This document shows positions 1 through 64,000 of a stretch of DNA of 64,000 nt, one piece after another (positions within the stretch are counted from its first letter, which is position 1; every line of letters starts with the position of its first letter). The notes under the pieces are model-generated. The model was given only the letters and a program-made list of their open reading frames with translations. It was not told where the DNA came from and searched no databases. A program made the translations under genes and the position numbers. This DNA is from an uncultured Acidobacteriota bacterium (lineage in GTDB: Bacteria; Acidobacteriota; UBA6911). The stretch spans positions 407,711-471,710 of the forward strand of contig CAWIVH010000012.1 in assembly GCA_963839475.1 (NCBI GenBank). The letters are read 5' to 3'.

Positions 1-2282
1 GGTTCAATTGCGGGATCGAGCCGAAGCCGCAGTGTTCCGCTTGCTTCATCAATTCCGTGGAAGACACGATGGAATCGATTCTCGACCTGGCTCGGACTGA
101 GGGACGTCTGTTCAAGTGGGGCTCGGGCACGGGGACGAACCTGTCGCCCCTGCGGTCGTCGAAGGCGAAGCTTTCGGGCGGAGGCATCGCTTCCGGGCCG
201 GTAAGCTTTATGAAGGGTTTCGATGCGTTTGCGGGCGTCATCAAAAGCGGAGGAAAAACCCGTCGCGCCGCGAAGATGGTCATCCTGAACATCGATCATC
301 CCGATGTGGTCGAATTTATAGAATGCAAGGCGAAGGAGGAGAAAAAGGCCTGGGTTTTGATCGACAACGGATACGACCCGTCTGTTGACGGAGAGGCTTA
401 TTCCAGCATCTTCTTCCAGAACGCGAACAACAGCGTGCGCGTAACCGATGATTTCATGAAGGCCGTCGAAATGGACGGCGTCTGGCAAACACGGGAGCGC
501 AAAACGGGAGAGATCGCCAATGCCTACAAGGCGCGCGACCTGATGCGGAAGATCGGCGAATCGGCGTTCATCTGCGGCGATCCCGGCATGCAGTATGACA
601 CCACCATCAACCGATGGCACACCTGCAAGAACACCGCCGCCATCAATGCTTCGAATCCCTGCTCGGAATACATGTTCCTGGATGACTCAGCCTGCAACCT
701 GGCTTCCTTCAACCTCATGAAATTTGCCGACGGGCAGGGAAATTTCGATGTCGTCGGCTTCCGGAAGTCGGTGGATGTCGTCATTTCAGCGATGGAATTC
801 ATTGTTGGCAACGCCAGTTACCCGACAGAGAAAATTGCCGCCAACAGCCACGATTACCGCCCGCTTGGGCTGGGATACGCCAATCTTGGGGCCCTGTTGA
901 TGTCGGAAGGGCTGGCTTACGACAGCGATCAGGGTCGTGATTTTGCTGCATCGATCACCGCCGTTCTTACGGGAGAAGCGTATCTTCAGTCGGCCCGCAT
1001 TGCGGCTCACCTGGGGCCGTTCCAGGGCTACGCGAAAAACCGGGATTGTTTCCTGGAAGTCATGCGGATGCATCGCAACGCGGTGCAGAAAATCAACAGC
1101 GACAACGTCCCCAAGGAATTGCTGCGGGCAGCCCAGGAGTGCTGGGATGATGCCGTGCTCGAAGGCACGGTCCACGGCTACCGGAATGCGCAGGCCACGG
1201 TCTTGGCCCCGACCGGCACGATTGGATTCATGATGGATTGCGACACCACCGGCGTGGAACCGGACCTGGCGCTCGTTAAATTCAAGAAGCTGGTGGGTGG
1301 CGGGATGATGAAGATCGTCAACAACACCGTACCGGCGGCACTGGCGAAGCTAGGTTACTCGGAAAACCAGATCCAGGAGATCGACAACTGCATCAGGGAA
1401 AGCGGCACCATCGAGGGAGCGCCGTTTATAAAACCGGAACACCTGGCCGTGTTTGACTGCGCTTTCAAACCCCAAAAGGGGACCAGATCGATTCACTACA
1501 TGGGGCACATCAAAATGATGAGCGCCGTGCAGCCTTTTATTTCCGGCGCCATCTCCAAAACCGTGAATGTTCCGGAAAACGCCACGGTGGAAGAGATCAT
1601 GGAAACCTACATGCAGGCCTGGAAGCTGGGAGTAAAAGCGATCGCCATATACCGCGACAACTCCAAACGCACCCAGCCCTTGAACACCGGCGCCACCAAA
1701 GCCGCCAAGGATGCCGAGGCTCAGGTATTCAAGCCGGTGCGGCGGAAACTGCCGACTGAGCGCCGGGCGATCACCCATAAGTTCAGTATCGCCGGTCACG
1801 AAGGCTACCTGACTGTCGGGATGTATCCCGACAATCAGCCGGGAGAAATATTCCTGGTCATGGCCAAAGAAGGGAGCACGATTTCCGGGCTGATGGACAG
1901 CTTCGCCACAGCCATCTCCCTTACCCTGCAATACGGCGTTCCGCTCAAAATCCTGATCGACAAATTCTCCCACGTGCGGTTCGAGCCTTCCGGGCATACC
2001 GGGAATCCGGAGGTCCCGATTGCCAAATCGATCATCGATTATATATTCCGGTGGCTCGCGGCAAAGTTCCTTCCCCGCGATGAGCAGGTGAAGGCAGGTG
2101 TGAATGTACAGGACCTGCCGGCGGCATCCCAGGAGCCCGCTCCGGCAGCCCAGCACGAAGACCTCCGGGCTTATTATTCGCTGGCCGATGCGCCATCGTG
2201 CGCCGGATGCGGGAGCATCATGATTCGCAACGGGTCCTGCTATAAGTGTCCCAACTGCGGCGAGACCAGCGGCTGCTCCTGA
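1..2282 (+). CDS. nrdJ: Adenosylcobalamin-dependent (class II) ribonucleotide reductase, C-terminal part; gene starts upstream of the window
   Basis: Open in frame from nt 3 with no stop. The translation carries the class II RNR active-site region (NPCSEYMFLDDSACNLASFNLMKF) and a C-terminal CxxC...CxxC tail (CAGCGS...CYKCPNCG). Confidence 0.8.
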   Translation, partial: FNCGIEPKPQCSACFINSVEDTMESILDLARTEGRLFKWGSGTGTNLSPLRSSKAKLSGGGIASGPVSFMKGFDAFAGVIKSGGKTRRAAKMVILNIDHPDVVEFIECKAKEEKKAWVLIDNGYDPSVDGEAYSSIFFQNANNSVRVTDDFMKAVEMDGVWQTRERKTGEIANAYKARDLMRKIGESAFICGDPGMQYDTTINRWHTCKNTAAINASNPCSEYMFLDDSACNLASFNLMKFADGQGNFDVVGFRKSVDVVISAMEFIVGNASYPTEKIAANSHDYRPLGLGYANLGALLMSEGLAYDSDQGRDFAASITAVLTGEAYLQSARIAAHLGPFQGYAKNRDCFLEVMRMHRNAVQKINSDNVPKELLRAAQECWDDAVLEGTVHGYRNAQATVLAPTGTIGFMMDCDTTGVEPDLALVKFKKLVGGGMMKIVNNTVPAALAKLGYSENQIQEIDNCIRESGTIEGAPFIKPEHLAVFDCAFKPQKGTRSIHYMGHIKMMSAVQPFISGAISKTVNVPENATVEEIMETYMQAWKLGVKAIAIYRDNSKRTQPLNTGATKAAKDAEAQVFKPVRRKLPTERRAITHKFSIAGHEGYLTVGMYPDNQPGEIFLVMAKEGSTISGLMDSFATAISLTLQYGVPLKILIDKFSHVRFEPSGHTGNPEVPIAKSIIDYIFRWLAAKFLPRDEQVKAGVNVQDLPAASQEPAPAAQHEDLRAYYSLADAPSCAGCGSIMIRNGSCYKCPNCGETSGCS

Positions 2283-2377
2283 GTAATCGATTTCAGGAGT
2301 ACAGAGACGTATTTCCGCCCGTTAGAAAACCGCAAGCCGGATCGGATTGGGATACAGACAGGATTTGTCAATTATCA

Positions 2378-2434
2378 TTGGTCATTTAACGTTTTAAAAT
2401 TGGCTGGCTTCATTGGTCAATGGCTAATGACCAA
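2378..2434. promoter_or_regulatory. Candidate operator: TTGGTCA half-site (2378-2384) plus palindrome TTGGTCA-N8-TGACCAA (2413-2434) upstream of the secreted hydrolase gene
   Basis: Read directly from the sequence. A perfect 7-nt inverted repeat with an 8-nt spacer and a third half-site 29 nt upstream, about 60 nt before the 2493 start codon. Confidence 0.2.
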
Positions 2435-2492
2435 CGAGAGATGACATCTACAATCGGGTTTCGTTTCACGGCCGGGATGTTAGAATATCCCC

Positions 2493-5288
2493 ATGAAACG
2501 ACATCCCTTTTTGCCCGTATTTTGGTTTTGTCTGATTTCTTCAGCTTCGGCGCAGCAAAGAGTTCCCCCCTACGACCTGTGGACCGACCAGGTCATGGCC
2601 GACATCCGGAACGCCGGTACGCTTGAGGTCCAAGTCACTCCCCGCGCGGGCTATTACGATGTCTTTTTCACCTCGAACCCGGCCGCCGGCTATTTTGACT
2701 CCACCGCCCCCTACGCGAAACACACGAACGAAAAGATTCGCATTCACGCGTACCTGGCCCTGCCTCTGTTCGGGAGCGGCCCCTTCCCGGCCATCGTCAT
2801 CGGCCATGGGCACGGCGGACAAGCCGACCTCACGCTGACGCAGAATGTAGCTTTTCTTGGATATGTAGCTCTTTCCATTGATGGGCCTCAGGCCGGGCAA
2901 TCGACGGGTGGTCCGCGCGATGAAAACCAGGCGTGGATCTCGGTCGATGACGGCCCGCAATATAGCTATTTGTATCATTACGCCTATGCCGGCATGCGCG
3001 CGGTGACCTTGCTGGAGCACCTCTCCCGCCAAACCGGGAATCCTTACCGCATCGATGCCAACAAACTCGCAGCCCTGGGAGCCTCCATGGGTGGGCTCCT
3101 CACAACCTACATGAACGGGATCGACGCGCGCCTGAAAGCGGCGATCGCGATAGTTTCCGCGGGCAATTGGCCGACCGTTGTGAGATACCCCAACGGCTGG
3201 CTCTACCACGGACTCTATACCGCGACCCGGGACCTGCCCTACAACGGTGCGGACCCGATCAACTCGATTGAGAATGTGGACAACGACCCGACCGCCATAA
3301 CCTTCATGAATTACTTCGACCCGATCCGTTATGGGCCGCAGCAGCACGCCCCGATTCTGACCATCATCGGAACCCACGATGAATATTTCCCGTTCCCGGC
3401 TGCCAACCTGCAGCAGTTGGCCTTCGATTCGGCGGGCACGCACGCCAATTTCGAAAAACGACTCTGGTTGATTCCCAACGCCACGCACGGCCTCGAAAAC
3501 GCCAGTTCCCTGACGGGACTGGCTTCGGGTGCCCGTCAATGGCTGGAGTATGCATTCGGAAACCGGGCCAGGCCGTTAGCCACGCCCCGGATTGCCCTTT
3601 CGAGCGGCGGAGCCGGATTGCGTTTCGAGATTACTCTGGCGGAGACAGCAGCCAGGCTGGCTGGCGCCAGCATCGAGCTCCAGGTCGCGACAAAGGTCGA
3701 TTCGAGGGTAACGCCGATCAAAGATTTCAAAGCCTATGCGGCAACCTGGCAGGGAGACCGGTATGTCGCAACTCTGCCTCCCGGCGAGAAGACAGCGGCG
3801 GGAGACCTCATAACTGCGGACAACGCGCTTTATTTTGCCACGATAACCGATTCGGGAGGACTCCCGGTTTCTTCCCTGTTTTACAAGGGGCAGGAAATGC
3901 TGGATGCATCGAGTGCCTATCAGCCTGGAATCGACCCGTGGCCTTCGGACACGATCGTAGCGCCGGTGCCCCCGCCGCCTGCCGATGCGGCTGAAGCGGT
4001 TTCGAGCTCGATCCCGAACCCGAGCAACAGCGCCTACCAGGGGATGGCCTTGTCCAATCCCGGGAGCACCGGCAAAAGAGTGCGTGTTGAGGCACGCACG
4101 CCGGATGGCCGCATCGCCGCGGCGGAAGGTTTGATCAATCCTATTTCTCTTTACATCCCCGCGAACAGCCAGCAGGTTTTTGTAGCGGAAGAATGGTTCG
4201 GACGCGGCGCCGGTAAGTTTAACGGGAGCCTGCACGCCTTCTGGTCCGAATCGAATCAGTCCTCGCTTTCCTTCCGTGGATCCGTGGGTCCAACCGAACT
4301 CGATGGCATTGGGCCTGTGCGCGGCCTATCGGCCGGACTTTGGCTGCCGCTAATCCCTGAACAGGACCCGGCTGCAAATCGCAAAATCCGTATTTTCGGA
4401 GGAGCAACGGCTGCGGATGTGCAGATTATTTATCGCGACAGCAATGGTGAAGCCGCAGCAATTCCACCGGTGCAGGTCAAAGTGCCGGCGCGCGGCACGG
4501 CGGATGTGATACCCCCGATGTTCGTATATGCAGCCCAGCCCGCGTCAGCCGAAATCAAAGCGTCTTCCCCTCTTTCAGCCCGCATGGAAGTGAGCGGCGC
4601 GAAGGACACCTGGAGCGTCGAGGCGCGTTGGGTCCCATCGGCGACCCGTTACTTTCAGCCTCATACCGAATGGAACGGCACATTCACAACCCGGTTGGTT
4701 TTGCTCAATCCCTCTTCATCTGTGCGTGTGGTGCGGCCCCACCTGCGAACCAGAATCGGAGCTGAAGTCGGAATCGGTTCGACAGTCGAGATTAAGCCGT
4801 GGTCGGTCTTCACTTCGACCGTCGAATCGCTTTTTGGAGGGGCCGGAAGCCAGGCAGGGGCCGGTTGGATTGACATCGATTCGCCCGACGGTCCGATCCT
4901 GGTAGAAGCCTTGGCGGTGGATCTCCGCACGGGTGCGTCAGCCTCTTCAGCGGTTGAAGGCGGCGTCGCCGGGACTTTTTCAATGCCGTTTTATGTGGAG
5001 TCACTGGGCTATTGGACCGGGCTGGCGATTGTCAGCGCGGGCAACCTGGAGACCAACCTGACCATTCAAGCGCTGGACCGTGGAGGTAAGGTTCTGGGTT
5101 CCTGGGCGGAGAAACTGGGACCGCTGCAGAGCAGCACCAAACTTGTTTCTCAGTGGATCCAGGGCTTGCCGTTGGGAACTACGGGGCAGATTGTCATCAC
5201 CTCCTCCGCGCCTGCGGCCCTGCTGGCCTATTTTGGAACGGACGACGGCGCGGCCCTGGCAGCCATCCCGTTTACTCCGGTACCCTGA
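2493..5288 (+). CDS. Secreted alpha/beta-hydrolase fold protein (dienelactone-hydrolase / acetyl-xylan-esterase-like N-terminal domain) with a ~600-aa C-terminal extension
   Basis: N-terminal signal peptide MKRHPFLPVFWFCLISSASAQQ. GHGHGG oxyanion-type motif and a GASMGG nucleophile elbow (GxSxG). The long C-terminal region has no motif I recognise. Confidence 0.6.
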   Translation: MKRHPFLPVFWFCLISSASAQQRVPPYDLWTDQVMADIRNAGTLEVQVTPRAGYYDVFFTSNPAAGYFDSTAPYAKHTNEKIRIHAYLALPLFGSGPFPAIVIGHGHGGQADLTLTQNVAFLGYVALSIDGPQAGQSTGGPRDENQAWISVDDGPQYSYLYHYAYAGMRAVTLLEHLSRQTGNPYRIDANKLAALGASMGGLLTTYMNGIDARLKAAIAIVSAGNWPTVVRYPNGWLYHGLYTATRDLPYNGADPINSIENVDNDPTAITFMNYFDPIRYGPQQHAPILTIIGTHDEYFPFPAANLQQLAFDSAGTHANFEKRLWLIPNATHGLENASSLTGLASGARQWLEYAFGNRARPLATPRIALSSGGAGLRFEITLAETAARLAGASIELQVATKVDSRVTPIKDFKAYAATWQGDRYVATLPPGEKTAAGDLITADNALYFATITDSGGLPVSSLFYKGQEMLDASSAYQPGIDPWPSDTIVAPVPPPPADAAEAVSSSIPNPSNSAYQGMALSNPGSTGKRVRVEARTPDGRIAAAEGLINPISLYIPANSQQVFVAEEWFGRGAGKFNGSLHAFWSESNQSSLSFRGSVGPTELDGIGPVRGLSAGLWLPLIPEQDPAANRKIRIFGGATAADVQIIYRDSNGEAAAIPPVQVKVPARGTADVIPPMFVYAAQPASAEIKASSPLSARMEVSGAKDTWSVEARWVPSATRYFQPHTEWNGTFTTRLVLLNPSSSVRVVRPHLRTRIGAEVGIGSTVEIKPWSVFTSTVESLFGGAGSQAGAGWIDIDSPDGPILVEALAVDLRTGASASSAVEGGVAGTFSMPFYVESLGYWTGLAIVSAGNLETNLTIQALDRGGKVLGSWAEKLGPLQSSTKLVSQWIQGLPLGTTGQIVITSSAPAALLAYFGTDDGAALAAIPFTPVP

Positions 5289-5545
5289 AGGTGAGACGGA
5301 TGTATAGCTCGATTCATCGGAATCTTTCCGCGCAAAACCAACTCGAACCGTGAAGGCCACCAAGAAGCCGGATCATTACATGCGTTTTTTTTCGCGGTCT
5401 TCGCGGTTCAATTTGTCGAGCGTGCCAAATTCCCGGAGAGTAGGCTGGCAACTTAGTGCAAAAGTTAGATGCCCGGCTTCGTTTCCCGCTTCCGCCATTC
5501 GCAGGCTGAATCCCGCCATTCGCCGGATTTTGATTTGCATATGTC

Positions 5546-5560
5546 TGGCACGGTATTAGC
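5546..5560 (+). promoter_or_regulatory. Sigma-54-like -24/-12 element (TGGCAC-N5-TAGC) upstream of the ABC transporter operon
   Basis: TGGCACGGTATTAGC lies ~40 nt upstream of the 5602 ATG. GG and GC are spaced as in the TGGCAC-N5-TTGC consensus, with one mismatch. Confidence 0.2.
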
Positions 5561-5601
5561 CTGTCATCGAGCAGAAGCGGACAAAGGGGGTATCCAGGCT
5601 C

Positions 5602-6771
5602 ATGAAATACCTTCGCCTTCTCTGGAATAATATCTTCCGCAATCGTCGGCGCACCTTTCTCACGATCACCAGCATCGCCATTTCTCTGTTTTTGATCGCG
5701 ACCCTGGTCACGATGCTGCGGGAAATGGAAAATCCGCCCCAGACTCCGCACTCAGCCCTGAGGCTGCTCACGCGGCATCGGGTCTCCCTGGCCAACATCC
5801 TGCCGATGTCATACCGCGCCAAGATCGCACGCGTGGAAGGGGTCGATGCGGTTATAGGCTGCATGTGGTTCGGCGGAATCTACAAAGACCCGAAGAATTT
5901 CTTCGCCCAGTTTGCGGCCGATTCCGATCAGTTTTTTCAGATCTACGGTGATATGGAGCTCCCCGAAGAGCAGAAGACCGGGTATATAAAAGACCGCACC
6001 GGCGCCCTGGTGGGCCAGAATCTGGCTGATCGCTTTGGCTGGAAGCTCGGGGACCGGATTACGCTTCAGGGAGCTCTGTTTGATTTCAACCCGGAGTTGA
6101 CCATCCGAGCCATTTACTCCGGCGGCAGTGACGACGGCAGCACATTTTATTTCCATTGGGAATATTTCAACGAGGGGATGAAGCAGGTTTTCCCGGGCGG
6201 CGGCGAGGCCGCCAATTTTACGGGCTTTTACATGATCCGGGCAGCTTCGGCCGAAAAGGTGCCCGTGATTGCCGAAGCTGTAGACGATCTTTTCAAAAAC
6301 ACCAGCTCTCCTACCAAGACAGAAAGCGAGAAAGCTTTCCTGCTGGGATTTCTCGCCATGATGGGGAACATCCGGTTGCTGGTCACGAGCATCTGCTCGG
6401 TCATGATGTTCACCATTGTCCTGGTGGCGGCCAACACCATGGCCATGTCGATTCGCGAGCGCGTGCGCGAAATTGGAATCCTGAAAGCGCTGGGATTCAG
6501 GAAGCTTCAGGTGCTGTCCCTTCTTATCGGCGAATCGGTTTTCCTATCCCTGAGCGGATCGCTGCTCGGAGCATTGGGGGCCAAGGTGCTGTTTTCCAAG
6601 GCCAAGCTGGCGGCGGCCACCGGGGGAATGTTTCAGCAGCTCAACGTCCGTCCGGGCACCATTGCTTTTTGCGCCCTGCTGGGGATCGTGGTGGGAATAC
6701 TGTCGGCCGGCATCCCGGCGTGGCAGGCCGCAGGCCGGAAGGTTGTGGATTCACTGCGGGATGTGGATTGA
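5602..6771 (+). CDS. ABC transporter permease, FtsX/MacB-like family
   Basis: N-terminal TM helix, a large periplasmic domain, and a C-terminal 3-TM FtsX-type bundle (…LKALGFRKLQVLSLLIGESVFLSLSGSLLG…). Confidence 0.75.
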   Translation: MKYLRLLWNNIFRNRRRTFLTITSIAISLFLIATLVTMLREMENPPQTPHSALRLLTRHRVSLANILPMSYRAKIARVEGVDAVIGCMWFGGIYKDPKNFFAQFAADSDQFFQIYGDMELPEEQKTGYIKDRTGALVGQNLADRFGWKLGDRITLQGALFDFNPELTIRAIYSGGSDDGSTFYFHWEYFNEGMKQVFPGGGEAANFTGFYMIRAASAEKVPVIAEAVDDLFKNTSSPTKTESEKAFLLGFLAMMGNIRLLVTSICSVMMFTIVLVAANTMAMSIRERVREIGILKALGFRKLQVLSLLIGESVFLSLSGSLLGALGAKVLFSKAKLAAATGGMFQQLNVRPGTIAFCALLGIVVGILSAGIPAWQAAGRKVVDSLRDVD

Positions 6772-7948
6772 AGAAGGAGCGAGGAATCCAGTGAAAATAC
6801 CCATTCGGTACAATCTCGGCAGCCTGTGGGCACGGCGCACCGGGACCTTCATGGCGGTTTTGGGAATCGGGTTCACCGTCGCGATCTTCGTCACAATGAT
6901 GGCTCTGGTGAACGGGCTTGAATCGACCTTTGTCGACACGGGTCATGAAAACTGCCTCGTGGTTCTTAGGCAGGGGAGTCAGAACGAAAGCAACAGCTAC
7001 TTTGTGCGCGATCTGTTCCCTACCATCCGTTTCCTGCCGGGCGTGGCCAAGGCCGCCAACGGCGATCCTCTGGCGGTCGGCGAAAACATTGTGATCATCA
7101 ACAGCGAGCGCCTGAAGGGTGATTCCTCCAATGCCATCGTGCGCGGAACATCGGAGATGGCCTTTGCCCTCCGCCCCGAGGTGAAAATTGTTGAAGGCCG
7201 AGTTTTTCGTCCGGGTCTCCGGGAAATCATCGTGGCGCGATCGCTTTCCCGGCGTTTTAAAAACATGGCACTCGGGGATACCATCCATTTTGCCCGCAGC
7301 AATTGGAAAGTCGTGGGCATCTTCGACGCCGGCGGAACAGCGTATGACAGCGAGGTCTGGGCCGATTATTCCGAGATCTCCGACGATTGGGACCGCCCGA
7401 GCTACTCATCGGTTCTACTCAAAGCTGAAAACGGCGAAGCGGCGGAGCAAATCCGGAAGAAGATTGCCGCCGACCAGCGGATCAACCTGCAGGCGATCCC
7501 CCAGCAGAAATATTATGCCGATCAGACCTCGTCCTCCGTGGGGATAAAGTCCCTGGGTTACTTCATCGCGTTCGTCATGGGGATCGGCGCCAGTTTCGCC
7601 GCCATGAATATGATGTACGGAGCGGTCATCTCGCGTTCCAAGGAAATCGCCACGTTGCGGTCGATAGGGTTCCGGAGAAGGCACATCATGGCCTCGTTCA
7701 TGATGGAATCGCTGTTGCTGGGAGCCATGGGCGGGATCCTGGGATGCCTCATGGCGCTGCCGCTTCACGGGATCTCCTCCGGAACGGCCAATTTCCAAAC
7801 CTTCAGCGAGGTGCTGTTCAATTTCCGCATCACGCCGGCCATCCTTCTCAGGGGGATTCTTTTCGCCTCATTGGTCGGAGTGGTCGGCGGGTTCTTTCCC
7901 GCGCGACGCGCTTCCCGGGCCAAATTAATCGATATCATGAAACAGTAG
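6761..7948 (+). CDS. ABC transporter permease, FtsX/MacB-like family (second copy)
   Basis: Same architecture as the preceding gene (…LRSIGFRRRHIMASFMMESLLLGAMGGILG…). The start is ambiguous: ATG 6761 overlaps the upstream stop, and GTG 6791 has an AAGGAG SD at 6774-6779. Confidence 0.75.
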   Translation: MWIEEGARNPVKIPIRYNLGSLWARRTGTFMAVLGIGFTVAIFVTMMALVNGLESTFVDTGHENCLVVLRQGSQNESNSYFVRDLFPTIRFLPGVAKAANGDPLAVGENIVIINSERLKGDSSNAIVRGTSEMAFALRPEVKIVEGRVFRPGLREIIVARSLSRRFKNMALGDTIHFARSNWKVVGIFDAGGTAYDSEVWADYSEISDDWDRPSYSSVLLKAENGEAAEQIRKKIAADQRINLQAIPQQKYYADQTSSSVGIKSLGYFIAFVMGIGASFAAMNMMYGAVISRSKEIATLRSIGFRRRHIMASFMMESLLLGAMGGILGCLMALPLHGISSGTANFQTFSEVLFNFRITPAILLRGILFASLVGVVGGFFPARRASRAKLIDIMKQ

Positions 7949-7966
7949 CGGATAAGGATTGCACCC

Positions 7967-8677
7967 ATGAACGAACCACTCATCGACCTGAGAGGGCTGA
8001 CCAAAAACTTCAAGCGGGACAGCGTGGAAATCCACGTGCTGCGCGACATCAACCTCCAGGTGTTCCCTGGAGACTTCATCAGCTTGATGGGACCCTCAGG
8101 TTCCGGGAAAAGCACCCTGCTGAACATCATCGCCGGCATCGACCGCCCCAGCAGCGGAGAGCTGCGCATCCTGGACGACAATCTGCTTTCGATGAATGAA
8201 GACCAGCTTGCCACGTGGCGGAACCGGCATGTCGGCTTCGTCTTTCAGCATTTCAACCTGATCCCGGTCCTGACCGCTTTCGGCAATGTGGAACTGCCTC
8301 TGCTGTTGACGGGGTTGTCACGCAAGGAGAGGCGGGACCACGTGTTGACGGTTCTGGAACTGGTCGGCTTGTCCGACAGGGCGGATCATTACCCCCGCCA
8401 GCTCTCGGGAGGCCAGGAACAGCGCGTCGCAATTGCCCGTGCCATCGTAACAGACCCGACTTTTCTGCTCGCCGATGAACCGACAGGCGATCTGGACGCG
8501 GAATCAGCCGAAGAGGTGATGAAGGTCCTGGCCGGTCTGAATCGCGATGAAAACTTCCGCAAGACGATCATCCTGGTCACGCATGACCCGCGCGCAGCCG
8601 CGTATGCGCACACCCGCCATTACCTGGATAAAGGGGTGCTTGTCGCGAAAGGCCATTCTCCCGGGGTTGCTCCTTAA
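7967..8677 (+). CDS. ABC transporter ATP-binding protein (MacB/LolD-type)
   Basis: Walker [13 protein letters not shown] signature [14 protein letters not shown], Walker [13 protein letters not shown]. Confidence 0.9.
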
Positions 8678-8695
8678 TGGAATGCCCCGGGGTAC

Positions 8696-9355
8696 TCAAG
8701 ACCACAGCAGAAGGTCCGGGACCTTGATCCCGGTGAAATCAGGAACGATCCGTCTCGCGCTGCTACCCATCAATTCTTCTGCGCTGTGAGTCGTGGCGAG
8801 GGCAATGCAGAGGCAGGCCGCCCGGGCCGCGGCCTCGATTCCGGCTGAGGAGTCTTCGAACACCACGCAATTTTGCGGCAGGATCTCCAGGCGCCGCGCC
8901 GCCAGAAGAAAAATATCCGGGTGCGGCTTGCTTCGGACAACCTCGGCGCCGGTGACAATAGCCTTCCACCGGTCTTCCAGGCGAATCGACTTCAGGACAG
9001 CCTCGACGTTTTCCCGCGGGCCGCTGGTGGCAATGGCAGCTTCGATGCCGGCGCCTTGGAGATCGTCGAGGAATGGCAACAATCCCGGAACCGGATCGAT
9101 GCCGGAGGCGATCATGCTGCGGTAAATCTCTTCCTTTCGCAGAGCATACTCGTCCGCCTGCTCGTCCGATATCCGGTGTCCCGTCAGGATTTTCAAGATT
9201 TCGCGGTTTCGCTGCCCAAACAGCGAGCGGATATCTCCGCTGCTGTATTCCCCGCCGATCTCCCGCCCGAAGGCCTGCCAGGCCTGTACGTGGATCTTCA
9301 CATTGTCGACAAGGACGCCGTCCATATCGAAAATCACGCCACGAATCATTCCCAT
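8696..9355 (-). CDS. HAD-superfamily hydrolase (beta-phosphoglucomutase / phosphatase-like)
   Basis: DxDG motif I in IRGVIFDMDGVLVD and a HAD C-terminal motif (FEDSSAGIEAARAA). A GGAGGA SD sits 5 nt upstream of the ATG at 9355; the longer ORF reaching 9433 is probably over-extended. Confidence 0.8.
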   Translation of the reverse strand: MGMIRGVIFDMDGVLVDNVKIHVQAWQAFGREIGGEYSSGDIRSLFGQRNREILKILTGHRISDEQADEYALRKEEIYRSMIASGIDPVPGLLPFLDDLQGAGIEAAIATSGPRENVEAVLKSIRLEDRWKAIVTGAEVVRSKPHPDIFLLAARRLEILPQNCVVFEDSSAGIEAAARAACLCIALATTHSAEELMGSSARRIVPDFTGIKVPDLLLWS

Positions 9356-9459
9356 TCCTCCGCGAAGGAGGATACGGGCACAGAGCCCTCTGCGCAAGAC
9401 TGCAAATTCAGTCGAACCGCCATATCCATGCATTTTGTTCCCGTGAGCAACATTTCTCT

Positions 9460-9538
9460 AACCACAAAGCGCACGAAGACTACTTACAATTGATTTTTAT
9501 TTTTAGTGTCTTCGAGTGCTTTGTGGTTTGATCCGGCG
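9460..9538. repeat. 21-nt near-perfect inverted repeat (AACCACAAAGCGCACGAAGAC ... GTCTTCGAGTGCTTTGTGGTT) around an AT-rich loop
   Basis: Read directly in the divergent intergenic region between the HAD gene (-) and the SPFH gene (+). Confidence 0.4.
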
Positions 9539-9665
9539 ATTCCCCGAATAATCGCGGGGCGGTGCTGTATTAGAGATCGATAGAATACTGTTGCGCGCCC
9601 GAGGGGGAGTTACTATGCTTTTCCGGGCCCCACCCCCGGGCGCCGCAAAACGGAGGATCTCGAAC

Positions 9666-10778
9666 ATGAATCTCTGGGATAAAGTGCGTGGCGAGTTCAT
9701 CGACATCGTCCAGTGGCTGGACGACAGTAATGACACCCTCGTGTACCGCTTCGAACGCTTCAACAACCAGATCAAATACGGAGCACAGCTTACGGTGCGT
9801 GAAGGTCAGGCGGCGGTTTTTGTCAGCGAAGGGCGTATCGCCGACGTGTTCCAGCCCGGCATGTACACCCTGGAGACCAAGAACATCCCCATTCTCAGCA
9901 CTCTCAAAGGCTGGCCGTACGGATTCAACAGCCCTTTCATGGCGGAAGTATATTTCTGCTCCACGCGACAGTTTACAGACCTGAAGTGGGGAACCATGAA
10001 CCCGATCCTATTGCGTGACGCGGAATTCGGGCCGACCCGGATCCGGGCGTTCGGGACCTATGTCATCCGTGTTCATGATCCCGCCGTGCTCATACGGCAA
10101 ATCGTCGGCACGGATGGCCATTTCACAGTGGATGAAATCGTGAACCAGCTTCGTGACCTCATCGTTTCACGATTTCCTGAGATCCTGGGCCAGAGCCGGA
10201 TACCGGTTCTGGATATGGCGGCTAATTACGGTGCCGTCGGCGAGCTCATGACCAAACGGCTTGCGCCCGAGTTTCAGACCTACGGGCTGGATCTCGCCAA
10301 ACTCCTGGTCGAAAACATCTCCTTGCCGCCCGAAGTTGAAGCCGCGCTGGATAAGAGAACCAGCATGGGGATCGTGGGGAACCTTGCAGCCTATACGCAA
10401 TTCAACATTGCCAATTCGATTCCCGACGCCGCGAAGAATCCCGGCGGCCTGGCTGCAGCCGGGGCCGGTGTGGGCATGGGTATGGCCATGGCTGGCCCGA
10501 TCGGACAGGCAATGGCCGGGATGCAAGGGCAAGCCGCTGCCCCGCCGGCAGCGCCGCCCCCCATCCCCGGGAGCGCCACATACTTCGTGGCCGTTGGCGG
10601 CCAGCAGACCGGGCCATTCGATATCCAGACCCTTGCCGCCCAAGCGACCGCCGGACGCCTGACCCCCCAAACCCTGGTCTGGACCCAGGGAATGTCGCAG
10701 TGGACAGCAGCCGGTCAGGTTCCGGGTCTCGCGGCCATATTTGCCAATGTCCCTCCGCCGCTTCCCCCGGGCAGCTAG
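9666..10778 (+). CDS. SPFH/band-7 domain protein (COG4260-like) with a Gly/Ala/Pro-rich linker and a C-terminal GYF-like (DUF4339-type) domain
   Basis: N-terminus MNLWDKVRGEFIDIVQWLD…VYRFERFNNQIKYGAQLTVREGQAAVFV is typical of SPFH proteins annotated as virion-core-protein-like. The C-terminus ATYFVAVGGQQTGPFDIQTLA…LVWTQGMSQWTAAGQVPGL is GYF-like. Start chosen at ATG 9666 rather than the ORF-track 9591. Confidence 0.7.
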   Translation: MNLWDKVRGEFIDIVQWLDDSNDTLVYRFERFNNQIKYGAQLTVREGQAAVFVSEGRIADVFQPGMYTLETKNIPILSTLKGWPYGFNSPFMAEVYFCSTRQFTDLKWGTMNPILLRDAEFGPTRIRAFGTYVIRVHDPAVLIRQIVGTDGHFTVDEIVNQLRDLIVSRFPEILGQSRIPVLDMAANYGAVGELMTKRLAPEFQTYGLDLAKLLVENISLPPEVEAALDKRTSMGIVGNLAAYTQFNIANSIPDAAKNPGGLAAAGAGVGMGMAMAGPIGQAMAGMQGQAAAPPAAPPPIPGSATYFVAVGGQQTGPFDIQTLAAQATAGRLTPQTLVWTQGMSQWTAAGQVPGLAAIFANVPPPLPPGS

Positions 10779-10885
10779 AATCGAATCGGGGACGATCCGG
10801 ACGGCGCAGCATCTACGAGGCACGACCTGGATGAGGGAAAAAGCTTTCCGGAAACAGCTCCTGAGGAACCTATAGGAATTCGAAC

Positions 10886-12001
10886 ATGGAGACAGAGAAC
10901 CCGCCCGCCCCCCCGCCGGATCACCGTCAGTTCCCGTGCAGTAAGTGCGGCGCAAAGCTGAGTTTTGAACCCGGCACCGACGCCTTAAAGTGCCCCTACT
11001 GCGGATTTTCAAACCCAGTTCCAGAGTCCACGGCAGCGGTCGAGGAACTGGACTTCCGCGCCTACCTGGCCCAGGTGGCCGACGAAAAAGAAACCCACGA
11101 AGCTCAGCGTGTCCAATGCGGCAAATGCGGCGCTGAAACGACCCAGCCGCAGGATGCGACGGCCGGACTTTGCCCTTTCTGCGGGGCAAATATGGTCTTT
11201 ACCGGAAAATCCTCTCACCTGATCCGTCCTGAAGGGCTGTTGCCGTTCAAGGTCACTCAGAAAACGGCTTTCGAAGATTTCCGCCAATGGATCAATAAAC
11301 TTTGGTTCGCCCCGGGAGATCTCAAGCGCTATGCCCAGTCGGAGGGAAAGCTGGTCGGCGTCTACGTTCCCTACTGGACCTATGATAGCGATACTACCAG
11401 TGCTTACACCGGGGAGCGGGGTGATTATTACTACACCACGGAGACCTACACCACGACGGAAAACGGGCGTGAGGTAACCCGCACCCGGCAAGTCAGGCAC
11501 ACGCGGTGGACCCCAGCAAGCGGAACTGTGCAGAACTCTTTTGACGACATTCTCATATTAGCCAGCAAATCCCTCCCGCGGAAATACACCGAACAGCTCG
11601 AGCCGTGGGATCTCGAAAATATCGCCTCTTATGCGGATGAATACCTCAGCGGATTTCGAGCCGAAAGCTACCAGATTTCACTTGGCGACGGATTCGAAGA
11701 GGCGAAAGAAGTAATGGCGGCGGCGATCCGAGAAACCATCTGCCGCGATATAGGCGGCGATGAGCAGAGGATTCACTCGTGCGACACGCGGTATGGGAAA
11801 ATCACTTTCAAGCACATTCTCCTTCCGGTCTGGCTGAGCGCCTATCGGTTCCGTGACAAGATTTTCCGGATCCTGATCAACGCGCGAACCGGGGAAGTGC
11901 GCGGGGAACGGCCCTTCAGCGCCTGGAAAATCGCCGGGGCGGTGATCGTGGGACTCATCATCATCGCCATTGTCATCCTGGTCTCAGCTTCCAGCCGCTA
12001 A
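10886..12001 (+). CDS. Double zinc-ribbon protein with a C-terminal transmembrane anchor
   Basis: Two CxxC-N-CxxC ribbons (CSKCGAKL…CPYCG and CGKCGAET…CPFCG), then a C-terminal TM helix AWKIAGAVIVGLIIIAIVILV. Confidence 0.5.
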   Translation: METENPPAPPPDHRQFPCSKCGAKLSFEPGTDALKCPYCGFSNPVPESTAAVEELDFRAYLAQVADEKETHEAQRVQCGKCGAETTQPQDATAGLCPFCGANMVFTGKSSHLIRPEGLLPFKVTQKTAFEDFRQWINKLWFAPGDLKRYAQSEGKLVGVYVPYWTYDSDTTSAYTGERGDYYYTTETYTTTENGREVTRTRQVRHTRWTPASGTVQNSFDDILILASKSLPRKYTEQLEPWDLENIASYADEYLSGFRAESYQISLGDGFEEAKEVMAAAIRETICRDIGGDEQRIHSCDTRYGKITFKHILLPVWLSAYRFRDKIFRILINARTGEVRGERPFSAWKIAGAVIVGLIIIAIVILVSASSR

Positions 12002-12096
12002 ACAAAAAACGGGAACAACCATCGAATTGTCTTCTCGCCAAACCCGATACTGCGAGGATCTTGGCGGAAATTCGGCGGTTGTCCCCGTTTTTTGTT
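12001..12096. terminator. Bidirectional terminator: 20-nt inverted repeat (AACAAAAAACGGGAACAACC / GGTTGTCCCCGTTTTTTGTT) with nested smaller repeats
   Basis: Lies exactly between the stop codons of the convergent genes 10886..12001 (+) and 12103..13521 (-). A/T runs flank both arms. Confidence 0.45.
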
Positions 12097-12102
12097 GGAA
12101 GC

Positions 12103-13521
12103 CTAGACCTGTTCCGGCACCGTGTAGGGAGCCCGGTAGGCGCCGCGCAGCAGCTTGTTGGCTTCGTCGTCGCCGATCACCTGCTCTTTCGCCGCATCAA
12201 AGTTGAGCACCCGGCCCAGCCGGTAGGAAATATTCCCCAGGTGCATCAGGGTGCAGGAAATGTGGCCCTCTTCAATCGGAGCGTTCTGATTCTCCTTTTT
12301 GCGGCTGCGAACGCATTCGATGAAGTTTTCCCAGTTGTTTCCGCCGGCCTTCAGCTGCGGGCCCGGTTCCTGATCCTGTCCCAGCCAGGTCTTGTAGGAG
12401 TCATACCCGTCCATTGCCATGTAGCCCTTGGAGCCGTAAAAAATGTTGCCGATGGTGTTTGGGTCGGCTTTCTTCCGTCGGGCTTGTCCTTCGGCCGCAT
12501 TTCCCAGGGCCGCGGGAACGCCGCTGCTGCCAAAGGCCGGAGTTCCGATTTCGGCTTCGTGGTTGGACATCCAGTGGCGGACTTCAAACTGTAGAATTTT
12601 GGTTTTGCCGTCCGCGGTTTTGAATTCGTAGGCCACATTCAGCATGTTGGGGGTTTCCTGGTCGTCGTCGAACATCACATGACCGCCAATGGCGGCCACC
12701 TTGTTGGGAAAGGTAACGCCGAGCCCCCAGCGTGCGACGTCGAGCTCATGGATTCCCTGGTTGCCGAAGTCGCCGTCGCCGGTATCCCAGATCCAGTGCC
12801 AGTTATAATGGAAACGGTTCTTGGTGAACGGTTTCATGGGCGCCGGGCCCGTCCACAGTTCATAGTTGACGCCTGCCGGTACGGGTTCCTGCTGTGCTTT
12901 TCCGATGGTGTTGCGCCATTTGTAGCAGAGCCCGCGGGACATGTACACGTCACCGATCAAGCCCTCTTTCATTTTCTGGATGCCTTCAATAACGGCCTTG
13001 CCGGAGCGGCTGTTGGTGCCATGCTGGACGATACGGTTGTACTTCTGAGCCGCCTTCACCAGCTGGCGGCTCTCAAACCACCGGTGGGACATCGGCTTTT
13101 CCACATAAACATCTTTTCCCGCCTGCACGCCCCATATGGCTTGAAGAGAATGCCAATGGTTGGGGGTCGCGATCGAAATTGCATCGATCGTTTTGTCCTC
13201 AAGAAGCTTTCGCAGATCGACAAAGGTCGCCGGCTTTTTGAGATTCATTTTCTCCATTTTGCCGAGCGCTTCTTTGGTTACGTTATCGTCTATGTCGCAG
13301 ATGGCTGCAATCTCAACATTCGCGAGCTTCGAGTACTGCTGCACATGGGCCCAACCCTGCCCGTGCAATCCGACCACTGCAACCCGAACCCTGTCGTTGG
13401 CCCCGAATACCCTTTGAGGCTGGGTAAAAAAACTGATCCCTCCGAGAGCAGCCAGACCCGCTCCGCTTTTCGCACTGTTTTTGATGAAATCTCTCCTGGT
13501 GACTTCAGATTCGTTAGACAT
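12103..13521 (-). CDS. Gfo/Idh/MocA-family NAD(P)-dependent oxidoreductase, Tat-secreted
   Basis: Tat motif TRRDFIKNSAKSGAGLAALGG. Rossmann N-terminus VRVAVVGLHGQGWAHV. Typical Gfo/Idh/MocA length and motifs. Confidence 0.85.
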   Translation of the reverse strand: MSNESEVTRRDFIKNSAKSGAGLAALGGISFFTQPQRVFGANDRVRVAVVGLHGQGWAHVQQYSKLANVEIAAICDIDDNVTKEALGKMEKMNLKKPATFVDLRKLLEDKTIDAISIATPNHWHSLQAIWGVQAGKDVYVEKPMSHRWFESRQLVKAAQKYNRIVQHGTNSRSGKAVIEGIQKMKEGLIGDVYMSRGLCYKWRNTIGKAQQEPVPAGVNYELWTGPAPMKPFTKNRFHYNWHWIWDTGDGDFGNQGIHELDVARWGLGVTFPNKVAAIGGHVMFDDDQETPNMLNVAYEFKTADGKTKILQFEVRHWMSNHEAEIGTPAFGSSGVPAALGNAAEGQARRKKADPNTIGNIFYGSKGYMAMDGYDSYKTWLGQDQEPGPQLKAGGNNWENFIECVRSRKKENQNAPIEEGHISCTLMHLGNISYRLGRVLNFDAAKEQVIGDDEANKLLRGAYRAPYTVPEQV

Positions 13522-13749
13522 GAAAGCGATCGCTCCTTTCTAATAGTGGACGGATTATACCCCATCCCTTCGGTAATCCGGGCTTTTCATCCTTTTAAAA
13601 AGTGCTGATGCAAGGAAATTGAAGCCCTGGGAGGCAGCTCGCCCCGTAGTTCTTGACTGGGGGGCAAGGTTGCTTTACCTTCGAGCTCGGGATTGCGGCT
13701 TCCCCGGCGGAAGCCTGGCCAAACGCCCCATATTCAAAAGGAGTCATTC

Positions 13750-14631
13750 ATGAATCGAAGGGAGTTTCTTCACACATTCAGTGCCGCGGCGACAGTTCTT
13801 CCCTGCGCGTTATCCACTGCGTCCGCCATGAAGAAAGGGGTGCGGTGGCCGGTAGGCTGTTTCAACCGTCCCTGGACGGCATGGAGCCTGGATGAACAGT
13901 TGGCCGGTGTCAAAGCTGCCGGCTACGGTCTTACCGGACTGCTCAGCCGCACCAAGAGTGAGCCTTTCATCGCATCCAATGCAACGCCCGAATATCTCGC
14001 AAACATCAAAAAGTTGCTGAAAACCCACAGGCTGAAGGCGAACATGGGAGCGCTCAGTTCGCGCCATACGATTCCCCTGGAAGAGTCGATCGCGGACGTG
14101 AGGAAGCAGGTCGACAACGCCGCGTTTCTCTCCCTGGAATTTGTGCTCAGCTTCGGAGTGGATCGCCCGGAGCAGGTGGATCATTACTTCAAGGTGATGT
14201 CGGCGGCTGCCGCTTACGCCCAAAAGAAAAAGGTGAAACTGGTAATGAAGCCACACGGGGGCAGCAGCGGGGCCGCGGATGAAATTCTGCGCTCCATCGA
14301 AAAGGTGGCCCACCCGAATTTCAAAATCTGGTATGACGCGGGCAACATCATCCATTACACCGGGAAAGACCCCGTTACGGAACTCAAGCCCGTGGCAAAA
14401 TACGTCACCGGATTCTGCGCCAAGGACTGCGGGCAGCTCAAGGGTGACGTCATGATCCAGTTCGGAACCGGCAAAGTCAATTTCAAGGCTGTTTTTGACG
14501 TGCTGAAACAATCCGGCTTCAAAGGCCCGGTCATGGTCGAATGCTGCGCGCTCGACAAATCGAAGGATACAGTGACCGCCAACGCAAAGGCGAATCGCGA
14601 GTTTCTGGAAAAGGTCCTGGCCGAAGTTTGA
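13750..14631 (+). CDS. Sugar-phosphate isomerase/epimerase (xylose-isomerase-like TIM barrel), Tat signal
   Basis: AAAGGAG SD before ATG 13750. MNRREFLHTFSAAATVLPCALS Tat-like leader. Motifs …KIWYDAGNIIHY…, …VMVECC… typical of the AP-endonuclease-2 / xylose-isomerase-like family. Confidence 0.75.
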   Translation: MNRREFLHTFSAAATVLPCALSTASAMKKGVRWPVGCFNRPWTAWSLDEQLAGVKAAGYGLTGLLSRTKSEPFIASNATPEYLANIKKLLKTHRLKANMGALSSRHTIPLEESIADVRKQVDNAAFLSLEFVLSFGVDRPEQVDHYFKVMSAAAAYAQKKKVKLVMKPHGGSSGAADEILRSIEKVAHPNFKIWYDAGNIIHYTGKDPVTELKPVAKYVTGFCAKDCGQLKGDVMIQFGTGKVNFKAVFDVLKQSGFKGPVMVECCALDKSKDTVTANAKANREFLEKVLAEV

Positions 14632-14697
14632 CCCCGTGGCCCGGCAGATTCCGTATCGGGAACCGGAAAAAGTGGATAGGTCCACTGGCGGGATGGA

Positions 14698-15549
14698 ATG
14701 GAAGAAACCTGGATCGACTGCGGCAGTGTCAGTCTCCATGCCGTAACCGACGGGCCCATGACCGGGCCGCCGGTTATTCTGCTGCACGGCTTCCCTGAAT
14801 TCTGGCGGGGATGGGTGAGGCAGATTCCCGCCCTGGCAGACGCAGGATATCGTGTGATTGCTCCCGACCAGCGGGGCTACAACCTGTCCGACAAGCCCAA
14901 GGGCGCAAAAAACTACGAGATCAGGCGCCTCGTGGCTGATCTCCTGGGTCTCATGGATGCCCTGGGAATTAAGAGTGTGCGCCTGGCCGGGCATGACTGG
15001 GGAGCGGCGGTGGCATGGGCTGCCGCGCTTTGGCATCCGGACCGGGTGGAAAAGTTGGCAATTCTGAATGTCCCCCACCCTGCGGTCATGCTGAGATTCC
15101 TGAGCCGCAGCCCGAAGCAGATGATGCGCAGCTGGTATATCGTTTTCTTTCAGCTGCCCTGGTTTCCGGAGCTTCTCTTACGGTCGGGTAATTTCAGGGC
15201 GGCAGCGTGGGCCGTTCAATCGACCAGCCGTCCAGGCACCTTCAGCGGCGAGGACATGGACCACTATAAAAAGGCATGGTCCCAGCCTGGCGCTTTGACT
15301 TCGATGATTCACTGGTATCGTGCCCTGCTCCGAGGCAGGCCGCCGCTCCCGAAGGATCCGCGGATCGAGGTGGAGACCCTGATCCTCTGGGGAAGCCGCG
15401 ACACCTTTCTCGGAAGGGAGATGGTGCAGCCGTCCCTGGACCTGTGCAATAAAGCCCGGGTTGTATTTTTTGAAAACGCGACTCATTGGGTCCAGCACGA
15501 GGAGGCAGCCGAAGTCAACCGGCGCCTGATTGAGTTTTTCAGCCGTTGA
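14698..15549 (+). CDS. Alpha/beta hydrolase (epoxide-hydrolase / haloalkane-dehalogenase-like)
   Basis: ILLHGFPEFWRGW (HGxP oxyanion motif) and the nucleophile motif GHDWGA. Confidence 0.75.
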   Translation: MEETWIDCGSVSLHAVTDGPMTGPPVILLHGFPEFWRGWVRQIPALADAGYRVIAPDQRGYNLSDKPKGAKNYEIRRLVADLLGLMDALGIKSVRLAGHDWGAAVAWAAALWHPDRVEKLAILNVPHPAVMLRFLSRSPKQMMRSWYIVFFQLPWFPELLLRSGNFRAAAWAVQSTSRPGTFSGEDMDHYKKAWSQPGALTSMIHWYRALLRGRPPLPKDPRIEVETLILWGSRDTFLGREMVQPSLDLCNKARVVFFENATHWVQHEEAAEVNRRLIEFFSR

Positions 15550-15651
15550 ATGATCTCGGCTGAGGGGAGATTCAATGCAATTGCATTGGCGGCGGGCCCG
15601 AGCGTATTATGGCAACTCTCCCCAACATCACGCTGAGGGTCTGGAGGTTTT

Positions 15652-16707
15652 ATGAGTCAAAGCTTGGACCGCCGTCAGTTCATAAAAATCACATCTGCCG
15701 CCGGCATCGCGGGATCCGTTGTGCAGCCTGGCAGCGGAATGCAGGCTTCTGCCGCAAAGGCAGCGGTTCCTTGCGTCATATCCAGCCTGAATGGCATGCA
15801 GGCCACCGCCAAAGCCATGGAGATCTTGAAGAGTGGAGGAAAACCGCTGGATGCCGTGATTGCCGGCGTGAACATCGTCGAGGATGACCCGAACGATCAC
15901 AGTGTCGGATATGGAGGGCTTCCCAACGAGGAAGGAGAGGTGGAGCTGGACGCGAGTGTCATGGACGGGTTGACCTGCCGCTGCGGCGCGGTCGGGGGGC
16001 TCAAGAATATCAAGAATCCTTCCAAGGTTGCGCGCATGGTGATGGAGAGAACCGATCACATCTTCCTCGTAGGGGAAGGAGCGCTTCAATTCGCTTTGCG
16101 CATGGGATTCAAAAAAGAAGAGCTCCTGACCGAATTCTCCAGGCAGAGATGGGTGGAGTGGCGCTCGAAGCTGTCGAACAGCGACGCCTGGCTCACGGAG
16201 AGCGAGGCGGAAACCGATCTTGCCCCGGTAATGAAAACTCATGGCACTATCAATTGCCTGGCCATTGACTCCAAATGGAATATAGCCGGCACAACCACCA
16301 CCAGCGGGCTATCCTGGAAAATCCCCGGCCGCGTGGGCGATTCTCCAATCATCGGCGCTGGATTGTATGTCGACAACGAGGTCGGCGCCGCCGGCTCGAC
16401 AGGGCGGGGCGAAGCCAACATCAAGGTCTGCGGCGCTCACTCCGTCGTCGAGCTGATGAGGCAGGGAAAGTCGCCGGAGCAGGCCTGTCTCGAGGTGCTG
16501 CAGCGGGTGGTCAAAACAACCCGAGAAAAGAGGCTTCTTTTTCCTGACGGCAAGCCCAATTTCAACATCACATTTTATGCCTTGAACAAGAAAGGGGAAT
16601 ACGGATCCGCCTCGCTCTATCCTTCGAAGTACTGTGTGAACACAGGAGGGGAAAGCAAATCCCTGGCAACAGCCTTCCTCCTGAAGCGCGACAAAAATCC
16701 GGAGTAG
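15652..16707 (+). CDS. Ntn-hydrolase, asparaginase-2 family (glycosylasparaginase / isoaspartyl peptidase-like), Tat-secreted
   Basis: Tat motif DRRQFIKITSAAGIAGS. HGTINCLAID followed by a GTTTTSG autoproteolysis site. GAGLYVDNEVGAAGSTGRGE. Confidence 0.8.
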   Translation: MSQSLDRRQFIKITSAAGIAGSVVQPGSGMQASAAKAAVPCVISSLNGMQATAKAMEILKSGGKPLDAVIAGVNIVEDDPNDHSVGYGGLPNEEGEVELDASVMDGLTCRCGAVGGLKNIKNPSKVARMVMERTDHIFLVGEGALQFALRMGFKKEELLTEFSRQRWVEWRSKLSNSDAWLTESEAETDLAPVMKTHGTINCLAIDSKWNIAGTTTTSGLSWKIPGRVGDSPIIGAGLYVDNEVGAAGSTGRGEANIKVCGAHSVVELMRQGKSPEQACLEVLQRVVKTTREKRLLFPDGKPNFNITFYALNKKGEYGSASLYPSKYCVNTGGESKSLATAFLLKRDKNPE

Positions 16708-16722
16708 CCGGCCGGCGACGAG

Positions 16723-17382
16723 ATGGACACACCCACCCTCAACAAGGTCCTGGGAATCCTGCGGCGCGAGATCCGGAATTGGAAGGTGCCCGCGGTCGGC
16801 GCCATAGCCGGCGAGGCGATCGACCGGCCCTTTGAAACCCTCATCAGCACCATCCTGTCTCTCCGCACCAAGGACAAAGTGACCATGGAAGCCTCCAGGA
16901 GGCTTTTATCGATAGCCCCACATCCGGCTGGGATCGTCGGACTGACGGCGCGCCGGATCGAAAAATTGATCTATCCTGCCGGTTTCTACCGCACCAAGGC
17001 TCGGAATCTCAGGGAAACCTGCCGCCTTCTGATCGAAAAACATGAAGGTAAAGTTCCGCGCTCGTTGGAAGAGCTCCTGCGGCTGCCCGGTGTCGGAAGG
17101 AAGACGGCGAACCTCGTTCTCACACTGGGCTTTGGCGACTACGGCATTTGTGTCGACACCCACGTGCATAGGATTTCCAATCTATGGGGCTACGTGGAAA
17201 CTTCGGAGCCGGATGAGACGGAATTTGCGTTGCGGGAAAAGCTCCCCCGCAGGCATTGGAAAACCTACAACGACCTTCTGGTCACCTTCGGCCAAAACCT
17301 GTGCGTGCCGGTGTCCCCCTGGTGCAGCAGGTGCCCTGTCGAGCGTTATTGCGAAAAGCGAGGGCTCGTCCGCCATCGATGA
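16723..17382 (+). CDS. nth: Endonuclease III (HhH-GPD DNA glycosylase with 4Fe-4S cluster)
   Basis: HhH LPGVGRKTANLVL, catalytic region CVDTHVHRI, and a C-x6-C-x2-C-x5-C cluster (CVPVSPWCSRCPVERYC). Confidence 0.85.
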   Translation: MDTPTLNKVLGILRREIRNWKVPAVGAIAGEAIDRPFETLISTILSLRTKDKVTMEASRRLLSIAPHPAGIVGLTARRIEKLIYPAGFYRTKARNLRETCRLLIEKHEGKVPRSLEELLRLPGVGRKTANLVLTLGFGDYGICVDTHVHRISNLWGYVETSEPDETEFALREKLPRRHWKTYNDLLVTFGQNLCVPVSPWCSRCPVERYCEKRGLVRHR

Positions 17383-17383
17383 T

Positions 17384-18622
17384 TCAGCGCTCGCGCGCCG
17401 GTTCCGGATGAATACGGATGTTCCGCCAGGCAAGAAAGTAGAGGCAGAGGAAAAGGAGGGCGTTGAAGAAAAAAACCGTTCGCAGATCAATGTGGGTGAG
17501 GATCCCCGCCGCCAAAGGGCCGAGGGCGCCGCCCAGCAGCGCCGAGCTCGACAGAATCGAGAAAGAAGTTCCACGGGTCTCCGCAGGTATGATCCGGCTT
17601 CCCAGCGTGTAGACCACGACCATGCAGCCGCCGGCCAGAAGCCCTAACACGAGACGCAGGCCCATCAGCTGTGAGGCGGACCAGACCAGCCCCATTGGAA
17701 GACAAGCCAGGAAACCTCCGCCCAGCCGCCAGAGCAGCAGTTTGCGAGGTGCCGTAGTGCGCAGCCGGTTCCCCATGACACTGGCCGATACGGCTTCTGC
17801 CAGCAATCCCACGGAAATGATGAAGCCGGCGGTCTTGGCCGCATGCGCGGTACTGGTTCCGAGCGCAAGTACAAATAGCGGGACAACCGGTCCGAAGCCA
17901 CGCTCGATGAAATTGACGGTGAACATTATGGCGATCATGGTCCCGAACGACGGAAGCGATACAGCTTCCTTCAGGCTGATTCTGCGCTCCACCTCATTCT
18001 TGCCCGAGGTGTTTTCCTGGTCCGATCCTTCCCGGTACAGGAAATGAATCATTCCAAAAGCCCCCAATCCACAGGCAGCGCTGATCAGGCAGGTGTTTCG
18101 GATCCCTATCCAGTCGGCCAGGAGACCGCCGACAATCGGTCCGACGGCAGACGACATCATTTGCACCGTCTGCAGCCCCCCGATCGAGCGGCTGACGTGA
18201 TCCCGGGGCGTTGCGGACACGACCATCGGCATCGCTAAAGTCTGGAATCCACCCAGTAACCCGAGCATGATCCGTAACCAGAGCAGATCGTAGGGATTGC
18301 GCGCGAAACCGAATAATCCCCAGTGAAGCGCGATTGCCAGAGAACAACGCTCGACCATGATCTTCATGCCATGACGGTCGCCCAGCTTCCCCCAGGCGGG
18401 GGCAAGAAGCGAGGCCAGAAGCGGTGCAATGGTCATGAGGAGACCTGCCCAACTGGCAATCGAAGCCTCGCCCTTCACGCCGAGATCACGCACATAAAGG
18501 GGCAGAAAGGGCATGACGAACGTAAAGCCGGCGAAAACCATTGCAGCCGCGATATTGATTGCCAGCCGGTTTCGGCGCCATTGTTCTGCTGGAAAGGAAA
18601 ATCGGATCCGGGCAAACCTCAT
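17384..18622 (-). CDS. MFS transporter
   Basis: 12-TM profile with an MFS-type loop (GKLGDRHGMK). Start chosen at MRFARIRF (18622); the ORF is open in frame up to 18739. Confidence 0.75.
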   Translation of the reverse strand: MRFARIRFSFPAEQWRRNRLAINIAAAMVFAGFTFVMPFLPLYVRDLGVKGEASIASWAGLLMTIAPLLASLLAPAWGKLGDRHGMKIMVERCSLAIALHWGLFGFARNPYDLLWLRIMLGLLGGFQTLAMPMVVSATPRDHVSRSIGGLQTVQMMSSAVGPIVGGLLADWIGIRNTCLISAACGLGAFGMIHFLYREGSDQENTSGKNEVERRISLKEAVSLPSFGTMIAIMFTVNFIERGFGPVVPLFVLALGTSTAHAAKTAGFIISVGLLAEAVSASVMGNRLRTTAPRKLLLWRLGGGFLACLPMGLVWSASQLMGLRLVLGLLAGGCMVVVYTLGSRIIPAETRGTSFSILSSSALLGGALGPLAAGILTHIDLRTVFFFNALLFLCLYFLAWRNIRIHPEPARER

Positions 18623-18747
18623 AAGGGTGAAAATTGTAGCATGCCCGGACTCCATAGCCTGGAGGTCTTGGTGATCTTTGCATTTCCGTACTTGGACGAA
18701 CTGAAGCGCAGGGCAGGTTGTGCCCGCATGGTCCGCCATGTATCATT

Positions 18748-20577
18748 ATGGATTCATTCCACCAAGGAACAGGCACATTGACCGATAAAAACGCTATCCG
18801 CAACTTCTCTATTATCGCCCATATCGACCACGGCAAATCCACCCTGGCGGACCGACTGCTCGAACGCACCGGCGCGCTTACCCAGCGCGAAATGTCCGCC
18901 CAGGTCCTCGACGCCATGGACCTCGAACGCGAGCGGGGCATCACGATCAAAGCCCATTCCGTGCGGCTGAATTACCAGGCAAAAGACGGCCGGGATTACG
19001 TTCTGAACCTGATTGACACGCCCGGTCATGTAGACTTTTCTTACGAGGTTTCGCGCAGTCTTTCGGCCTGCGAGGGGGCGCTGCTGGTTGTTGATGCATC
19101 GCAGGGTGTCGAAGCCCAGACCCTGGCCAATACCTACCTGGCCCTCGACCATCACCTGGAAATCGTTTCCGTCCTGAACAAGATCGACCTGCCCGGGGCC
19201 GACCCGGACCGGATCAAGAACCAGATCGAACAGATCATCGGACTCGATGCCCACGACGCCATACTGGCCAGCGCCAAGCAGGGGATTGGAACGGAGGATA
19301 TCCTCGAAGCGATCGTGAAACGCCTTCCACCGCCCAAGGGGGAATATGAAAAGCCCCTGAAGGCGCTTATTTTCGATTCCTGGTTCGATGCCTACAGGGG
19401 GGTGATCGTCCTGGTAAGGGTCATCGACGGTACCATCCGCAAAGGGATGAAAATCCGGCTGCTCGCCACCCAGCAATCATTCCAGGTGGAACAGGTTGGC
19501 GTCATCACTCCCAAATTCAGTGAAGTCGATGAACTGTCGGTCGGAGAAGTTGGTTTCGTGGTCGCCGGGATCAAGCGCGTCGCCGACTCCAAAATCGGCG
19601 ATACCATCACAGAGGAGGCACGCCCGACATCGGAACCTTTCCCTGGCTTCCAGGAAATCAAGCCGATGGTATTCGCCGGGCTATACCCGACCGACAACGC
19701 GCAATATGAAGATCTGCGCGATGCCCTGGACAAGCTGTCCCTCAACGATTCGTCCTTCTTTTACGAACCCGACACTTCCGGCGCACTCGGCTTCGGCTTC
19801 CGCTGTGGATTCCTGGGACTTCTGCACATGGAGATCGTCCAGGAGAGGTTGGAGCGGGAATTCAACCTCGAGCTCATCACCACTGCTCCCGGCGTGCGCT
19901 ACAGGATCACCACAAAAAAAGGGGAAACCTTCGAAATTCACAACCCCTCGAAACTGCCGCCCGCGGGAGATATAGAGGTGTTCGAGGAACCGTTGATTAC
20001 CGCCATGATCCTGTCAAACGACGAGTTTGTCGGCGGCATTCTCAAGCTGGCCGAGGAGAAGCGCGGCGTTCAAAAAGGATTCGAGTACGTCACCACCAAT
20101 CGCGTACTGATCACTTACGAGCTCCCGCTCAATGAAATCGTGCTCGATTTTTACGACAGGTTGAAATCCGCTTCCCGAGGTTATGCCTCGCTCGATTATC
20201 ATTTCAGCGGATACAAACCCTCGGACCTGGTGAAACTCGACATCCTCGTTGCCGGCGAGCCGGTCGACGCCCTGTCCCTGATCGTGCATGAGGAAAATGC
20301 GGTCTACCGCGGCCGTGCGCTGGCGCTGAAAATGAAAGAGCTGATACCCCGCCAGATGTTCGAGGTGATTATCCAGGCCGCGATAGGGAGCAAAATTATC
20401 GCCCGGGAAGTGGTTCGGCCGCTGCGCAAAAACGTCCTCGCTAAGTGCTACGGCGGCGATATTACCCGCAAGCGCAAATTGCTCGAGAAACAGAAAGAGG
20501 GCAAGAAAAGAATGAAGCGCCTCGGGAAGGTGGAAATTCCCCAGGAGGCTTTTCTGGCTGTTCTCAAAGTTGAATGA
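18748..20577 (+). CDS. lepA: Elongation factor 4 (LepA)
   Basis: [24 protein letters not shown]1 motif, [14 protein letters not shown], and the LepA-specific C-terminal domain. The true start may be TTG 18778 (AAGGAACAGG SD), giving [10 protein letters not shown]…. Confidence 0.95.
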
Positions 20578-20920
20578 GCTCCGCGGAAATAAGTCGGGCG
20601 CGGACTTTCAATCTGCAGCAAAAACCTGCCCCAGAAAAAAGAATCTGCACCCTTGCCCGGAATGGCGGAATCGCGTCGCTTCATTGTAGCGCCTGTGATT
20701 CTTTTCCCAGCTTCGTACCTGGATTATAATCGGAAACTGTCGCAACACTTCTGCAGCTCCAATGGGAGGCCCGAAAAGGTGTTGGAGACCAGCCCCTCCA
20801 AGTCTCGAAATTGCGTCGCAGCCGGGATTTGCGACAGGATCCATTCAGTAGATTGTAATGGATCTCCGATAAAGGCCGATCAGATAAAATAGGGTCACAC
20901 CCCTCAAGGAAGGAAAGGCT

Positions 20921-21322
20921 ATGCACGGTTCATGGATTCGCAAAACGGCGGTCGGCCTGCAGAACGCGGATGGAAAGGGTCTGACCGGGTGTCTCGTGTT
21001 TCTCGTGCTTCTCGGAATATTGTGCTTCGCCGTAATCAGGGTTGGCCCTGATTACTACGCCTTCAAAGGCTTCGAGGCGGACGTCAAGACTGAGGCTGCC
21101 CGCGCGGGCGCCAATTTTTTTGACGACGAAACCATCGTGAGGGACGTCCTCGATCTGGCGCGCAAAAACGAAATTCACCTGAAACAGGAAAATGTCAAAG
21201 TGGAGCGATTTGCCGGGCAGGTTTTCATAAAAATTCACTACGTCCTCGAAGCCGACTTCATCGTCTATAAGCGCAATATCGACATGGACTTCTCAGTTTC
21301 CAGCTATATTGGGCGGCTCTAG
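20921..21322 (+). CDS. Small membrane-anchored hypothetical protein (DUF4845-like)
   Basis: Single N-terminal TM helix (LTGCLVFLVLLGILCFAVI) then a soluble domain. GGAAGGAAAGG SD before the ATG. Confidence 0.4.
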   Translation: MHGSWIRKTAVGLQNADGKGLTGCLVFLVLLGILCFAVIRVGPDYYAFKGFEADVKTEAARAGANFFDDETIVRDVLDLARKNEIHLKQENVKVERFAGQVFIKIHYVLEADFIVYKRNIDMDFSVSSYIGRL

Positions 21323-21510
21323 ATCGGATTTCGGTTTCCGTCCATCGGGAGCCCGGCGCTGGCGCCGGCGTTTCAACATGCTGCTTGATACGCGTGCTCC
21401 TTGCGTCACAGGTTCACTCAGACTAAGATAAACTCAGGATGTCCGCGCCAATAAGCAGGGGCGTTGCAAGGCTGACCCGCAGCCACCGTTGGAACGGACC
21501 ACGCCTGCGG

Positions 21511-22284
21511 ATGAGGCGTTTCTGGAGTTTATTTCCGCTCCTGCTGGGATTGCAGCTTCTGACCAGCGGCTGCCCAGCGCCGGTGGTAAGAGTGCCGGTG
21601 CCACCCGAAAATATCATCAAGGCCAATCAAATCACGCAGGACGCGGATCTCATGTTTGCCCGGAAGGACTATTACGCGGCGCTTATCAAGTACCTCGAGG
21701 CCAGCCGGTTAAATCCCAACAGTGAGTTCATCTATAACAAGCTCGGCATCAGCTATTCGCAGCTCAAATATTACCCGGATGCCATTGCTTCGTTCCTTCG
21801 CTCCATTGGCCTGAATCCTAAGTATCCGTATGCCTATAACAACCTGGGCACGGTCTACTTCGCCAATGATGACAAGAAAAATGCAGAGCGGAATTTCAAA
21901 AAAGCCATCAGCGTCAAACCCAATGTCGCTTCGTTCCACATCAATCTCGGAACTCTGTATTTTGAAAGAAAAAACGTGGAAAAGGGGCTGGAAGAATATC
22001 GCAAAGGCCTGGCCATTGACCCTTCGATTCTGCGCCGGTCTGAGGGAATCAGCCTCGCCGCCGCGGGCGGGCGCACGAATCCGGGCGCCAGGCATTACAT
22101 GATGGCCCGGATCTTCGCCTCCATGGGAGATGTAGAACAGGCGCTGGAAAGCCTCAAACTAGCCCTGGCCGCAGGTTTTACCGATTTCCCCGCAATCAAG
22201 CTTGAAAAAGACTTCGATCCGATCCGCCAGGACGAGCGCTTTTTGAAATTCATGCAGGAGGTCGCGCTTCTGACGCGCCCGTGA
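21511..22284 (+). CDS. TPR-repeat lipoprotein
   Basis: Lipobox LLTSGC after a signal peptide. At least five TPR-like repeats (…YYAALIKYLEASRLNP…, …AYNNLGTVYF…, …FHINLGTLYF…). Confidence 0.65.
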   Translation: MRRFWSLFPLLLGLQLLTSGCPAPVVRVPVPPENIIKANQITQDADLMFARKDYYAALIKYLEASRLNPNSEFIYNKLGISYSQLKYYPDAIASFLRSIGLNPKYPYAYNNLGTVYFANDDKKNAERNFKKAISVKPNVASFHINLGTLYFERKNVEKGLEEYRKGLAIDPSILRRSEGISLAAAGGRTNPGARHYMMARIFASMGDVEQALESLKLALAAGFTDFPAIKLEKDFDPIRQDERFLKFMQEVALLTRP

Positions 22285-22430
22285 CGCCCATTGGCTCTGA
22301 AACTTGGCTCTCCCGATCAGTTGGCCTCCGACGATTTTGAACCAGGAAGCCCTCCGGGGCGGCAGGGTCGGCTCCGGCATAAATCTTTAGGTGCCACTTT
22401 CGGGGTTTTGGAGACTTTTGCGGTTCCGAG

Positions 22431-23627
22431 TCAGAGCGAATCTTCGAGCACATTCAGAAGCCGGTCGAGATCCGACATGTTGTTATAAAGATGGCAGGAC
22501 ACTCGAATCCCGCCAATTCCGGATGTATAGCGGACAGATACCAAAACTTTGTGCTCCAGTAGCCTGTTCATAACTTCAATGTTCTTTTCTCGACTTCCCG
22601 CACAAAAGGTCACAATTCCCGAACGGCATTCCGGCTCCGGCGGGGTAACCAAAGACACTCTCAGGAGCCGCAACCCGGCCATCAGGTAATCGGTCAGGGC
22701 TCTCACATGGTTCGCTATTTGCTCCTGACCCACGTCATGGATGAGTTTCAGGGAGGCTGCCAGGCCAATGGCCCCCGGATAATTCGAAGTGCCCCCGGTC
22801 TCGAAGCAGCTCACGCTTTCGCTGAATTCAAAGTCACGCACAGGATGAATCGATGGGGTCTGAAAGTAATTCTCCCACCCGCCTTCGGGTGATTTCATAC
22901 TCATGTAGCCCGCCAGCGGTTTCCGCAGCAGATCCAACCGGTCGCGCCGGATATAAAGGAAGCCGGTGCCGAAGGGAGAATTGAGCCATTTATGTCCGCC
23001 GCAGGCGAGAAAATCGACGGGCGATTTCCTTACATCGATCGGAATCGCACCGATTTGCTGAATGGCGTCGACCACAAGCCAGATATTCCGGTCGCGACAC
23101 ATGGCCGACACGGCTTCAAGGTTGCATCGGTAGCCGTTGCTCCACTGCACCGAACTGATGGCGAAAACCCTGGTCCGGGGGGTGATGGCCGCCTCGATAT
23201 CATCCGTCAGGATCCTCCCTTCACGGTTGTGAACCAGATCGACTTCTATCCCGTCGCGGACCCGCTTCTGGCACCACGGAACCGCCACCTGGAGAAACTC
23301 CAGGTCACAAATCAAAACCCGGTCGCCGCGCACCAAAGGTATGGATTCGGCGGCAAGCGTCAATCCGTGTGAGGTGCTCTCCACCAGGGCAATTTCGTCC
23401 TCCGCGGCTCCAATCATCCTTGCTGCCTCCGGCCGGGCTTCCGCCCTTAGCTCATCCATGGCAATGTGCTGTCGGGTCGATGAAACGGAAGGGCAGTGCA
23501 TCGCCATCTCCAGAAAGTCTTGGATCGCCTCCACAGCCCGCTTTGGAGCCAGGCTGACACATGCGGCATCGAGAAACGTCTTTTTTCCCATCGCCGGGAA
23601 TTGATCCCGAGCATCTCTCATCTCCAT
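22431..23627 (-). CDS. Class V aminotransferase-fold PLP-dependent enzyme (cysteine desulfurase / isopenicillin-N-epimerase-like)
   Basis: ACGGHKWLNSPFGTGFLYIRRD contains the PLP-binding lysine motif. Typical length. Confidence 0.8.
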   Translation of the reverse strand: MEMRDARDQFPAMGKKTFLDAACVSLAPKRAVEAIQDFLEMAMHCPSVSSTRQHIAMDELRAEARPEAARMIGAAEDEIALVESTSHGLTLAAESIPLVRGDRVLICDLEFLQVAVPWCQKRVRDGIEVDLVHNREGRILTDDIEAAITPRTRVFAISSVQWSNGYRCNLEAVSAMCRDRNIWLVVDAIQQIGAIPIDVRKSPVDFLACGGHKWLNSPFGTGFLYIRRDRLDLLRKPLAGYMSMKSPEGGWENYFQTPSIHPVRDFEFSESVSCFETGGTSNYPGAIGLAASLKLIHDVGQEQIANHVRALTDYLMAGLRLLRVSLVTPPEPECRSGIVTFCAGSREKNIEVMNRLLEHKVLVSVRYTSGIGGIRVSCHLYNNMSDLDRLLNVLEDSL

Positions 23628-23811
23628 AGTGCACCATCTCTATAAGGTGTCAGGCTACCTTTGCACCAATTTCCCGCCAAGCCCAATCCAATGTCCAGAT
23701 TGCTCCACTGGCATCCGGCCAGGCTTGTGGCCATCTGTTTCCTGGCTTGTGCAGGACGCTTGTGATGGAGTAGCTTAGGTCGAATTACCATTATTCCCGA
23801 CGGGGGCCCCA

Positions 23812-26800
23812 ATGCACAGCCGATATTTTCCGGTTATCTGTTTTCTGGTTTTGGCAGCGCTTCATCCGGTTCCAGGACCGGGCATGGAAGTTGATACCGC
23901 TTCCCAGGCGAGGGCATCTTTTGCGAATCCACCGCGCGAATACTCCACGGCCCCTCTGTGGGTCTGGAACGACATGCTCACGGACGATCAGGTCCTGGGC
24001 ACTCTTCTCGAATTCGCTGCACAGAATATCAAGCAGGCATTCGTGCATCCACGCCCCGGCCTCATGACTCCCTACCTATCGGACGAGTGGATGCGGCTGT
24101 GGAAGCTGGCTCTCAAAGAAGCCGAGCGTCTGGACATGAACCTCTGGATCTACGATGAGAACTCCTATCCCTCGGGATTCGCCGGCGGTTTTGTGCCGGA
24201 AGCCATGCCGGAATCGAGAGGGCGCGGCCTCGGCCTGGTCGAATCCTCGCAGCCGCCGGCCTGGTCGGAAGAAATCATCGCAGTTTACCGGATGAGCCCA
24301 GCTGGTTATGAAAATGTCTCCGCGGCGGTGCGTACCGGGCAAAAGCCTGCAGGAGACCGCTTTCTGACCGCTTCCCTGCTTCGCGCCAAGCCCTCCCCCT
24401 GGCACGGCGGAAAGTATTACGTGGATTTGCTGTACCCGGGCGTGACTGAAAAATTCCTGGCTATCACCCTGGAGCCTTATCGCAAGGAATTCGGAAACCA
24501 GTTCGGCAAGCGGGTGCCGGGATCTTTCACCGACGAACCCGAATTACGCCCGGCGGGCGGCTGGCCCTGGACTGCGGATCTGCCGCAGCTTTTCGAAAAA
24601 CGGTGGAACTACAGGCTGATCGATCACCTGCCGGCGTTGAGGGAACCGGTGGGAGACTGGAAAAAAATCCGACACAATTATTTCCAGCTTCTCCTGGATA
24701 CCTTCATTGAGAGATGGGCCAAACCTTACTACGAGTACTGCGAAAAAAACCGGCTGGAATTTACAGGCCACTACTGGGAACACGAATGGCCGAACAGCGC
24801 CAGCGTCCCCGACAATATGGCGATGAGCGCCTGGCAGCAACGGCCCGGAATCGACACGCTCATGAACCAATACCGAGAAGATACTCATGCCCAGTTCGGC
24901 AATGTCCGTGCGGTCAAGGAAATCTCCAGCCTGGCAAACCAGCTCGGGCGGAAACGAACGCTGGTTGAACTCTACGGAGCCGGCGGATGGGACCTCAGAT
25001 TCGAGGACATGAAACGGATCGGGGACTGGCTCGAAGTCCTGGGCATCAACACCCTGGATCAACACCTTTCCTATGTCACCCTGCGCGGCGCGCGCAAGCG
25101 GGATCACCCACAGTCCTTCTCCTATCACGAACCCTGGTGGGAAGCGTATCACTCCAGTGCCGCCTATTTCACTCGGGTTTCCTATGCGCTGACTCGCGGG
25201 GAGCAGATCAACAAGATCCTGGTCCTCGAACCGACGACGAGCGCCTGGATGTACAACCAGTCGGGTAAGAATCCGCCGGAACTCGACAAGCTCGGAGATT
25301 CCTTTCAGAAACTCGTCGTTGAGCTCGAAAAAGCCCAGGTAGAATACGACATCGGATGTGAAAGCGTCATGGCGCAGCATGGGACCGTCGCCGGCGATTC
25401 CCTCAAGATCGGAAAGCGGAGTTACCGAACGGTCATCCTCCCACCGATGACCGAAAATCTGAATCCGAAAACACTGGAACTGATCGAGGGATTTCTTGGC
25501 AAGGGCGGGAGCATCATTTCGTGCGGGCTCCCTCCCTCGCGCATTGAGGGGAAGGAGTCGGGCCGTGGGGCCGCAATGTCCAAAGCTGTCGGCTGGAGGT
25601 CCGCCGAACCCGAAGCGGTACCCGCGATGCTGCTCGCGGAGGGCCGCGAGGGCTTCTTCGTGCGAAAAGCCGCGGGCGACAAAGGGATTTTGTTTCATCA
25701 CCGCAGGCAGCTCGAAGACGGCCAGCTCCTCTTCCTGGTGAATACCAGCATCGATGCGCCTTCAGCGGGGGTGGTGGAATCGCCGGCGCGCGGAGTGGAA
25801 AAGTGGGATCTCCACACCGGAACCATAGGCCCTTATCCTTTCGAACCGGCGGGACAAACCACCCGGGCAGCCTTTGAATTGCCCCCGGCAGGATCGTTGC
25901 TGCTTTTCCTCTCCAATAGCGCGAAAGCCCCTGCGGCGGCGGCGCCCAAAACCTGGGCGCCGGTTTCGGCCTCGGGTGAGATTTCGATTCGCCGGGCTGC
26001 GCCCAACGTCCTGGTGCTCGATTATCTGGACATCGAAGCCGGAGGTGAATCCCGGAAGGAATCCTATTTCTATCAGGCGTCGCAATTTGCCTTCAAGGCA
26101 AACGGGATGGAACGCAACCCCTGGGACAGTGCCGTCCAGTTCAAAGATGAGCTGATCAGCCGGAAATTCCCTGCGAACAGCGGCCTCATCGCAACGTACA
26201 GGTTCACCATCAAAGAAAAAGTGCCCGCTTCACTGTTCATCGTTGTCGAGCGGCCCGATCTTTATGCCCTCACCCTGAACGGGAAAAGCATAGTCGCGCC
26301 GACCGGCTCCTGGTGGCTGGACAAAGCCTTCGGCAAGATCGATATTGCGGCAGTTGCCCGGGTCGGGGAAAACGAACTGAGACTGAAGGCATCCCCCTTC
26401 ACTATCTACCACGAAATCGAGAGCGTGTATGTCCTGGGCGATTTCGCGCTCACGCCGGCCGACAAGGGATTTGCGATCATCCCCGAAACGGCACTGCAAC
26501 TCGGGCCGTGGAACTCCCAGGGCTATCCCTTCTTTGGCGCAGGGGTGACCTACTCAAAGACATTCCGGATTGCGAAACCGGCGGGCCCCTACCGCGTCTA
26601 TTTGCCGGGTTGGTACGGCAGCGTGGCCGGCGTGGTGGTCAATGGCAAGCCCGCGGGCTATATCGGAAGCGCTCCGTGGGAAGCCGACGTATCCGCTCTG
26701 ATTCAACCGGGGAATAACGTCATCGAAGTCACGGTCATAGGCACTCTCAAAAACACCCTCGGACCGCACCATGGCGAACCCGCGCTAGGGACGGCATGGC

Positions 26801-26910
26801 CGGCCATGTTTCAGAAGGCCCCGAATTCCGGGCCGCCTCCGGGCGGCAAATATTCGACCGTTGGATATGGACTTTTGAAGCCTTTCGAATTGCAGGAGGT
26901 AAAACGGTAA
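23812..26910 (+). CDS. Large secreted glycoside-hydrolase-like protein with a C-terminal galactose-binding-like domain (family not assignable by eye)
   Basis: Signal peptide MHSRYFPVICFLVLAALHP. PLWVWNDM… N-terminal block and a C-terminal …VVNGKPAGYIGSAPWEADVSALIQPGNNVIEVTV… jelly-roll-like motif. Confidence 0.45.
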   Translation: MHSRYFPVICFLVLAALHPVPGPGMEVDTASQARASFANPPREYSTAPLWVWNDMLTDDQVLGTLLEFAAQNIKQAFVHPRPGLMTPYLSDEWMRLWKLALKEAERLDMNLWIYDENSYPSGFAGGFVPEAMPESRGRGLGLVESSQPPAWSEEIIAVYRMSPAGYENVSAAVRTGQKPAGDRFLTASLLRAKPSPWHGGKYYVDLLYPGVTEKFLAITLEPYRKEFGNQFGKRVPGSFTDEPELRPAGGWPWTADLPQLFEKRWNYRLIDHLPALREPVGDWKKIRHNYFQLLLDTFIERWAKPYYEYCEKNRLEFTGHYWEHEWPNSASVPDNMAMSAWQQRPGIDTLMNQYREDTHAQFGNVRAVKEISSLANQLGRKRTLVELYGAGGWDLRFEDMKRIGDWLEVLGINTLDQHLSYVTLRGARKRDHPQSFSYHEPWWEAYHSSAAYFTRVSYALTRGEQINKILVLEPTTSAWMYNQSGKNPPELDKLGDSFQKLVVELEKAQVEYDIGCESVMAQHGTVAGDSLKIGKRSYRTVILPPMTENLNPKTLELIEGFLGKGGSIISCGLPPSRIEGKESGRGAAMSKAVGWRSAEPEAVPAMLLAEGREGFFVRKAAGDKGILFHHRRQLEDGQLLFLVNTSIDAPSAGVVESPARGVEKWDLHTGTIGPYPFEPAGQTTRAAFELPPAGSLLLFLSNSAKAPAAAAPKTWAPVSASGEISIRRAAPNVLVLDYLDIEAGGESRKESYFYQASQFAFKANGMERNPWDSAVQFKDELISRKFPANSGLIATYRFTIKEKVPASLFIVVERPDLYALTLNGKSIVAPTGSWWLDKAFGKIDIAAVARVGENELRLKASPFTIYHEIESVYVLGDFALTPADKGFAIIPETALQLGPWNSQGYPFFGAGVTYSKTFRIAKPAGPYRVYLPGWYGSVAGVVVNGKPAGYIGSAPWEADVSALIQPGNNVIEVTVIGTLKNTLGPHHGEPALGTAWPAMFQKAPNSGPPPGGKYSTVGYGLLKPFELQEVKR

Positions 26911-28076
26911 TGGCCGGAGCGGAAACCATGAGCCCCCGGGAGCGGGTGTTGACCGCACTTGACCACCGCGAGCCTGACCGGGTTCCGTTCGATCTCGGCG
27001 GCTTCCAGACCGGAATCCACCTGCAGGCCTATAGGGCGCTGACCGCGCACCTCGGTCAGCCGGAAGAGCCGGAGGTCCTGGATCCTGTTCAGCAGCTGGC
27101 GATTCCATCCGAAAGAGTCCTGAATCGATTCAACATCGATATCCGCTACATCACCGCGCGGGCGGCTGACGGTTTTGACGGCACGATCCGGCAGGAGAAG
27201 CGCGGCGAGAGGCTCTGGCATCACTTGCAGGATGAGTGGGGTGTTGTCTGGTCGATGCCTGATGATCAAAAGCTTTACATGGATATCTCCCATCATCCGC
27301 TGGCCCGGGCCTACCTGCGCGATATTGAACATTATCCCTTCCCTGACGGGAGCGATCCCGGCCGCTTTCGAGGGCTGCGGGAGAAAGCCGCCGCGCTCCG
27401 GAGCGGCACTCCCTACGCGCTTTCCAGCGGAATCTGCGGGGTTACCTACGAAATCTGCTGGTATATGCGCGGCCTCGAACGATGGTTCATGGACATGGTG
27501 GAAGAACCGGCGATCTGCGAAGCCCTGCTCGACCAGACCTGCCGGTATTGGGTGGATTGGATGACCGGATTCCTTGCCGAAGTCGGCGATCTACTTGACG
27601 TCATCATGATTGGAGATGATCTTGCGGGTCAGAGCGGCCCGCTCTTTTCCCCTTCCTTTTACAGATCGGTGGTCCAACCGCGGCAGCGGCGGGTCATCGA
27701 TACCATCCGGAAATATACCCGAGCGAAGATCTGGTATCACACCTGCGGGAGCTGCGTTTCCCTGATACCGGACCTGCTCGACAATGGGATCGACATTTTG
27801 AATCCGGTGCAGATCAGCGCGCGGCACATGGATCCTGCCGAATTGAAAAAGCGCTTCGGGGACAGACTGGTATTCTGGGGCGGAGGGATCGACGCCCAGC
27901 ACATCCTGCCGTTCGCCACAGCGGAAGAAGTGCGGCGTCATGTGGAGCAAAACGTCCGCGCCTTTAAGCCGGGAGGGGGTTACGTCTTCTGCAACTGCCA
28001 CAATATTCAAGCGGGCGTCCCACCGGAGAACATCGTGGCTCTCTATGATGCAGCCTACGCCGCTGCCTTCTACTGA
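26910..28076 (+). CDS. Uroporphyrinogen-decarboxylase (URO-D) family protein, MtaA/CmuA-like
   Basis: GGAGG SD then ATG 26910. N-terminus RERVLTALDHREPDRVPFDLGG and C-terminus …RLVFWGGGIDAQHILPFATAEEVRRHV… match the URO-D/methyltransferase fold. Confidence 0.75.
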   Translation: MAGAETMSPRERVLTALDHREPDRVPFDLGGFQTGIHLQAYRALTAHLGQPEEPEVLDPVQQLAIPSERVLNRFNIDIRYITARAADGFDGTIRQEKRGERLWHHLQDEWGVVWSMPDDQKLYMDISHHPLARAYLRDIEHYPFPDGSDPGRFRGLREKAAALRSGTPYALSSGICGVTYEICWYMRGLERWFMDMVEEPAICEALLDQTCRYWVDWMTGFLAEVGDLLDVIMIGDDLAGQSGPLFSPSFYRSVVQPRQRRVIDTIRKYTRAKIWYHTCGSCVSLIPDLLDNGIDILNPVQISARHMDPAELKKRFGDRLVFWGGGIDAQHILPFATAEEVRRHVEQNVRAFKPGGGYVFCNCHNIQAGVPPENIVALYDAAYAAAFY

Positions 28077-28166
28077 CCATACTTCGCGTTCTTTGAGTAT
28101 CACATCTGTAAATTCTTGTTTTTCAGGCAAGATTTATTGAATCGTGAAAACGGTGGTGAAAGCAAC

Positions 28167-28251
28167 AAGTTCGCAGTTCTCAGTATCAGTTCGCAGTTCC
28201 TGATGCGACTGCGAACTGATACTGATAACTGAGAACTGAGAACTCTCAGTC
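28167..28251. repeat. Complex imperfect palindrome built from AGTTCGCAGT / ACTGCGAACT and AGTTCTCAGT / ACTGAGAACT units
   Basis: Read directly. Contains a 12-nt perfect inverted repeat TCAGTTCGCAGT…ACTGCGAACTGA with a 10-nt loop. Lies between the URO-D gene stop (28076) and the Zn-ribbon gene. Confidence 0.5.
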
Positions 28252-28435
28252 GAATTTGGTTGCGGCCGTAGGCTGCGTCACGTGCTTTGAGGTTCGTATT
28301 ATTTGTGGATTGAAACGCAGGGAAAGCAATAAAGGGAATCACAAAATGGACAAAAACAGTTAGAATCTCCTCTCGCCTCCCGGGAAGCACTCCTCTCCGG
28401 GAGAAGCGTTCTATTGCGAAAATCAGGAGATCAGC

Positions 28436-29065
28436 ATGGCAATGATTCAATTCACCAGAAATCACTCCGATCATTCTACGGACAAGGGATATCAATTCGA
28501 GTTCAATTGCGATCGCTGCGGCAACGGCTTCATGAGCGAGTTCAAAGCCTCCGCGGTCGGCCTTGCATCCAGCGCCCTGCGTGCTGCGGGCAGCATTTTC
28601 GGGGGCGTTTTCGGATCAGCGAGCGCTGGTTCATACGAAATCGAGCGTGCTGTGCGGGGGCCCGGTCACGACAAGGCTTTTCGCGACGCCATCGAAGAGG
28701 TGAAACCGAATTTCCGGCAGTGCCCGAAGTGCTCGCACTGGGCCTGTATTGCAGTCTGCTGGAATCAGAAGCGAGGGTTGTGCTATGACTGCGCCCCGAA
28801 TCTGGAGACTGAAATCGCCGCCGCTCAGGCACAATCGACCGTCGACCAGATGAAGGAAAAAGTGCGCGGTATGGATCTGACCAAGGACCTCGACCTGACC
28901 AGCGAGGCGGCGGCGCTTTGCCCCAGCTGCGGAGCCCGGACCCAGGGAGCCAAATTCTGCCCCGAGTGCGGCAAACCGCTGCGTCCTAAAAATGAGTGTC
29001 CGCGCTGCGGTACCAAAACCGAAGCCGGCACCAAGTTTTGTCCCGAGTGCGGCAGCAAAATGTGA
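28436..29065 (+). CDS. Multi-zinc-ribbon protein
   Basis: AGGAG SD. CDRCGNG…CPKCSHWAC…CYDCAP, then C-terminal repeated ribbons CPSCGAR…CPECGKP and CPRCGTK…CPECGSK. Confidence 0.5.
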   Translation: MAMIQFTRNHSDHSTDKGYQFEFNCDRCGNGFMSEFKASAVGLASSALRAAGSIFGGVFGSASAGSYEIERAVRGPGHDKAFRDAIEEVKPNFRQCPKCSHWACIAVCWNQKRGLCYDCAPNLETEIAAAQAQSTVDQMKEKVRGMDLTKDLDLTSEAAALCPSCGARTQGAKFCPECGKPLRPKNECPRCGTKTEAGTKFCPECGSKM

Positions 29066-29257
29066 GCGGTTCGAGAGCAGGGAAACAACTTCCTTCCGGA
29101 ACCGCGTGGCTTGTTGCCGAAAGGCCACACAATTTGATTTACGATCGGCGCAATAACTGAACTGCGAAGACACGAAGAAAAATATATAAAATCTTTGTGC
29201 CCCTCGCGACTTTGCGGACATTTGTCATTCGTCATTCGTCATTTTAATGGTGCCGCC

Positions 29258-30622
29258 ATGCCCTCTTTTTCCGGAAAATTCCGCTATTTCGAAACTGGCG
29301 GCACCCTGCTGCAGGAAGGCCCCTGCCGCCTCATGATTGAAGAGGAATTCCTGCTCTTGACGCCGCAATCAGGCGCTCCGCTTTCCTGCGACCTCGGGGA
29401 CATCGATGCGCTGTTGCCCGGAGATTACGAGTTGACCTTGAAGCTCTATACCGGTCACTCCATCTCCCTCTTTTACTTCGCCAAGACTTTTCAAAATCTC
29501 TGCCACGATCTGCTCGAGGCTTTCCGCAAACGCCAACTGCAAGTCCTCCTCCTGGAGGACCTCGAGGAAATCGAACGCTTCGACGGTCAGGCGTCTTACA
29601 AATCGGCAACGACGAGTTTTTCCAGCAAAGCGGAGATTCGCCTCTATCGTAGCAACCTCGCCATCCTTCCGGAAACCGCGACGGGATTCTCCTGGCGCTA
29701 TTCGGATATCGATAGCGTGGAATTCGACGACGCCACCTATACATTGGGATTGCTCTCGGGTGACGACCGCCTGGTGCTGACCAAACTGGCCAAGCGTACT
29801 CGTGAATTGACGCAACGGATCCGGGATGCCGTTGCGGAAACGGCGGAAGCGGGTGGGAAAATCATCCGGTCCGTGTTCCCCTTCCTGAATCCGCCGCAGT
29901 TTCAGCAGATGGCCACTTTGTACCGGGAAGGGCACGCGGTTCCGGTGCAGAGTCTGTGTGCCATTCATTCCCGATCGGAAAGTGCCCTCCTCGCCGGGTG
30001 CGTGGATACAGGCCAAAAAGGTTATGTGGATTTCCTCAAAGAACTTAGCCTCGATGGCAACTATTTCGCCGGTTTCAAAAGACTCCGGCACGAGGAGGAG
30101 TTGGAGGATGCACCTGAGGACGCAGAGGTTGCGGCAGCGGCCGGGGATTCTAATTCAGCCCTTGCGGAAGAGGACGAAAAGCCGGATGCCGGCGATGATA
30201 AAGAAGCGATTCTGCATTGGTTTTTCTTCCCCCTGAAAGCAGGCAAGGACCTCGACCGGCCGGCCAACATTGTCGCCTGGGAAGCGACTTCGCGCACTGG
30301 GAGGGCAACCTATTTCTTCCGCCTGGTGGCGTCAGAGCAGGCGCAGGTGATAAAGGATAAAGCAACCGCCCGGACTGCCATCGCCGATGCCGTGAGGCAG
30401 CTGAACCGGGCGATTGTTATGCTGAACTTCCGGCGTGAGCCGATCTATCTGGGAGACGATGCGCTCGAAACCAGGGAGCGCTACCATCGTTATGCGATTG
30501 CCTGCCGGAGAATCCCGGAACTCAGGAGGCTGCGAGGTTCCTTTCAGGGCCGGGCGATTCATACTACCTTCGAGGCATGGCAAAAGCAGGTTGACTCTAT
30601 CCTGTCAGCACACGGTCGATAA
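29258..30622 (+). CDS. Hypothetical protein with an internally duplicated N-terminal module and an acidic linker
   Basis: Two similar ~90-aa segments (GKFRYFETGGTLL…DIDALLPGDYELTLKLY and AEIRLYRSNLAILPE…DIDSVEFDDATYTLGLL). An acidic run EEELEDAPEDAEVAAAAGDSNSALAEEDEKPDAGDD. Start chosen at ATG 29258. Confidence 0.4.
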   Translation: MPSFSGKFRYFETGGTLLQEGPCRLMIEEEFLLLTPQSGAPLSCDLGDIDALLPGDYELTLKLYTGHSISLFYFAKTFQNLCHDLLEAFRKRQLQVLLLEDLEEIERFDGQASYKSATTSFSSKAEIRLYRSNLAILPETATGFSWRYSDIDSVEFDDATYTLGLLSGDDRLVLTKLAKRTRELTQRIRDAVAETAEAGGKIIRSVFPFLNPPQFQQMATLYREGHAVPVQSLCAIHSRSESALLAGCVDTGQKGYVDFLKELSLDGNYFAGFKRLRHEEELEDAPEDAEVAAAAGDSNSALAEEDEKPDAGDDKEAILHWFFFPLKAGKDLDRPANIVAWEATSRTGRATYFFRLVASEQAQVIKDKATARTAIADAVRQLNRAIVMLNFRREPIYLGDDALETRERYHRYAIACRRIPELRRLRGSFQGRAIHTTFEAWQKQVDSILSAHGR

Positions 30623-30675
30623 GGTGCTTGCGATAATCGTTGAGGGCCTGCAGTACTTCGCGGCTATAAAATAAT

Positions 30676-31926
30676 ATGAACTCAAGACAAAGAGTCCTCT
30701 CCGCATTGAACCACCGGCAGCCCGACTGCATCCCTGTTGATTTCGGCAGCACCTTTGTGAGCGGGATCCATATCAGCTGTGTCGCGGCCCTTCGGGACCA
30801 TTACGGCCTCGAAAAGAGGCCGGTAAAGGCAATCGACCCTGGCCAGATGCTGGGAGAGGTCGACGACGAGCTCAAGTCTGTGCTGGGGATCGATGTCGCC
30901 GGCGTCGTGCGCCGGATGAACCGCTTCGGGTTCCCCAATGAGCAGTGGAAGCTCTGGCGCATGTATGACGGGCTGGAAATCCTTGTCCCCGGTGGGTTCA
31001 ACGTAACCGTCGATGAAAACGGTGACACCCTTATGCACCCGGGTGGGGATACTCAGCTTCCCCCCAGCGCCCGGATGCCCAAGGATGGCTATTTTTTTGA
31101 TGCCATCATCCGGCAGGGCATCATTGATGAAGAGAATCTAGATCCACGCGACAACCTGGAGGAGTTCAACCTCATTTCGGAAGAAGAACTGCGGCATTTC
31201 GAGCGGGAAACAGAGCGGGCGGCGGACAGCGGCAGGGCGGTGATTGCGAGCTTTGGGGGAATGGCTCTGGGAGATATTGGCCAGATTCCCGCAGTGGGGC
31301 TGAAGAATCCCCGGGGAATACGCGACATTACAGAATGGTATATGTCCATCCATTCCCGCCGGGACTACATCCACAAGGTCTTCGAAGGTCAGTGTGAAAT
31401 CGCCCTGGCCAACCTTGAAAGTATCGCCGGTCGGGTGGGTGATTACGTGGATGTGGTCTTGATTTGCGGCACCGACTTCGGCACTCAGAATTCATCATTC
31501 TGCTCGGTCGATACTTTCCGTGAACTTTGGCTGCCGTACTACCGCCGCCTCAACGACTGGATTCACAAGAACACGAGCTGGAAGACCTTCAAGCATTCCT
31601 GCGGCGCGGTTGCGAAATTTCTGCCCTCGTTCATCGAAGCCGGATTCGACATCCTGAATCCGGTCCAGTTCTCGGCAGCGGGCATGGATCCGGAAATGTT
31701 GAAGGAAACCTTCGGGGATCGTCTGGTTTTCTGGGGCGGAGGGATCGACACGCAGCAGGTTTTGCCCTTCGGCAAGCCGGAGGAGGTCCGGGAGCAGGTT
31801 CTGCGCCGCTGTGAAATCCTCGCCCGGGACGGCGGATTCGTTTTCAACAGCGTGCATAATGTCCAGGCCGGCACGCCTGTATCCAACCTGGTTGCCCTTT
31901 TTGCGGCGCTTTCAGAGCTGAAGTGA
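30676..31926 (+). CDS. Uroporphyrinogen-decarboxylase (URO-D) family protein, second paralog
   Basis: N-terminus RQRVLSALNHRQPDCIPVDFG and C-terminus …RLVFWGGGIDTQQVLPFGKPEEVREQV… parallel those of 26910..28076. Confidence 0.75.
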   Translation: MNSRQRVLSALNHRQPDCIPVDFGSTFVSGIHISCVAALRDHYGLEKRPVKAIDPGQMLGEVDDELKSVLGIDVAGVVRRMNRFGFPNEQWKLWRMYDGLEILVPGGFNVTVDENGDTLMHPGGDTQLPPSARMPKDGYFFDAIIRQGIIDEENLDPRDNLEEFNLISEEELRHFERETERAADSGRAVIASFGGMALGDIGQIPAVGLKNPRGIRDITEWYMSIHSRRDYIHKVFEGQCEIALANLESIAGRVGDYVDVVLICGTDFGTQNSSFCSVDTFRELWLPYYRRLNDWIHKNTSWKTFKHSCGAVAKFLPSFIEAGFDILNPVQFSAAGMDPEMLKETFGDRLVFWGGGIDTQQVLPFGKPEEVREQVLRRCEILARDGGFVFNSVHNVQAGTPVSNLVALFAALSELK

Positions 31927-31969
31927 TGGAATAACAAACCGCCAAGTCAGCGAGTTCCTGGCGCTATTG

Positions 31970-32992
31970 TTATTCGGCCGCTTTCTCCCTGAAGAAAAGC
32001 GCCGTCATATACCACACCGCAGCAACGGCAGTCACGAAACAGACCAGGAAAAGCAGGAGCGGGGACCACTGCGTGTCCACCTTCCAGGAAGCGGGATCGA
32101 ATTTGCCCTGGAGCTTGAGCAGGCGCACATAATGCCGGTTTATTACCATGGAAATCAGCGACGGAAAGAGCAGTGAGAACGCGAGAGTGAACTTCCTGGT
32201 GAAAAAGAGGTGCATCGAACCCAGGCCTAGTAGGATCCCGATCATCAGCGACCAGACCGCAGGCGTGCGCATAAAGGCAGCAAGGTAGGGGCCCAGCGTC
32301 ATCAAGTAGGCCAGGCCGGCTATGGATGCGAGCACGAATCCAACCAGGAAGAATTTCTTTCCCACCACAAAGGCTGCGGGGTTGTCCCGGCCAACGAATC
32401 CAACCAGGAAGCCGCCGACCGTAATCGCCCCGAGGATCATGTGCGCCCAGCGCAGAATGTAGTCGCCGATTTCAGGATTAAAAATCGTTCCAGCCTGGTT
32501 CTGGGCATACAGCTTGCGGATGAGATCCGGATTTTCTGCCATCGAGAAGACCGAACTGTAAACCAGAGAAACGAAAATCGTCGCGGAAAGTGCCAGGATC
32601 AGAGGAAGGAAAGGCCTGCCGGTCTCGCTGCGGATCGAAAATGAGGCGCGGTAAAGGCTGTAATAACCGAGAATCACGGCGGGCACTACAAAAAGCCAGT
32701 ACCAGCCGCTCACGATGGCGGCGGAGTATATCTGTTGTGGAAAAACCACCTGGACAAAAAGGAGAGGTGCAATCCCCATGGTCACAGTCAGGGCCATGGC
32801 CGTCGGGAACAACCGGATGAAGCGTTGAACCGTAGGGTCCTTCCAGCGATCGGGAAATCCGCCGAAGAGGACTGCGATTATTCCCCCGACAACAAAGTTC
32901 ATGGCCAGAAAATGCAGGCTCAACGTCAGGATATGCAAAATCGAAAAGAGCCAGAGTGGAGCCGACAGGAAATTGGAATCCGGCATTGTCAT
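31970..32992 (-). CDS. Polytopic membrane protein, CydB-like partner of the upstream cytochrome gene
   Basis: 8-9 predicted TM helices. ATGA start/stop overlap with the upstream gene indicates translational coupling. Confidence 0.4.
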   Translation of the reverse strand: MTMPDSNFLSAPLWLFSILHILTLSLHFLAMNFVVGGIIAVLFGGFPDRWKDPTVQRFIRLFPTAMALTVTMGIAPLLFVQVVFPQQIYSAAIVSGWYWLFVVPAVILGYYSLYRASFSIRSETGRPFLPLILALSATIFVSLVYSSVFSMAENPDLIRKLYAQNQAGTIFNPEIGDYILRWAHMILGAITVGGFLVGFVGRDNPAAFVVGKKFFLVGFVLASIAGLAYLMTLGPYLAAFMRTPAVWSLMIGILLGLGSMHLFFTRKFTLAFSLLFPSLISMVINRHYVRLLKLQGKFDPASWKVDTQWSPLLLFLVCFVTAVAAVWYMTALFFREKAAE

Positions 32993-34497
32993 TTGTTGCC
33001 TCCGGCAGTCAGGGTTTTTAGGTAGGAAATCAGAGCGGCGCGATCAGCGGCGCCGGCGGTGAAGGCTGGCATTCCCTCTCCCAGATCAGCGGCCATGTTC
33101 AGCATGTTATCGTAATCGGCATCTGTCAGCCCGACGAGCGACTGGGTCTTATCGTGGCTTCCCCCCATGGCATGGCAGGGTCCGCAGCGGAGGTCAAAGA
33201 CCTTGCGGCCTAGATCAACACCCTGGATGCCGTAGATTTCGGAAAGGGGACGCTTGTCCACGCGCTCGTAAACGAAGGCTCCGATCGCATCTGCATCTGA
33301 TTTCAGGCCCAGAAACGCGGGCATGTTGCCCTTCAGCAAATGAGTTCCTTGGGCTATGCCGGAAATAAAAGCGGCGTCGGTCCCCTGGAACATCGGCGCG
33401 AGGGCCTTATATCCATGGATGGTATGGCAGCTGCGGCAGGCGCGGCGGAACAAGTCGGCGCCATCGTTGCCGGTCCGGTAGGTGATGGAGGTCAGAAGGC
33501 CGTTCTTCTTATATTGGGCTGTCTTGCCGACCTCGAGACCATTGCCGTACATGTAGCCCGAAATGATGTAGGGTTTACGGATCGCCTCGCGGAACACTTC
33601 AAAGCCCGCAAACCAGACCAAGCCGCCAATCAGGGCTAGGGTGGCGAGGGTTTTGCCCCACAGCTTCGGGAGCACCAGTGCCAGAACCAAAAGAATCCCG
33701 ACGATGGCGGCTGAGCGATAGGAGTGATTCCAGGACCGGACGGGCCAGGGCATGATTTGCAGCGCCGCGGTGGTGATCGCAGCGGGGATTGCCCGCCAGT
33801 ACCAGGGCATCGACAGCAGGGTAACCGCCAGGCCTCCCAGTCCCCACAAGGAGCTGTACCGAACCAGCGAATTCCTGGCATCGCCGGCGGCTTGGCGTGC
33901 CGCCACGAACAGCGCATAAAGGCCCGCGAGCATGATGCATACGCCGGTTCGGAGCACCAGAGAAGGCCAATACGTCGGATTGAAGAAGCCGTCCCAGAAG
34001 TTGCCGGTCGTCAGCCATTTTCCCGGGGTGAGCATAAAAGTGAGGATTCCATTGATCACGACCAGCGAAAGCCAGGCGGCGGCGAAATAAATCCAGCCGA
34101 GGATCATGTGGCTGCGGGCGTCCATCCGTTTCCAGCCGTAATAGTAAAGAATGGCGGCGATGATCTCGACGAGGAAGAAGGTCCACTCGATGGCCCAGCC
34201 CCAAACGAAGTTATGGATCAGGACTTCGGTAGCCGCAGGAGACAGCAGTCCGATGACAAACCAGATCCAAACTCCTGTGAGCGCGCCGGCGACCAGAGTG
34301 ACAAGGACGAAGAACTTGCTGAGGCGCTCGAGGAATTCCAGGCGTGAAATGTCATGGGCTTTTCGCGCGGCTCTTTCAGTGACCACGAGATAAAGCCCTC
34401 CGCCGATAGCGAAATGGGAGATGAAGACGTGCACCACCGAGACCGCTGCGATCAGCAGCCCGTAACCGAAACCGAGGTCCCAGAAGGGATAGCTCAT
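32989..34497 (-). CDS. Cytochrome bd-like subunit-I-type membrane domain fused to a C-terminal di-haem cytochrome c
   Basis: N-terminal multi-TM domain with VHVFISHFAIGGG (candidate haem-ligating His). Two CxxCH motifs C-terminally (CRSCH, CGPCH). GGAGGT SD before ATG 34497. Confidence 0.5.
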   Translation of the reverse strand: MSYPFWDLGFGYGLLIAAVSVVHVFISHFAIGGGLYLVVTERAARKAHDISRLEFLERLSKFFVLVTLVAGALTGVWIWFVIGLLSPAATEVLIHNFVWGWAIEWTFFLVEIIAAILYYYGWKRMDARSHMILGWIYFAAAWLSLVVINGILTFMLTPGKWLTTGNFWDGFFNPTYWPSLVLRTGVCIMLAGLYALFVAARQAAGDARNSLVRYSSLWGLGGLAVTLLSMPWYWRAIPAAITTAALQIMPWPVRSWNHSYRSAAIVGILLVLALVLPKLWGKTLATLALIGGLVWFAGFEVFREAIRKPYIISGYMYGNGLEVGKTAQYKKNGLLTSITYRTGNDGADLFRRACRSCHTIHGYKALAPMFQGTDAAFISGIAQGTHLLKGNMPAFLGLKSDADAIGAFVYERVDKRPLSEIYGIQGVDLGRKVFDLRCGPCHAMGGSHDKTQSLVGLTDADYDNMLNMAADLGEGMPAFTAGAADRAALISYLKTLTAGGNK

Positions 34498-34800
34498 TTC
34501 CGACCTCCATGGATGAGGGGCGAAGGGCCATTGTATCCTTGTATGCCAAAATCCGAAACCCCTGCGGTGGGTACGATAGGGAAAATTAAACAAATCGAAC
34601 CTCAAAGCGATTTGGGACCGCAAAGCCATTTGTGGGCTTTCCTTTGCGGCCCTCGACGTCTTTGCGTTTTGTTCGCTCAGACAGGCCTCGTTTCCGGGGC
34701 GCGTCTCCTGCGAAATCCAAATTGTCCTTGAATTGTCGGCGGGAAGACCGCAAAATCTTAGCCTGCCTGTGGCGGTTTCGAAGCAGGCGTGACCGAGGGT

Positions 34801-34877
34801 GGCGACGTAGCTCAGATGGTTAGAGCGTGGGATTCATAACCCCAAGGTCGGTGGTTCGATTCCACCCGTCGCTACCA
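34801..34877 (+). tRNA. tRNA-Met (anticodon CAU), elongator type; tRNA-Ile2(k2CAU) not excluded
   Basis: GGCGACGTAGCTCAGATGGTTAGAGC D-arm, anticodon loop TTCATAA, T-arm GGTTCGATTCC, 3' CCA. Closely resembles elongator tRNA-Met. Confidence 0.9.
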
Positions 34878-34946
34878 AATCTTTCAGTAACTTACAGCCA
34901 TCCGCGAGTTTCACAAAAACCCCTGTGTGCCACTTTTGTGCCAAGG

Positions 34947-35996
34947 TCATCCTTGCCTCAATTTCCGCCCCTCCAGCACGCGAAGGACGTTCCTCGATGC
35001 TGAGTCCGGACTGAACCTGGCGTAATGCTTTCTGGTAAAGTCGATCGAGTGATGCCCCATGACCTCGCTGATGTAGTGCATGGGACATCCCTCCTCGGCT
35101 AGCTTGATCCCGAACGCGTGGCGCATGTCATGGATGCGCAGCTTTGGGTGGCCAGCTGCTTTTCTGGCCCTCTCCCACGGAATCGACACCCCGTCGGACG
35201 TCCAACTCCGAAGTGTGTCCGGGTGATAAAAAACAGTGTCGGCTTGCGCCGGCATCGCCGCGATTGCGCACAGTGCGCTTTCGGTCAGCGGCACCTGGCG
35301 TGAACGGCCGTTCTTTGTGTTTGAATGGAAAACCACCTGGGCCCGGGCAAAGTCGATCTGCGACCGCTCCAGCGTAATCGCCTCGCCTTTGCGGCACCCG
35401 GTTTCCCGAATGAACGTGAAGACAGGAAGCGCTCGGGGATCCAGTTTAGCGAATACCTCGTCGATCACCGATTCGTCCGGGCGTTCTCCCACCCACTCGA
35501 TTTCCCTGAGGTGGTCAATACGTTCGGCCGGGTTCTCTTCAAGATATCCCTTCTTCACAGCCCACCCCAGCACATGATGCAGGGCGGCAAGATTGCGATT
35601 GATCGTCTTGTTGTTGAGGTCCTCCGATTTCCTGGAGGCGACAAACTTCGCAATCCCCTGGGGTGTGATGGCGTCGATTGGTGTTGATCCGAAATGCCCC
35701 TTCAGAATTTTGAGCAAGCTCTTCTTTGTGTCGAGACGACGATTGTAGGGCAGGACATGCAGCTTCCAGTACAGGTCGCAGAATTCCCGGAACAATATTC
35801 CTTTGCCTCCCTCAAGCTTGAGTTCCTTCCGGAGCTTACTCCAGATCCTCACTTCGTCCGCGCATGCCACTTCGATCTTCTTGTTGATTTTGTCGGCCGT
35901 GGCTTCATCGGGCATCTTCGTCCTGGTGCGAACACCATCCGGCCAGATGGTATCGATAAGCCAGTAGCCGCGATTTTTGTTAATTTTGACACTCAC
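34947..35996 (-). CDS. int: Tyrosine-type site-specific integrase (phage integrase family)
   Basis: C-terminal catalytic region HDMRHAFGIKLAEEGCPMHYISEVMGHHSIDFTRKHY (R…HxxR…Y). Adjacent to a tRNA 3' end. Confidence 0.9.
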   Translation of the reverse strand: MSVKINKNRGYWLIDTIWPDGVRTRTKMPDEATADKINKKIEVACADEVRIWSKLRKELKLEGGKGILFREFCDLYWKLHVLPYNRRLDTKKSLLKILKGHFGSTPIDAITPQGIAKFVASRKSEDLNNKTINRNLAALHHVLGWAVKKGYLEENPAERIDHLREIEWVGERPDESVIDEVFAKLDPRALPVFTFIRETGCRKGEAITLERSQIDFARAQVVFHSNTKNGRSRQVPLTESALCAIAAMPAQADTVFYHPDTLRSWTSDGVSIPWERARKAAGHPKLRIHDMRHAFGIKLAEEGCPMHYISEVMGHHSIDFTRKHYARFSPDSASRNVLRVLEGRKLRQG

Positions 35997-36289
35997 TTTG
36001 CTCCATCTCCTTTGAAATGAGCTGGTTTCAGTGAGTTTTCGCGCGGTGACATTATATGCTTGGGAAGGCTCTCAAGGTAAAGGTCTAAGTCGTTACGCAG
36101 GTAGATCCTGCGTTTCCCGTTGAGATGCATTGTGTAAGGAATATGACCCGCGAAGACAAGCTCACGGAATTGCGTCCGGTTTGTTCCGATGTACCGGGCC
36201 GCGTCCAGTTCGTGCATTGCCGCCGGGGGCATTGCTTTGGGTTGCTCGATTATGGGTACCAGGGCAAGATTAGCGCCGCTCATGGTCAT
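35993..36289 (-). CDS. xis: Excisionase / AlpA-like HTH DNA-binding protein
   Basis: MHELDAARYIGTNRTQFRELVFAGHIPYTMHLNGKRRIYLRNDLDLYL is an excisionase-type wHTH. ATGA-coupled to int. The upstream start is uncertain (ORF open to 36394). Confidence 0.5.
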   Translation of the reverse strand: MTMSGANLALVPIIEQPKAMPPAAMHELDAARYIGTNRTQFRELVFAGHIPYTMHLNGKRRIYLRNDLDLYLESLPKHIMSPRENSLKPAHFKGDGAK

Positions 36290-36474
36290 TTCTCCAATCG
36301 GTTCAGGATTCGCGCAAGGCCGAGCAGTGACGGGGAGCCACATTTCGGGCAGCGTTCCCCCTCGGCAGCACTGATGTGCTCGCAGTTCACGCACAGCGCG
36401 GCTCGATTCAGTTGGACCATTCCGCCGCCGTGGACCGGCGTGCGGATTTCCTCGATTTCAACAAACCTCTTCAT
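36286..36474 (-). CDS. Small zinc-ribbon protein (62 aa)
   Basis: CVNC…CPKCG pair. Only the C-terminal 62 codons of the 140-aa track ORF are plausible, since the rest overlaps the DUF559 gene out of frame. Confidence 0.35.
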   Translation of the reverse strand: MKRFVEIEEIRTPVHGGGMVQLNRAALCVNCEHISAAEGERCPKCGSPSLLGLARILNRLEK

Positions 36475-36482
36475 TGGATGTC

Positions 36483-36800
36483 TCAACTGATCTTCCTCAT
36501 CAGGCTCTCGATCGCCTGAACGGCCAATCCGGATTTGACGTGGCGCGGAGTGAAGTGGAGCACGCGCCACCCTGCCATCACTGCGGCATTGCGTTTCTCG
36601 GCGTCCCGCTCGAAGCCGCTGCCGCGAACGTGACGGCCGCGGTTGTAGATGCCACCATCGATTTCGACGGCGACCTTGTAGCGCGGCCAGGCGAAGTCGA
36701 ACCTCCACCGGCGCCGGGGATGGAACCTGTATTCCCTCGCCGGCGACGGCAGCCCGGAGAGCTTGATGTGCTGCCCGAGTAATTCCTCGAGATCACTCAT
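36483..36800 (-). CDS. DUF559 / Vsr-like endonuclease-fold protein
   Basis: YRFHPRRRWRFDFAWPRYKVAVEIDGGIYNRGRHVRGSGFERDAEKRNAAVMAGWRVLHF matches the DUF559 (restriction-endonuclease-like) pattern. Confidence 0.65.
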   Translation of the reverse strand: MSDLEELLGQHIKLSGLPSPAREYRFHPRRRWRFDFAWPRYKVAVEIDGGIYNRGRHVRGSGFERDAEKRNAAVMAGWRVLHFTPRHVKSGLAVQAIESLMRKIS

Positions 36801-36817
36801 ACATCGCTCTATAGGGG

Positions 36818-37237
36818 TCAGAAGGCAAGTTCTTCACCAGGAGTATCGCCATCGGTGATGGTAGCGCCGAAGAAACGGGCGGCGCTCCGCGACAAGTTTG
36901 GGTCCGACCGCTTTCCGATCCAAACCACCTTCACGCTGTGCTTGCCGTTGTACTCCTCGTCCTTGGTGCCGAAGGAAACCTCGCGGCCTTCGATGTCGAG
37001 TCCGAGCTGGTACTCGATGTAGCCCGAATCCTTGAGAAGGTCCGGATCCACGCCGAGCACCTCGAAGTACCTCCGGGCACGATCGCGGTTTTTCTGCGTC
37101 AGCCAGATCACGAACGACGTCGGCCCATCGTCACATTCGAGCATGACCTGGTAACCGAGAGTCCCGGTCTGCGTTTCGTAGAGCTGGGATCCGGGCGCCA
37201 CAACTCCGTTGTATTTGGTTTCGGCCTTGATACTCAT
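36818..37237 (-). CDS. Hypothetical phage-type early protein
   Basis: ORF in the tight early operon. No recognisable motif. Confidence 0.35.
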   Translation of the reverse strand: MSIKAETKYNGVVAPGSQLYETQTGTLGYQVMLECDDGPTSFVIWLTQKNRDRARRYFEVLGVDPDLLKDSGYIEYQLGLDIEGREVSFGTKDEEYNGKHSVKVVWIGKRSDPNLSRSAARFFGATITDGDTPGEELAF

Positions 37238-38487
37238 GCGACCTCCAGAAGCTCGGCCTTGCGGCTGTCCTTGATCGCCTGCAGCTGCGTGAAGAGCTCG
37301 TCACCGAGCCGCGTCTTTTTGCCGCTCGTCAGGCTCCAGCCAGTCTGAAGCTGTGCGATCGTCTTGGCCGCGACCAGTGCTGCGCGAATCTGGTCGAAGA
37401 GTTCCTTGCGCTCGCGTTCGGCCTTTTCTTTCTCGGCTTCCTGCGCGCTGATGTCGATTTCGGCCGCTTCCTCCGGAGTGCCGAGTTTGCCTTGCTCGCC
37501 GCCGCAGAGGTATCGGACCACCGGAGAGATGGTCTCGTACGTGGGCCAGAGGAATTCCTTGCCGGTCAGGATTCCGGAGCGGTCCTTTTCAAAGAAGACC
37601 TTGATGATGTATCCGCCCTTTTCATCACGCTCCGGGCACATGCGTCCGAGAACATGGGGCTCGTGTGGAGTTTCACCTTCGGCCTTCAGCTTCGTCCCGG
37701 TGACGCGCATTTCGCCGTCTTCGTCCTGCTCCATGACCACGCCTTCGCGGCCGCAGAGGATCGCATGAAACGAGCCGTCCAGGAAAAGTGACATCAGGCG
37801 TTTGTAGGGCTTCTTGATCTGCTGCCAGGCCTGGATCGGAATGCCACCGTTCGGCAGCATCTTGCCGTTGTAGGCGGCGCGCGCCGCTTCCCAGAGATGG
37901 GTGATGCTATCGATCACGAGGACTCCGTGGGTCTTCGGATCGATGCTCTCCACGGCCTCGAGGGTCTCCATCAGGCTGCGCGTGATCAGCCGGTCAAAGT
38001 CGAACGCCTTGGGGTGGACGGTCCGTTCCGGGATATCGATCGAGTAGAATTCCGAGCCACGCTCGGTATCCACAAAGGCGACGCGTTTGCCTTCGCGGGC
38101 TGCGAGCCCTTCGGCCCAGAGTAAAGAAGTGAGCGTCTTGCCGCTCCCGGTTTTGCCATAGAGCGCGACCTTGAAATAGGCCTGCTCCGATTTCGCTTTC
38201 TGAAACTTACCCATGATTCCTCTCTTTCCTCCGTTGTCTAAGGAAGCGAGTTGTTTTTGGTTCGTGTTCTGCGGGGGCGGTTCGATGACAGCCCCGTTTG
38301 GTTTGCCATCCATTCCGGAAGAAACGTTGACCACCTGGAAGCCGGGGTGGAACTCGTCGTAATGGACCATGTATGGCGTGTACACCGGCCCCGGGCAGAG
38401 CGGGCACCAGAAGATCGGTGAGCGGTCTTCCTTGCGAGCCCTCCTTCTGTTGCCGGCGCCGTTTTTTCCATGGACTTCTCCGCTCAT
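37234..38487 (-). CDS. AAA_24 / Sak4-like RecA-fold ATPase (phage recombination-associated)
   Basis: FKVALYGKTGSGKTLT…VAFVDTERG…VLVIDSITHLW is the AAA_24 signature. ATGA overlap with the upstream HTH gene supports the long form. An internal ATG at 38213 has a strong AGGAAAGAGAGGAA SD and would give a 326-aa form. Confidence 0.75.
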   Translation of the reverse strand: MSGEVHGKNGAGNRRRARKEDRSPIFWCPLCPGPVYTPYMVHYDEFHPGFQVVNVSSGMDGKPNGAVIEPPPQNTNQKQLASLDNGGKRGIMGKFQKAKSEQAYFKVALYGKTGSGKTLTSLLWAEGLAAREGKRVAFVDTERGSEFYSIDIPERTVHPKAFDFDRLITRSLMETLEAVESIDPKTHGVLVIDSITHLWEAARAAYNGKMLPNGGIPIQAWQQIKKPYKRLMSLFLDGSFHAILCGREGVVMEQDEDGEMRVTGTKLKAEGETPHEPHVLGRMCPERDEKGGYIIKVFFEKDRSGILTGKEFLWPTYETISPVVRYLCGGEQGKLGTPEEAAEIDISAQEAEKEKAERERKELFDQIRAALVAAKTIAQLQTGWSLTSGKKTRLGDELFTQLQAIKDSRKAELLEVA

Positions 38488-38711
38488 GCCGCCCTGCCAG
38501 TTTTGAAAAGCAGGTTCTTTAACGGAATCCCGGTCAGAGTCTCGATCTTGCGCGCGAGTTCGGGGCTTGGCCGGCGGCGCCCGCTCCGAAGCATGCTCAT
38601 GTATGATTCCGAAATGCCGAGTTTTGCGGCTAACTGCTTGGGGCTCATGTGTTTGTGCATCAGGAATTCGTTGATTGTTTTGTGTATCATGATCAAAAGA
38701 CTATCTACCAT
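38484..38711 (-). CDS. Cro-like XRE-family HTH regulator
   Basis: MSPKQLAAKLGISESYMSMLRSGRRRPSPELARKIETLTGIPLKNL is an HTH_XRE. Divergent from the cI-like gene and first gene of the leftward operon. Confidence 0.7.
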   Translation of the reverse strand: MVDSLLIMIHKTINEFLMHKHMSPKQLAAKLGISESYMSMLRSGRRRPSPELARKIETLTGIPLKNLLFKTGRAA

Positions 38712-38712
38712 T

Positions 38713-38796
38713 TGTGCAATCTGTCAATCACTATTCGCAAACTATCGTATATTATCCTTGACATCAATGAGTTATAGTTTACAATCTGTGAACTAT
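38713..38796. promoter_or_regulatory. Divergent promoter/operator region of the cro/cI-like switch
   Basis: Two related operator-like repeats (TGTGCAATCTGTCAATCAC at 38713-38731; TTTACAATCTGTGAACTAT at 38778-38796). A near-consensus sigma-70 promoter TTGACA-16-TACAAT (38758-38785) ends ~10 nt before the cI-like ATG (38795), so the cI transcript would be leaderless or nearly so. A leftward TTGACA overlaps the first repeat. Confidence 0.45.
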
Positions 38797-39634
38797 GGGA
38801 AAGATACAGGAAGGATTGAAGGCAATTATCGAAGATCGCAAGGAAATGAAGGGCCTCACGCAGAAGGCGCTGGCGCGTGCGATGGGCGCAAAGCCCGCAA
38901 TGGTCTCGGCGTTATTGAATGGCGAGCGCCGGCTGAACGAGGACTGGATCGAGAAATTCTGCGCTGCGCTTGAAATCACCCTGGGGGATTTGGAGGCGCC
39001 TACGCCGAGAGTTCCAGAGCCCAAGGTCCTTCGGGAATATTCCGAGAAGCTCAAGCGGCTCTATGAGATCTCCCCGGTGCCTGCATTTCGCAACATCAGC
39101 CGGGCCATCGACGACTGGCTCGAGGCGATGGAACCTGTGAGGACCGTACCTTATCTGCCCGTGCAAGCCGATTTCTCGAAACCTGGGCAAGTTGACGAGG
39201 CGATCGCATACCTGGATTCTGACAGACCGCAGCCAGTCGCGATGATTCACGTCCGTCATTATGATGCCGTCCCCGCCGGCGATCCGCGCGAGATGAATCC
39301 GGAAGGCCAGATGTGGATCGACATTGTTCATTCGAAAGGCAAGGATTCCTGGTATACCCTCCGAGTCGTGGGCGACAGCATGTCACCCGACTACCTGGAC
39401 GGGGACATCGTGTTGATGGATTACGCACTGGAGCCCCACGACGGCGACATTGTCGCCGCATTGGTGGACGGCCACGAAAACACGCTAAAGATTTACTCTC
39501 GCCAGGGAGACGAAATCACCCTCACGCCGATCGAAACCAAACACCACTCTCCCCGAAAATTTCACGCGAGCCGGATCACGATCCAGGGTGTCCTGGTCGA
39601 AATCGTCCGCCGCAGCGCCCGCCGCAAACGATAG
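38795..39634 (+). CDS. CI-like repressor: XRE HTH plus LexA-type S24 peptidase domain
   Basis: N-terminal LTQKALARAMGAKPAMVSALLNGERRLN HTH. C-terminal VVGDSMSPDYLDGDIVLMD…TLKIY Ser/Lys dyad. Confidence 0.85.
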   Translation: MGKIQEGLKAIIEDRKEMKGLTQKALARAMGAKPAMVSALLNGERRLNEDWIEKFCAALEITLGDLEAPTPRVPEPKVLREYSEKLKRLYEISPVPAFRNISRAIDDWLEAMEPVRTVPYLPVQADFSKPGQVDEAIAYLDSDRPQPVAMIHVRHYDAVPAGDPREMNPEGQMWIDIVHSKGKDSWYTLRVVGDSMSPDYLDGDIVLMDYALEPHDGDIVAALVDGHENTLKIYSRQGDEITLTPIETKHHSPRKFHASRITIQGVLVEIVRRSARRKR

Positions 39635-39757
39635 GGACCAGCACTGGGCCGATTCACGCTCAAAGATAATAAAGAAGTCTTTACTTTTATCACTCGATAG
39701 TAAAGAATCGTTTCCTAACGAGTCGGCATCATAAAGAGGGCTTTCCTTGGAGCAGCC

Positions 39758-40927
39758 ATGATCAGAATCGCCGGAACCTACGAGCAGATAAGCGCGGCCG
39801 GGGAAACTGTGAATGCCTTTGTGCCGGCACCCCTTCCCCCAAGGGACCCTCCCCTGAAAATGGATGCCGAGCTCTCCGAATTGATCCGTCGTGCCGAGGC
39901 CGCGGTTGAGAAGCTAAGACTCGCAGGAGCCATGGTTCCTTCCCTCGACTGGCTCTTATATTCCTTCGTTCGTAAGGAGGCCGTTGTCTCCTCGCAGATT
40001 GAGGGCACGCAGGCTACCCTTGTGGACTTGCTCAAGTACGAGGCAGGCGGCAAGGTGGAAGCAGTCGATGACCAGGATGTAAAGCAAGTCTGCAATTACG
40101 TGGACGCGCTCAGCTATGCACGCAAGCAGATGCGAGGCAAGAATGGCCTGCCGCTATCGATGCGGCTCCTAAATGAGGCCCACAGGCGGTTGATGAAGAA
40201 TGTTCCCGGTGGCCACCGCGGTCCGGGCGAAATTAGACGGAGCCAGAACTGGATTGGCGGAACCCGTCCCGGCAATGCAGTTTATGTGCCCCCGCCGCCA
40301 CACTTGCTGGGCGATTTGCTCGGTTCTATGGAGAATTATATTCATGCGGAAAAAGCATTGCCTCCGCTGGCCCGAGCGGGATTGCTGCACTTTCAGTTCG
40401 AGGCGATACATCCGTACCTTGACGGTAACGGACGCATCGGCAGGCTCCTGATCACGTTGCTCCTCGAACACTGGAACCTCCTGGAAATACCTCTGCTCTA
40501 TTTGAGCCTGTACTTCAAACGCCATCGTGCCGAGTACTACCGACTTCTGAATGCCGTTCGGACCGACGGCGATTTCGAGAGCTGGATGAAGTATTTCCTG
40601 GAGGGAGTTGCGATCATTGCGGAAGAGACCGTGGTTACAACGCAGCAACTGTTTGCCCTGATCAATTCTGACAGGACAAAAGTGCTCGCCGGGCGTGCGA
40701 CCTCGGTGGCGGGCATTCGTCTTTTCGAGCTATTGCCTGCCCATCCAATCATCATGGTTGCTAGCGCTGTCAAGCTGCTCAAGACGACGAAACCCACCGC
40801 GACCAAAGCGGTGTCAGGACTCGTTGACGCAGGGATCCTCGTCGAAACCACTGGCCGCCGCCGGGATCGTTCCTTCAACTACGAAGGCTACCTGAACATC
40901 CTGCGCGCAGGAACGGAAACTGAATGA
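39758..40927 (+). CDS. Fic-family protein (AMPylase-type) with N-terminal inhibitory motif
   Basis: Fic motif HPYLDGNGRIGR. SSQIEG matches the [ST]xxxE[GN] autoinhibitory helix. C-terminal winged-helix-like tail. Confidence 0.9.
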   Translation: MIRIAGTYEQISAAGETVNAFVPAPLPPRDPPLKMDAELSELIRRAEAAVEKLRLAGAMVPSLDWLLYSFVRKEAVVSSQIEGTQATLVDLLKYEAGGKVEAVDDQDVKQVCNYVDALSYARKQMRGKNGLPLSMRLLNEAHRRLMKNVPGGHRGPGEIRRSQNWIGGTRPGNAVYVPPPPHLLGDLLGSMENYIHAEKALPPLARAGLLHFQFEAIHPYLDGNGRIGRLLITLLLEHWNLLEIPLLYLSLYFKRHRAEYYRLLNAVRTDGDFESWMKYFLEGVAIIAEETVVTTQQLFALINSDRTKVLAGRATSVAGIRLFELLPAHPIIMVASAVKLLKTTKPTATKAVSGLVDAGILVETTGRRRDRSFNYEGYLNILRAGTETE

Positions 40928-41036
40928 GTAATTTCACGCTAGCCGCATCAAAATCCAGAGTCCTCCTCGAACTTGTCCGCCGCAGCGCCCGGCGCAAAAT
41001 ATTTTTCAAAGGCCTTTCTAGTGACTCAGCGCTACT

Positions 41037-42698
41037 GTGGATGCACTCATGACTCGTGTACGTAACAAGAATGAATTCGCTGCCGGCGCCAGGGCTGTAA
41101 TTAGGGAAGCATTCAATATGCTCCCAATTTTTGCGAGATCTCGAACGCAGGCTGTCTACAACTATGTGGCGGTAGCTGAGGCCGATGCCCACCAGAGTGC
41201 CGCAGAGAGCGCCTCGATAGGTCTTGCAGAGAGCCATAGGAGGTTGGTGGAGTCGAGTTCGCATGCAATTCCCGCGATCTATGAAAGATGTCCCGATCGG
41301 GAAGGCGAGAAACCAACAATCGATAGAGCAGTTTTTGAAGAGGCACGATCTCTTTACGATTTTGGGCATAACCTGAGCCAAGTCGAGTACTGCTTCGAAT
41401 TAGCGGAACGAGGACAGTATGAGTTTTTTGTCGCCCAAAGAGATCCGCGCATAACCTTTCGCTACGCATCTGAAACATCCGATCTGGCTGACACGCGTTC
41501 TCGCGCAATGGATGTTTTATCCCTCCATCAACCTCACGCGGTTGAGCCAGCTCAGGTTTCAGCCGGAACTATCATCGAAGAGCTAAAGACTCTCGTTCCA
41601 GCAACATATCCTGCAAGGTGTGAGTACCAATACAGCGATCGTTTGCATCAGATTGTGAATCCATACTCCAGGGCAAAATTGACACGAACCAACGCGCTAG
41701 ATATTCCCCATGACGTTGCAGTAGGACCGTTGGCTATGCATGACCTTCAAGGATTCTGGGCTGCTATCATGGGAATTGTTGACGTTCATACAGCAGCACA
41801 TTGCATTGCTGCCAATGGCGACTTGAGGCGCCTTGCAATTGATACGGTCGTCCTCTGCCAAGCAGAGCATGATTTTGCAGGATTGATTTCAAAAATCTCA
41901 GGTTTGCCGTCGGCGGCAGTTGAATTAGTAATGGGCTGGTACACATATCGAAGTGATGCCGCGAAGGATTCCCCAATCCTTCAACCGTTTCTGCCTCTAT
42001 CAGGAGGCCTCTTATGCCTTCCATCGCCGTTCGTCAACGGGAATAGCTTTGAACGCAATTTCAGAAAACTGATGCATAATCATCCCAAATTGCGGCCGTT
42101 TTCTAATTCAATAGAATCGTGTTTAGAAGACATTGCTTTGAATTCGCTTTCAGAAATCTTCTCAGAACCAAGATTTCGAGTGCAAATCTGCGTGCAAATA
42201 CCTGGGTTGACGGATGTTGACCTTCTGGTTTTTGATCTGGTTACGGGTTTTACTCTCATCATCCAACACAAGTGGTTGCTTGCGCCCGATACACTTCGGG
42301 AATCTGCTTCAAATGATGAAAAACTGGCAAATGGCGTATCGCAGGCTGTCAAATCGCGCGATTTCCTTCGCCAAAATGCCTCTTTTCTCGTTCGGAAACT
42401 CGGCTTGCCCTCTGATCAGCAAATTCGTGGAATTGAAGCGGTTGTTGTTTGCCGGGGTGCTGAACCAACAGGATTTCTCGAATCGACGGCTGTGCCTGTC
42501 ATTAACGAAACTGCCTTTAGAAATCTGCAGACGAAGTTCGAAAACTTGGAGGATCTTTGGGAGCAGACAACAACCCGGCCTGATCAGATTGAAGCAGCAA
42601 AAAAATCCGCCGAGGTACAATCGCACATCCGGCTCTGCGGCTACGAGTTTGTGATCCCAGGGCTCGCAGTGCAAGTGCCGCTTTCGACCAAAGGGTAG
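41037..42698 (+). CDS. Hypothetical 553-aa protein with a NERD/PD-(D/E)xK-like motif; visibly lower GC than neighbours
   Basis: GLTDVDLLVFDLVTGFTLIIQHKW resembles the NERD core (D..LL….G.F.IE.K) with QHK in place of ExK. The rest is unrecognised. A/T-rich stretches (for example 42040-42200). Confidence 0.4.
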   Translation: MDALMTRVRNKNEFAAGARAVIREAFNMLPIFARSRTQAVYNYVAVAEADAHQSAAESASIGLAESHRRLVESSSHAIPAIYERCPDREGEKPTIDRAVFEEARSLYDFGHNLSQVEYCFELAERGQYEFFVAQRDPRITFRYASETSDLADTRSRAMDVLSLHQPHAVEPAQVSAGTIIEELKTLVPATYPARCEYQYSDRLHQIVNPYSRAKLTRTNALDIPHDVAVGPLAMHDLQGFWAAIMGIVDVHTAAHCIAANGDLRRLAIDTVVLCQAEHDFAGLISKISGLPSAAVELVMGWYTYRSDAAKDSPILQPFLPLSGGLLCLPSPFVNGNSFERNFRKLMHNHPKLRPFSNSIESCLEDIALNSLSEIFSEPRFRVQICVQIPGLTDVDLLVFDLVTGFTLIIQHKWLLAPDTLRESASNDEKLANGVSQAVKSRDFLRQNASFLVRKLGLPSDQQIRGIEAVVVCRGAEPTGFLESTAVPVINETAFRNLQTKFENLEDLWEQTTTRPDQIEAAKKSAEVQSHIRLCGYEFVIPGLAVQVPLSTKG

Positions 42699-42915
42699 CC
42701 TGCCTCATCGTGGTCTGATATCCAGGCAGTTGGCAATTCCTTCACATCTCCGACATGAATAGGAAATGGGCATGCCCTGCTTGACCCATGGCTCCTGGCA
42801 AAAATCGCGCAAATTCCAGAGTGGAATAGATTAAGATAAACTGCCATTTTTCTGTTCAGCGGGTGAGTGTCGAAGCATCAATTTGGATTCCGTTGATTCC
42901 AAGGGAGGGGTACCG

Positions 42916-45831
42916 ATGGGGATTCTCGAAGGCTGCATACCAAGGAAAGACGTCCTCAAAGGCGATCTTGATGATGCGATTTTTGCTGCGGATTTCGGCG
43001 ATCTCATCGCCGGTCGCGGTCCCAAGGTCTACAAGGATCCTCACCTTTTTTTCCAGAACACACACCCTGCCAAACAGCTGTGCAAGATTGCGGAGGTCGT
43101 CTTTGGCCGTCTCGCGAATGCAAAAGAGGAAGGAGCCACGCTGCGGCTGAGCACAGGCTTCGGCGGCGGCAAGACCCACACGCTCATGGCACTATGGCAC
43201 CTCGGCCAAAAGATCGAAGACCCAAAACTGGGAATCGAGCTTCTTCCGGCGGCAGGCAGACCAAAGAGCGTCACGGTTGTGGGCGTGGATGCTGCCAAAG
43301 CAGGAGTACCACAGTTTGGATCGCACGGTGCGATCAAAACCCACAGCCTCTGGGGCGAGATCTTCCTGGCTTTGGGCGGCGAAAAGGCGTTTAGATCCCT
43401 TGGCAAGGCTGATGATCCCGAAGCATCTCCCTCGGAGCACCAGATCGAAGCAATTTTCCCCAAGGGCCCGGTTCTCATCCTTCTCGATGAAATCGTCATT
43501 TACATGGCCAAGCTTTCGGAACGTGGGCAAGGAAATCTTCTGGGCTTCCTGAACTCGCTCGCCTCCGTTGTGCGCAAACGCCCGCAGTCGGTCCTCGTGG
43601 TGACGGACCCGGCCGGCCAGGCAGCATATGCAACGCACGCCGTAAGGCTTGGCGATGCGCTGCTCGATGCCGCAAAAAAGCTCGATGAGGTGTTCGGCCG
43701 CAAGATGAGCGACTTCGATCCGATCAAGGATGAATCCGCTCAGGTCATTGTGCGGCGGCTATTTGACAATGTCGATCAGCCTTCAGCCCAGGCTGCCTCC
43801 GCGACTTATCACAGCCTCTACGAGCGCGTTGCGCAGGATTCCCCCGATCTTCTGCCGAAGGAGGCCACGACTGCCGAATTCTCCAAGCGGTTTGTCCAAT
43901 GTTACCCGTTCCATCCGCGGCTGCTGGACACGGCTCGCGACCGGCTCGGCGCCCTCCAGGATTTCCAGAAGAGCCGCGGGGTCTTGCGTCTATTTGCCCG
44001 CATTCTGCGTGATGTATGGGATGATGGAAATGACTACGAGATCATCTCCGCCGGAGAGATCAACTGGTCCAGCGCCCGGATCCAGGCCGACCTCCTGCAA
44101 CGCCTGAATCGGGACAGTTTCAAGTCCGCCGTTTCGGCTGACATCGAGAAGCACGCCACCGAACTTGACGGTGACGCCCCACGTGGAGTCCATTGCCGGA
44201 CCGCCTCTGCCCTGCTGCTGGAAAGCCTCCCGATGCAGGAAAACAGTGGACTCGACGCAGCCGGCCTGACGTTTGCGGTCTTGCGGCCGGAGGAAGCCGG
44301 CCCGGAACCATCCGAGGCACTGGACCGGCTGGTTGGTACCTGCTGGCACACTTATCAAATGGCAGGAGGAAGGGGATGGCAGTTCCGCTACGAACCGAAC
44401 GTGATAAAACAGATAGAGGAACGTAAGAACCTCATCCCCGTGGAAGACGCAAAGAGCGCAGTCTTGGCTGAGGCTCAAAAGTACTTTTCAGGCCCATCAT
44501 TCAAACTAGCCCCATGGCCGGCAAACGCACGGCAAGTCTCAGAATCCGCCGAGCTTCAGCTGGTTCTCTGCGAAGACGAAAAAACTACAAAAAACGTCTG
44601 TGCCAATTCGGATGACTCCAATCCGTCAGCACCGCTGCCGCGCCGTTTTCAGAATGCTATCCTGGGAGTTACGACGACTCAGGCAGCTTTTGACAATGCC
44701 ATTGAGAGGGCGCGTCGTTTGCTCGCGGCCGAAGCTATTGAGAAGGAAAACAGAACCGGCGATGCGGGTAAGCTCGTACGAGAACAATTGCAGCGGCTCA
44801 AGCCGGAATTTCAGAAGCAGTTCCGGATCCAGACCTGCCGGTCCTTCGACCGCATCGTGCTTGCTACCGGGTCGGTCTACCGGCTCGAAGAACAATTCCA
44901 GGTTTCAGAGGAGCAAATGCTCCAGAAACCGCAGGGACAGTCATGCCTCTTGAAGTTCCTCGACAGCAACACTCTCATCTACAAAGCGGGCGAGTCAGTC
45001 GATGCTCTGCGCTTTGTTCGTGATGTACTACCTGGCTCAACGCCGGAGCCGGATAAGCCAGGCGTCTACACGGCACGATCTATTCACGAGCGATTTCTGG
45101 CCGCACCCAACCTTCGACTCATTCCGGATGGGAGCGTAGTCCGGCAGACCATTTTAAAGGCCATCGGCAACGGTAAGGTCGTTGTGCGCCTATCCGATGG
45201 TCGAGCTTACGATCAGGATGGCTGCGTAGAGGGACCGGACGGAAAACGGCGTCGTGTCACGGGCTCCCTGACAACGCTTTCTCTTGATGACAACAATTAC
45301 GTTACGGAAACCAATTCCGTGTACGGAAAGACATGGACTCACGTTGATCCGACCGGGAGAACAGGGGGGACTGGAACCGGCGGCGGGACTCCACCTCCCC
45401 CGACACCAGGACGCGTTACTGCCACAACATGGGAAAAACTCTTGGAATTTGCCGAAAAAAGGCCGCTGCTGACTCTGGAACTGTCAGCAGAAACTGCCGC
45501 GTCTGCCGCAACCCTTCTGAGCCTCGGCCAACCGCTCAGTGCGGATGAGGTGAAGATCTCCGTGACTGCAAGCGGCGCGCTCAAGGACGGTGGCAATATG
45601 AGCTTTGCGGCAAGCAACGTGAAGCCAACTCACCCGGCAAAGCCGCTGAATGTCGCTCAAACCGTTTTTAACTCCCTATCAGAGGGATCGGTATACGAGG
45701 CTGTCCTTTTGTTGACATTCGGATCGCAAGGAAGGACGGGCCTAATCGAACAGCTAAAAGAGCTGTCAGAAAAGGCAGCCGATAATATCCGCCCCAGCGC
45801 CACATTCGATAAGCCAATGGGATCCGCTTGA
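42916..45831 (+). CDS. DUF499-like P-loop ATPase (first gene of a DUF499/DUF1156/helicase restriction-like module)
   Basis: LSTGFGGGKTHTLMALWHLGQ Walker-A-like loop. A Thr/Gly/Pro-rich linker (TGRTGGTGTGGGTPPPPTPG) before a C-terminal domain. GGGAGG SD before ATG 42916. Gene order with the downstream DUF1156 methyltransferase supports the assignment. Confidence 0.6.
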   Translation: MGILEGCIPRKDVLKGDLDDAIFAADFGDLIAGRGPKVYKDPHLFFQNTHPAKQLCKIAEVVFGRLANAKEEGATLRLSTGFGGGKTHTLMALWHLGQKIEDPKLGIELLPAAGRPKSVTVVGVDAAKAGVPQFGSHGAIKTHSLWGEIFLALGGEKAFRSLGKADDPEASPSEHQIEAIFPKGPVLILLDEIVIYMAKLSERGQGNLLGFLNSLASVVRKRPQSVLVVTDPAGQAAYATHAVRLGDALLDAAKKLDEVFGRKMSDFDPIKDESAQVIVRRLFDNVDQPSAQAASATYHSLYERVAQDSPDLLPKEATTAEFSKRFVQCYPFHPRLLDTARDRLGALQDFQKSRGVLRLFARILRDVWDDGNDYEIISAGEINWSSARIQADLLQRLNRDSFKSAVSADIEKHATELDGDAPRGVHCRTASALLLESLPMQENSGLDAAGLTFAVLRPEEAGPEPSEALDRLVGTCWHTYQMAGGRGWQFRYEPNVIKQIEERKNLIPVEDAKSAVLAEAQKYFSGPSFKLAPWPANARQVSESAELQLVLCEDEKTTKNVCANSDDSNPSAPLPRRFQNAILGVTTTQAAFDNAIERARRLLAAEAIEKENRTGDAGKLVREQLQRLKPEFQKQFRIQTCRSFDRIVLATGSVYRLEEQFQVSEEQMLQKPQGQSCLLKFLDSNTLIYKAGESVDALRFVRDVLPGSTPEPDKPGVYTARSIHERFLAAPNLRLIPDGSVVRQTILKAIGNGKVVVRLSDGRAYDQDGCVEGPDGKRRRVTGSLTTLSLDDNNYVTETNSVYGKTWTHVDPTGRTGGTGTGGGTPPPPTPGRVTATTWEKLLEFAEKRPLLTLELSAETAASAATLLSLGQPLSADEVKISVTASGALKDGGNMSFAASNVKPTHPAKPLNVAQTVFNSLSEGSVYEAVLLLTFGSQGRTGLIEQLKELSEKAADNIRPSATFDKPMGSA

Positions 45832-46259
45832 TGAAGATCAGGGAAGCAACCTTTGCATTGCGTGTGGTGAGACGCCGTAATGGAGATGCCGGAATCGTCT
45901 ACCGCCGTAAGCTTGACTCCCGGCAGCGCGAGCGATTCACGCGTCTTGGGGCGATCTCTCCGCTCGCGTATACGGCTGGCACGCCTCTGCTCAGAGCTGC
46001 GGTACGCGCGACAGCTGGGCAATCGGCGAAGCTGAGCGCAGGTCCATATCACGCACTCGATCCAGATTGGGGTGCTCGGGTGGCGTGCTATGCGCTTCTA
46101 TCTGCGGGATTGCGCGAGGCAGATAGACTGCGCAAAGCGGCCGAGAACATGCGCAACGCGGATGGCGCTGAAGCCGCGTGGTGGCTGGGCCTCATGATGC
46201 GCCCCAGCGGTCGCCGTGCAATCCGTGCCCTGCGCATTCTTGCTGAGGCAGTTCGGTGA
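45828..46259 (+). CDS. Small hypothetical protein embedded in the module (143 aa)
   Basis: ATGA overlap with the DUF499 stop. Arg/Ala-rich, no motif recognised. Confidence 0.35.
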   Translation: MMKIREATFALRVVRRRNGDAGIVYRRKLDSRQRERFTRLGAISPLAYTAGTPLLRAAVRATAGQSAKLSAGPYHALDPDWGARVACYALLSAGLREADRLRKAAENMRNADGAEAAWWLGLMMRPSGRRAIRALRILAEAVR

Positions 46260-46348
46260 TGAATACATGACTATGGATCTCGACGCTGATCCATGTTGCC
46301 AGGTTTCGAATCTTTGCTGCAAGCTGTTGACTTCCCAATGAGGTATAC

Positions 46349-49324
46349 ATGACCAAGACCCCTCCGCGACTTTTGATTGAAGAGTGGTTACCAGCCGCAG
46401 CAATTGGCGTCGAGTGCATTCGTGAACGGTCCACCGGTCAACAACCGCCTGACAAACGGCTCCATGTGTGGTGGGCGCGCCGTCCACTGACGGTTTCGAG
46501 GGCGGCCGTTCTGGCCTCGTTGCTTCCTGCCGATTTCCCGCGCGACATCTTCGAACGGCTGCTCGGCTTTGGCAGGCCAGGCCATGAGCTCGTCGAGATT
46601 CGAGGGCTCATGGACGCGGCATTTCGAGTACCAGGAGGATTCAATTGTGAACGAGCTTTTAAACGCGCTCTTCGTGATGATGATCTGGAAAACGCGCACA
46701 AGGCAGCTAAGAAGCTCTGGGGACCGGAGATCACAGTGATTGATCCGATGGCTGGAGGTGGTTCAATACCACTCGAATCCTCTCGGCTTGGATTCACCAC
46801 TCTGGCTAATGAATACAATCCTGTCGCGTGTTCAGTGCTGGAGGCGACGATAGATTACCCCTTCCGCTTTGGAGAGGCACTCGCCCGAAAAACTCGAACG
46901 TGGGCAAGAGTCTGGGAGGAGCGCGTTGAGGAACGCTTGGCCCCGTTCTATCCGGTCCATCGTCTAGCCAAGGTCCATGCTTACATTTTTGCCCGCACAG
47001 TACCGTGTCCTGACACACAGCACCCGACGCCGCTTGTACCCGACTGGCATCTCTTAAAGCCCAAGAGCGAGCGCGGTCGCGTTGCCGCTGAACCGCTCGT
47101 GAACAAGCAACAAGGCACCTGGACCGTTCGGATCCGCCAAATCGGCCGTGGCGCTGGCGAGTTGTCCCAGCCACCACGTCCCTCCTTTGATGATGGAAAA
47201 GGAATTTCGCTGTTTACGGGATTCCAAATTCCTGCGGACTACGTTCAATCGATGGCGCTCGCGGGAAAGATGGGGCACGCCCTCTACGCGGTTTGTGTAA
47301 AAACGAACCGGGGCATTGAATTCTGTTCCCCGGAAGACAAGGACGTTATTGCTCTTCGCGCGGCGGAGCGAGAACTCGGCACGAGGCGACCTAATTGGCT
47401 GCGCGCTGGGCTAATTCCAACCGAGAAGGTTCCCAAGGGCGACAAGACGGGAGGTAATGGCGGTAAAGGCACTGACTTGCCACTAAAGAGGGGTGAAAAG
47501 CTTTGGACAGATATGTTTACGCCACGACAACTTCTCTCGATAGGCCTAATGGTTGAGGAACTGGGCAAGCTCAGGTCAGAGGTAACTCGTGCAGAGGGTA
47601 CCGAGCTCGCAGAAGCAGTCATCCATCTGTTGGCGCTCGTGATTGACAAGTTTTTGAACCACAACTGTTCGGGTACCAGATGGGAAAATACACAAGCTGC
47701 TATCAAGAGCCGCATGGACCGCCACGATTATGCATTCAAGACCACCTTCGCCGAAATGCCAACATGCAATGCCGGTGGCGGTCTTGCCTGGGCTATCGAT
47801 AACGTGCTTTTGGCATACCAAGCCATTTCTGAACTTTCTCACCATGTGCGAGCAACTCCAGTAGATATTTCGATGGGTAGTGCAACGACTCTAGCGCAAC
47901 TCAGTAGTAAATCGATCACGGCTGTGGTAGTGGATCCACCTTACGCCGACAACGTACAGTACTCAGAACTCGCAGATTTTTTTTACGTTTGGCTAAAACG
48001 AACACAGGGACACCGACGTCCGGAGTGGTTCTCCACATATTTGTGTGATCACGATCAGGAAGCCGTCGTCAACAAGAGCAGACATCGTGTTGACACTGCA
48101 AGCACCGCAGAGGCTCGCGCAAAGGCTCACGCCTTCTATCAGGGATTGATGACCGATACCTTCAAGGAGGCTGGGCGCATCCTTTGCGATGATGGTGTGT
48201 TGACCGTAATGTTCACACACAAGAAGCAGGAAGCCTGGGAAGCGTTGTTCAACTCGCTTGTTAAAGCAGGGTTTATTATCACAGCCACTTGGCCTGTGAA
48301 AACCGAAAGTGAATACAGCCTCAATCAAGCAAAGAAGAACGCTGCTCAAAGCACAGTAATCCTGGTGGCACGGAAACGTCCGTCCGGCGCAGGCATCGGT
48401 TACTTTGATGCTGCCATGCGCCAGGAAATTAGAAAGAAGGCTCGAGACACTGCGAAACGTCTCCAGGGCGAGGGACTGAACCCTGTCGATCAGTTAGTCG
48501 GATCCTTCGGTCCTGCTATGGAGGTATACAGCCGATTCGATGAGGTCCGTACTGACACCGGGAAAGAGGTCGTCGTATCTCAGGCAATCGACGAAGCATC
48601 TGACGCCGTCAGTAAGTGGAGGGTCGATCAGCTTTCTGATCGCGGCCTCGAAGGGATTGAGGCGGAAGGGAGGTTCGCGCTGCTGTGCTGGGATGTGCTC
48701 GGTGCCGCGGAGTTCCGCTTCAATGAAGCAAAGCTATTGGGCCATGCAGTTGGGATGGATGTCGACCAGCTTGCCGCAGCCGGACTTGTCACCAAGACAG
48801 GTGACAAGATTCAAATGTTGTCGGCGAGAGACCGCCGGAGAAGCAAGGCGTTGGAGCCGGACGAGGTAGTCGAGACGCTCTTCGGCCTTGTAACCGTAGG
48901 AGGCAAGAAGGCCAAGAAAAAGGACGCTCTCAAGGTCCATCCGAATGACCCGCAATTCCGCACGGCGCTCGACGCGTGCCATGCTCTCGCCCTGCGGTAC
49001 ATTGAAGCCGGGAACCCGGCCGGCGGGATTGGCGCAGCAAGGGCGCTAGTACGACAGCAGAACTGGAGTAAGGATTCAGCAGCAGCAAAGCTTATGGAAG
49101 CGTTAGTCCATGCTGCGCCGCCTGCTCTTCACCATGAAAAGGGAAAGACCTCGGCAGCGACGAAGTTCCCTGAATTCCGCGCCTGGCACCAGCTGCTCAA
49201 GCCCCTGTTTGGCATCGAGCCGCCCGACTGGACCGAAAAAGCTCCACCACAGGGTGTGCTGTTTGCGGAACCGGAAGTTGCCGAAGATAACGAGGAGTAC
49301 GACGAGGAAGAATCGGATGAATAG
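46349..49324 (+). CDS. DUF1156-type N6-adenine DNA methyltransferase
   Basis: N-terminal LIEEWLPAAAIGVECIRE…RLHVWWARRPL is the DUF1156 hallmark. The DPPY catalytic motif is at VVVDPPYADNVQYSELADFFYVWL. Confidence 0.8.
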   Translation: MTKTPPRLLIEEWLPAAAIGVECIRERSTGQQPPDKRLHVWWARRPLTVSRAAVLASLLPADFPRDIFERLLGFGRPGHELVEIRGLMDAAFRVPGGFNCERAFKRALRDDDLENAHKAAKKLWGPEITVIDPMAGGGSIPLESSRLGFTTLANEYNPVACSVLEATIDYPFRFGEALARKTRTWARVWEERVEERLAPFYPVHRLAKVHAYIFARTVPCPDTQHPTPLVPDWHLLKPKSERGRVAAEPLVNKQQGTWTVRIRQIGRGAGELSQPPRPSFDDGKGISLFTGFQIPADYVQSMALAGKMGHALYAVCVKTNRGIEFCSPEDKDVIALRAAERELGTRRPNWLRAGLIPTEKVPKGDKTGGNGGKGTDLPLKRGEKLWTDMFTPRQLLSIGLMVEELGKLRSEVTRAEGTELAEAVIHLLALVIDKFLNHNCSGTRWENTQAAIKSRMDRHDYAFKTTFAEMPTCNAGGGLAWAIDNVLLAYQAISELSHHVRATPVDISMGSATTLAQLSSKSITAVVVDPPYADNVQYSELADFFYVWLKRTQGHRRPEWFSTYLCDHDQEAVVNKSRHRVDTASTAEARAKAHAFYQGLMTDTFKEAGRILCDDGVLTVMFTHKKQEAWEALFNSLVKAGFIITATWPVKTESEYSLNQAKKNAAQSTVILVARKRPSGAGIGYFDAAMRQEIRKKARDTAKRLQGEGLNPVDQLVGSFGPAMEVYSRFDEVRTDTGKEVVVSQAIDEASDAVSKWRVDQLSDRGLEGIEAEGRFALLCWDVLGAAEFRFNEAKLLGHAVGMDVDQLAAAGLVTKTGDKIQMLSARDRRRSKALEPDEVVETLFGLVTVGGKKAKKKDALKVHPNDPQFRTALDACHALALRYIEAGNPAGGIGAARALVRQQNWSKDSAAAKLMEALVHAAPPALHHEKGKTSAATKFPEFRAWHQLLKPLFGIEPPDWTEKAPPQGVLFAEPEVAEDNEEYDEEESDE

Positions 49325-49371
49325 CATCATGCGATCCGAAATGTGGATCCGTTGGTAATGGGCCAAGACTA

Positions 49372-52300
49372 ATGAGCGACAGTTACCTGCAAGAACGGTC
49401 ATGGCGAAGATTTCTTCGCGGGCCTGATCCCGCCCTCCTGGAAGAACTCTACGTCCCTGCATTAGCGTCCGCCGTAGGATATGATCGTTGTTGTTCCTAT
49501 TTCTCCAGCTCGGTTCTGGCAGCCGCAGCACGAGGTTTCGGCCGGTTGATTGAGCGGCTCGAGGCCATGGGTGATAGTGCTCCGCGCCCTGCAATTCGTC
49601 TGGTCGTAAACGAGGAATTGATAGAAGAGGATGTCCGCGTTCTTACCGAGACCGGCGACATCGATACCCTGGAGGAGGTCCTCAACCGGCGTTTTAAAAA
49701 TCCTAAGGAGATGTTGGAAAAACAGCGGCTCGCCATGCTCGGCTGGCTGGTGAAGAAAGGGCTTCTCCAGGTTCGCGTCGGTGTCATGCGCCAAAGCGGA
49801 GGCATCGTCCACGCAAAGTTCGGCATTGCGACGGATCATGCCGGGGATGCAATAGTCTTTAGTGGCAGCGGAAACGAATCAGCCTCAGGACTCCTGGCAA
49901 ACTATGAACGTCTCGAAGTATCCACCTCGTGGGAAGATCCAGTTCGCCTCCGGGAATATCGGGACGAATTCGAATCCCTCTGGAACGATAGCCATCCCGA
50001 TGTCCATACAGTTTCGCTGCCGGAGGCTCTCCGGCTGAAATTGATTAAACTGGCTCCCAAGGAACCTCCGATCATTGAGCCGTCGAATGCCGCCGCCAGA
50101 CATAAAGCGGCAATGCTCTGGCGTTTTATCGTCGAAGCCCCCTATCTGGAGAATGGAGGCCCGTCTTGTGATGCGACCGCAATGGTGGATTTATGGCCGC
50201 ATCAGCGCCGGGTCGTCGAGGAAGCAGCCGAAGCATGGCCGGATGGACGCCTCCTTTGTGACGAAGTCGGGATGGGAAAAACCATCGAAGCAATCCTGGT
50301 ACTGCGGCGCCTCATGGCGGGTCGAGGAGTACGACGGGCGCTGCTCCTGCTTCCGGCAGGACTCCTTAAACAGTGGCAGGGCGAACTGCGCGAAAAAGGT
50401 GGACTTGTGTTCCCACGCCTCGAGGGCGTGAATACTTTGGTTTGGCCGGATGACCAGATTCAAAAAGTATCAGGCCTGCCTGAGGCCCTAACGCAGGATT
50501 TCCTCTTGATGAGCCGCGAGACTGCCCGGACGGAGGGCAACTTTCCACACCTCCTCGCCGCCGAATCCTGGGATTTGGTAATCCTCGATGAAGCTCACGC
50601 CGCCAGGCGTCGTGAGCAGGTAGAGGGGGAGTTTAATCGGGGAACGCTTCTGTTGGACCTTTTGAGGAAGTTGCAGCTGCACAAAAAAACCCGCGGCATC
50701 CTCCTCCTTAGCGCAACGCCCATGCAAACGCATCCCTGGGAGCCATGGGATTTGCTCACAATCCTAGGCGAAGGGGGACGATGGCTCGCCGATTTTGCGG
50801 GTGTCCGGAACTACTATGGGATCATTGCAGAGCTTGGAAGGGGCGGATGTGATCTGGTAGATGCTCTGAAAGCAGCAGAGCTGATAGTAGCAGATCCGCG
50901 ATTTCCTAAGGCGCCACAAGAACTGAACCTCGTGAAATTGGAATCTACTGATGCGATTGCCCGGGCTATTGCATTCGCTCCGCCAACCCGCCGGTCAAAA
51001 GTCGCTGAGTGGCTCCGCCGAAGTTCACCTCTTGCCCGGCGGATGCATCGGAACACTCGCTCCACTCTCAGGCAATATCATGCCGCCGGTCTCCTGTCCG
51101 CACCGCCTCCCAGCAGGGTCGTAAATGACGTAGTCTTTGACTTCAAAGATGAAGGCGAGCGCCATGTATATGATTCCATAACCCAATACATTGAGCGGCG
51201 ATTTCAGGAATTGGAGGCGGAAAAACCCGGTAAGGGCTTTGTGATGACAATCTATCGTCGGCGTGCCTCCAGTTCTCCCCTGGCGCTGGAAAGAAGCCTG
51301 CGGCGCCGGAGGGATGGCCTAGTGCGCGTCGTTGAACAGCGCGCCTACGACACGTGGATTCCGTACGAGGAAAACGTAGACAACCGCGACCTGGATGACC
51401 TTGGCGAAGTGGAGATGGGTGAACGGATATCTGCGGCACTCCCAACCAACCCGAAAATTGCCCGGGCCGAATTAACCGATGTGGATCACATCCTTGAAGA
51501 TCTTCAATCATTGAGGGGTCGGGACAGCAAGAGAGACCGCTTCTTCCAGGAATTGCGACGAGTAACTGAGGACGGGCGTTCGGTCCTGATTTTCACCGAA
51601 TACTCCGACACGATGGAATACATCCGCGAGAACCTGGTCACTCATTACGGAGCTGCCTTGGGCTGCTACAGCGGTGAGGGCGGCCAAATCTGGGATGGAC
51701 AGGGCTGGAAAACTGTTACCAAAGATGCCATTACGCAGGAACTGCATGCAGGGCGGCTGCAGGCTCTGGTATGCACAGATGCAGCAAGCGAGGGACTCAA
51801 CTTGCAGGCCGCCGGCGCCGTAATCAATTACGACCTTCCATGGAATCCGAGCAAGGTGGAGCAGCGGATTGGCCGCGTCGACCGCATCGGTCAGAAGTTG
51901 ATCGATGTGCGCGTCGTCAATCTCTTCCTCGAACACAGCGTTGACGAACGCGTCTACAAACTTCTGCGGCAGCGTTGCGGTCTGTTTGAACACTTCGTTG
52001 GAGCGATGCAGCCGGTGCTGGCGCGTGCTCGGAAGATGTTGCTAGGACGAGAGCCAGAGAGTCTGGTAGCACTGGAAGACTCGGTCAGCGACGTGGGTGC
52101 AGACATACTTGCCAACGAGAACTACCTGGAGAGCCTAGCGGAGACAGCATCTGTGTCGGACCCACCAGTGGCGCGGGAAGATCTGGAATTGGCGCTTGAG
52201 GCGTTAGACGGATCTTTCGGGCCTCGCGCGCGTTTGGATCACAAGAAATCACGGCAGGTAGTTCAGACGGGCACATCGAGACGACTCGAATTTGGTAGCA

Positions 52301-52962
52301 CCACGCAGGTGTTGGAAAGAGATCGAAAGCTCCTGCCACTAACGGCTTTGAGCGGCGATCTTTTCGCCCTCGCAAACAATCTAGGGCGGCCGGGCGAGTG
52401 CCTGCCATTGGTAATCGGAACCCATCAGCAGGGGGCATTCCGCCGGTCGCTTGCATATTGGGTTGGAGATGGCCAACTGACTCAGGTCGACAGCATGATT
52501 GATCTGCGAGTTCGGCTGGAATCTTGGCATGGCAGCTTTCCCAAACCCGCCGAATGGCTCGCGGCCGAAGCCAAGGCACGACGCGAGGCGCGGAGGCAAG
52601 TGGAACAGATGGCAAACCGGGCCGCGGAACGCGAACGCCTCGCTCTAAAGCGGCAACTAGAAGCTGCACGCCTGCGCCTGAAGCGCGAACTCGGCCGATA
52701 TCTCGCCTGCCTCGATTTGGGGACAGAAGACCTGAACGCTGTCCTTCACCAACAAATGACCAGGGATATCGTCGGCGCTGAGCGTCTCAAAACCGCCTGG
52801 TCAAAGCTCGGCGGCTATCCGGAATGGGAACCGGAACTAATTCGAGAGTTGGACCAGTTCACTCAGTCGCTATTGGAAGGCCAGCGCCGCGCCCGCCTTC
52901 TTGGCAAGGAGCTCGATGCCGCGTTGGAAGATCCGCGCTGGGATGCACGGCTATCTGCCTAG
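49372..52962 (+). CDS. PLD-family (HKD) nuclease domain fused to a SNF2-family helicase
   Basis: N-terminal HAKFGIATD…FSGSGNESASG (HxK…D…GSxN PLD motif). Helicase motifs LCDEVGMGKTIEA (I), LVILDEAHAARRRE (II), VCTDAASEGLNLQAAGAVINYDLPWNPSKVEQRIGRVDRIGQ (V/VI). Confidence 0.8.
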   Translation: MSDSYLQERSWRRFLRGPDPALLEELYVPALASAVGYDRCCSYFSSSVLAAAARGFGRLIERLEAMGDSAPRPAIRLVVNEELIEEDVRVLTETGDIDTLEEVLNRRFKNPKEMLEKQRLAMLGWLVKKGLLQVRVGVMRQSGGIVHAKFGIATDHAGDAIVFSGSGNESASGLLANYERLEVSTSWEDPVRLREYRDEFESLWNDSHPDVHTVSLPEALRLKLIKLAPKEPPIIEPSNAAARHKAAMLWRFIVEAPYLENGGPSCDATAMVDLWPHQRRVVEEAAEAWPDGRLLCDEVGMGKTIEAILVLRRLMAGRGVRRALLLLPAGLLKQWQGELREKGGLVFPRLEGVNTLVWPDDQIQKVSGLPEALTQDFLLMSRETARTEGNFPHLLAAESWDLVILDEAHAARRREQVEGEFNRGTLLLDLLRKLQLHKKTRGILLLSATPMQTHPWEPWDLLTILGEGGRWLADFAGVRNYYGIIAELGRGGCDLVDALKAAELIVADPRFPKAPQELNLVKLESTDAIARAIAFAPPTRRSKVAEWLRRSSPLARRMHRNTRSTLRQYHAAGLLSAPPPSRVVNDVVFDFKDEGERHVYDSITQYIERRFQELEAEKPGKGFVMTIYRRRASSSPLALERSLRRRRDGLVRVVEQRAYDTWIPYEENVDNRDLDDLGEVEMGERISAALPTNPKIARAELTDVDHILEDLQSLRGRDSKRDRFFQELRRVTEDGRSVLIFTEYSDTMEYIRENLVTHYGAALGCYSGEGGQIWDGQGWKTVTKDAITQELHAGRLQALVCTDAASEGLNLQAAGAVINYDLPWNPSKVEQRIGRVDRIGQKLIDVRVVNLFLEHSVDERVYKLLRQRCGLFEHFVGAMQPVLARARKMLLGREPESLVALEDSVSDVGADILANENYLESLAETASVSDPPVAREDLELALEALDGSFGPRARLDHKKSRQVVQTGTSRRLEFGSTTQVLERDRKLLPLTALSGDLFALANNLGRPGECLPLVIGTHQQGAFRRSLAYWVGDGQLTQVDSMIDLRVRLESWHGSFPKPAEWLAAEAKARREARRQVEQMANRAAERERLALKRQLEAARLRLKRELGRYLACLDLGTEDLNAVLHQQMTRDIVGAERLKTAWSKLGGYPEWEPELIRELDQFTQSLLEGQRRARLLGKELDAALEDPRWDARLSA

Positions 52963-53129
52963 CATCCCCTTTTGAAAAACACGAACTCGTAGCGTTAGAA
53001 ATGGGCATCAAACGCTACACTTGAGATCTTACTGATGGCCACAGTCAGCGGCATCCGCTGATACTCGTCCAATAGATCTCCACTTGATTCGACACAATTG
53101 GTTGATTCCGTGCTTGAAGAAACGGCTTT

Positions 53130-56100
53130 GTGGTTATGACCAAGCGCTCATATGGATGGAAGCGTTTCTGGTGCCCGAGGGGAGGAACCTTTAGCCTCTC
53201 TGATGGTGGGTATTTGATCGACCCAGATTCTGAGTATGGGCGTTTGCTGCATCCTGGCGCCGTTTCATTCTCTGAGATGCAAGGTTCCCCCTGCCTGATG
53301 CTGTTGGGTGAACCCGGCATTGGCAAGACAACAGCAATGGCGAGCCACTATTCACTAAGTGTCGCAGAGGCAAGTAAGACAGGTGACGCTGTTCGTTGGG
53401 TGGATCTCAATTCCTTTCAGACGGATGCCATGCTTGTCAGGGAGATCTTTGAGTCTGATGATTTCCAAGAATGGCTGAACGGTACGCACCGATTACATCT
53501 TTTCCTCGATAGTCTCGACGAGTGTCTACTGCGAATCGATTGCGTCACCGCACTCCTGATCAAGGAGCTGAACAAATGCCCCATCGAGAGGCTTGCCCTC
53601 AGGATAGCATGTCGGACAGTGGATTGGCCTGAAGGGATGGAGGGTGCGTTAACCCATCTTTGGGAAAATCAGAGTGTGGACCCATATGAGCTTCTTCCAC
53701 TCCGCCGCCTGGACGTTCAAGAAGCTGCTCGTATCGAAGGTGTCGATCCTCAGGCGTTCTTGGCAGAAATCGAGGACAAACAGGCCGTGCCACTGGCCAT
53801 TAAGCCGATTACGCTCGCCTTCCTCCTGAATAAATATCGAAAAGAGAAACAGCTCCCAACACGCCAAGCAATGCTGTATCGGGATGGCTGCCGCTTGCTC
53901 TGTGAGGAGCTGAACCAAAGTCGAAGGGATTCGCGCCAAATTGGCAGCCTGACAGCTGAACAGCGCCTAATGGTGGCTGGCCGCCTTGCTGCCGTGACAA
54001 CGCTAGGCAACCGCTTTGCTGTCTGGACCGGGACAGATTTGGGAGAGATTCCCGAGTCGGATGTTGCCGCTGCCGAACTGGTTGGCGGTAGCGAGGAAAT
54101 TGATGATAACGCTTTTGTGATTTCCGAGGCTGCCATTTTAGAAACTCTGGGAACAGGCCTTTTCTCTGCCCGTGGACCGCACCGGCTCGGTTGGGCACAC
54201 AAGACGTATGCAGAATTCCTCGCTGCTTTTTACTTGGTAAACAAAAGGTTTAGCCCCAAACAAATACTGACAATTCTGACTCATCCAGGAGACCCGGAAG
54301 CGAATCTAATACCGCAGCTCCATGAAACAGCCGTGTGGGTTGCAGGAATGGTGCCTGATGTTTTCAACCTCATCATGGAGAAGGAACCTGAAGTTCTCCT
54401 AAAAAGCGATGTTGCAGCAGCTGATGTCAGTGATCGCGAGCGTTTAGTAGACAAACTCTTGATAAGTTATGATAAGGGAAAGCTATTGGACCGAGATCGA
54501 AATCTTCGGAGCCAATACCGCAAGCTCTCCTGTCCCACATTGGCAGAACAATTGCGTCCATATATTCGCGATACATCCAAAGACGTTGTGGCCCGTCGAG
54601 CTGCAATTCAGATGGCGTACGCCAATGAAGTCAAAGAGCTTCAGGGTGACCTCCTGGATATTGCCCTGGATCCCCAGCAATCCCACGACATTCGCGTTAA
54701 TGCCGCTTACTCTCTCGTGGAAATGGGTGATGAGGAAATGCGGCTAAGACTAAAACCGCTCGCGGAAGGCACTGCAGGTGAAGATCCGGACGACGAATTA
54801 AAGGGCTGTGGCCTGTCAGCTTTATGGCCATCACACTTGACCGCGGCTGATGTATTTTCCATCTTGAGCCTACCAAAACGCGAGAGTTTATTTGGCGTGT
54901 ATCGACGCTTTCTACTGCATGAGTTGCCAGACAAGTTAAAGCCCGAGGATTTGCCAATAGCCCTTGACTGGATCCTAAAGAATGTCCAGATACATGCTTT
55001 CCCCTATGCTCTCGAGGGACTGAAAGATGCTATTATCCTGAAGGCTTGGCAGTCCCTTGAGATTCCCGCTGTACTCGATGCCTTCGCTATAACCGTTCTA
55101 TTGCTCCTGAAATCAGATCACGAAATCATCAGTCGCTTTGCGAGCCGTGATAATAAACAATTCCTCGGTGGCCAGGAGGATAGGCGACTTCTGGTTGCAA
55201 AGCGAGTTATGCAGTACATCGGACATCATGAAGAAGAGAACTTGTTTTGGTTAGGGTACGGTCAAACTTCCCTGATAAATTCCGCTGATGTCCCATGGAT
55301 TATTGACATAATGCGCGGATCTAAGTCAGACGTGATTCAATCCAACCTCGCAAAACTTGTAAGGATTATTCTTGACTGGAGAAATCCCGACCATCTTGAT
55401 GCGATCATCGTCTCAAGTCGTGAAATCCCAGCTCTCCAAAGAGAGTTCGACTGGTTTCTTAATTTTGTTGAATTCACATCTCCGCGCGCCGAGGAGATGA
55501 AGAATAGATATGCAGAGGAGCAAAGTTGGCAGCAGCGCCCTGCAAGGCCCCCGTTGGACCCTCCGCCAGATGAGCGAATAATAACCGCTTTAAATCAGTG
55601 TGAGCCTGGGGCACATCTCCAATTTATTCAGCTTACCTTTGACATGACTCTTGAGCCCAATAGTACGGAGTATCCGCCGGCGTTTTCATCCGATTTGACG
55701 GACTGTCCTGGATGGAAGAACGCCGACCCTTCAATAAGGGCTCGGATCATTGAAGCTGCGAAACAGTACATCTTTCAAGTGGATCCAGAGACTGCGTCGT
55801 GGTTGGGAAGCAATACCTATCCCTACAAAATGTTAACGGGCTATAAGGCATTCCGGCTTATCTTTCGGGAAGCCCCGATGATGTTGTCGGTCCTTACAAC
55901 TGCTACCTGGCAGAAATGGATAGGGACCCTTCTAACATACCCAATCTACAGCGACAGCCCGGAGGAGGAGTTCAAGAAAGCCCTGCTGAAGGTTGCCTAT
56001 CCACATGCCGCAGACGATCTGGTGAACTGTGTTTTCATTCTCATTGATAAAGCCAATGGGAAGAGCGAACCGCCTTTTGAATTGGAGGTAATCCTAGGCA

Positions 56101-57332
56101 TATGGGATGACCGTCTTGGAAAAGCCCTGTTAGCCAAGGTCCAGAATGAAAGTCTTAGCCCTCCCTGTTTGACCTTTCTGCTTGAGATGCTTCTCAAGCA
56201 GAAAGCCCCAGGGGCGAATGCGTTTGTCCGATCCCTTGTGCAAACACAGCACATCATAGACCCCGGATACCGCAACAGAGCGTTGACAGCAGCGCGCTGC
56301 CTTCTCTTCTCGTCCGACGATGCCGGATGGTCCGAAATCTGGCCAACCATTCTTGCAGACGTTGCTTTCGGCCGCGACCTCATTGCGATGTCGGTAGACC
56401 CCGTTGAGGGTCAGAATGCCCGCATTCCGAAGAAGTTATCAGAAGATCAGTTGGCAGATTTGTTCATTTGGGTTGCCAACGAATACCCGTACTCGGAAGA
56501 TCCAAATATTAATGGAGCTGGCCCCGCAGGATCCAGGCAAGGTATTGCCTGGTGGAAGAACGCAATATTGCACGAGCTGATCGCACGTGGAAATTATTCT
56601 GCGGTGCATGCGATGCAGCGCATCGCTAGCGCATTGCCCCAGCTCGATTGGCTACGGTGGTCGGTATATCAGGCTCTGGAGAGTGCCCGGATTCAGACGT
56701 GGACACCCGCAAAACCACAGGAGTTGGTGACCTATTTTCGCGATCAGGACAAACGACTTGTCCAAAACGGTAATCAGCTGCTCGAAGTCATCATTGAGTC
56801 TCTCGAAAGGATGGAAGCAAGGTTGCAGGGCGAAACTCCTGCCGCAATATATCTTTGGAATAAGATTGATCAAAAGCTCTATCGTCCCAAAGATGAGAAC
56901 GAGCTTTCCGACTTCGTAAAGATCCATTTTGATTCTGATCTGAGGGATAGAGGAATCATCGTCAACCGTGAGGTCGAGATCCGCCGTGGGCAGGAAACTG
57001 ATATCCGTGTAGATGCACTTGTACGAAAGAACCAGGACATTTTTGATCAAGTCACGGTAATAATCGAGACAAAGGGATGCTGGCATCGAGAGCTAGAGGT
57101 CGCCATGGAAAGACAACTTCTCGACCGCTACCTGAGGGAGAACCGGTGCCAATACGGACTATATCTTGTAGGATGGTTTTCTTCCGACAAATGGGACGAC
57201 GGAGACTATAGAAAAAGGGTAGCGCCATCATACTCGATCGAGGAGGCGCGCCGTCGATTCGAAGACCAGGCTGCGCAAGTGCCGAGAAATAAGGAGATAA
57301 TCCGGTCCTTCGTTTTGGATATCACCATCTGA
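53130..57332 (+). CDS. 1400-aa STAND/NACHT-like P-loop NTPase - HEAT/ARM-like repeat array - C-terminal PD-(D/E)xK nuclease-like domain
   Basis: Walker A LLGEPGIGKTTAM, Walker B LHLFLDSLDEC near the N-terminus. About 800 aa of HEAT-like repeats (for example DIALDPQQSHDIRVNAAYSLVEMGDEEMRL). C-terminal E…DIRVDALV…VIIETKGCW matching E-D-ExK restriction-endonuclease-fold spacing. Confidence 0.7.
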   Translation: MVMTKRSYGWKRFWCPRGGTFSLSDGGYLIDPDSEYGRLLHPGAVSFSEMQGSPCLMLLGEPGIGKTTAMASHYSLSVAEASKTGDAVRWVDLNSFQTDAMLVREIFESDDFQEWLNGTHRLHLFLDSLDECLLRIDCVTALLIKELNKCPIERLALRIACRTVDWPEGMEGALTHLWENQSVDPYELLPLRRLDVQEAARIEGVDPQAFLAEIEDKQAVPLAIKPITLAFLLNKYRKEKQLPTRQAMLYRDGCRLLCEELNQSRRDSRQIGSLTAEQRLMVAGRLAAVTTLGNRFAVWTGTDLGEIPESDVAAAELVGGSEEIDDNAFVISEAAILETLGTGLFSARGPHRLGWAHKTYAEFLAAFYLVNKRFSPKQILTILTHPGDPEANLIPQLHETAVWVAGMVPDVFNLIMEKEPEVLLKSDVAAADVSDRERLVDKLLISYDKGKLLDRDRNLRSQYRKLSCPTLAEQLRPYIRDTSKDVVARRAAIQMAYANEVKELQGDLLDIALDPQQSHDIRVNAAYSLVEMGDEEMRLRLKPLAEGTAGEDPDDELKGCGLSALWPSHLTAADVFSILSLPKRESLFGVYRRFLLHELPDKLKPEDLPIALDWILKNVQIHAFPYALEGLKDAIILKAWQSLEIPAVLDAFAITVLLLLKSDHEIISRFASRDNKQFLGGQEDRRLLVAKRVMQYIGHHEEENLFWLGYGQTSLINSADVPWIIDIMRGSKSDVIQSNLAKLVRIILDWRNPDHLDAIIVSSREIPALQREFDWFLNFVEFTSPRAEEMKNRYAEEQSWQQRPARPPLDPPPDERIITALNQCEPGAHLQFIQLTFDMTLEPNSTEYPPAFSSDLTDCPGWKNADPSIRARIIEAAKQYIFQVDPETASWLGSNTYPYKMLTGYKAFRLIFREAPMMLSVLTTATWQKWIGTLLTYPIYSDSPEEEFKKALLKVAYPHAADDLVNCVFILIDKANGKSEPPFELEVILGIWDDRLGKALLAKVQNESLSPPCLTFLLEMLLKQKAPGANAFVRSLVQTQHIIDPGYRNRALTAARCLLFSSDDAGWSEIWPTILADVAFGRDLIAMSVDPVEGQNARIPKKLSEDQLADLFIWVANEYPYSEDPNINGAGPAGSRQGIAWWKNAILHELIARGNYSAVHAMQRIASALPQLDWLRWSVYQALESARIQTWTPAKPQELVTYFRDQDKRLVQNGNQLLEVIIESLERMEARLQGETPAAIYLWNKIDQKLYRPKDENELSDFVKIHFDSDLRDRGIIVNREVEIRRGQETDIRVDALVRKNQDIFDQVTVIIETKGCWHRELEVAMERQLLDRYLRENRCQYGLYLVGWFSSDKWDDGDYRKRVAPSYSIEEARRRFEDQAAQVPRNKEIIRSFVLDITI

Positions 57333-57595
57333 GCTATGTGAAATAAGTGATTGATCTACTGCGCGGTTGAGAATCGAAGAAGCTGAGAGTCCAGAACAGC
57401 AATTGCCAAAACGGGTGGTTTTGCAGACAGGTGCTCCAAATTGTGCCAGGCCTGTCATGCGGGCTTTGTTCGAAAACCGAATGACGCATAAGCCTCAAGG
57501 TTCTGAGGTGTCTCCTATCGGCTACAATGCCGATGCTTTCAGTTTGTGCTCGATCTCCGCTGTGTAACGCAATCCTGATTCTTGAGAGGGGCATC

Positions 57596-59899
57596 ATGCT
57601 CGATGAACGGATCAAAGAGAAACTTGTGGAGGGCTACAAGCGATTGCAGGAGGAGGGAAAACTCCTCTCGATGGCCCAACTTGAGGAGGCTTACCGGACC
57701 TTCCGCAGCCGGTTCGGACCTGAGCGGCTAGCCAATCTGGGCGGAGAAGCGTTGCTAAACCTGATGCATGCTCATGGCAACAAGGACAGCCTCGTATACT
57801 GGCTCGAATTCAAAGATGACGAGGAGTTCCCGGACCATTTCGGAGGTATTGGCGGGGGAAGCGCCCTTAAGTTCGGAATCTTCCGCCGCAAGGAGACAGG
57901 TTCCTGGGCGACCGCCGACGAGAGCAACAATCCCAAAGACATAACCCTTGAAGAGGCAATCGCGTTCGCACAGCGGCACCGGGATGAGCTGCTCAAAGGC
58001 GTAGAGGTCCTAACGAAGCTCCCCCCCAAGGGCACGGACCAGGACTACCTGAATCTCCAAGAGGAATTGGACCGCATTGCCCCGAGCGTCAGCGATCTCG
58101 CATGGGGGCACAAGTATTTCAGCCTCATCTTCCCTGAGAAACTCGATGATTATCACGTCGCGGATTTGCAGCGTTTTCACCTACTTAAGATGATGGTGCT
58201 GCCCCCCGAGGGCAGAGGCCGATACTTGTGCGCCGGCAGATTCGTGGCTGCCGCGGCCGAACTCGATATCCCCATGAATCATCTCACCACCGTCTTGAAT
58301 CTCGTCAATCTCGCCAACGGAAAGAAACATCGTTACTGGCGGGTCGGAACGAGCGATGGCACCAAGCCTCGGAATCGATGGAGCCTGATGCGGGATGAGA
58401 ATTGCGTGGCCGTCGGATGGCCGGACGTCGGCGACCTGTCAGCATTCGATGGGAGCAAGGAGTCCAGAGAGAAACTCCGCGGTTTGATGGCGGAAAAATA
58501 CCCGAGCGTTGCCAGTCAGGTGGGGAACGCGACAGGCCAGCTCTTCAGCTTCGTCCAGACCATTCAGAAGGGTGACCTCGTGCTGGCCGCCGACGGAGCC
58601 ACAGTGCTCGGGATCGCGAGGGTCGAAGGTGATTACCATTACGATGCCTCGTCCGATTTCCCGCATCGCCGTGATGTTGTCTGGCTTGCAAAAGAGGAAT
58701 GGAAAATGCCAAACCCGGAAGGCCTCCAGACAACCGTTCGGGAGGTAAAGAAATACCCAGAAAACATTCTGGAGGTTACGCGGCGCGTCCTCGAAACGCC
58801 GCCCAAGACGCCAACGGATGGGCCACCGATCCACGTTCCAATCCGCCGACTTCCGGTGATTCCGGAACGAATCAACTCCGCTGTAGAACGCAAGGGGCAG
58901 GTCATCCTATACGGTCCCCCCGGGACCGGCAAGACCTACTGGGCGGAAGTGGCAGCGAGGGAGATCGTGGCCGTATGCGAGTTTGGGAAGACCTATCAAG
59001 AGCTCGACACTAAGCAAAGGGAGGTCATCATTGGAACCGGCAAGAATGAAGGTCAGGTCAGATTGTGTTGTTTTCACCCGGCCTATGGCTACGAGGATTT
59101 CATAGAGGGCTATCGTCCTCACTCTCCCCACGGGCAAGTCGTCTTCGATCTCGAGGATGGCATTTTCAAACGATTGTGCAGGGACGCGGAGCGATCAAGC
59201 GGGAAACGCTTCTTTTTGATCATTGACGAGATCAACCGTGGCGACATACCCCGGATTTTTGGAGAGCTTCTGACCATTTTGGAAAAGGACAAGCGCGAAA
59301 AGTCGATCCTCCTGCCAGTTAGCCGCGAATCCTTCCAAGTTCCCAAGAACGTTTTCCTGATCGGGACAATGAACACTGCCGACAGGTCTATCTCGTTGAT
59401 AGATGCCGCCTTGCGCAGACGCTTTGCGTTTATAGAGTTGATGCCTGACAGTTCGCTGCTGGGGAACCAAAGTATTGCAGGACTCCCGCTGAGGCCCTGG
59501 TTTGAGGCTCTGAACAAGCGGGTCTGCGAGCACGTGGGACGCGATGCCCGCAACCTTCAAATCGGCCATTCATACCTTCTCTCCGGCGGACACCCTGTGA
59601 AGGATCTCGCGGCCTTCAAGAAAGCTATTCAAGACGACATCATTCCGCTACTGGAGGAGTACTGCTACGATAACCCGATCGCGCTGGAAAATATCCTTGG
59701 GAAAGGCCTATTCGACTCGCGAGCGCAACGGGTTCGTCATGAGCTTTTCGATGTAGAGAACGAAGAAAAGCTCGTTCAGGCCTTAATAGAGCCCAGCCCT
59801 GAAATCTTGGGCTCGGCACCTGCGCTGAAGAGCATGACGAGTGAAGAAGAAAGCAGCGCTGAGGAAGGCGACTCCAGTGAAACCGACGCCACTAAGTGA
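57596..59899 (+). CDS. mcrB: McrB-like AAA+ GTPase subunit with a ~440-aa N-terminal extension (PUA/EVE-like candidate reader)
   Basis: ILYGPPGTGKTYWA Walker A, FLIIDEINRGDIPRIFGELLT, and McrB-specific LIGTMNTADRSISLIDAALRRRF. The N-terminal HRYWRVGTSDGTKPRNRWSLMRDENCVAVGWPDVGDL… is PUA/EVE-like. GAGAGGGG SD before ATG 57596. Confidence 0.85.
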   Translation: MLDERIKEKLVEGYKRLQEEGKLLSMAQLEEAYRTFRSRFGPERLANLGGEALLNLMHAHGNKDSLVYWLEFKDDEEFPDHFGGIGGGSALKFGIFRRKETGSWATADESNNPKDITLEEAIAFAQRHRDELLKGVEVLTKLPPKGTDQDYLNLQEELDRIAPSVSDLAWGHKYFSLIFPEKLDDYHVADLQRFHLLKMMVLPPEGRGRYLCAGRFVAAAAELDIPMNHLTTVLNLVNLANGKKHRYWRVGTSDGTKPRNRWSLMRDENCVAVGWPDVGDLSAFDGSKESREKLRGLMAEKYPSVASQVGNATGQLFSFVQTIQKGDLVLAADGATVLGIARVEGDYHYDASSDFPHRRDVVWLAKEEWKMPNPEGLQTTVREVKKYPENILEVTRRVLETPPKTPTDGPPIHVPIRRLPVIPERINSAVERKGQVILYGPPGTGKTYWAEVAAREIVAVCEFGKTYQELDTKQREVIIGTGKNEGQVRLCCFHPAYGYEDFIEGYRPHSPHGQVVFDLEDGIFKRLCRDAERSSGKRFFLIIDEINRGDIPRIFGELLTILEKDKREKSILLPVSRESFQVPKNVFLIGTMNTADRSISLIDAALRRRFAFIELMPDSSLLGNQSIAGLPLRPWFEALNKRVCEHVGRDARNLQIGHSYLLSGGHPVKDLAAFKKAIQDDIIPLLEEYCYDNPIALENILGKGLFDSRAQRVRHELFDVENEEKLVQALIEPSPEILGSAPALKSMTSEEESSAEEGDSSETDATK

Positions 59900-61211
59900 A
59901 GGCTCCCCCATTCCGATAACACTTAGCGAGTGGGACATACTCACACCGAAATCCTGCCCAGAACTGGAAGACCTGTTCCTTGACGGGGATGCTGCAACGC
60001 TCAAACTCGTGGAGGGATTGTCCAATTCCGGATTGCTTCAAGTGACGGAACTGAGATCCGGCCTGATGATCAAGACATTTTCCTATGTGGGCCGGCTGAG
60101 ATTGGGAAACCTGAAGATTGCTATCAACCCCAAGATCGAGAGCAACCACCTCCTGGGTCTGCTTCGCTACGCATTTGGATTTCGGAACCTCCGTTTGGCC
60201 GCTAGAGTCGAGCAGAACGTTGGGGCATCAGGCTTTGAGGATCTGCTGGTCAGCCAGCTCAACGCCGAGGTGAAAGAGCTCATCGCGAGAGGGCTCCGGC
60301 GGGCGTACCTGCGATCTGAAGATGACCTGGTTTCGCCAAGGGGCAAGATCGATATTCAAAAACTGGCAAACCGCATCGGTATCGTCAGCCCCAAACTGCC
60401 ATGCTGCCATTACCCCAGGACCGAGGACATCATGCTGAACCGGGTTCTCGGGGCAGGATTGAAGTTGGCTGCTTCAGTTGCGGATGATTTGGGGTTGAAG
60501 CGGGAATCCAATCGACTTGCGGACTTATTCGTGGACCGTGTTTCGCTGATTCGTCTCAATGCGTCGGTTCTCGATTCTCTTGAGCGTCAGATGAACCGGC
60601 TAACGGTCGCCTACGAACCGGCCTTCTCAATCATCAGGCTGCTGTGCGAATCGCAAGGAGTCCTTTTCGAGGGAATCGGGGCTCCGATTCGCCTGCCTGG
60701 ATTTCTCTTCGACATGAACCGATTCTTTCAGGCCCTGGTTTCGCGCTTCCTCAGGGAAAACCTCCCTGATTGGACTGTGAGAGATGAGTATCGCCTGACC
60801 GGAATGATGCGGTACGCGCCTGAGTTCAATCCACTGCATCGAACGTCGCCCAGCCCGCGGCCTGATTTTGCGGTCATGTCGGGGGAGAAAGTCGTCGCGA
60901 TTCTCGACGCCAAATACCGGGACCTCTGGGAGGAGAAACTGCCTCGCGAAATGCTGTATCAGCTGGCAGTCTATGCCATCTCGCGATCTGAGGGGAAGGC
61001 CATCATTCTATACCCGACCGAGCATCCTGAAGCCCGAGAAGCCCGAATAGACGTTCACGACCCGATTTCGCGCCGAGAAATCGCCAGGGTATGGCTGCGA
61101 CCCGTGATCCTGCCCCACCTGGCACTACTGGTGATGACGCACCGCTCAGCAAAGACAGTTCGGGATTGCGCTTCATATGCCAAGTGGCTTGCATTCGGTT
61201 GTGGTGCCTAA
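59841..61211 (+). CDS. mcrC: McrC-like PD-(D/E)xK endonuclease subunit
   Basis: PDFAVMSGEKVVAILDAKYRDLW…YQLAVYA is the McrC D…DAKY nuclease core. Overlaps the mcrB 3' end; GTG 59877 is an alternative start. Confidence 0.8.
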   Translation: MKKKAALRKATPVKPTPLSEGSPIPITLSEWDILTPKSCPELEDLFLDGDAATLKLVEGLSNSGLLQVTELRSGLMIKTFSYVGRLRLGNLKIAINPKIESNHLLGLLRYAFGFRNLRLAARVEQNVGASGFEDLLVSQLNAEVKELIARGLRRAYLRSEDDLVSPRGKIDIQKLANRIGIVSPKLPCCHYPRTEDIMLNRVLGAGLKLAASVADDLGLKRESNRLADLFVDRVSLIRLNASVLDSLERQMNRLTVAYEPAFSIIRLLCESQGVLFEGIGAPIRLPGFLFDMNRFFQALVSRFLRENLPDWTVRDEYRLTGMMRYAPEFNPLHRTSPSPRPDFAVMSGEKVVAILDAKYRDLWEEKLPREMLYQLAVYAISRSEGKAIILYPTEHPEAREARIDVHDPISRREIARVWLRPVILPHLALLVMTHRSAKTVRDCASYAKWLAFGCGA

Positions 61212-61429
61212 GGGAATCTTCCGGCGGTCCCATCCCTTGAGGATGACTATCAAAGATTGTCGAAATGATGGCGTCGCCTGATGCGAGTCCGGAATTTCAG
61301 GCTACGGCGTCGTTGTCATCCGTACGGTTACAGTCATCCTTAAATTGGCGGGCGCTCCAGATGGTGGCGATTAACGACAGGGCGCAGAGAGGGAAGAAAG
61401 CCGCAAGAATCGGTCGTTTCATTGTTACC

Positions 61430-61714
61430 TCACGCCGTTTTGGTCGTTCCGAAAGTTCTCTGCCACAGGTTCGTGGCCTTCAGCGCCCGTAGGACACCTT
61501 CTGCAGCCTGGTCGAGGCCGGCTACGAATTCCGCCTCGTCGACGATGTCCCGGCCCAAAGCCAGCTCGCCGACGCCGATCGCGTTCTTCAGAAAATCCAT
61601 GATAGCTGCCTTTTTGGTCTCCCCGGTCCCGGGACCGAAAACTGCCTGCAAGCCGAACATTTGAACAACGGCGTCCTTCAGGGCGCCGCCGATGCGTTTC
61701 AATAGGTTGATCAT
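61430..61714 (-). CDS. Hypothetical protein (94 aa)
   Basis: ORF following the membrane/coiled-coil gene on the same strand. No motif recognised. Confidence 0.3.
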   Translation of the reverse strand: MINLLKRIGGALKDAVVQMFGLQAVFGPGTGETKKAAIMDFLKNAIGVGELALGRDIVDEAEFVAGLDQAAEGVLRALKATNLWQRTFGTTKTA

Positions 61715-61723
61715 ATTTTCTCC

Positions 61724-62446
61724 CTAGAAAAATGCCCGCGCGAGGGCGGACAGGATTTGACTCAGCAAAATAGCTTTCCTGTAGCGGGAACTGGTCGCGG
61801 CGATCCGCTCGACGTCGGCAGCGATCCGCGGCATCTGTTTGGACGCCTCCTCGAGGTTCGCCGCCACGTTGTCGGTGTGGTCCGCAATTTGGCTTGTTTC
61901 CGCCAGGATGGATTTGATGGCGGGGTCTGACAGGATTGAATGAATGTCATTCCCGGCCTGAATGATCTGGGTGGTCGCCGCCTCGGCCGATTCTTGCGTG
62001 GCCGCGATGGCCTCAGTCGCGCCCGTAAGCACGCGCTTCGATTCCGGCAGCAGCTCCGCGTTTACTGACTTGTCCGTTGCCTGAATTGCCCTGTCGAGAG
62101 ACGCCGTCGCATTTGAGAGGTTGTCGAGAACACCCATCGCACGGGGGATCACCTCGCGGTTGATGAGCCTGCCGGTGCCGTTGAAGACGGCAAGAGCCTG
62201 GATTCCGGCGTCAAGGGCTTTCTGGTTGCGCGGATCCATAAGCTGTCGTGTCTGGTGCTGCGAGTATTCCGAGACGGCGGCCGCCGTCTTTCTCAGTTCC
62301 TGGGCCACACCTGTGATTTCAGCAGCCGCGGCTGTTGCAGATTGCGAGACTCTCCCGATCTCCCGGAATGCCAGGCCCGCCCCGACCAAGGCAAAAATGG
62401 CGGCGATCAGGCAGAGACATTTCAGACAATCAATAAGGGTTCTCAT
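61724..62446 (-). CDS. Membrane-anchored Ala/Thr/Gln-rich alpha-helical protein (spanin-like or structural)
   Basis: N-terminal TM LIDCLKCLCLIAAIFALVGAGLAF then a long helical region. ATGA-coupled to the upstream small TM gene. Confidence 0.35.
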   Translation of the reverse strand: MRTLIDCLKCLCLIAAIFALVGAGLAFREIGRVSQSATAAAAEITGVAQELRKTAAAVSEYSQHQTRQLMDPRNQKALDAGIQALAVFNGTGRLINREVIPRAMGVLDNLSNATASLDRAIQATDKSVNAELLPESKRVLTGATEAIAATQESAEAATTQIIQAGNDIHSILSDPAIKSILAETSQIADHTDNVAANLEEASKQMPRIAADVERIAATSSRYRKAILLSQILSALARAFF

Positions 62447-62652
62447 TTCCGTGGATCCTGATTGTCGGCGCCGCTCCCATTGCCGCTTCTTCTCAGAACT
62501 GCGCCCGTAATAAGAGCGATCAGAGCACCCGCGAACAGGTTCACCAGGTCGAACAGTTTTGGCTCGCGCACCCAGGCCCACAAAAGGAGCACAAAGACGA
62601 TCAGAAGCCCGAGCATCGTCTTGTCGTTGCGCATCCAGTCGTGCCAATCCAT
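62443..62652 (-). CDS. Small two-TM protein (holin-like, 69 aa)
   Basis: Two hydrophobic helices (LGLLIVFVLLLWAWV; LVNLFAGALIALITGAVL) and a charged C-terminus, immediately downstream of the muramidase gene. Confidence 0.35.
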   Translation of the reverse strand: MDWHDWMRNDKTMLGLLIVFVLLLWAWVREPKLFDLVNLFAGALIALITGAVLRRSGNGSGADNQDPRK

Positions 62653-62656
62653 TTTT

Positions 62657-63175
62657 TCAGGCCTCCAGTTTCAGGTATTGCTCCGCAAATCGCAGGGCCG
62701 ATGCGGCGTAGTCACCGTGCGCCGTCAGGCTATCGACATCGCGGCCCTGCTCGATCGCCTTGAGGACCCGGCCTTCGCCGGCGTTGTAGGCGGCGATCGA
62801 TGCCCTTTCCAGGTCGTCGTTCGTGAGCCGGAAGCCGATGGTCCTGGCTGCGAGGAACGCCCGCTTGCGGCCAAGCACCCAGGCGCCCATTTCGATGTTC
62901 TTCGCGGCATCCTTCCAATCAGAGCCAGCGCAGAATTCGGGGAAGGAGCGGTCGTCAATCTGGCAGAGTCCGTGGCCGTGGCATCGGCCCTCCTTATCGC
63001 AGTCGCCGCGGCCCTCAGGGCCCTGGCGGTCGAGCAGATGAGAGAGGCCTCCGTTCGTCTCGCGCATGATGATCCCGGCGAGGACCTCCGGCCGATGGCG
63101 GTGCTTCAAGGCAGCGTCGGCGATCATCCCGCCATAGGTCTCCCTGATGAACCGCAGGATCTCAGTTTCGCTCAT
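62657..63175 (-). CDS. SLT-domain lytic transglycosylase / endolysin-like muramidase
   Basis: Catalytic E in IIMRETNGG, GLCQID (GLMQ-type) and AAYNAGEGRV (AYNAG) SLT motifs. Confidence 0.7.
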   Translation of the reverse strand: MSETEILRFIRETYGGMIADAALKHRHRPEVLAGIIMRETNGGLSHLLDRQGPEGRGDCDKEGRCHGHGLCQIDDRSFPEFCAGSDWKDAAKNIEMGAWVLGRKRAFLAARTIGFRLTNDDLERASIAAYNAGEGRVLKAIEQGRDVDSLTAHGDYAASALRFAEQYLKLEA

Positions 63176-63467
63176 GGATCCTCTCAGTCAGGGCGTCGAT
63201 ACGCTCTTCGAGCCTGTCAATCTTCCGTTCGATCCGCTCCAGCCGCTCGTGCTCGTCGAGCTTGCGGCGGTCCTCGAGGACGCAGACCGCATGCGGCTGG
63301 CTGCTTGTAATGTGACCGTCGCGCCACTCTTCGAGTGCACCGACCCGGTTCTTGAGTTCCCCGGTCAGGTTCTTTACGCGGTCGAGGAGGACGATTCCGG
63401 TCACGACAAGGATCGCAATTTCAATTAAGGCGCCGGCCGCGCCCTCAAGTATCAGTTTTCCCATCAA
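63162..63467 (-). CDS. N-terminal TM plus coiled-coil protein (i-spanin/holin-like)
   Basis: TM AGALIEIAILVVTGIVLL followed by heptad-rich …LERIERKIDRLEERIDALTERIHE. Overlaps the start of the muramidase gene. Confidence 0.35.
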   Translation of the reverse strand: MMGKLILEGAAGALIEIAILVVTGIVLLDRVKNLTGELKNRVGALEEWRDGHITSSQPHAVCVLEDRRKLDEHERLERIERKIDRLEERIDALTERIHERN

Positions 63468-63549
63468 CCCACCTTTCGCCTTTCAAGCACACCCCGGCCC
63501 TTCGCGTCCAGCCAGGCGCGAGCTCTCAGCCTTCCGGAATCCATCGCGA

Positions 63550-63948
63550 TTAATCGGAGAGGAGCAGGATGAATTCCGGCATGAAGCCCTGGTTTCGGTA
63601 AACGGGGGTGGGGGCCAACGACCAGTCCCGCATGAAGATCCCGGTCAGTTCCGAGACGAAGCTGCCGCAATATGCCCTGGCTGTCCCGCCTGGGGCGAGG
63701 CTTATCCCCTGCCTGAGTTCCACTTTCCGGGCATCCCGGAAAAGCCAGGGGTCGGAGCGGACAAATTCAAAGAGCCCCCTGGAGGCATAGGCCCCGTTTA
63801 CTTCGACTGCAACGGCCGATATGAACTCCCGCTTGTGCACGCGGTCGGGATTCGGCGCGGTGTCGATGGTCTGTTTAATCTCGATCCGCTTCCCCTGAAC
63901 CGCCGAGAACACCTTCGACTCGAAATACTCCCCACCCGATATGAACAC
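63550..63948 (-). CDS. Hypothetical protein (132 aa)
   Basis: ORF with reasonable coding look. No motif recognised. Confidence 0.3.
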   Translation of the reverse strand: MFISGGEYFESKVFSAVQGKRIEIKQTIDTAPNPDRVHKREFISAVAVEVNGAYASRGLFEFVRSDPWLFRDARKVELRQGISLAPGGTARAYCGSFVSELTGIFMRDWSLAPTPVYRNQGFMPEFILLLSD

Positions 63949-64000
63949 CTAACCGCACCTCACGAAAAGCCGGCACTGGCCGACAGAAGGGTAGGCGGCC

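Follow-up and report, generated by a model that had tools for sequence, protein, structure and literature searches.

We found that the cI-type repressor gene of a prophage in the window (the whole 64-kb stretch of DNA analyzed here) is followed on its own strand by five modules, four of which match known defence families, and that related phages carry different genes at the equivalent position. Taken as a whole, these observations are probably best explained by an accessory-gene hotspot of a temperate siphophage that has been filled by at least four acquisitions.

Results

Layout of the cargo block. The block fills the 21.8 kb between the stop codons of cI and of the final gene of the lysis cassette (Table 1). 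Its first gene, encoding a SoFic-type protein, starts at 39758, directly downstream of the repressor gene, which ends at 39634. The ten genes of the array all lie on the cI strand (+), with gaps of at most 263 nt, which bears out the claim of the earlier note that about 22 kb of defence cargo sits behind, and co-oriented with, the repressor. From cI to McrC the intergenic gaps are, in order, 123, 121, 217, -4, 89, 47, 167, 263, and -59 nt.

Table 1. Annotated features of the prophage portion of the window, with strand and supporting matches
Feature	Position	Strand	Evidence and remarks
tRNA-Met (CAT)	34801-34877	+	ARAGORN; Rfam tRNA, 68 bits; prophage integration site, attL side
Tyrosine integrase (int)	34947-35996	-	Pfam Phage_integrase, E 5.6e-21
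HTH_17 xis-like gene	35993-36394	-	Pfam/PHROG matches
DUF559-like gene	36483-36800	-	Pfam/PHROG matches
p139	36818-37237	-	Pfam/PHROG matches
Sak4-like AAA_24 ATPase	37234-38487	-	Pfam/PHROG matches
cro-like HTH_3 gene	38484-38690	-	Pfam HTH_3, E 3.5e-10; 68 aa
Genetic switch	38700-38796	.	Back-to-back promoters and operator-like sites
cI-type repressor gene	38795-39634	+	279 aa; HTH_3/HTH_26 and Peptidase_S24 (Pfam, E 1e-18)
SoFic-type Fic AMPylase	39758-40927	+	PADLOC SoFic, E 1.7e-108; Pfam Fic_N, Fic
Decayed 3' end of another cI allele	40935-41000	+	Direct repeat with 39560-39634
p553 (553 aa)	41037/41049-42698	+	Unnamed family; C-terminal PD-(D/E)XK nuclease fold (predicted)
DUF499 AAA+ ATPase	42883/42916-45831	+	Pfam; PADLOC HmaC/DUF499; NCBIfam DUF499_antiphage
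DUF7680 protein (143 aa)	45828-46259	+	E 1.2e-9
DUF1156 N6-adenine methyltransferase	46349-49324	+	Pfam; PADLOC HmaB/DUF1156_MTase; NCBIfam DUF1156_antiphage
PLD nuclease-SNF2 helicase	49372-52962	+	Pfam; PADLOC PLD_Helicase; NCBIfam phospholipD_antiphage
NACHT/STAND NTPase (1400 aa)	53130-57332	+	NCBIfam EruA (E 6e-70) and HyoA (E 1e-50), both partial
McrB	57527/57596-59899	+	Pfam AAA_5, E 2e-14; NCBIfam McrB, E 8e-43; extra N-terminal domain
McrC	59841-61211	+	Pfam McrBC, E 7e-32; NCBIfam McrC, E 5e-18
End of late/lysis operon (p94, p307, SLT lysozyme-like, p101)	61430-63467	-	Pfam SLT

Phage backbone. Judged from its genes, the element that carries the block is a temperate HK97-type siphophage integrated at tRNA-Met. 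Host-type cytochrome and URO-D genes lie to the left of the tRNA gene, homology with the relative L001 stops at 34799, and the integrase is 92% identical to that of L001. The tRNA is the sole Rfam match between 34 and 64 kb, and no second copy of its 3' end (attR) was found in the window with up to three mismatches allowed; the window stops at 64000, before attR and the structural genes. Next to the tRNA gene, cro, Sak4, p139, the DUF559-like gene, the HTH_17 gene, and int form a minus-strand operon, in which the genes from int to Sak4 share 78-88% nucleotide identity with those of L001, L002, L006, and L007. These Pfam and PHROG gene calls agree with the early lytic-type operon (cro-like, Sak4, int) that had been placed on the opposite strand before. 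At the far end the lysis operon converges on the cargo, and its p94-p101 region is 75-78% nucleotide-identical to the IMG/VR contigs _000399 and _000849, from 61432/61452 to about 63463. The portal is at most 50% identical to that of any GenBank phage, and the putative tail protein of a relative had no match among GenBank phages.

Repressor gene and genetic switch. The repressor combines an N-terminal HTH domain with a C-terminal S24 domain that has both the Ser/Lys dyad and the Ala-Gly site for self-cleavage. The cleavage-site motif PAG and the two S24 motifs, GDSMSP and STLK, are kept across 30 homologs, among which K232 (STLK) and A161 are invariant and S195 (GDSMSP) and G162 nearly invariant. 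The putative promoter P(cI), TTGACA-16-TACAAT at 38758-38785, agrees with the consensus at 11 of 12 positions and was the top-scoring match in a consensus scan of 20 kb. The cI ATG lies 9 nt past the -10 box, no Shine-Dalgarno sequence precedes it, and relatives keep the promoter, its spacing, and the MGKIQ N-terminus (P(cI) itself is kept in L028 and L002), all of which upholds the near-consensus promoter and leaderless repressor gene described in the earlier note; the predicted cI mRNA is leaderless or nearly so. The cI mRNA of lambda is leaderless too. On the other strand, the cro promoter (-35 TTGACA, -10 GATAGT, 38727-38700) likewise stands 9 nt before its ATG, and the start at 38690 yields a 68-aa protein, the length also called in relatives. 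The switch contains a 23-bp palindrome, ATAGTTTACAATCTGTGAACTAT (38774-38796), that is unique within the 64-kb window, and 5 of the window's 33 ACTAT/ATAGT sites cluster there; no operator-like palindrome or half-site cluster was found outside the switch in the window, including the cargo. The divergent arrangement, an HTH and S24 repressor against an HTH_3 cro, is kept in relatives.

Content of the five modules. The PADLOC SoFic model matches the first cargo protein over its full length (residues 17-383), and the Fic motif HxFx(D/E)GNGRxxR is present as HPYLDGNGRIGR; its NCBIfam score of 166 is below the equivalog cut-off of 550. The cI remnant that follows SoFic, a recombination scar, is 87% identical to the repressor gene over the best 39 nt; it has lost 2 nt and is interrupted by a stop codon in frame. 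The next gene, p553, belongs to a family of about 1300 clusters that carries no name. It had been called NERD-like; no Pfam family, NERD included, matched it at E <= 0.01, and what stands of that description is a PD-(D/E)XK nuclease fold, in the broad sense, in an AlphaFold2 model. We regard p553 as a candidate single-gene defence nuclease.

The region 42916-52962 appears from its domains to be a four-gene methylation-based system, a divergent relative of MANTIS/Gao_RL. The domains of the DUF499/DUF1156/PLD-SNF2 module reported earlier were all matched, and a fourth gene, encoding the DUF7680 protein, had been missed. MANTIS (formerly Gao_RL) is DUF499-centred, BREX-related type 2, with the published gene set MtsA-B-C-D. 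Both loci share the order of a DUF499 ATPase, a small protein, a DUF1156-type N6-adenine methyltransferase, and a PLD nuclease-SF2 helicase. However, the second gene here encodes DUF7680, whereas MtsB is described as DUF3870, an MtsR-like regulator is absent here, and the NCBIfam scores are 140, 204, and 338 bits against equivalog cut-offs of 1200, 1000, and 1100. The PADLOC models for Hma also match the block, but HmaA has a C-terminal NOV_C nuclease whereas the helicase of the block has an N-terminal PLD domain.

The NACHT protein contains the Walker A motif GEPGIGKT and the motif LFLDSLDE, together with a helical-repeat region, and had no match in Pfam or PADLOC. It shares with EruA and HyoA a NACHT NTPase at the N-terminus, bearing Walker A and B motifs, and a long helical region behind it; it differs in that the match is confined to residues 48-802, at 237 bits against a cut-off of 1000. 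For the C-terminal 600 residues there was no family match and no PDB sequence match, a single-sequence AlphaFold2 model of this region had a pLDDT of 40, and the presence of a nuclease-like motif in it is a guess. The last two genes are predicted to encode an McrBC-type modification-dependent restriction system, with NCBIfam scores for McrB and McrC that both fall under the equivalog cut-offs. The ATG at 57596, the likely start of McrB, has a Shine-Dalgarno sequence, GAGAGGGG, ahead of it.

Cargo of related elements. The check for alternative cargo in related genomes that the earlier note had proposed was run, and each of the other ten elements examined has different genes in the slot, mostly defence or toxin-antitoxin genes. 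The int-Sak4-cro side is common to the related elements and the lysis side also to two viral contigs, and the homology breakpoints are sharp: 39633, in the comparison with L002, is the cI stop codon, and 61432/61452 is the p94 stop codon. Recognizable defence or toxin-antitoxin cargo (PADLOC, Pfam) is present in the window, as it is in 7 of the other 10 elements, and the relatives examined share no cargo gene with the window. The cargo sets of relatives comprise AbiE with an IS element; Dcm, Vsr, and a type II restriction enzyme; PDC-S14, RadC, a GajB-like UvrD nuclease, a TmtA-like protein, a type III R-M system, and a SocA-like protein; two HNH proteins, an Eco57I-type methyltransferase, an SMC-like protein, and a PLD-SNF2 helicase; a PLD/ZacB-like protein; Zeta toxin, AbiE, Macro, and SIR2; and a HigB-like toxin. 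The gap between cI and the first cargo gene is 18-200 nt in relatives. Cargo can also lie opposite to the cI strand, as do AbiE in L002, the post-cI genes of the P0173 contig, and the lysis-proximal genes of _000399. The conserved flanks, the exact breakpoints, and the different cargo of each element therefore indicate a genuine defence hotspot.

The 61.6-kb contig _000399 has 16.8 kb of cargo at the equivalent slot and encodes a portal, an S78 protease, an HK97 major capsid protein, and a tail tube, that is, a complete head and tail module. Other relatives are decayed: L028 retains P(cI), cI, and 5 kb of defence genes only, and L005 and L004 are fragments. A metagenome scan with the cI alignment returned only distant S24/UmuD-like proteins from which the backbone genes were absent, and scans of IMG/VR with the cI alignment and with p94 gave no further relatives. 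Sak4 homologs at 68-70% identity occur in differently organized phages and are uninformative on the hotspot.

Discussion

The stack was put together inside the phage piece by piece. The GC3 of the cargo ranges from 0.46 to 0.67 and falls into at least four classes; since these classes are accompanied by the decayed cI 3' end after SoFic, the composition points to a mosaic cargo gathered in at least four separate acquisitions. The earlier note had assigned the five modules to a single temperate element, and this holds insofar as phage backbone lies on both sides of them; the modules themselves were acquired separately, as the GC3 classes and the cI remnant indicate. That the stack is unusually large stands when its 21.8 kb is set against the P2 average of 3.2 kb, but it is not unique in the lineage, in view of the 16.8 kb carried by a relative. 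If a distinct mobile element, either an integrative island or a transposon, had inserted into the prophage in one piece, this would account for the sharp edges of the block at the cI and p94 stop codons and for the breaks of a Logan assembly contig near both edges. However, there is no integrase, transposase, or recombinase in 39.6-61.4 kb and there are no flanking terminal direct or inverted repeats, the cargo has several compositional classes, and relatives carry unrelated cargo at the equivalent slot. We rejected this explanation, which is extremely improbable, because the cargo lacks a recombinase and terminal repeats.

A possible but unlikely alternative is that the prophage is grounded, that is, defective or overlong, and that the stack grew as capsid limits lapsed, so that it would now be a chromosomal defence island with cI as its regulator or as a relic. 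The estimated prophage length of about 60-64 kb, compared with a 45.7-kb relative that shares 95% identity in its major capsid protein with _000399, would fit such a history, as would the existence of the decayed relatives L028, L005, and L004 and the fact that capsid limits normally keep phage hotspots small. Yet the backbone genes that fall within the window are all full-length ORFs with close counterparts in relatives, the 61.6-kb relative with its large cargo has kept its head and tail genes, and headful packaging can take extra length at the cost of terminal redundancy. The accessory-gene hotspot of a temperate siphophage remains our preferred reading. The slot would be the meeting point of the lysogenic and late transcripts, from the cI stop to the stop of the last lysis gene, where insertions would leave phage functions undamaged and where genes on the cI strand could be expressed in the lysogen. 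The modules would guard the lysogen, and the prophage with it, against other phages, as judged from the homology of their products.

How the cargo might be transcribed is a separate matter. We consider it distinctly unlikely that, as in the full reading of the earlier note, P(cI) drives one lysogenic super-operon of about 22 kb in which all five modules are tied to the repressor and to RecA/SOS cleavage of its S24 domain. The uniform strand and short gaps of the ten genes are what such an operon would show, the S24 catalytic and cleavage motifs of the repressor are intact, and the repressor promoter serves bstA and rexAB in their phages. Moreover, the consensus scans found P(cI) to be the sole promoter with at least 9 of 12 matches upstream of any gene start, with no internal promoter at that level, and found no canonical terminator after cI, SoFic, p553, or the DUF499 block. 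Against this, the modules differ in composition and were separately acquired, and each therefore probably brought its own regulation. A terminator-like hairpin (57516-57535) lies in the 263-nt gap before McrB, the spacer upstream of the NACHT gene has strong structure (z -3.1), weak promoter matches (8/12) occur in four of the seven gaps, and operator copies are absent outside the switch; the consensus scan itself fits either read-through or its absence. P(cI) is also so near to consensus that the direction of any SOS effect is ambiguous. In the hotspot reading, P(cI), a strong promoter of the leaderless type, would transcribe cI and at least the first cargo gene, and the distal modules would probably depend on read-through mixed with their own weak promoters.

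A bolder reading takes the site as a repressor-locked, expandable slot in which P(cI), near consensus and leaderless, transcribes the whole stack as one lysogenic unit and repressor and cargo are selected together, so that the pair outlives the phage (compare L028). We hold this to be quite improbable. If it were true, defence cargo could reach about a third of the genome, and the five systems would switch with the lysis-lysogeny/SOS decision, so that the phage's own DNA would be spared after induction.

The concept of such a locus is known from lambda rexAB, BTP1 bstA, and the P2/P4 hotspots, and it is the scale and the host lineage that are new. In lambda (rexAB) and BTP1 (bstA), defence genes expressed in the lysogen lie downstream of cI, and this position is a mosaic hotspot (PMC8585504). 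The locus described here resembles them in that defence genes lie directly behind the repressor, on the same strand and opposite to the cro-side lytic operon. It differs in holding ten genes in 21.8 kb instead of one or two genes, in having the end of the lysis cassette as its far boundary, where theirs is gene N, and in belonging to an unrelated phage in which co-transcription with the repressor is only putative. The hotspots of P2-like and P4-like phages lie next to cos, average 3.2 kb in P2 and 2.6 kb in P4 (Rousset et al., 2022; PMC9122126), and do not include systems as large as BREX or type I R-M (PMC9122126). Conserved phage genes flank a variable, defence-rich slot in both cases. However, the slot described here, at about seven times the average size in P2, contains a 10-kb BREX-related system, a 4.2-kb NACHT gene, and McrBC.

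These findings extend the repressor-linked defence locus to a phage lineage that is uncultured and whose hosts are probably soil bacteria of the Acidobacteriota. They show that hotspots of phages can reach 17-22 kb and accommodate large multi-gene systems, contrary to the view that capsid limits confine such sites to short systems. If the prophage is inducible, it would provide a test case for how much accessory DNA a siphophage carries, and also for the way in which a phage escapes its own restriction-type cargo during replication. In addition, the hotspot is a place to seek new defence genes, of which the candidate p553 family may be an example.

Gene content and regulatory region

The earlier note had described a run of defence genes downstream of the repressor gene cI, on its strand and with short gaps, and a lytic-type early operon (cro, Sak4, int) running the other way. 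Both descriptions hold. All the defence genes are on the + strand, the early operon is on the - strand, where its genes from int to cro overlap or are closely spaced in the ORF scan, and with revised starts the intergenic gaps from cI to McrC are 123, 121, 217, -4, 89, 47, 167, 263 and -59 nt. The gene list of that note was also confirmed by the ORF scan and family searches, save that it had omitted the DUF7680 gene.

Features of the prophage region in the window (p139 and p553 encode 139 and 553 aa)
Feature	Coordinates	Strand	Remarks
tRNA-Met	34801-34877		Adjoins the - strand early operon
Tyrosine integrase (int)	34947-35996	-	ORF scan and family searches
HTH_17 xis-like gene		-	Early operon
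DUF559-like gene		-	Early operon
p139 (139 aa)		-	Early operon
Sak4-like AAA_24 ATPase	37234-38487	-	Early operon
cro-like HTH_3 gene		-	Early operon
cI repressor	38795-39634	+	HTH and Peptidase_S24
SoFic		+	First gene after cI; PADLOC E 1.7e-108
p553	41049-42698	+	No family match
DUF499 gene		+	After p553
DUF7680 gene (143 aa)	45828-46259	+	4-nt overlap with DUF499 gene
DUF1156 methyltransferase		+	After DUF7680 gene
PLD-SNF2 helicase		+	After DUF1156 gene
NACHT protein (1400 aa)		+	NCBIfam EruA-like, E 6e-70
McrB, then McrC		+	Last cargo genes
p94, p307, SLT lysozyme-like gene, p101	from 61430 onward	-	Lysis side; p94 is the last lysis-cassette gene

The Sak4-like protein carries about 90 extra N-terminal residues with CxxC motifs that are missing in most homologs (326 aa), and a homolog of 481 aa in a related element (L114, 7996-9441) bears an HNH_3 domain.

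The cI promoter, TTGACA-16-TACAAT (38758-38785), with 11 of 12 consensus positions, is the top match in a 20-kb scan; the cI ATG lies 9 nt past its -10 box and has no Shine-Dalgarno sequence. Two relatives (repressors 72-73% identical) keep the promoter, its 9-12 nt spacing and the first codons, and 30 homologs keep the MGKIQ N-terminus, so the leaderless or nearly leaderless reading of cI stands as the earlier note had proposed it. The NCBI record of cI (272 aa) begins at an internal TTG, a start that is probably wrong, the longer N-terminus being conserved. On the - strand, the cro promoter TTGACA-16-GATAGT (38727-38700) is placed 9 nt ahead of an ATG that gives a 68-aa cro, as in relatives, again with no Shine-Dalgarno sequence; with this spacing and this lack on both sides, the switch (38690-38800) looks leaderless for cro and cI alike. 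A 23-bp palindrome at 38774-38796, unique within the window, overlaps the cI -10 box and start, and 5 of the 33 ACTAT/ATAGT sites in the window fall inside 38700-38796. Since the repressor retains the S24 Ser/Lys dyad and Ala-Gly site, RecA-stimulated self-cleavage is plausible.

Expression of the cargo

The earlier note had inferred that the modules are expressed in lysogeny and under SOS-linked control through the S24 repressor; expression is where that inference is weakest. In relatives the distance from cI to the first cargo gene is 18-200 nt, which makes it very likely that cI and SoFic share one transcript. No canonical terminator was found after cI, SoFic, p553 or the DUF499 block, and the consensus scan returned no promoter with at least 9 of 12 matching positions in any cargo gap; 8/12 matches occur in four gaps, at a density not clearly above background. 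Compared with shuffled controls, the spacer between the PLD helicase and NACHT genes (52955-53100) folds much more strongly (z -3.1). It has two clean hairpins, lacks a U-tract and may be a non-canonical terminator or processing site. Ahead of McrB there is a hairpin with a T-run (57516-57535) in addition to the 263-nt gap. The longest McrB ORF begins within this terminator-like hairpin, and a start at 57596, preceded by GAGAGGGG, appears more likely; the gap ahead of it could contain both a terminator and an McrBC promoter. The distal modules may be expressed via read-through, from their own promoters or both. No operator copies were found within the cargo. An SOS effect on the cargo could have either direction, because the cI promoter is both near consensus and overlapped by the palindrome.

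Predicted defence modules

In gene order and domains, the DUF499/small protein/DUF1156/PLD-SF2 helicase block corresponds to MANTIS (formerly Gao_RL, BREX-related type 2), but it is divergent, scoring far under the NCBIfam cut-offs, and its small protein is DUF7680 whereas the published MtsB is DUF3870; the DUF7680 protein, in the MtsB position, may be an alternative small subunit. PADLOC Hma models also match the DUF499 block, but the HmaA nuclease differs. The NACHT protein has Walker A and B motifs. The p553 protein belongs to an unnamed family (1338 clusters, E ≤ 1e-3), and one of its homologs adjoins integrases in an IMG/VR contig (L115). Its confident AlphaFold2 model has a C-terminal PD-(D/E)XK nuclease fold, the closest solved structure being the defence protein Upx. 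p553 is a candidate new single-gene defence nuclease.

A cargo slot within one phage

Relatives were found by scanning genomes and IMG/VR with Sak4. The int-to-Sak4 segment is common to Acidobacteriota MAG contigs and viral contigs (78-88% nucleotide identity), and the p94-p307-SLT-p101 segment recurs in IMG/VR 3300032069_000399 (61.6 kb) and 3300032069_000849 (45.7 kb) at 75-78%. Upstream of its lysis cassette, 3300032069_000399 encodes a portal, an S78 prohead protease, an HK97-type capsid, a lambda-like tail tube and a 1580-aa tape-measure-like protein. The breakpoints of homology with relatives coincide exactly with two stop codons, that of cI (39633, relative L002) and that of p94 (61432/61452). 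Judged from these comparisons, the cargo is located inside a single phage, of a type in which, after circularization, all lytic genes are co-directional (cro, Sak4, int, attP, structural, lysis) and only cI and the cargo are opposite. Host-type cytochrome and URO-D genes lie left of tRNA-Met, and since the tRNA 3' end does not recur within the window, attR must lie past 64 kb.

An independent assembly of the same element (Logan contig ERR10755939_669766; window ~40796-61697) breaks near both hotspot edges, at the Fic 3' end and within p94, which hints at co-existing variants sharing the flanks in that sample.

The content of the slot between cI and p94 was different in every other element examined. 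It comprises AbiEi/AbiEii and a transposase in L002; Dcm, Vsr and a type II restriction enzyme (PADLOC E 3.8e-133) in 3300032069_000849; PDC-S14 (18 nt after cI), RadC, a GajB-like UvrD-nuclease, a TmtA-like protein, type III Mod and Res, and a SocA-like protein in the 16.8-kb slot of 3300032069_000399; two HNH proteins, a 1455-aa Eco57I-type methyltransferase, an SMC-like ATPase and a PLD-SNF2 helicase in a JGI contig (P0167); a 519-aa ORF with no family match and a PLD/ZacB-like protein in L114; zeta toxin, AbiE, Macro and SIR2 in L028; a HigB-like toxin in L005; and genes not recognisably defensive in L112, L003 and the P0173 contig. None of the window's cargo genes was present in any relative compared, and slot genes in the relatives are mostly, not always, in cI orientation. 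L028 (MAG contig CAYYTC010000056.1, 9170-15824) is a prophage remnant between host genes whose only remaining parts are a tRNA-like fragment, the conserved cI promoter, the repressor gene and roughly 5 kb of defence genes; this decayed relative shows that the repressor-plus-cargo unit can outlast the phage.

The cargo was put together piecemeal. Host and backbone genes have a GC3 of about 0.70-0.80 and cI one of 0.71; the cargo values are 0.46 for p553, 0.53 for the NACHT gene, 0.57-0.62 for the DUF499 block, 0.64-0.67 for McrBC and 0.66 for SoFic. SoFic is directly followed by the degenerate 3' end of another cI allele (40935-41000; sequence ..VLLELVRRSARRK). This remnant, interrupted by an in-frame stop and lacking 2 nt, is a direct repeat of the intact cI 3' end (39560-39634). 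It is a recombination scar at the left edge of the hotspot, from entry of the present cI-SoFic segment. That the cargo is a separate mobile element was ruled out, because it contains no recombinase, transposase or terminal repeats. An 18-nt perfect inverted repeat, GTATACGAGGCTGTCCTT, occurs at 45691-45708 (DUF499 3' end) and 57782-57799 (McrB 5' part). The two copies are 12 kb apart, and chance alone would give about 0.004 repeats of this kind in 22 kb.

Discussion

The arrangement resembles lambda rexAB and BTP1 bstA, where defence genes lie downstream of cI, a region previously described as a hotspot (PMC8585504), and the slot behaves similarly to the P2/P4 hotspots. The earlier note had placed the cargo in a rexAB-like, repressor-proximal position within a single temperate element, and had predicted alternative cargo between cI and the lysis cassette of relatives. 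The position and the comparison both bear this out: relatives share the int-to-Sak4 side and two viral contigs the lysis side as well, homology breaks at the cI and p94 stops, and each element examined has its own content. What is new are the scale, the large multi-gene systems in the slot and the host lineage. The portal is at most 50% identical to any GenBank phage.

The stack, which that note had called unusually large, spans 21.8 kb, whereas P2-like hotspots average 3.2 kb and P4-like ones 2.6 kb and are without large systems, which has been ascribed to capsid limits (PMC9122126). Adding the backbone that the two viral relatives have in common, about 37-40 kb, we estimate a prophage of about 60-64 kb. 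The viral contigs 3300032069_000399 and 3300032069_000849, collinear from upstream of the terminase region to p94, have capsid proteins 95% and portals 92% identical and differ in length by 16 kb, 12.7 kb of it within the cI-p94 slot. This raises a question of packaging capacity for this phage lineage: either the capsid has slack, for example under headful packaging in which terminal redundancy varies, or the variants with large cargo are grounded.

Follow-up and report, generated by a model that had tools for sequence, protein, structure and literature searches.

Avs proteins typically carry an N-terminal effector and a C-terminal sensor (PMC13581612). Erebus, Hypnos, and bNACHT64 were grouped as Avs10, STAND proteins with anti-phage activity whose activator is the major capsid protein; the grouping relied on the structural cluster of the sensor (Foldseek, 80% coverage, TM ≥0.4) and on the STAND clade in a tree (Lee et al. 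2026, PMC13581612). Furthermore, Avs10 toxicity was reported to depend on the effector domain, and different sensor clusters to sense different phage proteins (Lee et al. 2026). NCBIfam holds the families EruA (NF058535) and HyoA (NF058534), which we take to be Erebus and Hypnos on account of their names and because both are single-protein anti-phage NACHT families.

The gene described here encodes a protein resembling these systems in layout. Like EruA, it is a single protein of about 1300–1400 aa with a NACHT domain at the extreme N-terminus and the motifs GEPGxGKT, hhLDxLDE, and RIACRT..W; a helical sensor follows, and a nuclease domain of the pattern E...D...ExK...Q forms the C-terminus. 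With HyoA it shares the leading NACHT domain, the helical sensor, and, at the C-terminus, a D...ExK...Q domain. Avs1-4, Avs7, and most bNACHT proteins also pair a STAND NTPase with a large sensor of helical repeats and an exchangeable effector, commonly a PD-(D/E)xK nuclease, with a single-gene abortive-infection logic, but their effector is N-terminal, whereas here it follows the sensor. Animal NLRs (NLRP3, NLRC4/NAIP, NOD2) are the best structural matches to the NACHT domain and share the conserved sensor-1 Arg and winged-helix His; however, they possess LRR sensors, N-terminal death-fold effectors, and no nuclease, in contrast to the HEAT/ARM-like solenoid and nuclease found here.

An open frame runs without interruption from 53130 to 57332 of the window, a stretch of 64,000 nucleotides from an uncultured Acidobacteriota bacterium; it lies on the + strand, as do all features given below. 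Translation probably starts at the ATG at 53136 rather than at the GTG at 53130, because the N-terminus is conserved from M1 onwards in 58 homologs and a database entry, P0121, has precisely the resulting length of 1398 aa. According to the ORF list and the translation, the gene (53136..57332) thus comprises 1398 codons plus stop, and residues were numbered from this ATG. Conservation was determined with 58 full-length homologs showing only 42–51% identity to the target. The Walker A, Walker B, and C-terminal E/D/ExK residues were invariant in all of them, so at such divergence the pattern is not due to chance. The N-terminal segment (aa 1–49, YGWKRFWCPR..., 53136..53282), with W8, R10, F11, W12, L21, and G25 invariant, forms short beta-strands packed on the NTPase (aa 11–14 in the AF2 model) and is not an effector domain. 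Alignment revealed no counterpart of this segment in HyoA or an EruA-like protein; this extra conserved stretch of 45 aa, an identity of about 22%, and a different taxonomic range distinguish the protein from Erebus.

The NACHT nucleotide-binding domain (aa 50–190, 53283..53705) contains Walker A GEPGIGKTT (aa 58–66, 53307–53333), Walker B LHLFLDSLDE (aa 120–129, 53493–53522), and the sensor-1 sequence RIACRT (53601–53621). It is followed by the helical and winged-helix part of the module (aa 191–425, 53706..54410), delimited by conservation and AF2 secondary structure, with the conserved motif GWAH355KTYAEFLAA (54189–54227) in its winged-helix part. The Walker motifs fit the STAND/NACHT consensus GxxGxGK[ST] and hhhhD[GS]hDE, and residues G58, G61, G63, K64, D125, D128, and E129 were invariant in the 58 homologs; RIAC-R160-T and GWA-H355-KTYAEFLAA, including H355, Y358, and the EFLAA stretch, were invariant or nearly so. 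From what is known of NLR structures, R160 is presumably the sensor-1 Arg and H355 the winged-helix His. The NACHT motifs, sensor-1 included, line up with those of HyoA and the EruA-like protein, and a motif H..(E/D)(F/Y)L(A/S/T)A is common to all three. Pfam matches to NACHT (PF05729) and nSTAND5 were weak and covered aa 45–174; the former missed its gathering score (15.5 bits vs 26.7, E 0.016) and the latter its cut-off (16.1 bits vs 34). Hence, NACHT homology is based on the motifs, the EruA/HyoA models, and Foldseek, with NLRP3, NLRC4/NAIP, and NOD2 as best matches of the module (E 2.5e-7 to 1e-6). The N-terminal domain is a NACHT NTPase in which both Walker motifs, the sensor-1 Arg, and the winged-helix His are conserved, and the original prediction of a leading STAND NTPase with both Walker motifs in the first ~130 aa proved correct.

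An AF2 model of aa 1–1194 (pLDDT 87.6) displays an alpha/beta NTPase core and then, from about aa 430 to 1190, a solenoid consisting entirely of helices with pLDDT mostly above 85. AF2, Foldseek, and the conservation profile place this presumed ligand sensor at aa 426–1194 (54411..56717). Following the NLRs, Foldseek retrieved importin-beta, Kap123, SF3B1, and CAND1. A Pfam HEAT family was not found in the target at E up to 1, and a few homologs gave a faint HEAT_2 match. In the predicted structure, the HEAT/ARM likeness of the ~770-aa solenoid is clear by Foldseek and structural only; the ~800 aa of HEAT/ARM-like repeats proposed originally hold as a fold, but not as Pfam HEAT repeats. Within the family, aa 661–830 are the most variable stretch of the solenoid.

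The C-terminal domain (aa 1195–1398, 56718..57329), the presumed effector, has the alpha-beta-beta-beta-alpha-beta core of PD-(D/E)xK nucleases with an acidic residue in strand 2 and (D/E)xK in strand 3. The catalytic set consists of E1254 (within 56889–56903), D1289 in T-D1289-IRVDALV (within 56994–57023), and E1311-x-K1313 in I-E1311-T-K1313 (within 57060–57083); Q1327..Y1332 is located at 57114–57131. Its nearest structural neighbours were BamHI, McrC, AF1548, and Can2. No Pfam nuclease family passed for this domain, Mrr_cat included, a PDB profile search returned nothing significant, and PDDEXK_3 matched 1 of 20 family members (E 0.026). A PD-(D/E)xK nuclease of Mrr type had been expected in the last ~110 aa: the fold and the invariant E, D, and ExK bear out the nuclease, but the domain spans about 200 aa and the label Mrr found no specific support.

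Relatives with the same NACHT domain and sensor carry a TIR_2 (E 1e-14), CHAT (E 3e-9 and 4e-7), SIR2_2 (E 2e-18), or alpha/beta-hydrolase-like tail in place of the nuclease; therefore, the C-terminus is the effector slot. A transmembrane tail and, in Nostoc-type tails, an uncharacterised module of ~135 aa without Pfam match occur there as well. The nuclease-tail profile matched at least 1578 clusters at 50% identity (E up to 1e-30), and in the best 150 of these the tail was always located at the extreme C-terminus.

Comparison with the NCBIfam models yielded 236.7 bits for EruA (E 6e-70, target aa 46–800) and 172.2 bits for HyoA (E 1e-50). Both scores are more than four-fold lower than the equivalog cut-offs of 1000 and 1200 bits, respectively; at 236.7 bits against 1000, the protein is therefore a homolog of EruA and not an equivalog. 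The EruA profile covers aa 46–800 and ~994–1396 in colinear order and leaves aa 800–994 unaligned. The last 204 aa alone match positions 1140–1317 of 1318 in the EruA profile (E 2e-18) and 1240–1418 of 1430 in the HyoA profile (E 1e-11). A profile of the 58-member family was aligned by hhalign with a HyoA from a Klebsiella plasmid, a bona fide member with 1422 bits against the cut-off of 1200 (another reached 1408 bits). The alignment had a probability of 98.9%, an E-value of 1e-17, and 1224 aligned columns, extending over columns 58–1416 of 1419 in the query and 46–1423 of 1425 in HyoA. An EruA-like Vibrio protein aligned with the target at both ends. In the nuclease domain, the columns holding the catalytic D, ExK, and Q have aligned counterparts in both HyoA and the EruA-like protein; for Hypnos, RPD corresponds to TD, ELK to ETK, and QLIGDYLRENQ...GVFLLIW to QLLDRYLRENR...GLYLVGW of the target.

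Identity to HyoA and the EruA-like protein is only about 21–22%, and BLASTP alignments to such proteins end at about aa 536–597. Hypnos shares 21% identity in the NACHT region and differs in its Walker A context, AAGAGKT against GEPGIGKT. On the EruA model, the target (237 bits) scored higher than bona fide HyoA (168 bits) and hence falls within the sequence span pooled as Avs10 by Lee et al. (2026). End-to-end colinear homology of Avs10 type, with N-terminal NACHT, helical sensor, and C-terminal effector, was thus found. The inverted order, NTPase first and effector last, is real, but the claim of an undescribed architecture, and of an undescribed system in this window, has to be withdrawn, because the homology to EruA/HyoA is colinear and Klebsiella HyoA has the same layout. 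A named family applies at the superfamily level, but not at the level of a named equivalog, and PADLOC-DB 2.0 gave no match for the target. Judged by its sequence, the protein represents a new, unnamed subfamily distantly related to the described Erebus/Hypnos (Avs10) proteins, not a new kind of immune system.

We consider it likely, with a probability of roughly 75%, that the gene product works alone, as a single-chain STAND/NACHT pattern-recognition receptor belonging to the Erebus/Hypnos (Avs10) superfamily, and mediates phage-triggered, nuclease-based abortive infection. In the resting cell, the protein would be an autoinhibited monomer with nucleotide in its NACHT domain. Upon infection, the ~770-aa solenoid would bind a phage-made protein, the leading candidate by analogy with Avs10 being the HK97-fold major capsid protein. 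Binding may free the NACHT module for oligomerisation, which would gather the C-terminal PD-(D/E)xK domains into an active nuclease; this nuclease would presumably degrade DNA and so abort the infection. The single-gene abortive-infection reading made originally fits the evidence, because a conserved neighbour is missing, the C-terminal effector is swapped, and the gene is located in a defence island.

The gene is flanked by an Hma-like system (DUF499, DUF1156 methylase, PLD-SNF2) and McrBC, in an island which also holds SoFic and adjoins tRNA-Met and an integrase; it lies in a row of defence genes, as originally described. It might be asked whether it serves as an accessory component, for example the nuclease arm, of the adjacent Hma-like or a BREX-type system. 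The PLD-SNF2 gene ends 170 bp upstream on the same strand without a terminator-like site in between, and independent homologs are located inside BREX (Moorella), directly after BREX, and, in one metagenomic case, directly after an Hma-like system. However, when 80 homolog-bearing genome loci were searched by tblastn, the Hma-like and McrBC neighbour proteins of the window and those of BREX gave essentially no match; regular co-occurrence with the hma genes (DUF499, DUF1156, PLD-SNF2) was not found, and no neighbour gene is conserved across the 80 loci. About half of the inspected contexts were not defence islands, and several homologs stand isolated among housekeeping genes. Moreover, the gene is A/T-richer than its surroundings, as the original prediction had noted (GC 0.505 vs 0.563 for the window and 0.55–0.57 for the neighbours), and this offset suggests separate acquisition. 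Genes embedded in Hma or BREX have also been interpreted as independent defence systems (Payne et al.). We therefore regard an accessory role as improbable. A housekeeping context in some genomes would also suit a non-defence STAND signalling protein, or a PD-(D/E)xK domain that binds or senses DNA and does not kill. Some PD-(D/E)xK domains in other proteins are indeed catalytically silent and bind DNA only, and the C-terminal domain here lacks a nuclease family match by sequence; but the full set E, D, ExK is invariant in the 58 homologs and kept in HyoA and the EruA-like protein, the TIR, SIR2, and CHAT domains at the same position in relatives are all known defence effectors, and toxicity of Avs10 reportedly requires its effector domain. 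Both variants appear very unlikely.

A more serious alternative, which we rate as possible although clearly less probable than the main reading, retains the architecture and the effector logic, but lets the sensor detect a non-capsid phage component or a host perturbation; the protein would then belong to a functionally separate, new Avs family. The sensor is the part most diverged from EruA/HyoA, as seen from the unaligned aa 800–994 and the early ends of the BLASTP alignments, and sensor clusters differ in the phage proteins they recognise. Because these residues are left unaligned by the EruA model and aa 661–830 vary most within the family, capsid recognition is not simply transferable. 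Additionally, the low identity and the distance from both curated cut-offs mark a deep-branching clade. Relatives are spread over cyanobacteria, anaerobes, actinomycetes, and ANME/Methanosarcinales archaea, with the family centred on cyanobacteria, anaerobes, and archaea, distant from the enterobacterial representatives of Avs10. On the other hand, the 1224 columns colinear with HyoA run through the sensor, and the distance between Erebus and Hypnos is about as large, as the 168 bits of HyoA on the EruA model indicate, yet the two were reported as one capsid-sensing family.

The present case shows that the NACHT-first, effector-last layout of Erebus/Hypnos extends beyond enterobacteria and pseudomonads. 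This layout is that of a large, ancient family reaching cyanobacteria, strict anaerobes, and archaea, which exchanges nuclease, TIR, SIR2, CHAT, and hydrolase-like modules in its C-terminal slot. The subfamily escapes both PADLOC-DB 2.0 and the equivalog cut-offs of NCBIfam, and annotation pipelines therefore label it "hypothetical" or "NACHT domain protein". The finding is of modest importance; a subfamily model and identification of the trigger would extend capsid sensing to the phages of hosts with environmental importance, or else bring a new trigger to light for them.

In the ORF listing of the window, positions 53130-57332 of the plus strand form one open frame without interruption. The start of the target gene was placed at the ATG at 53136, giving a predicted protein of 1398 aa, because the N-terminus from M1 onward is kept in the homologs, with W8, R10, F11, and W12 invariant, and because database entry P0121 has exactly this length. 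The NCBI-derived entry P0001 is 100% identical to the target, comprises 1362 aa, and begins 36 codons downstream of this ATG. The 36 residues missing there (53136-53243) include WKRFWCPR, a motif invariant throughout the family; judged from the sequences, the public start of P0001 is therefore probably mis-annotated. The translation contains all motifs quoted in the original prediction, namely Walker A (GEPGIGKTT, aa 58-66), Walker B (LHLFLDSLDE, aa 120-129), and the C-terminal pattern E1254 ... TD1289IRVDALV ... IE1311TK1313. The target was aligned with 57 full-length homologs of 42-51% identity to it (58 members in total). Both Walker motifs as well as E1254, D1289, E1311, and K1313 were invariant, and the same holds for a sensor-1 arginine (RIAC-R160-T) and a winged-helix histidine (GWA-H355-KTYAEFLAA). 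The conservation profile was highest over the NACHT and nuclease domains and lowest over solenoid residues 661-830. With a GC content of 0.505, the gene is also A/T-richer than the window (0.563) and the neighboring genes (0.55-0.57).

Sequence libraries recognize hardly anything in this protein. Pfam returned NACHT and nSTAND5 matches below threshold only (E about 0.01), a PADLOC-DB 2.0 search gave no meaningful match, and PDB sequence searches with the full-length target and the C-terminal profile gave no significant one. Pfam did not significantly match the C-terminal domain; the nuclease assignment therefore rests on fold and motifs. A weak TetR_C_4 match at aa 1244-1329 was dismissed as a chance helical likeness inside the nuclease domain. 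AlphaFold2 models built with family alignments were confident for both parts of the protein. The model of aa 1-1194 (pLDDT 87.6, pTM 0.73) shows an alpha/beta NTPase core followed, up to about aa 425, by helical and winged-helix domains and then by a continuous helical solenoid to aa 1190. Its top Foldseek matches in the PDB were the NLR proteins NLRP3, NAIP/NLRC4, NLRC4, and NOD2 (E 2.5e-7 to 1e-6), followed by the HEAT/ARM solenoids importin-beta, Kap123, SF3B1, and CAND1. A generic AAA+ ATPase at the N-terminus was ruled out by the NACHT-specific motifs together with these NLR matches. The model of aa 1195-1398 (pLDDT 86.7, pTM 0.87) adopts a restriction-endonuclease fold with an alpha-beta-beta-beta-alpha-beta core, in which D1289 opens one core strand and E1311-x-K1313 closes the next. 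The three domains called originally, a STAND/NACHT NTPase, a solenoid, and a PD-(D/E)xK nuclease, are therefore correct. The label HEAT is justified as a structural likeness and in no sense beyond structure; the label Mrr found no specific support.

Homology to known anti-phage proteins was revealed by NCBIfam (release June 2026). The family NF058535, "NACHT domain-containing antiphage protein EruA", matched the target with E 6e-70 and 237 bits, aligning aa 46-800 with profile positions 19-739 of 1318, and NF058534, "HyoA", matched with E 1e-50 and 172 bits. Both scores lie far under the equivalog cut-offs of 1000 bits for EruA and 1200 bits for HyoA. On their own, the last 204 aa matched both models at their C-terminal ends (EruA 1140-1317, E 2e-18; HyoA 1240-1418, E 1e-11), which makes the homology colinear all the way from P-loop to nuclease. 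From the names, and because both are single-protein NACHT anti-phage families, we infer that EruA is the protein of the Erebus system and HyoA that of Hypnos. These systems reportedly go back to van den Berg and colleagues in 2024. Literature searches on the names EruA and HyoA found unrelated uses of the words only, and the link came via Lee et al. (Nature 2026, PMC13581612; preprint PMC12803255), who pooled "Erebus/Hypnos/bNACHT64" as Avs10.

Proteins for comparison were drawn from a tblastn search against plasmids. Klebsiella WP_050598590 scored 1422 bits on the HyoA model and is therefore a bona fide HyoA; a Vibrio protein matched the EruA model end to end with 777 bits. Like the target, both begin with NACHT at the very N-terminus, continue with a long helical middle part, and end in an E...D...ExK...Q domain. 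Using hhalign, the 58-member family profile was aligned with the true HyoA at a probability of 98.9% (E 1.3e-17) over 1224 columns (profile 58-1416 of 1419, HyoA 46-1423 of 1425). The nuclease profile matched the HyoA tail with 85.6% and the EruA-like tail with 94.7% probability, the D, ExK, and Q columns being paired in both. Pairwise identity of the target to the two proteins is only 21-22%. On the EruA model the true HyoA reached 168 bits as compared to 237 bits for the target, which therefore lies within the range of sequences that Avs10 already unites. We conclude that the target belongs to the Erebus/Hypnos/Avs10 NACHT proteins with C-terminal effectors, among which it represents a new subfamily that has no name yet. 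The NTPase-first, nuclease-last order, originally taken for an undescribed inverted architecture, is thus what is normally found in a family that has already been described and validated by experiment. On P. aeruginosa plasmid pSE5369-VIM (locus L008, 5407-9746), a HyoA gene located between IS elements appears broken into two overlapping ORFs of 1265 aa and 195 aa, probably a frameshifted copy.

Scanning one genome for each species gave 138 relatives, of which 80 loci were retained. Hosts include many cyanobacteria, Bacteroidales, Chloroflexota, Acidobacteriota, Planctomycetota, and Actinomycetota, furthermore Myxococcota, Paenibacillus, Gammaproteobacteria, and ANME-2/Methanosarcinales archaea. 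The match runs into the nuclease domain in about 46 of the 80 loci according to the scan table. In 11 complete ORFs it ends at about aa 1198, exactly the sensor-nuclease boundary, and other domains lie beyond. Pfam identified these as TIR_2 in an Anabaena relative (E 1e-14), CHAT in Scytonema (E 3e-9) and Blastocatellia (E 4e-7), SIR2_2 in Polyangium (E 2e-18), and a weak alpha/beta-hydrolase-like type under the cut-off. Four Nostoc-type proteins (loci L030, L032, L033, and L072, tails at ~13520-14095) carry in place of the nuclease a conserved C-terminal module of ~135 aa that contains GGKAFIFEALQKASDQWWVAPFVKAIEAGVKGE and has no Pfam match. A cyanobacterial tail with a hydrophobic, predicted transmembrane helix is listed with them (L063, 13568-14080, stands in the same coordinate entry); both types may be uncharacterized effectors. 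Because typical defense effectors swap there at a fixed junction, the C-terminus of the target is predicted to be an effector slot of the Avs/NLR type. The nuclease-tail profile found 3420 clusters at 50% identity, 1578 of them with E up to 1e-30; throughout the best 150 matches of the 3420 the nuclease domain lies at the extreme C-terminus, and full-length proteins have about 1380-1470 aa. A phage collection gave only two weak matches, both confined to NACHT; within this collection, the family is not carried by phages. A 1325-aa protein on a B. cereus plasmid (L099, 4001-7978) shares 33% identity with target aa 1-629 only, i.e. NACHT and the first sensor part; it differs beyond this point, which suggests that the superfamily contains yet another pairing of sensor and effector.

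As predicted, the target is surrounded by defense genes. A tRNA-Met (34801-34877, plus strand), directly followed by a 349-aa tyrosine recombinase of the XerC/D type (34947-35996, minus strand), marks the left end of an island with all defense genes up to at least 61211. Since no repeat of the tRNA-Met 3' end of at least 16 nt occurs downstream within the window, the right end is unmapped. The following genes all lie on the plus strand. A LexA/CI-like repressor with HTH and S24 peptidase domains (38795-39634) precedes the Fic gene (39758-40927), whose product aligns with the PADLOC SoFic model over almost the full length (E 1.7e-108). A 553-aa ORF (41037-42698) directly upstream of the DUF499 gene has the lowest GC content of the island (0.49) and no Pfam, NCBIfam, or PADLOC match; this unexplained ORF is a candidate further defense or accessory gene. 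The Hma-like system (42883-52962) consists of a DUF499 ATPase, a small DUF7680 protein (45828-46259), a DUF1156 methylase, and a protein of 1196 aa in which a PLD nuclease domain is fused to an SNF2 helicase. Its proteins scored 140, 204, and 338 bits, well under the NCBIfam equivalog cut-offs of 1200, 1000, and 1100; hence, the system is a divergent variant. The target (53136-57332) lies between it and an McrBC pair (57527-61211), whose unusually long McrB-like protein (790 aa) matches PADLOC PDC-S02 and type II REase models at aa 285-420; the McrB-like ORF and the longest McrC ORF overlap by 59 nt.

The settings of homologs vary and include a BREX operon in which the gene is embedded (Moorella sp. 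Hama-1), a conjugative element where it directly follows BrxL, a position directly after a separate Hma-like system, a place next to AbiEi, a recombinase-rich mobile element, and Nostoc plasmid pCC7120epsilon, where it lies amid other NACHT genes. That family members so often lie next to or within BREX and Hma systems agrees with the "embedded defence" pattern described by Payne et al., whose preprint does not mention the target family and serves as context for Hma/BREX embedding only. Such placement would also suit an accessory of Hma or BREX. Some homologs stand alone amid housekeeping genes, and tblastn of the Hma-like, McrBC, and BREX neighbor proteins against the 80 genome loci found no conserved partner; the target gene is thus autonomous, in line with the stand-alone gene proposed originally, and an accessory role is very unlikely.

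Overall, an autoinhibited NACHT receptor that drives abortive infection through its nuclease is the best-supported model (probability about 0.75). At rest, the target would be an autoinhibited NACHT monomer. The solenoid would bind a phage protein, for which a capsid protein is, by analogy with Avs10, the leading candidate, at somewhat less than even odds. A trigger other than capsid protein, which overlaps with this model, is less probable still. The NACHT module would then oligomerize and join the C-terminal PD-(D/E)xK domains, which would cut DNA, and the infection would abort. The folds, the conservation of catalytic residues, the homology, the exchange of effectors, and the autonomy of the gene come from the analysis itself, and trigger, oligomerization, substrate, and outcome are predicted from them. 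That the target is non-catalytic or acts outside defense would suit the silence of Pfam on its C-terminal domain; given the invariant catalytic residues and the known defense effectors at the same position in relatives, we consider this the least likely reading of all.

The domains and the defense role originally proposed stand, and the novelty does not, Erebus/Hypnos/Avs10 being already described. The value of the target lies in its annotation and in widening the known sensor family to cyanobacteria, anaerobes, and archaea.
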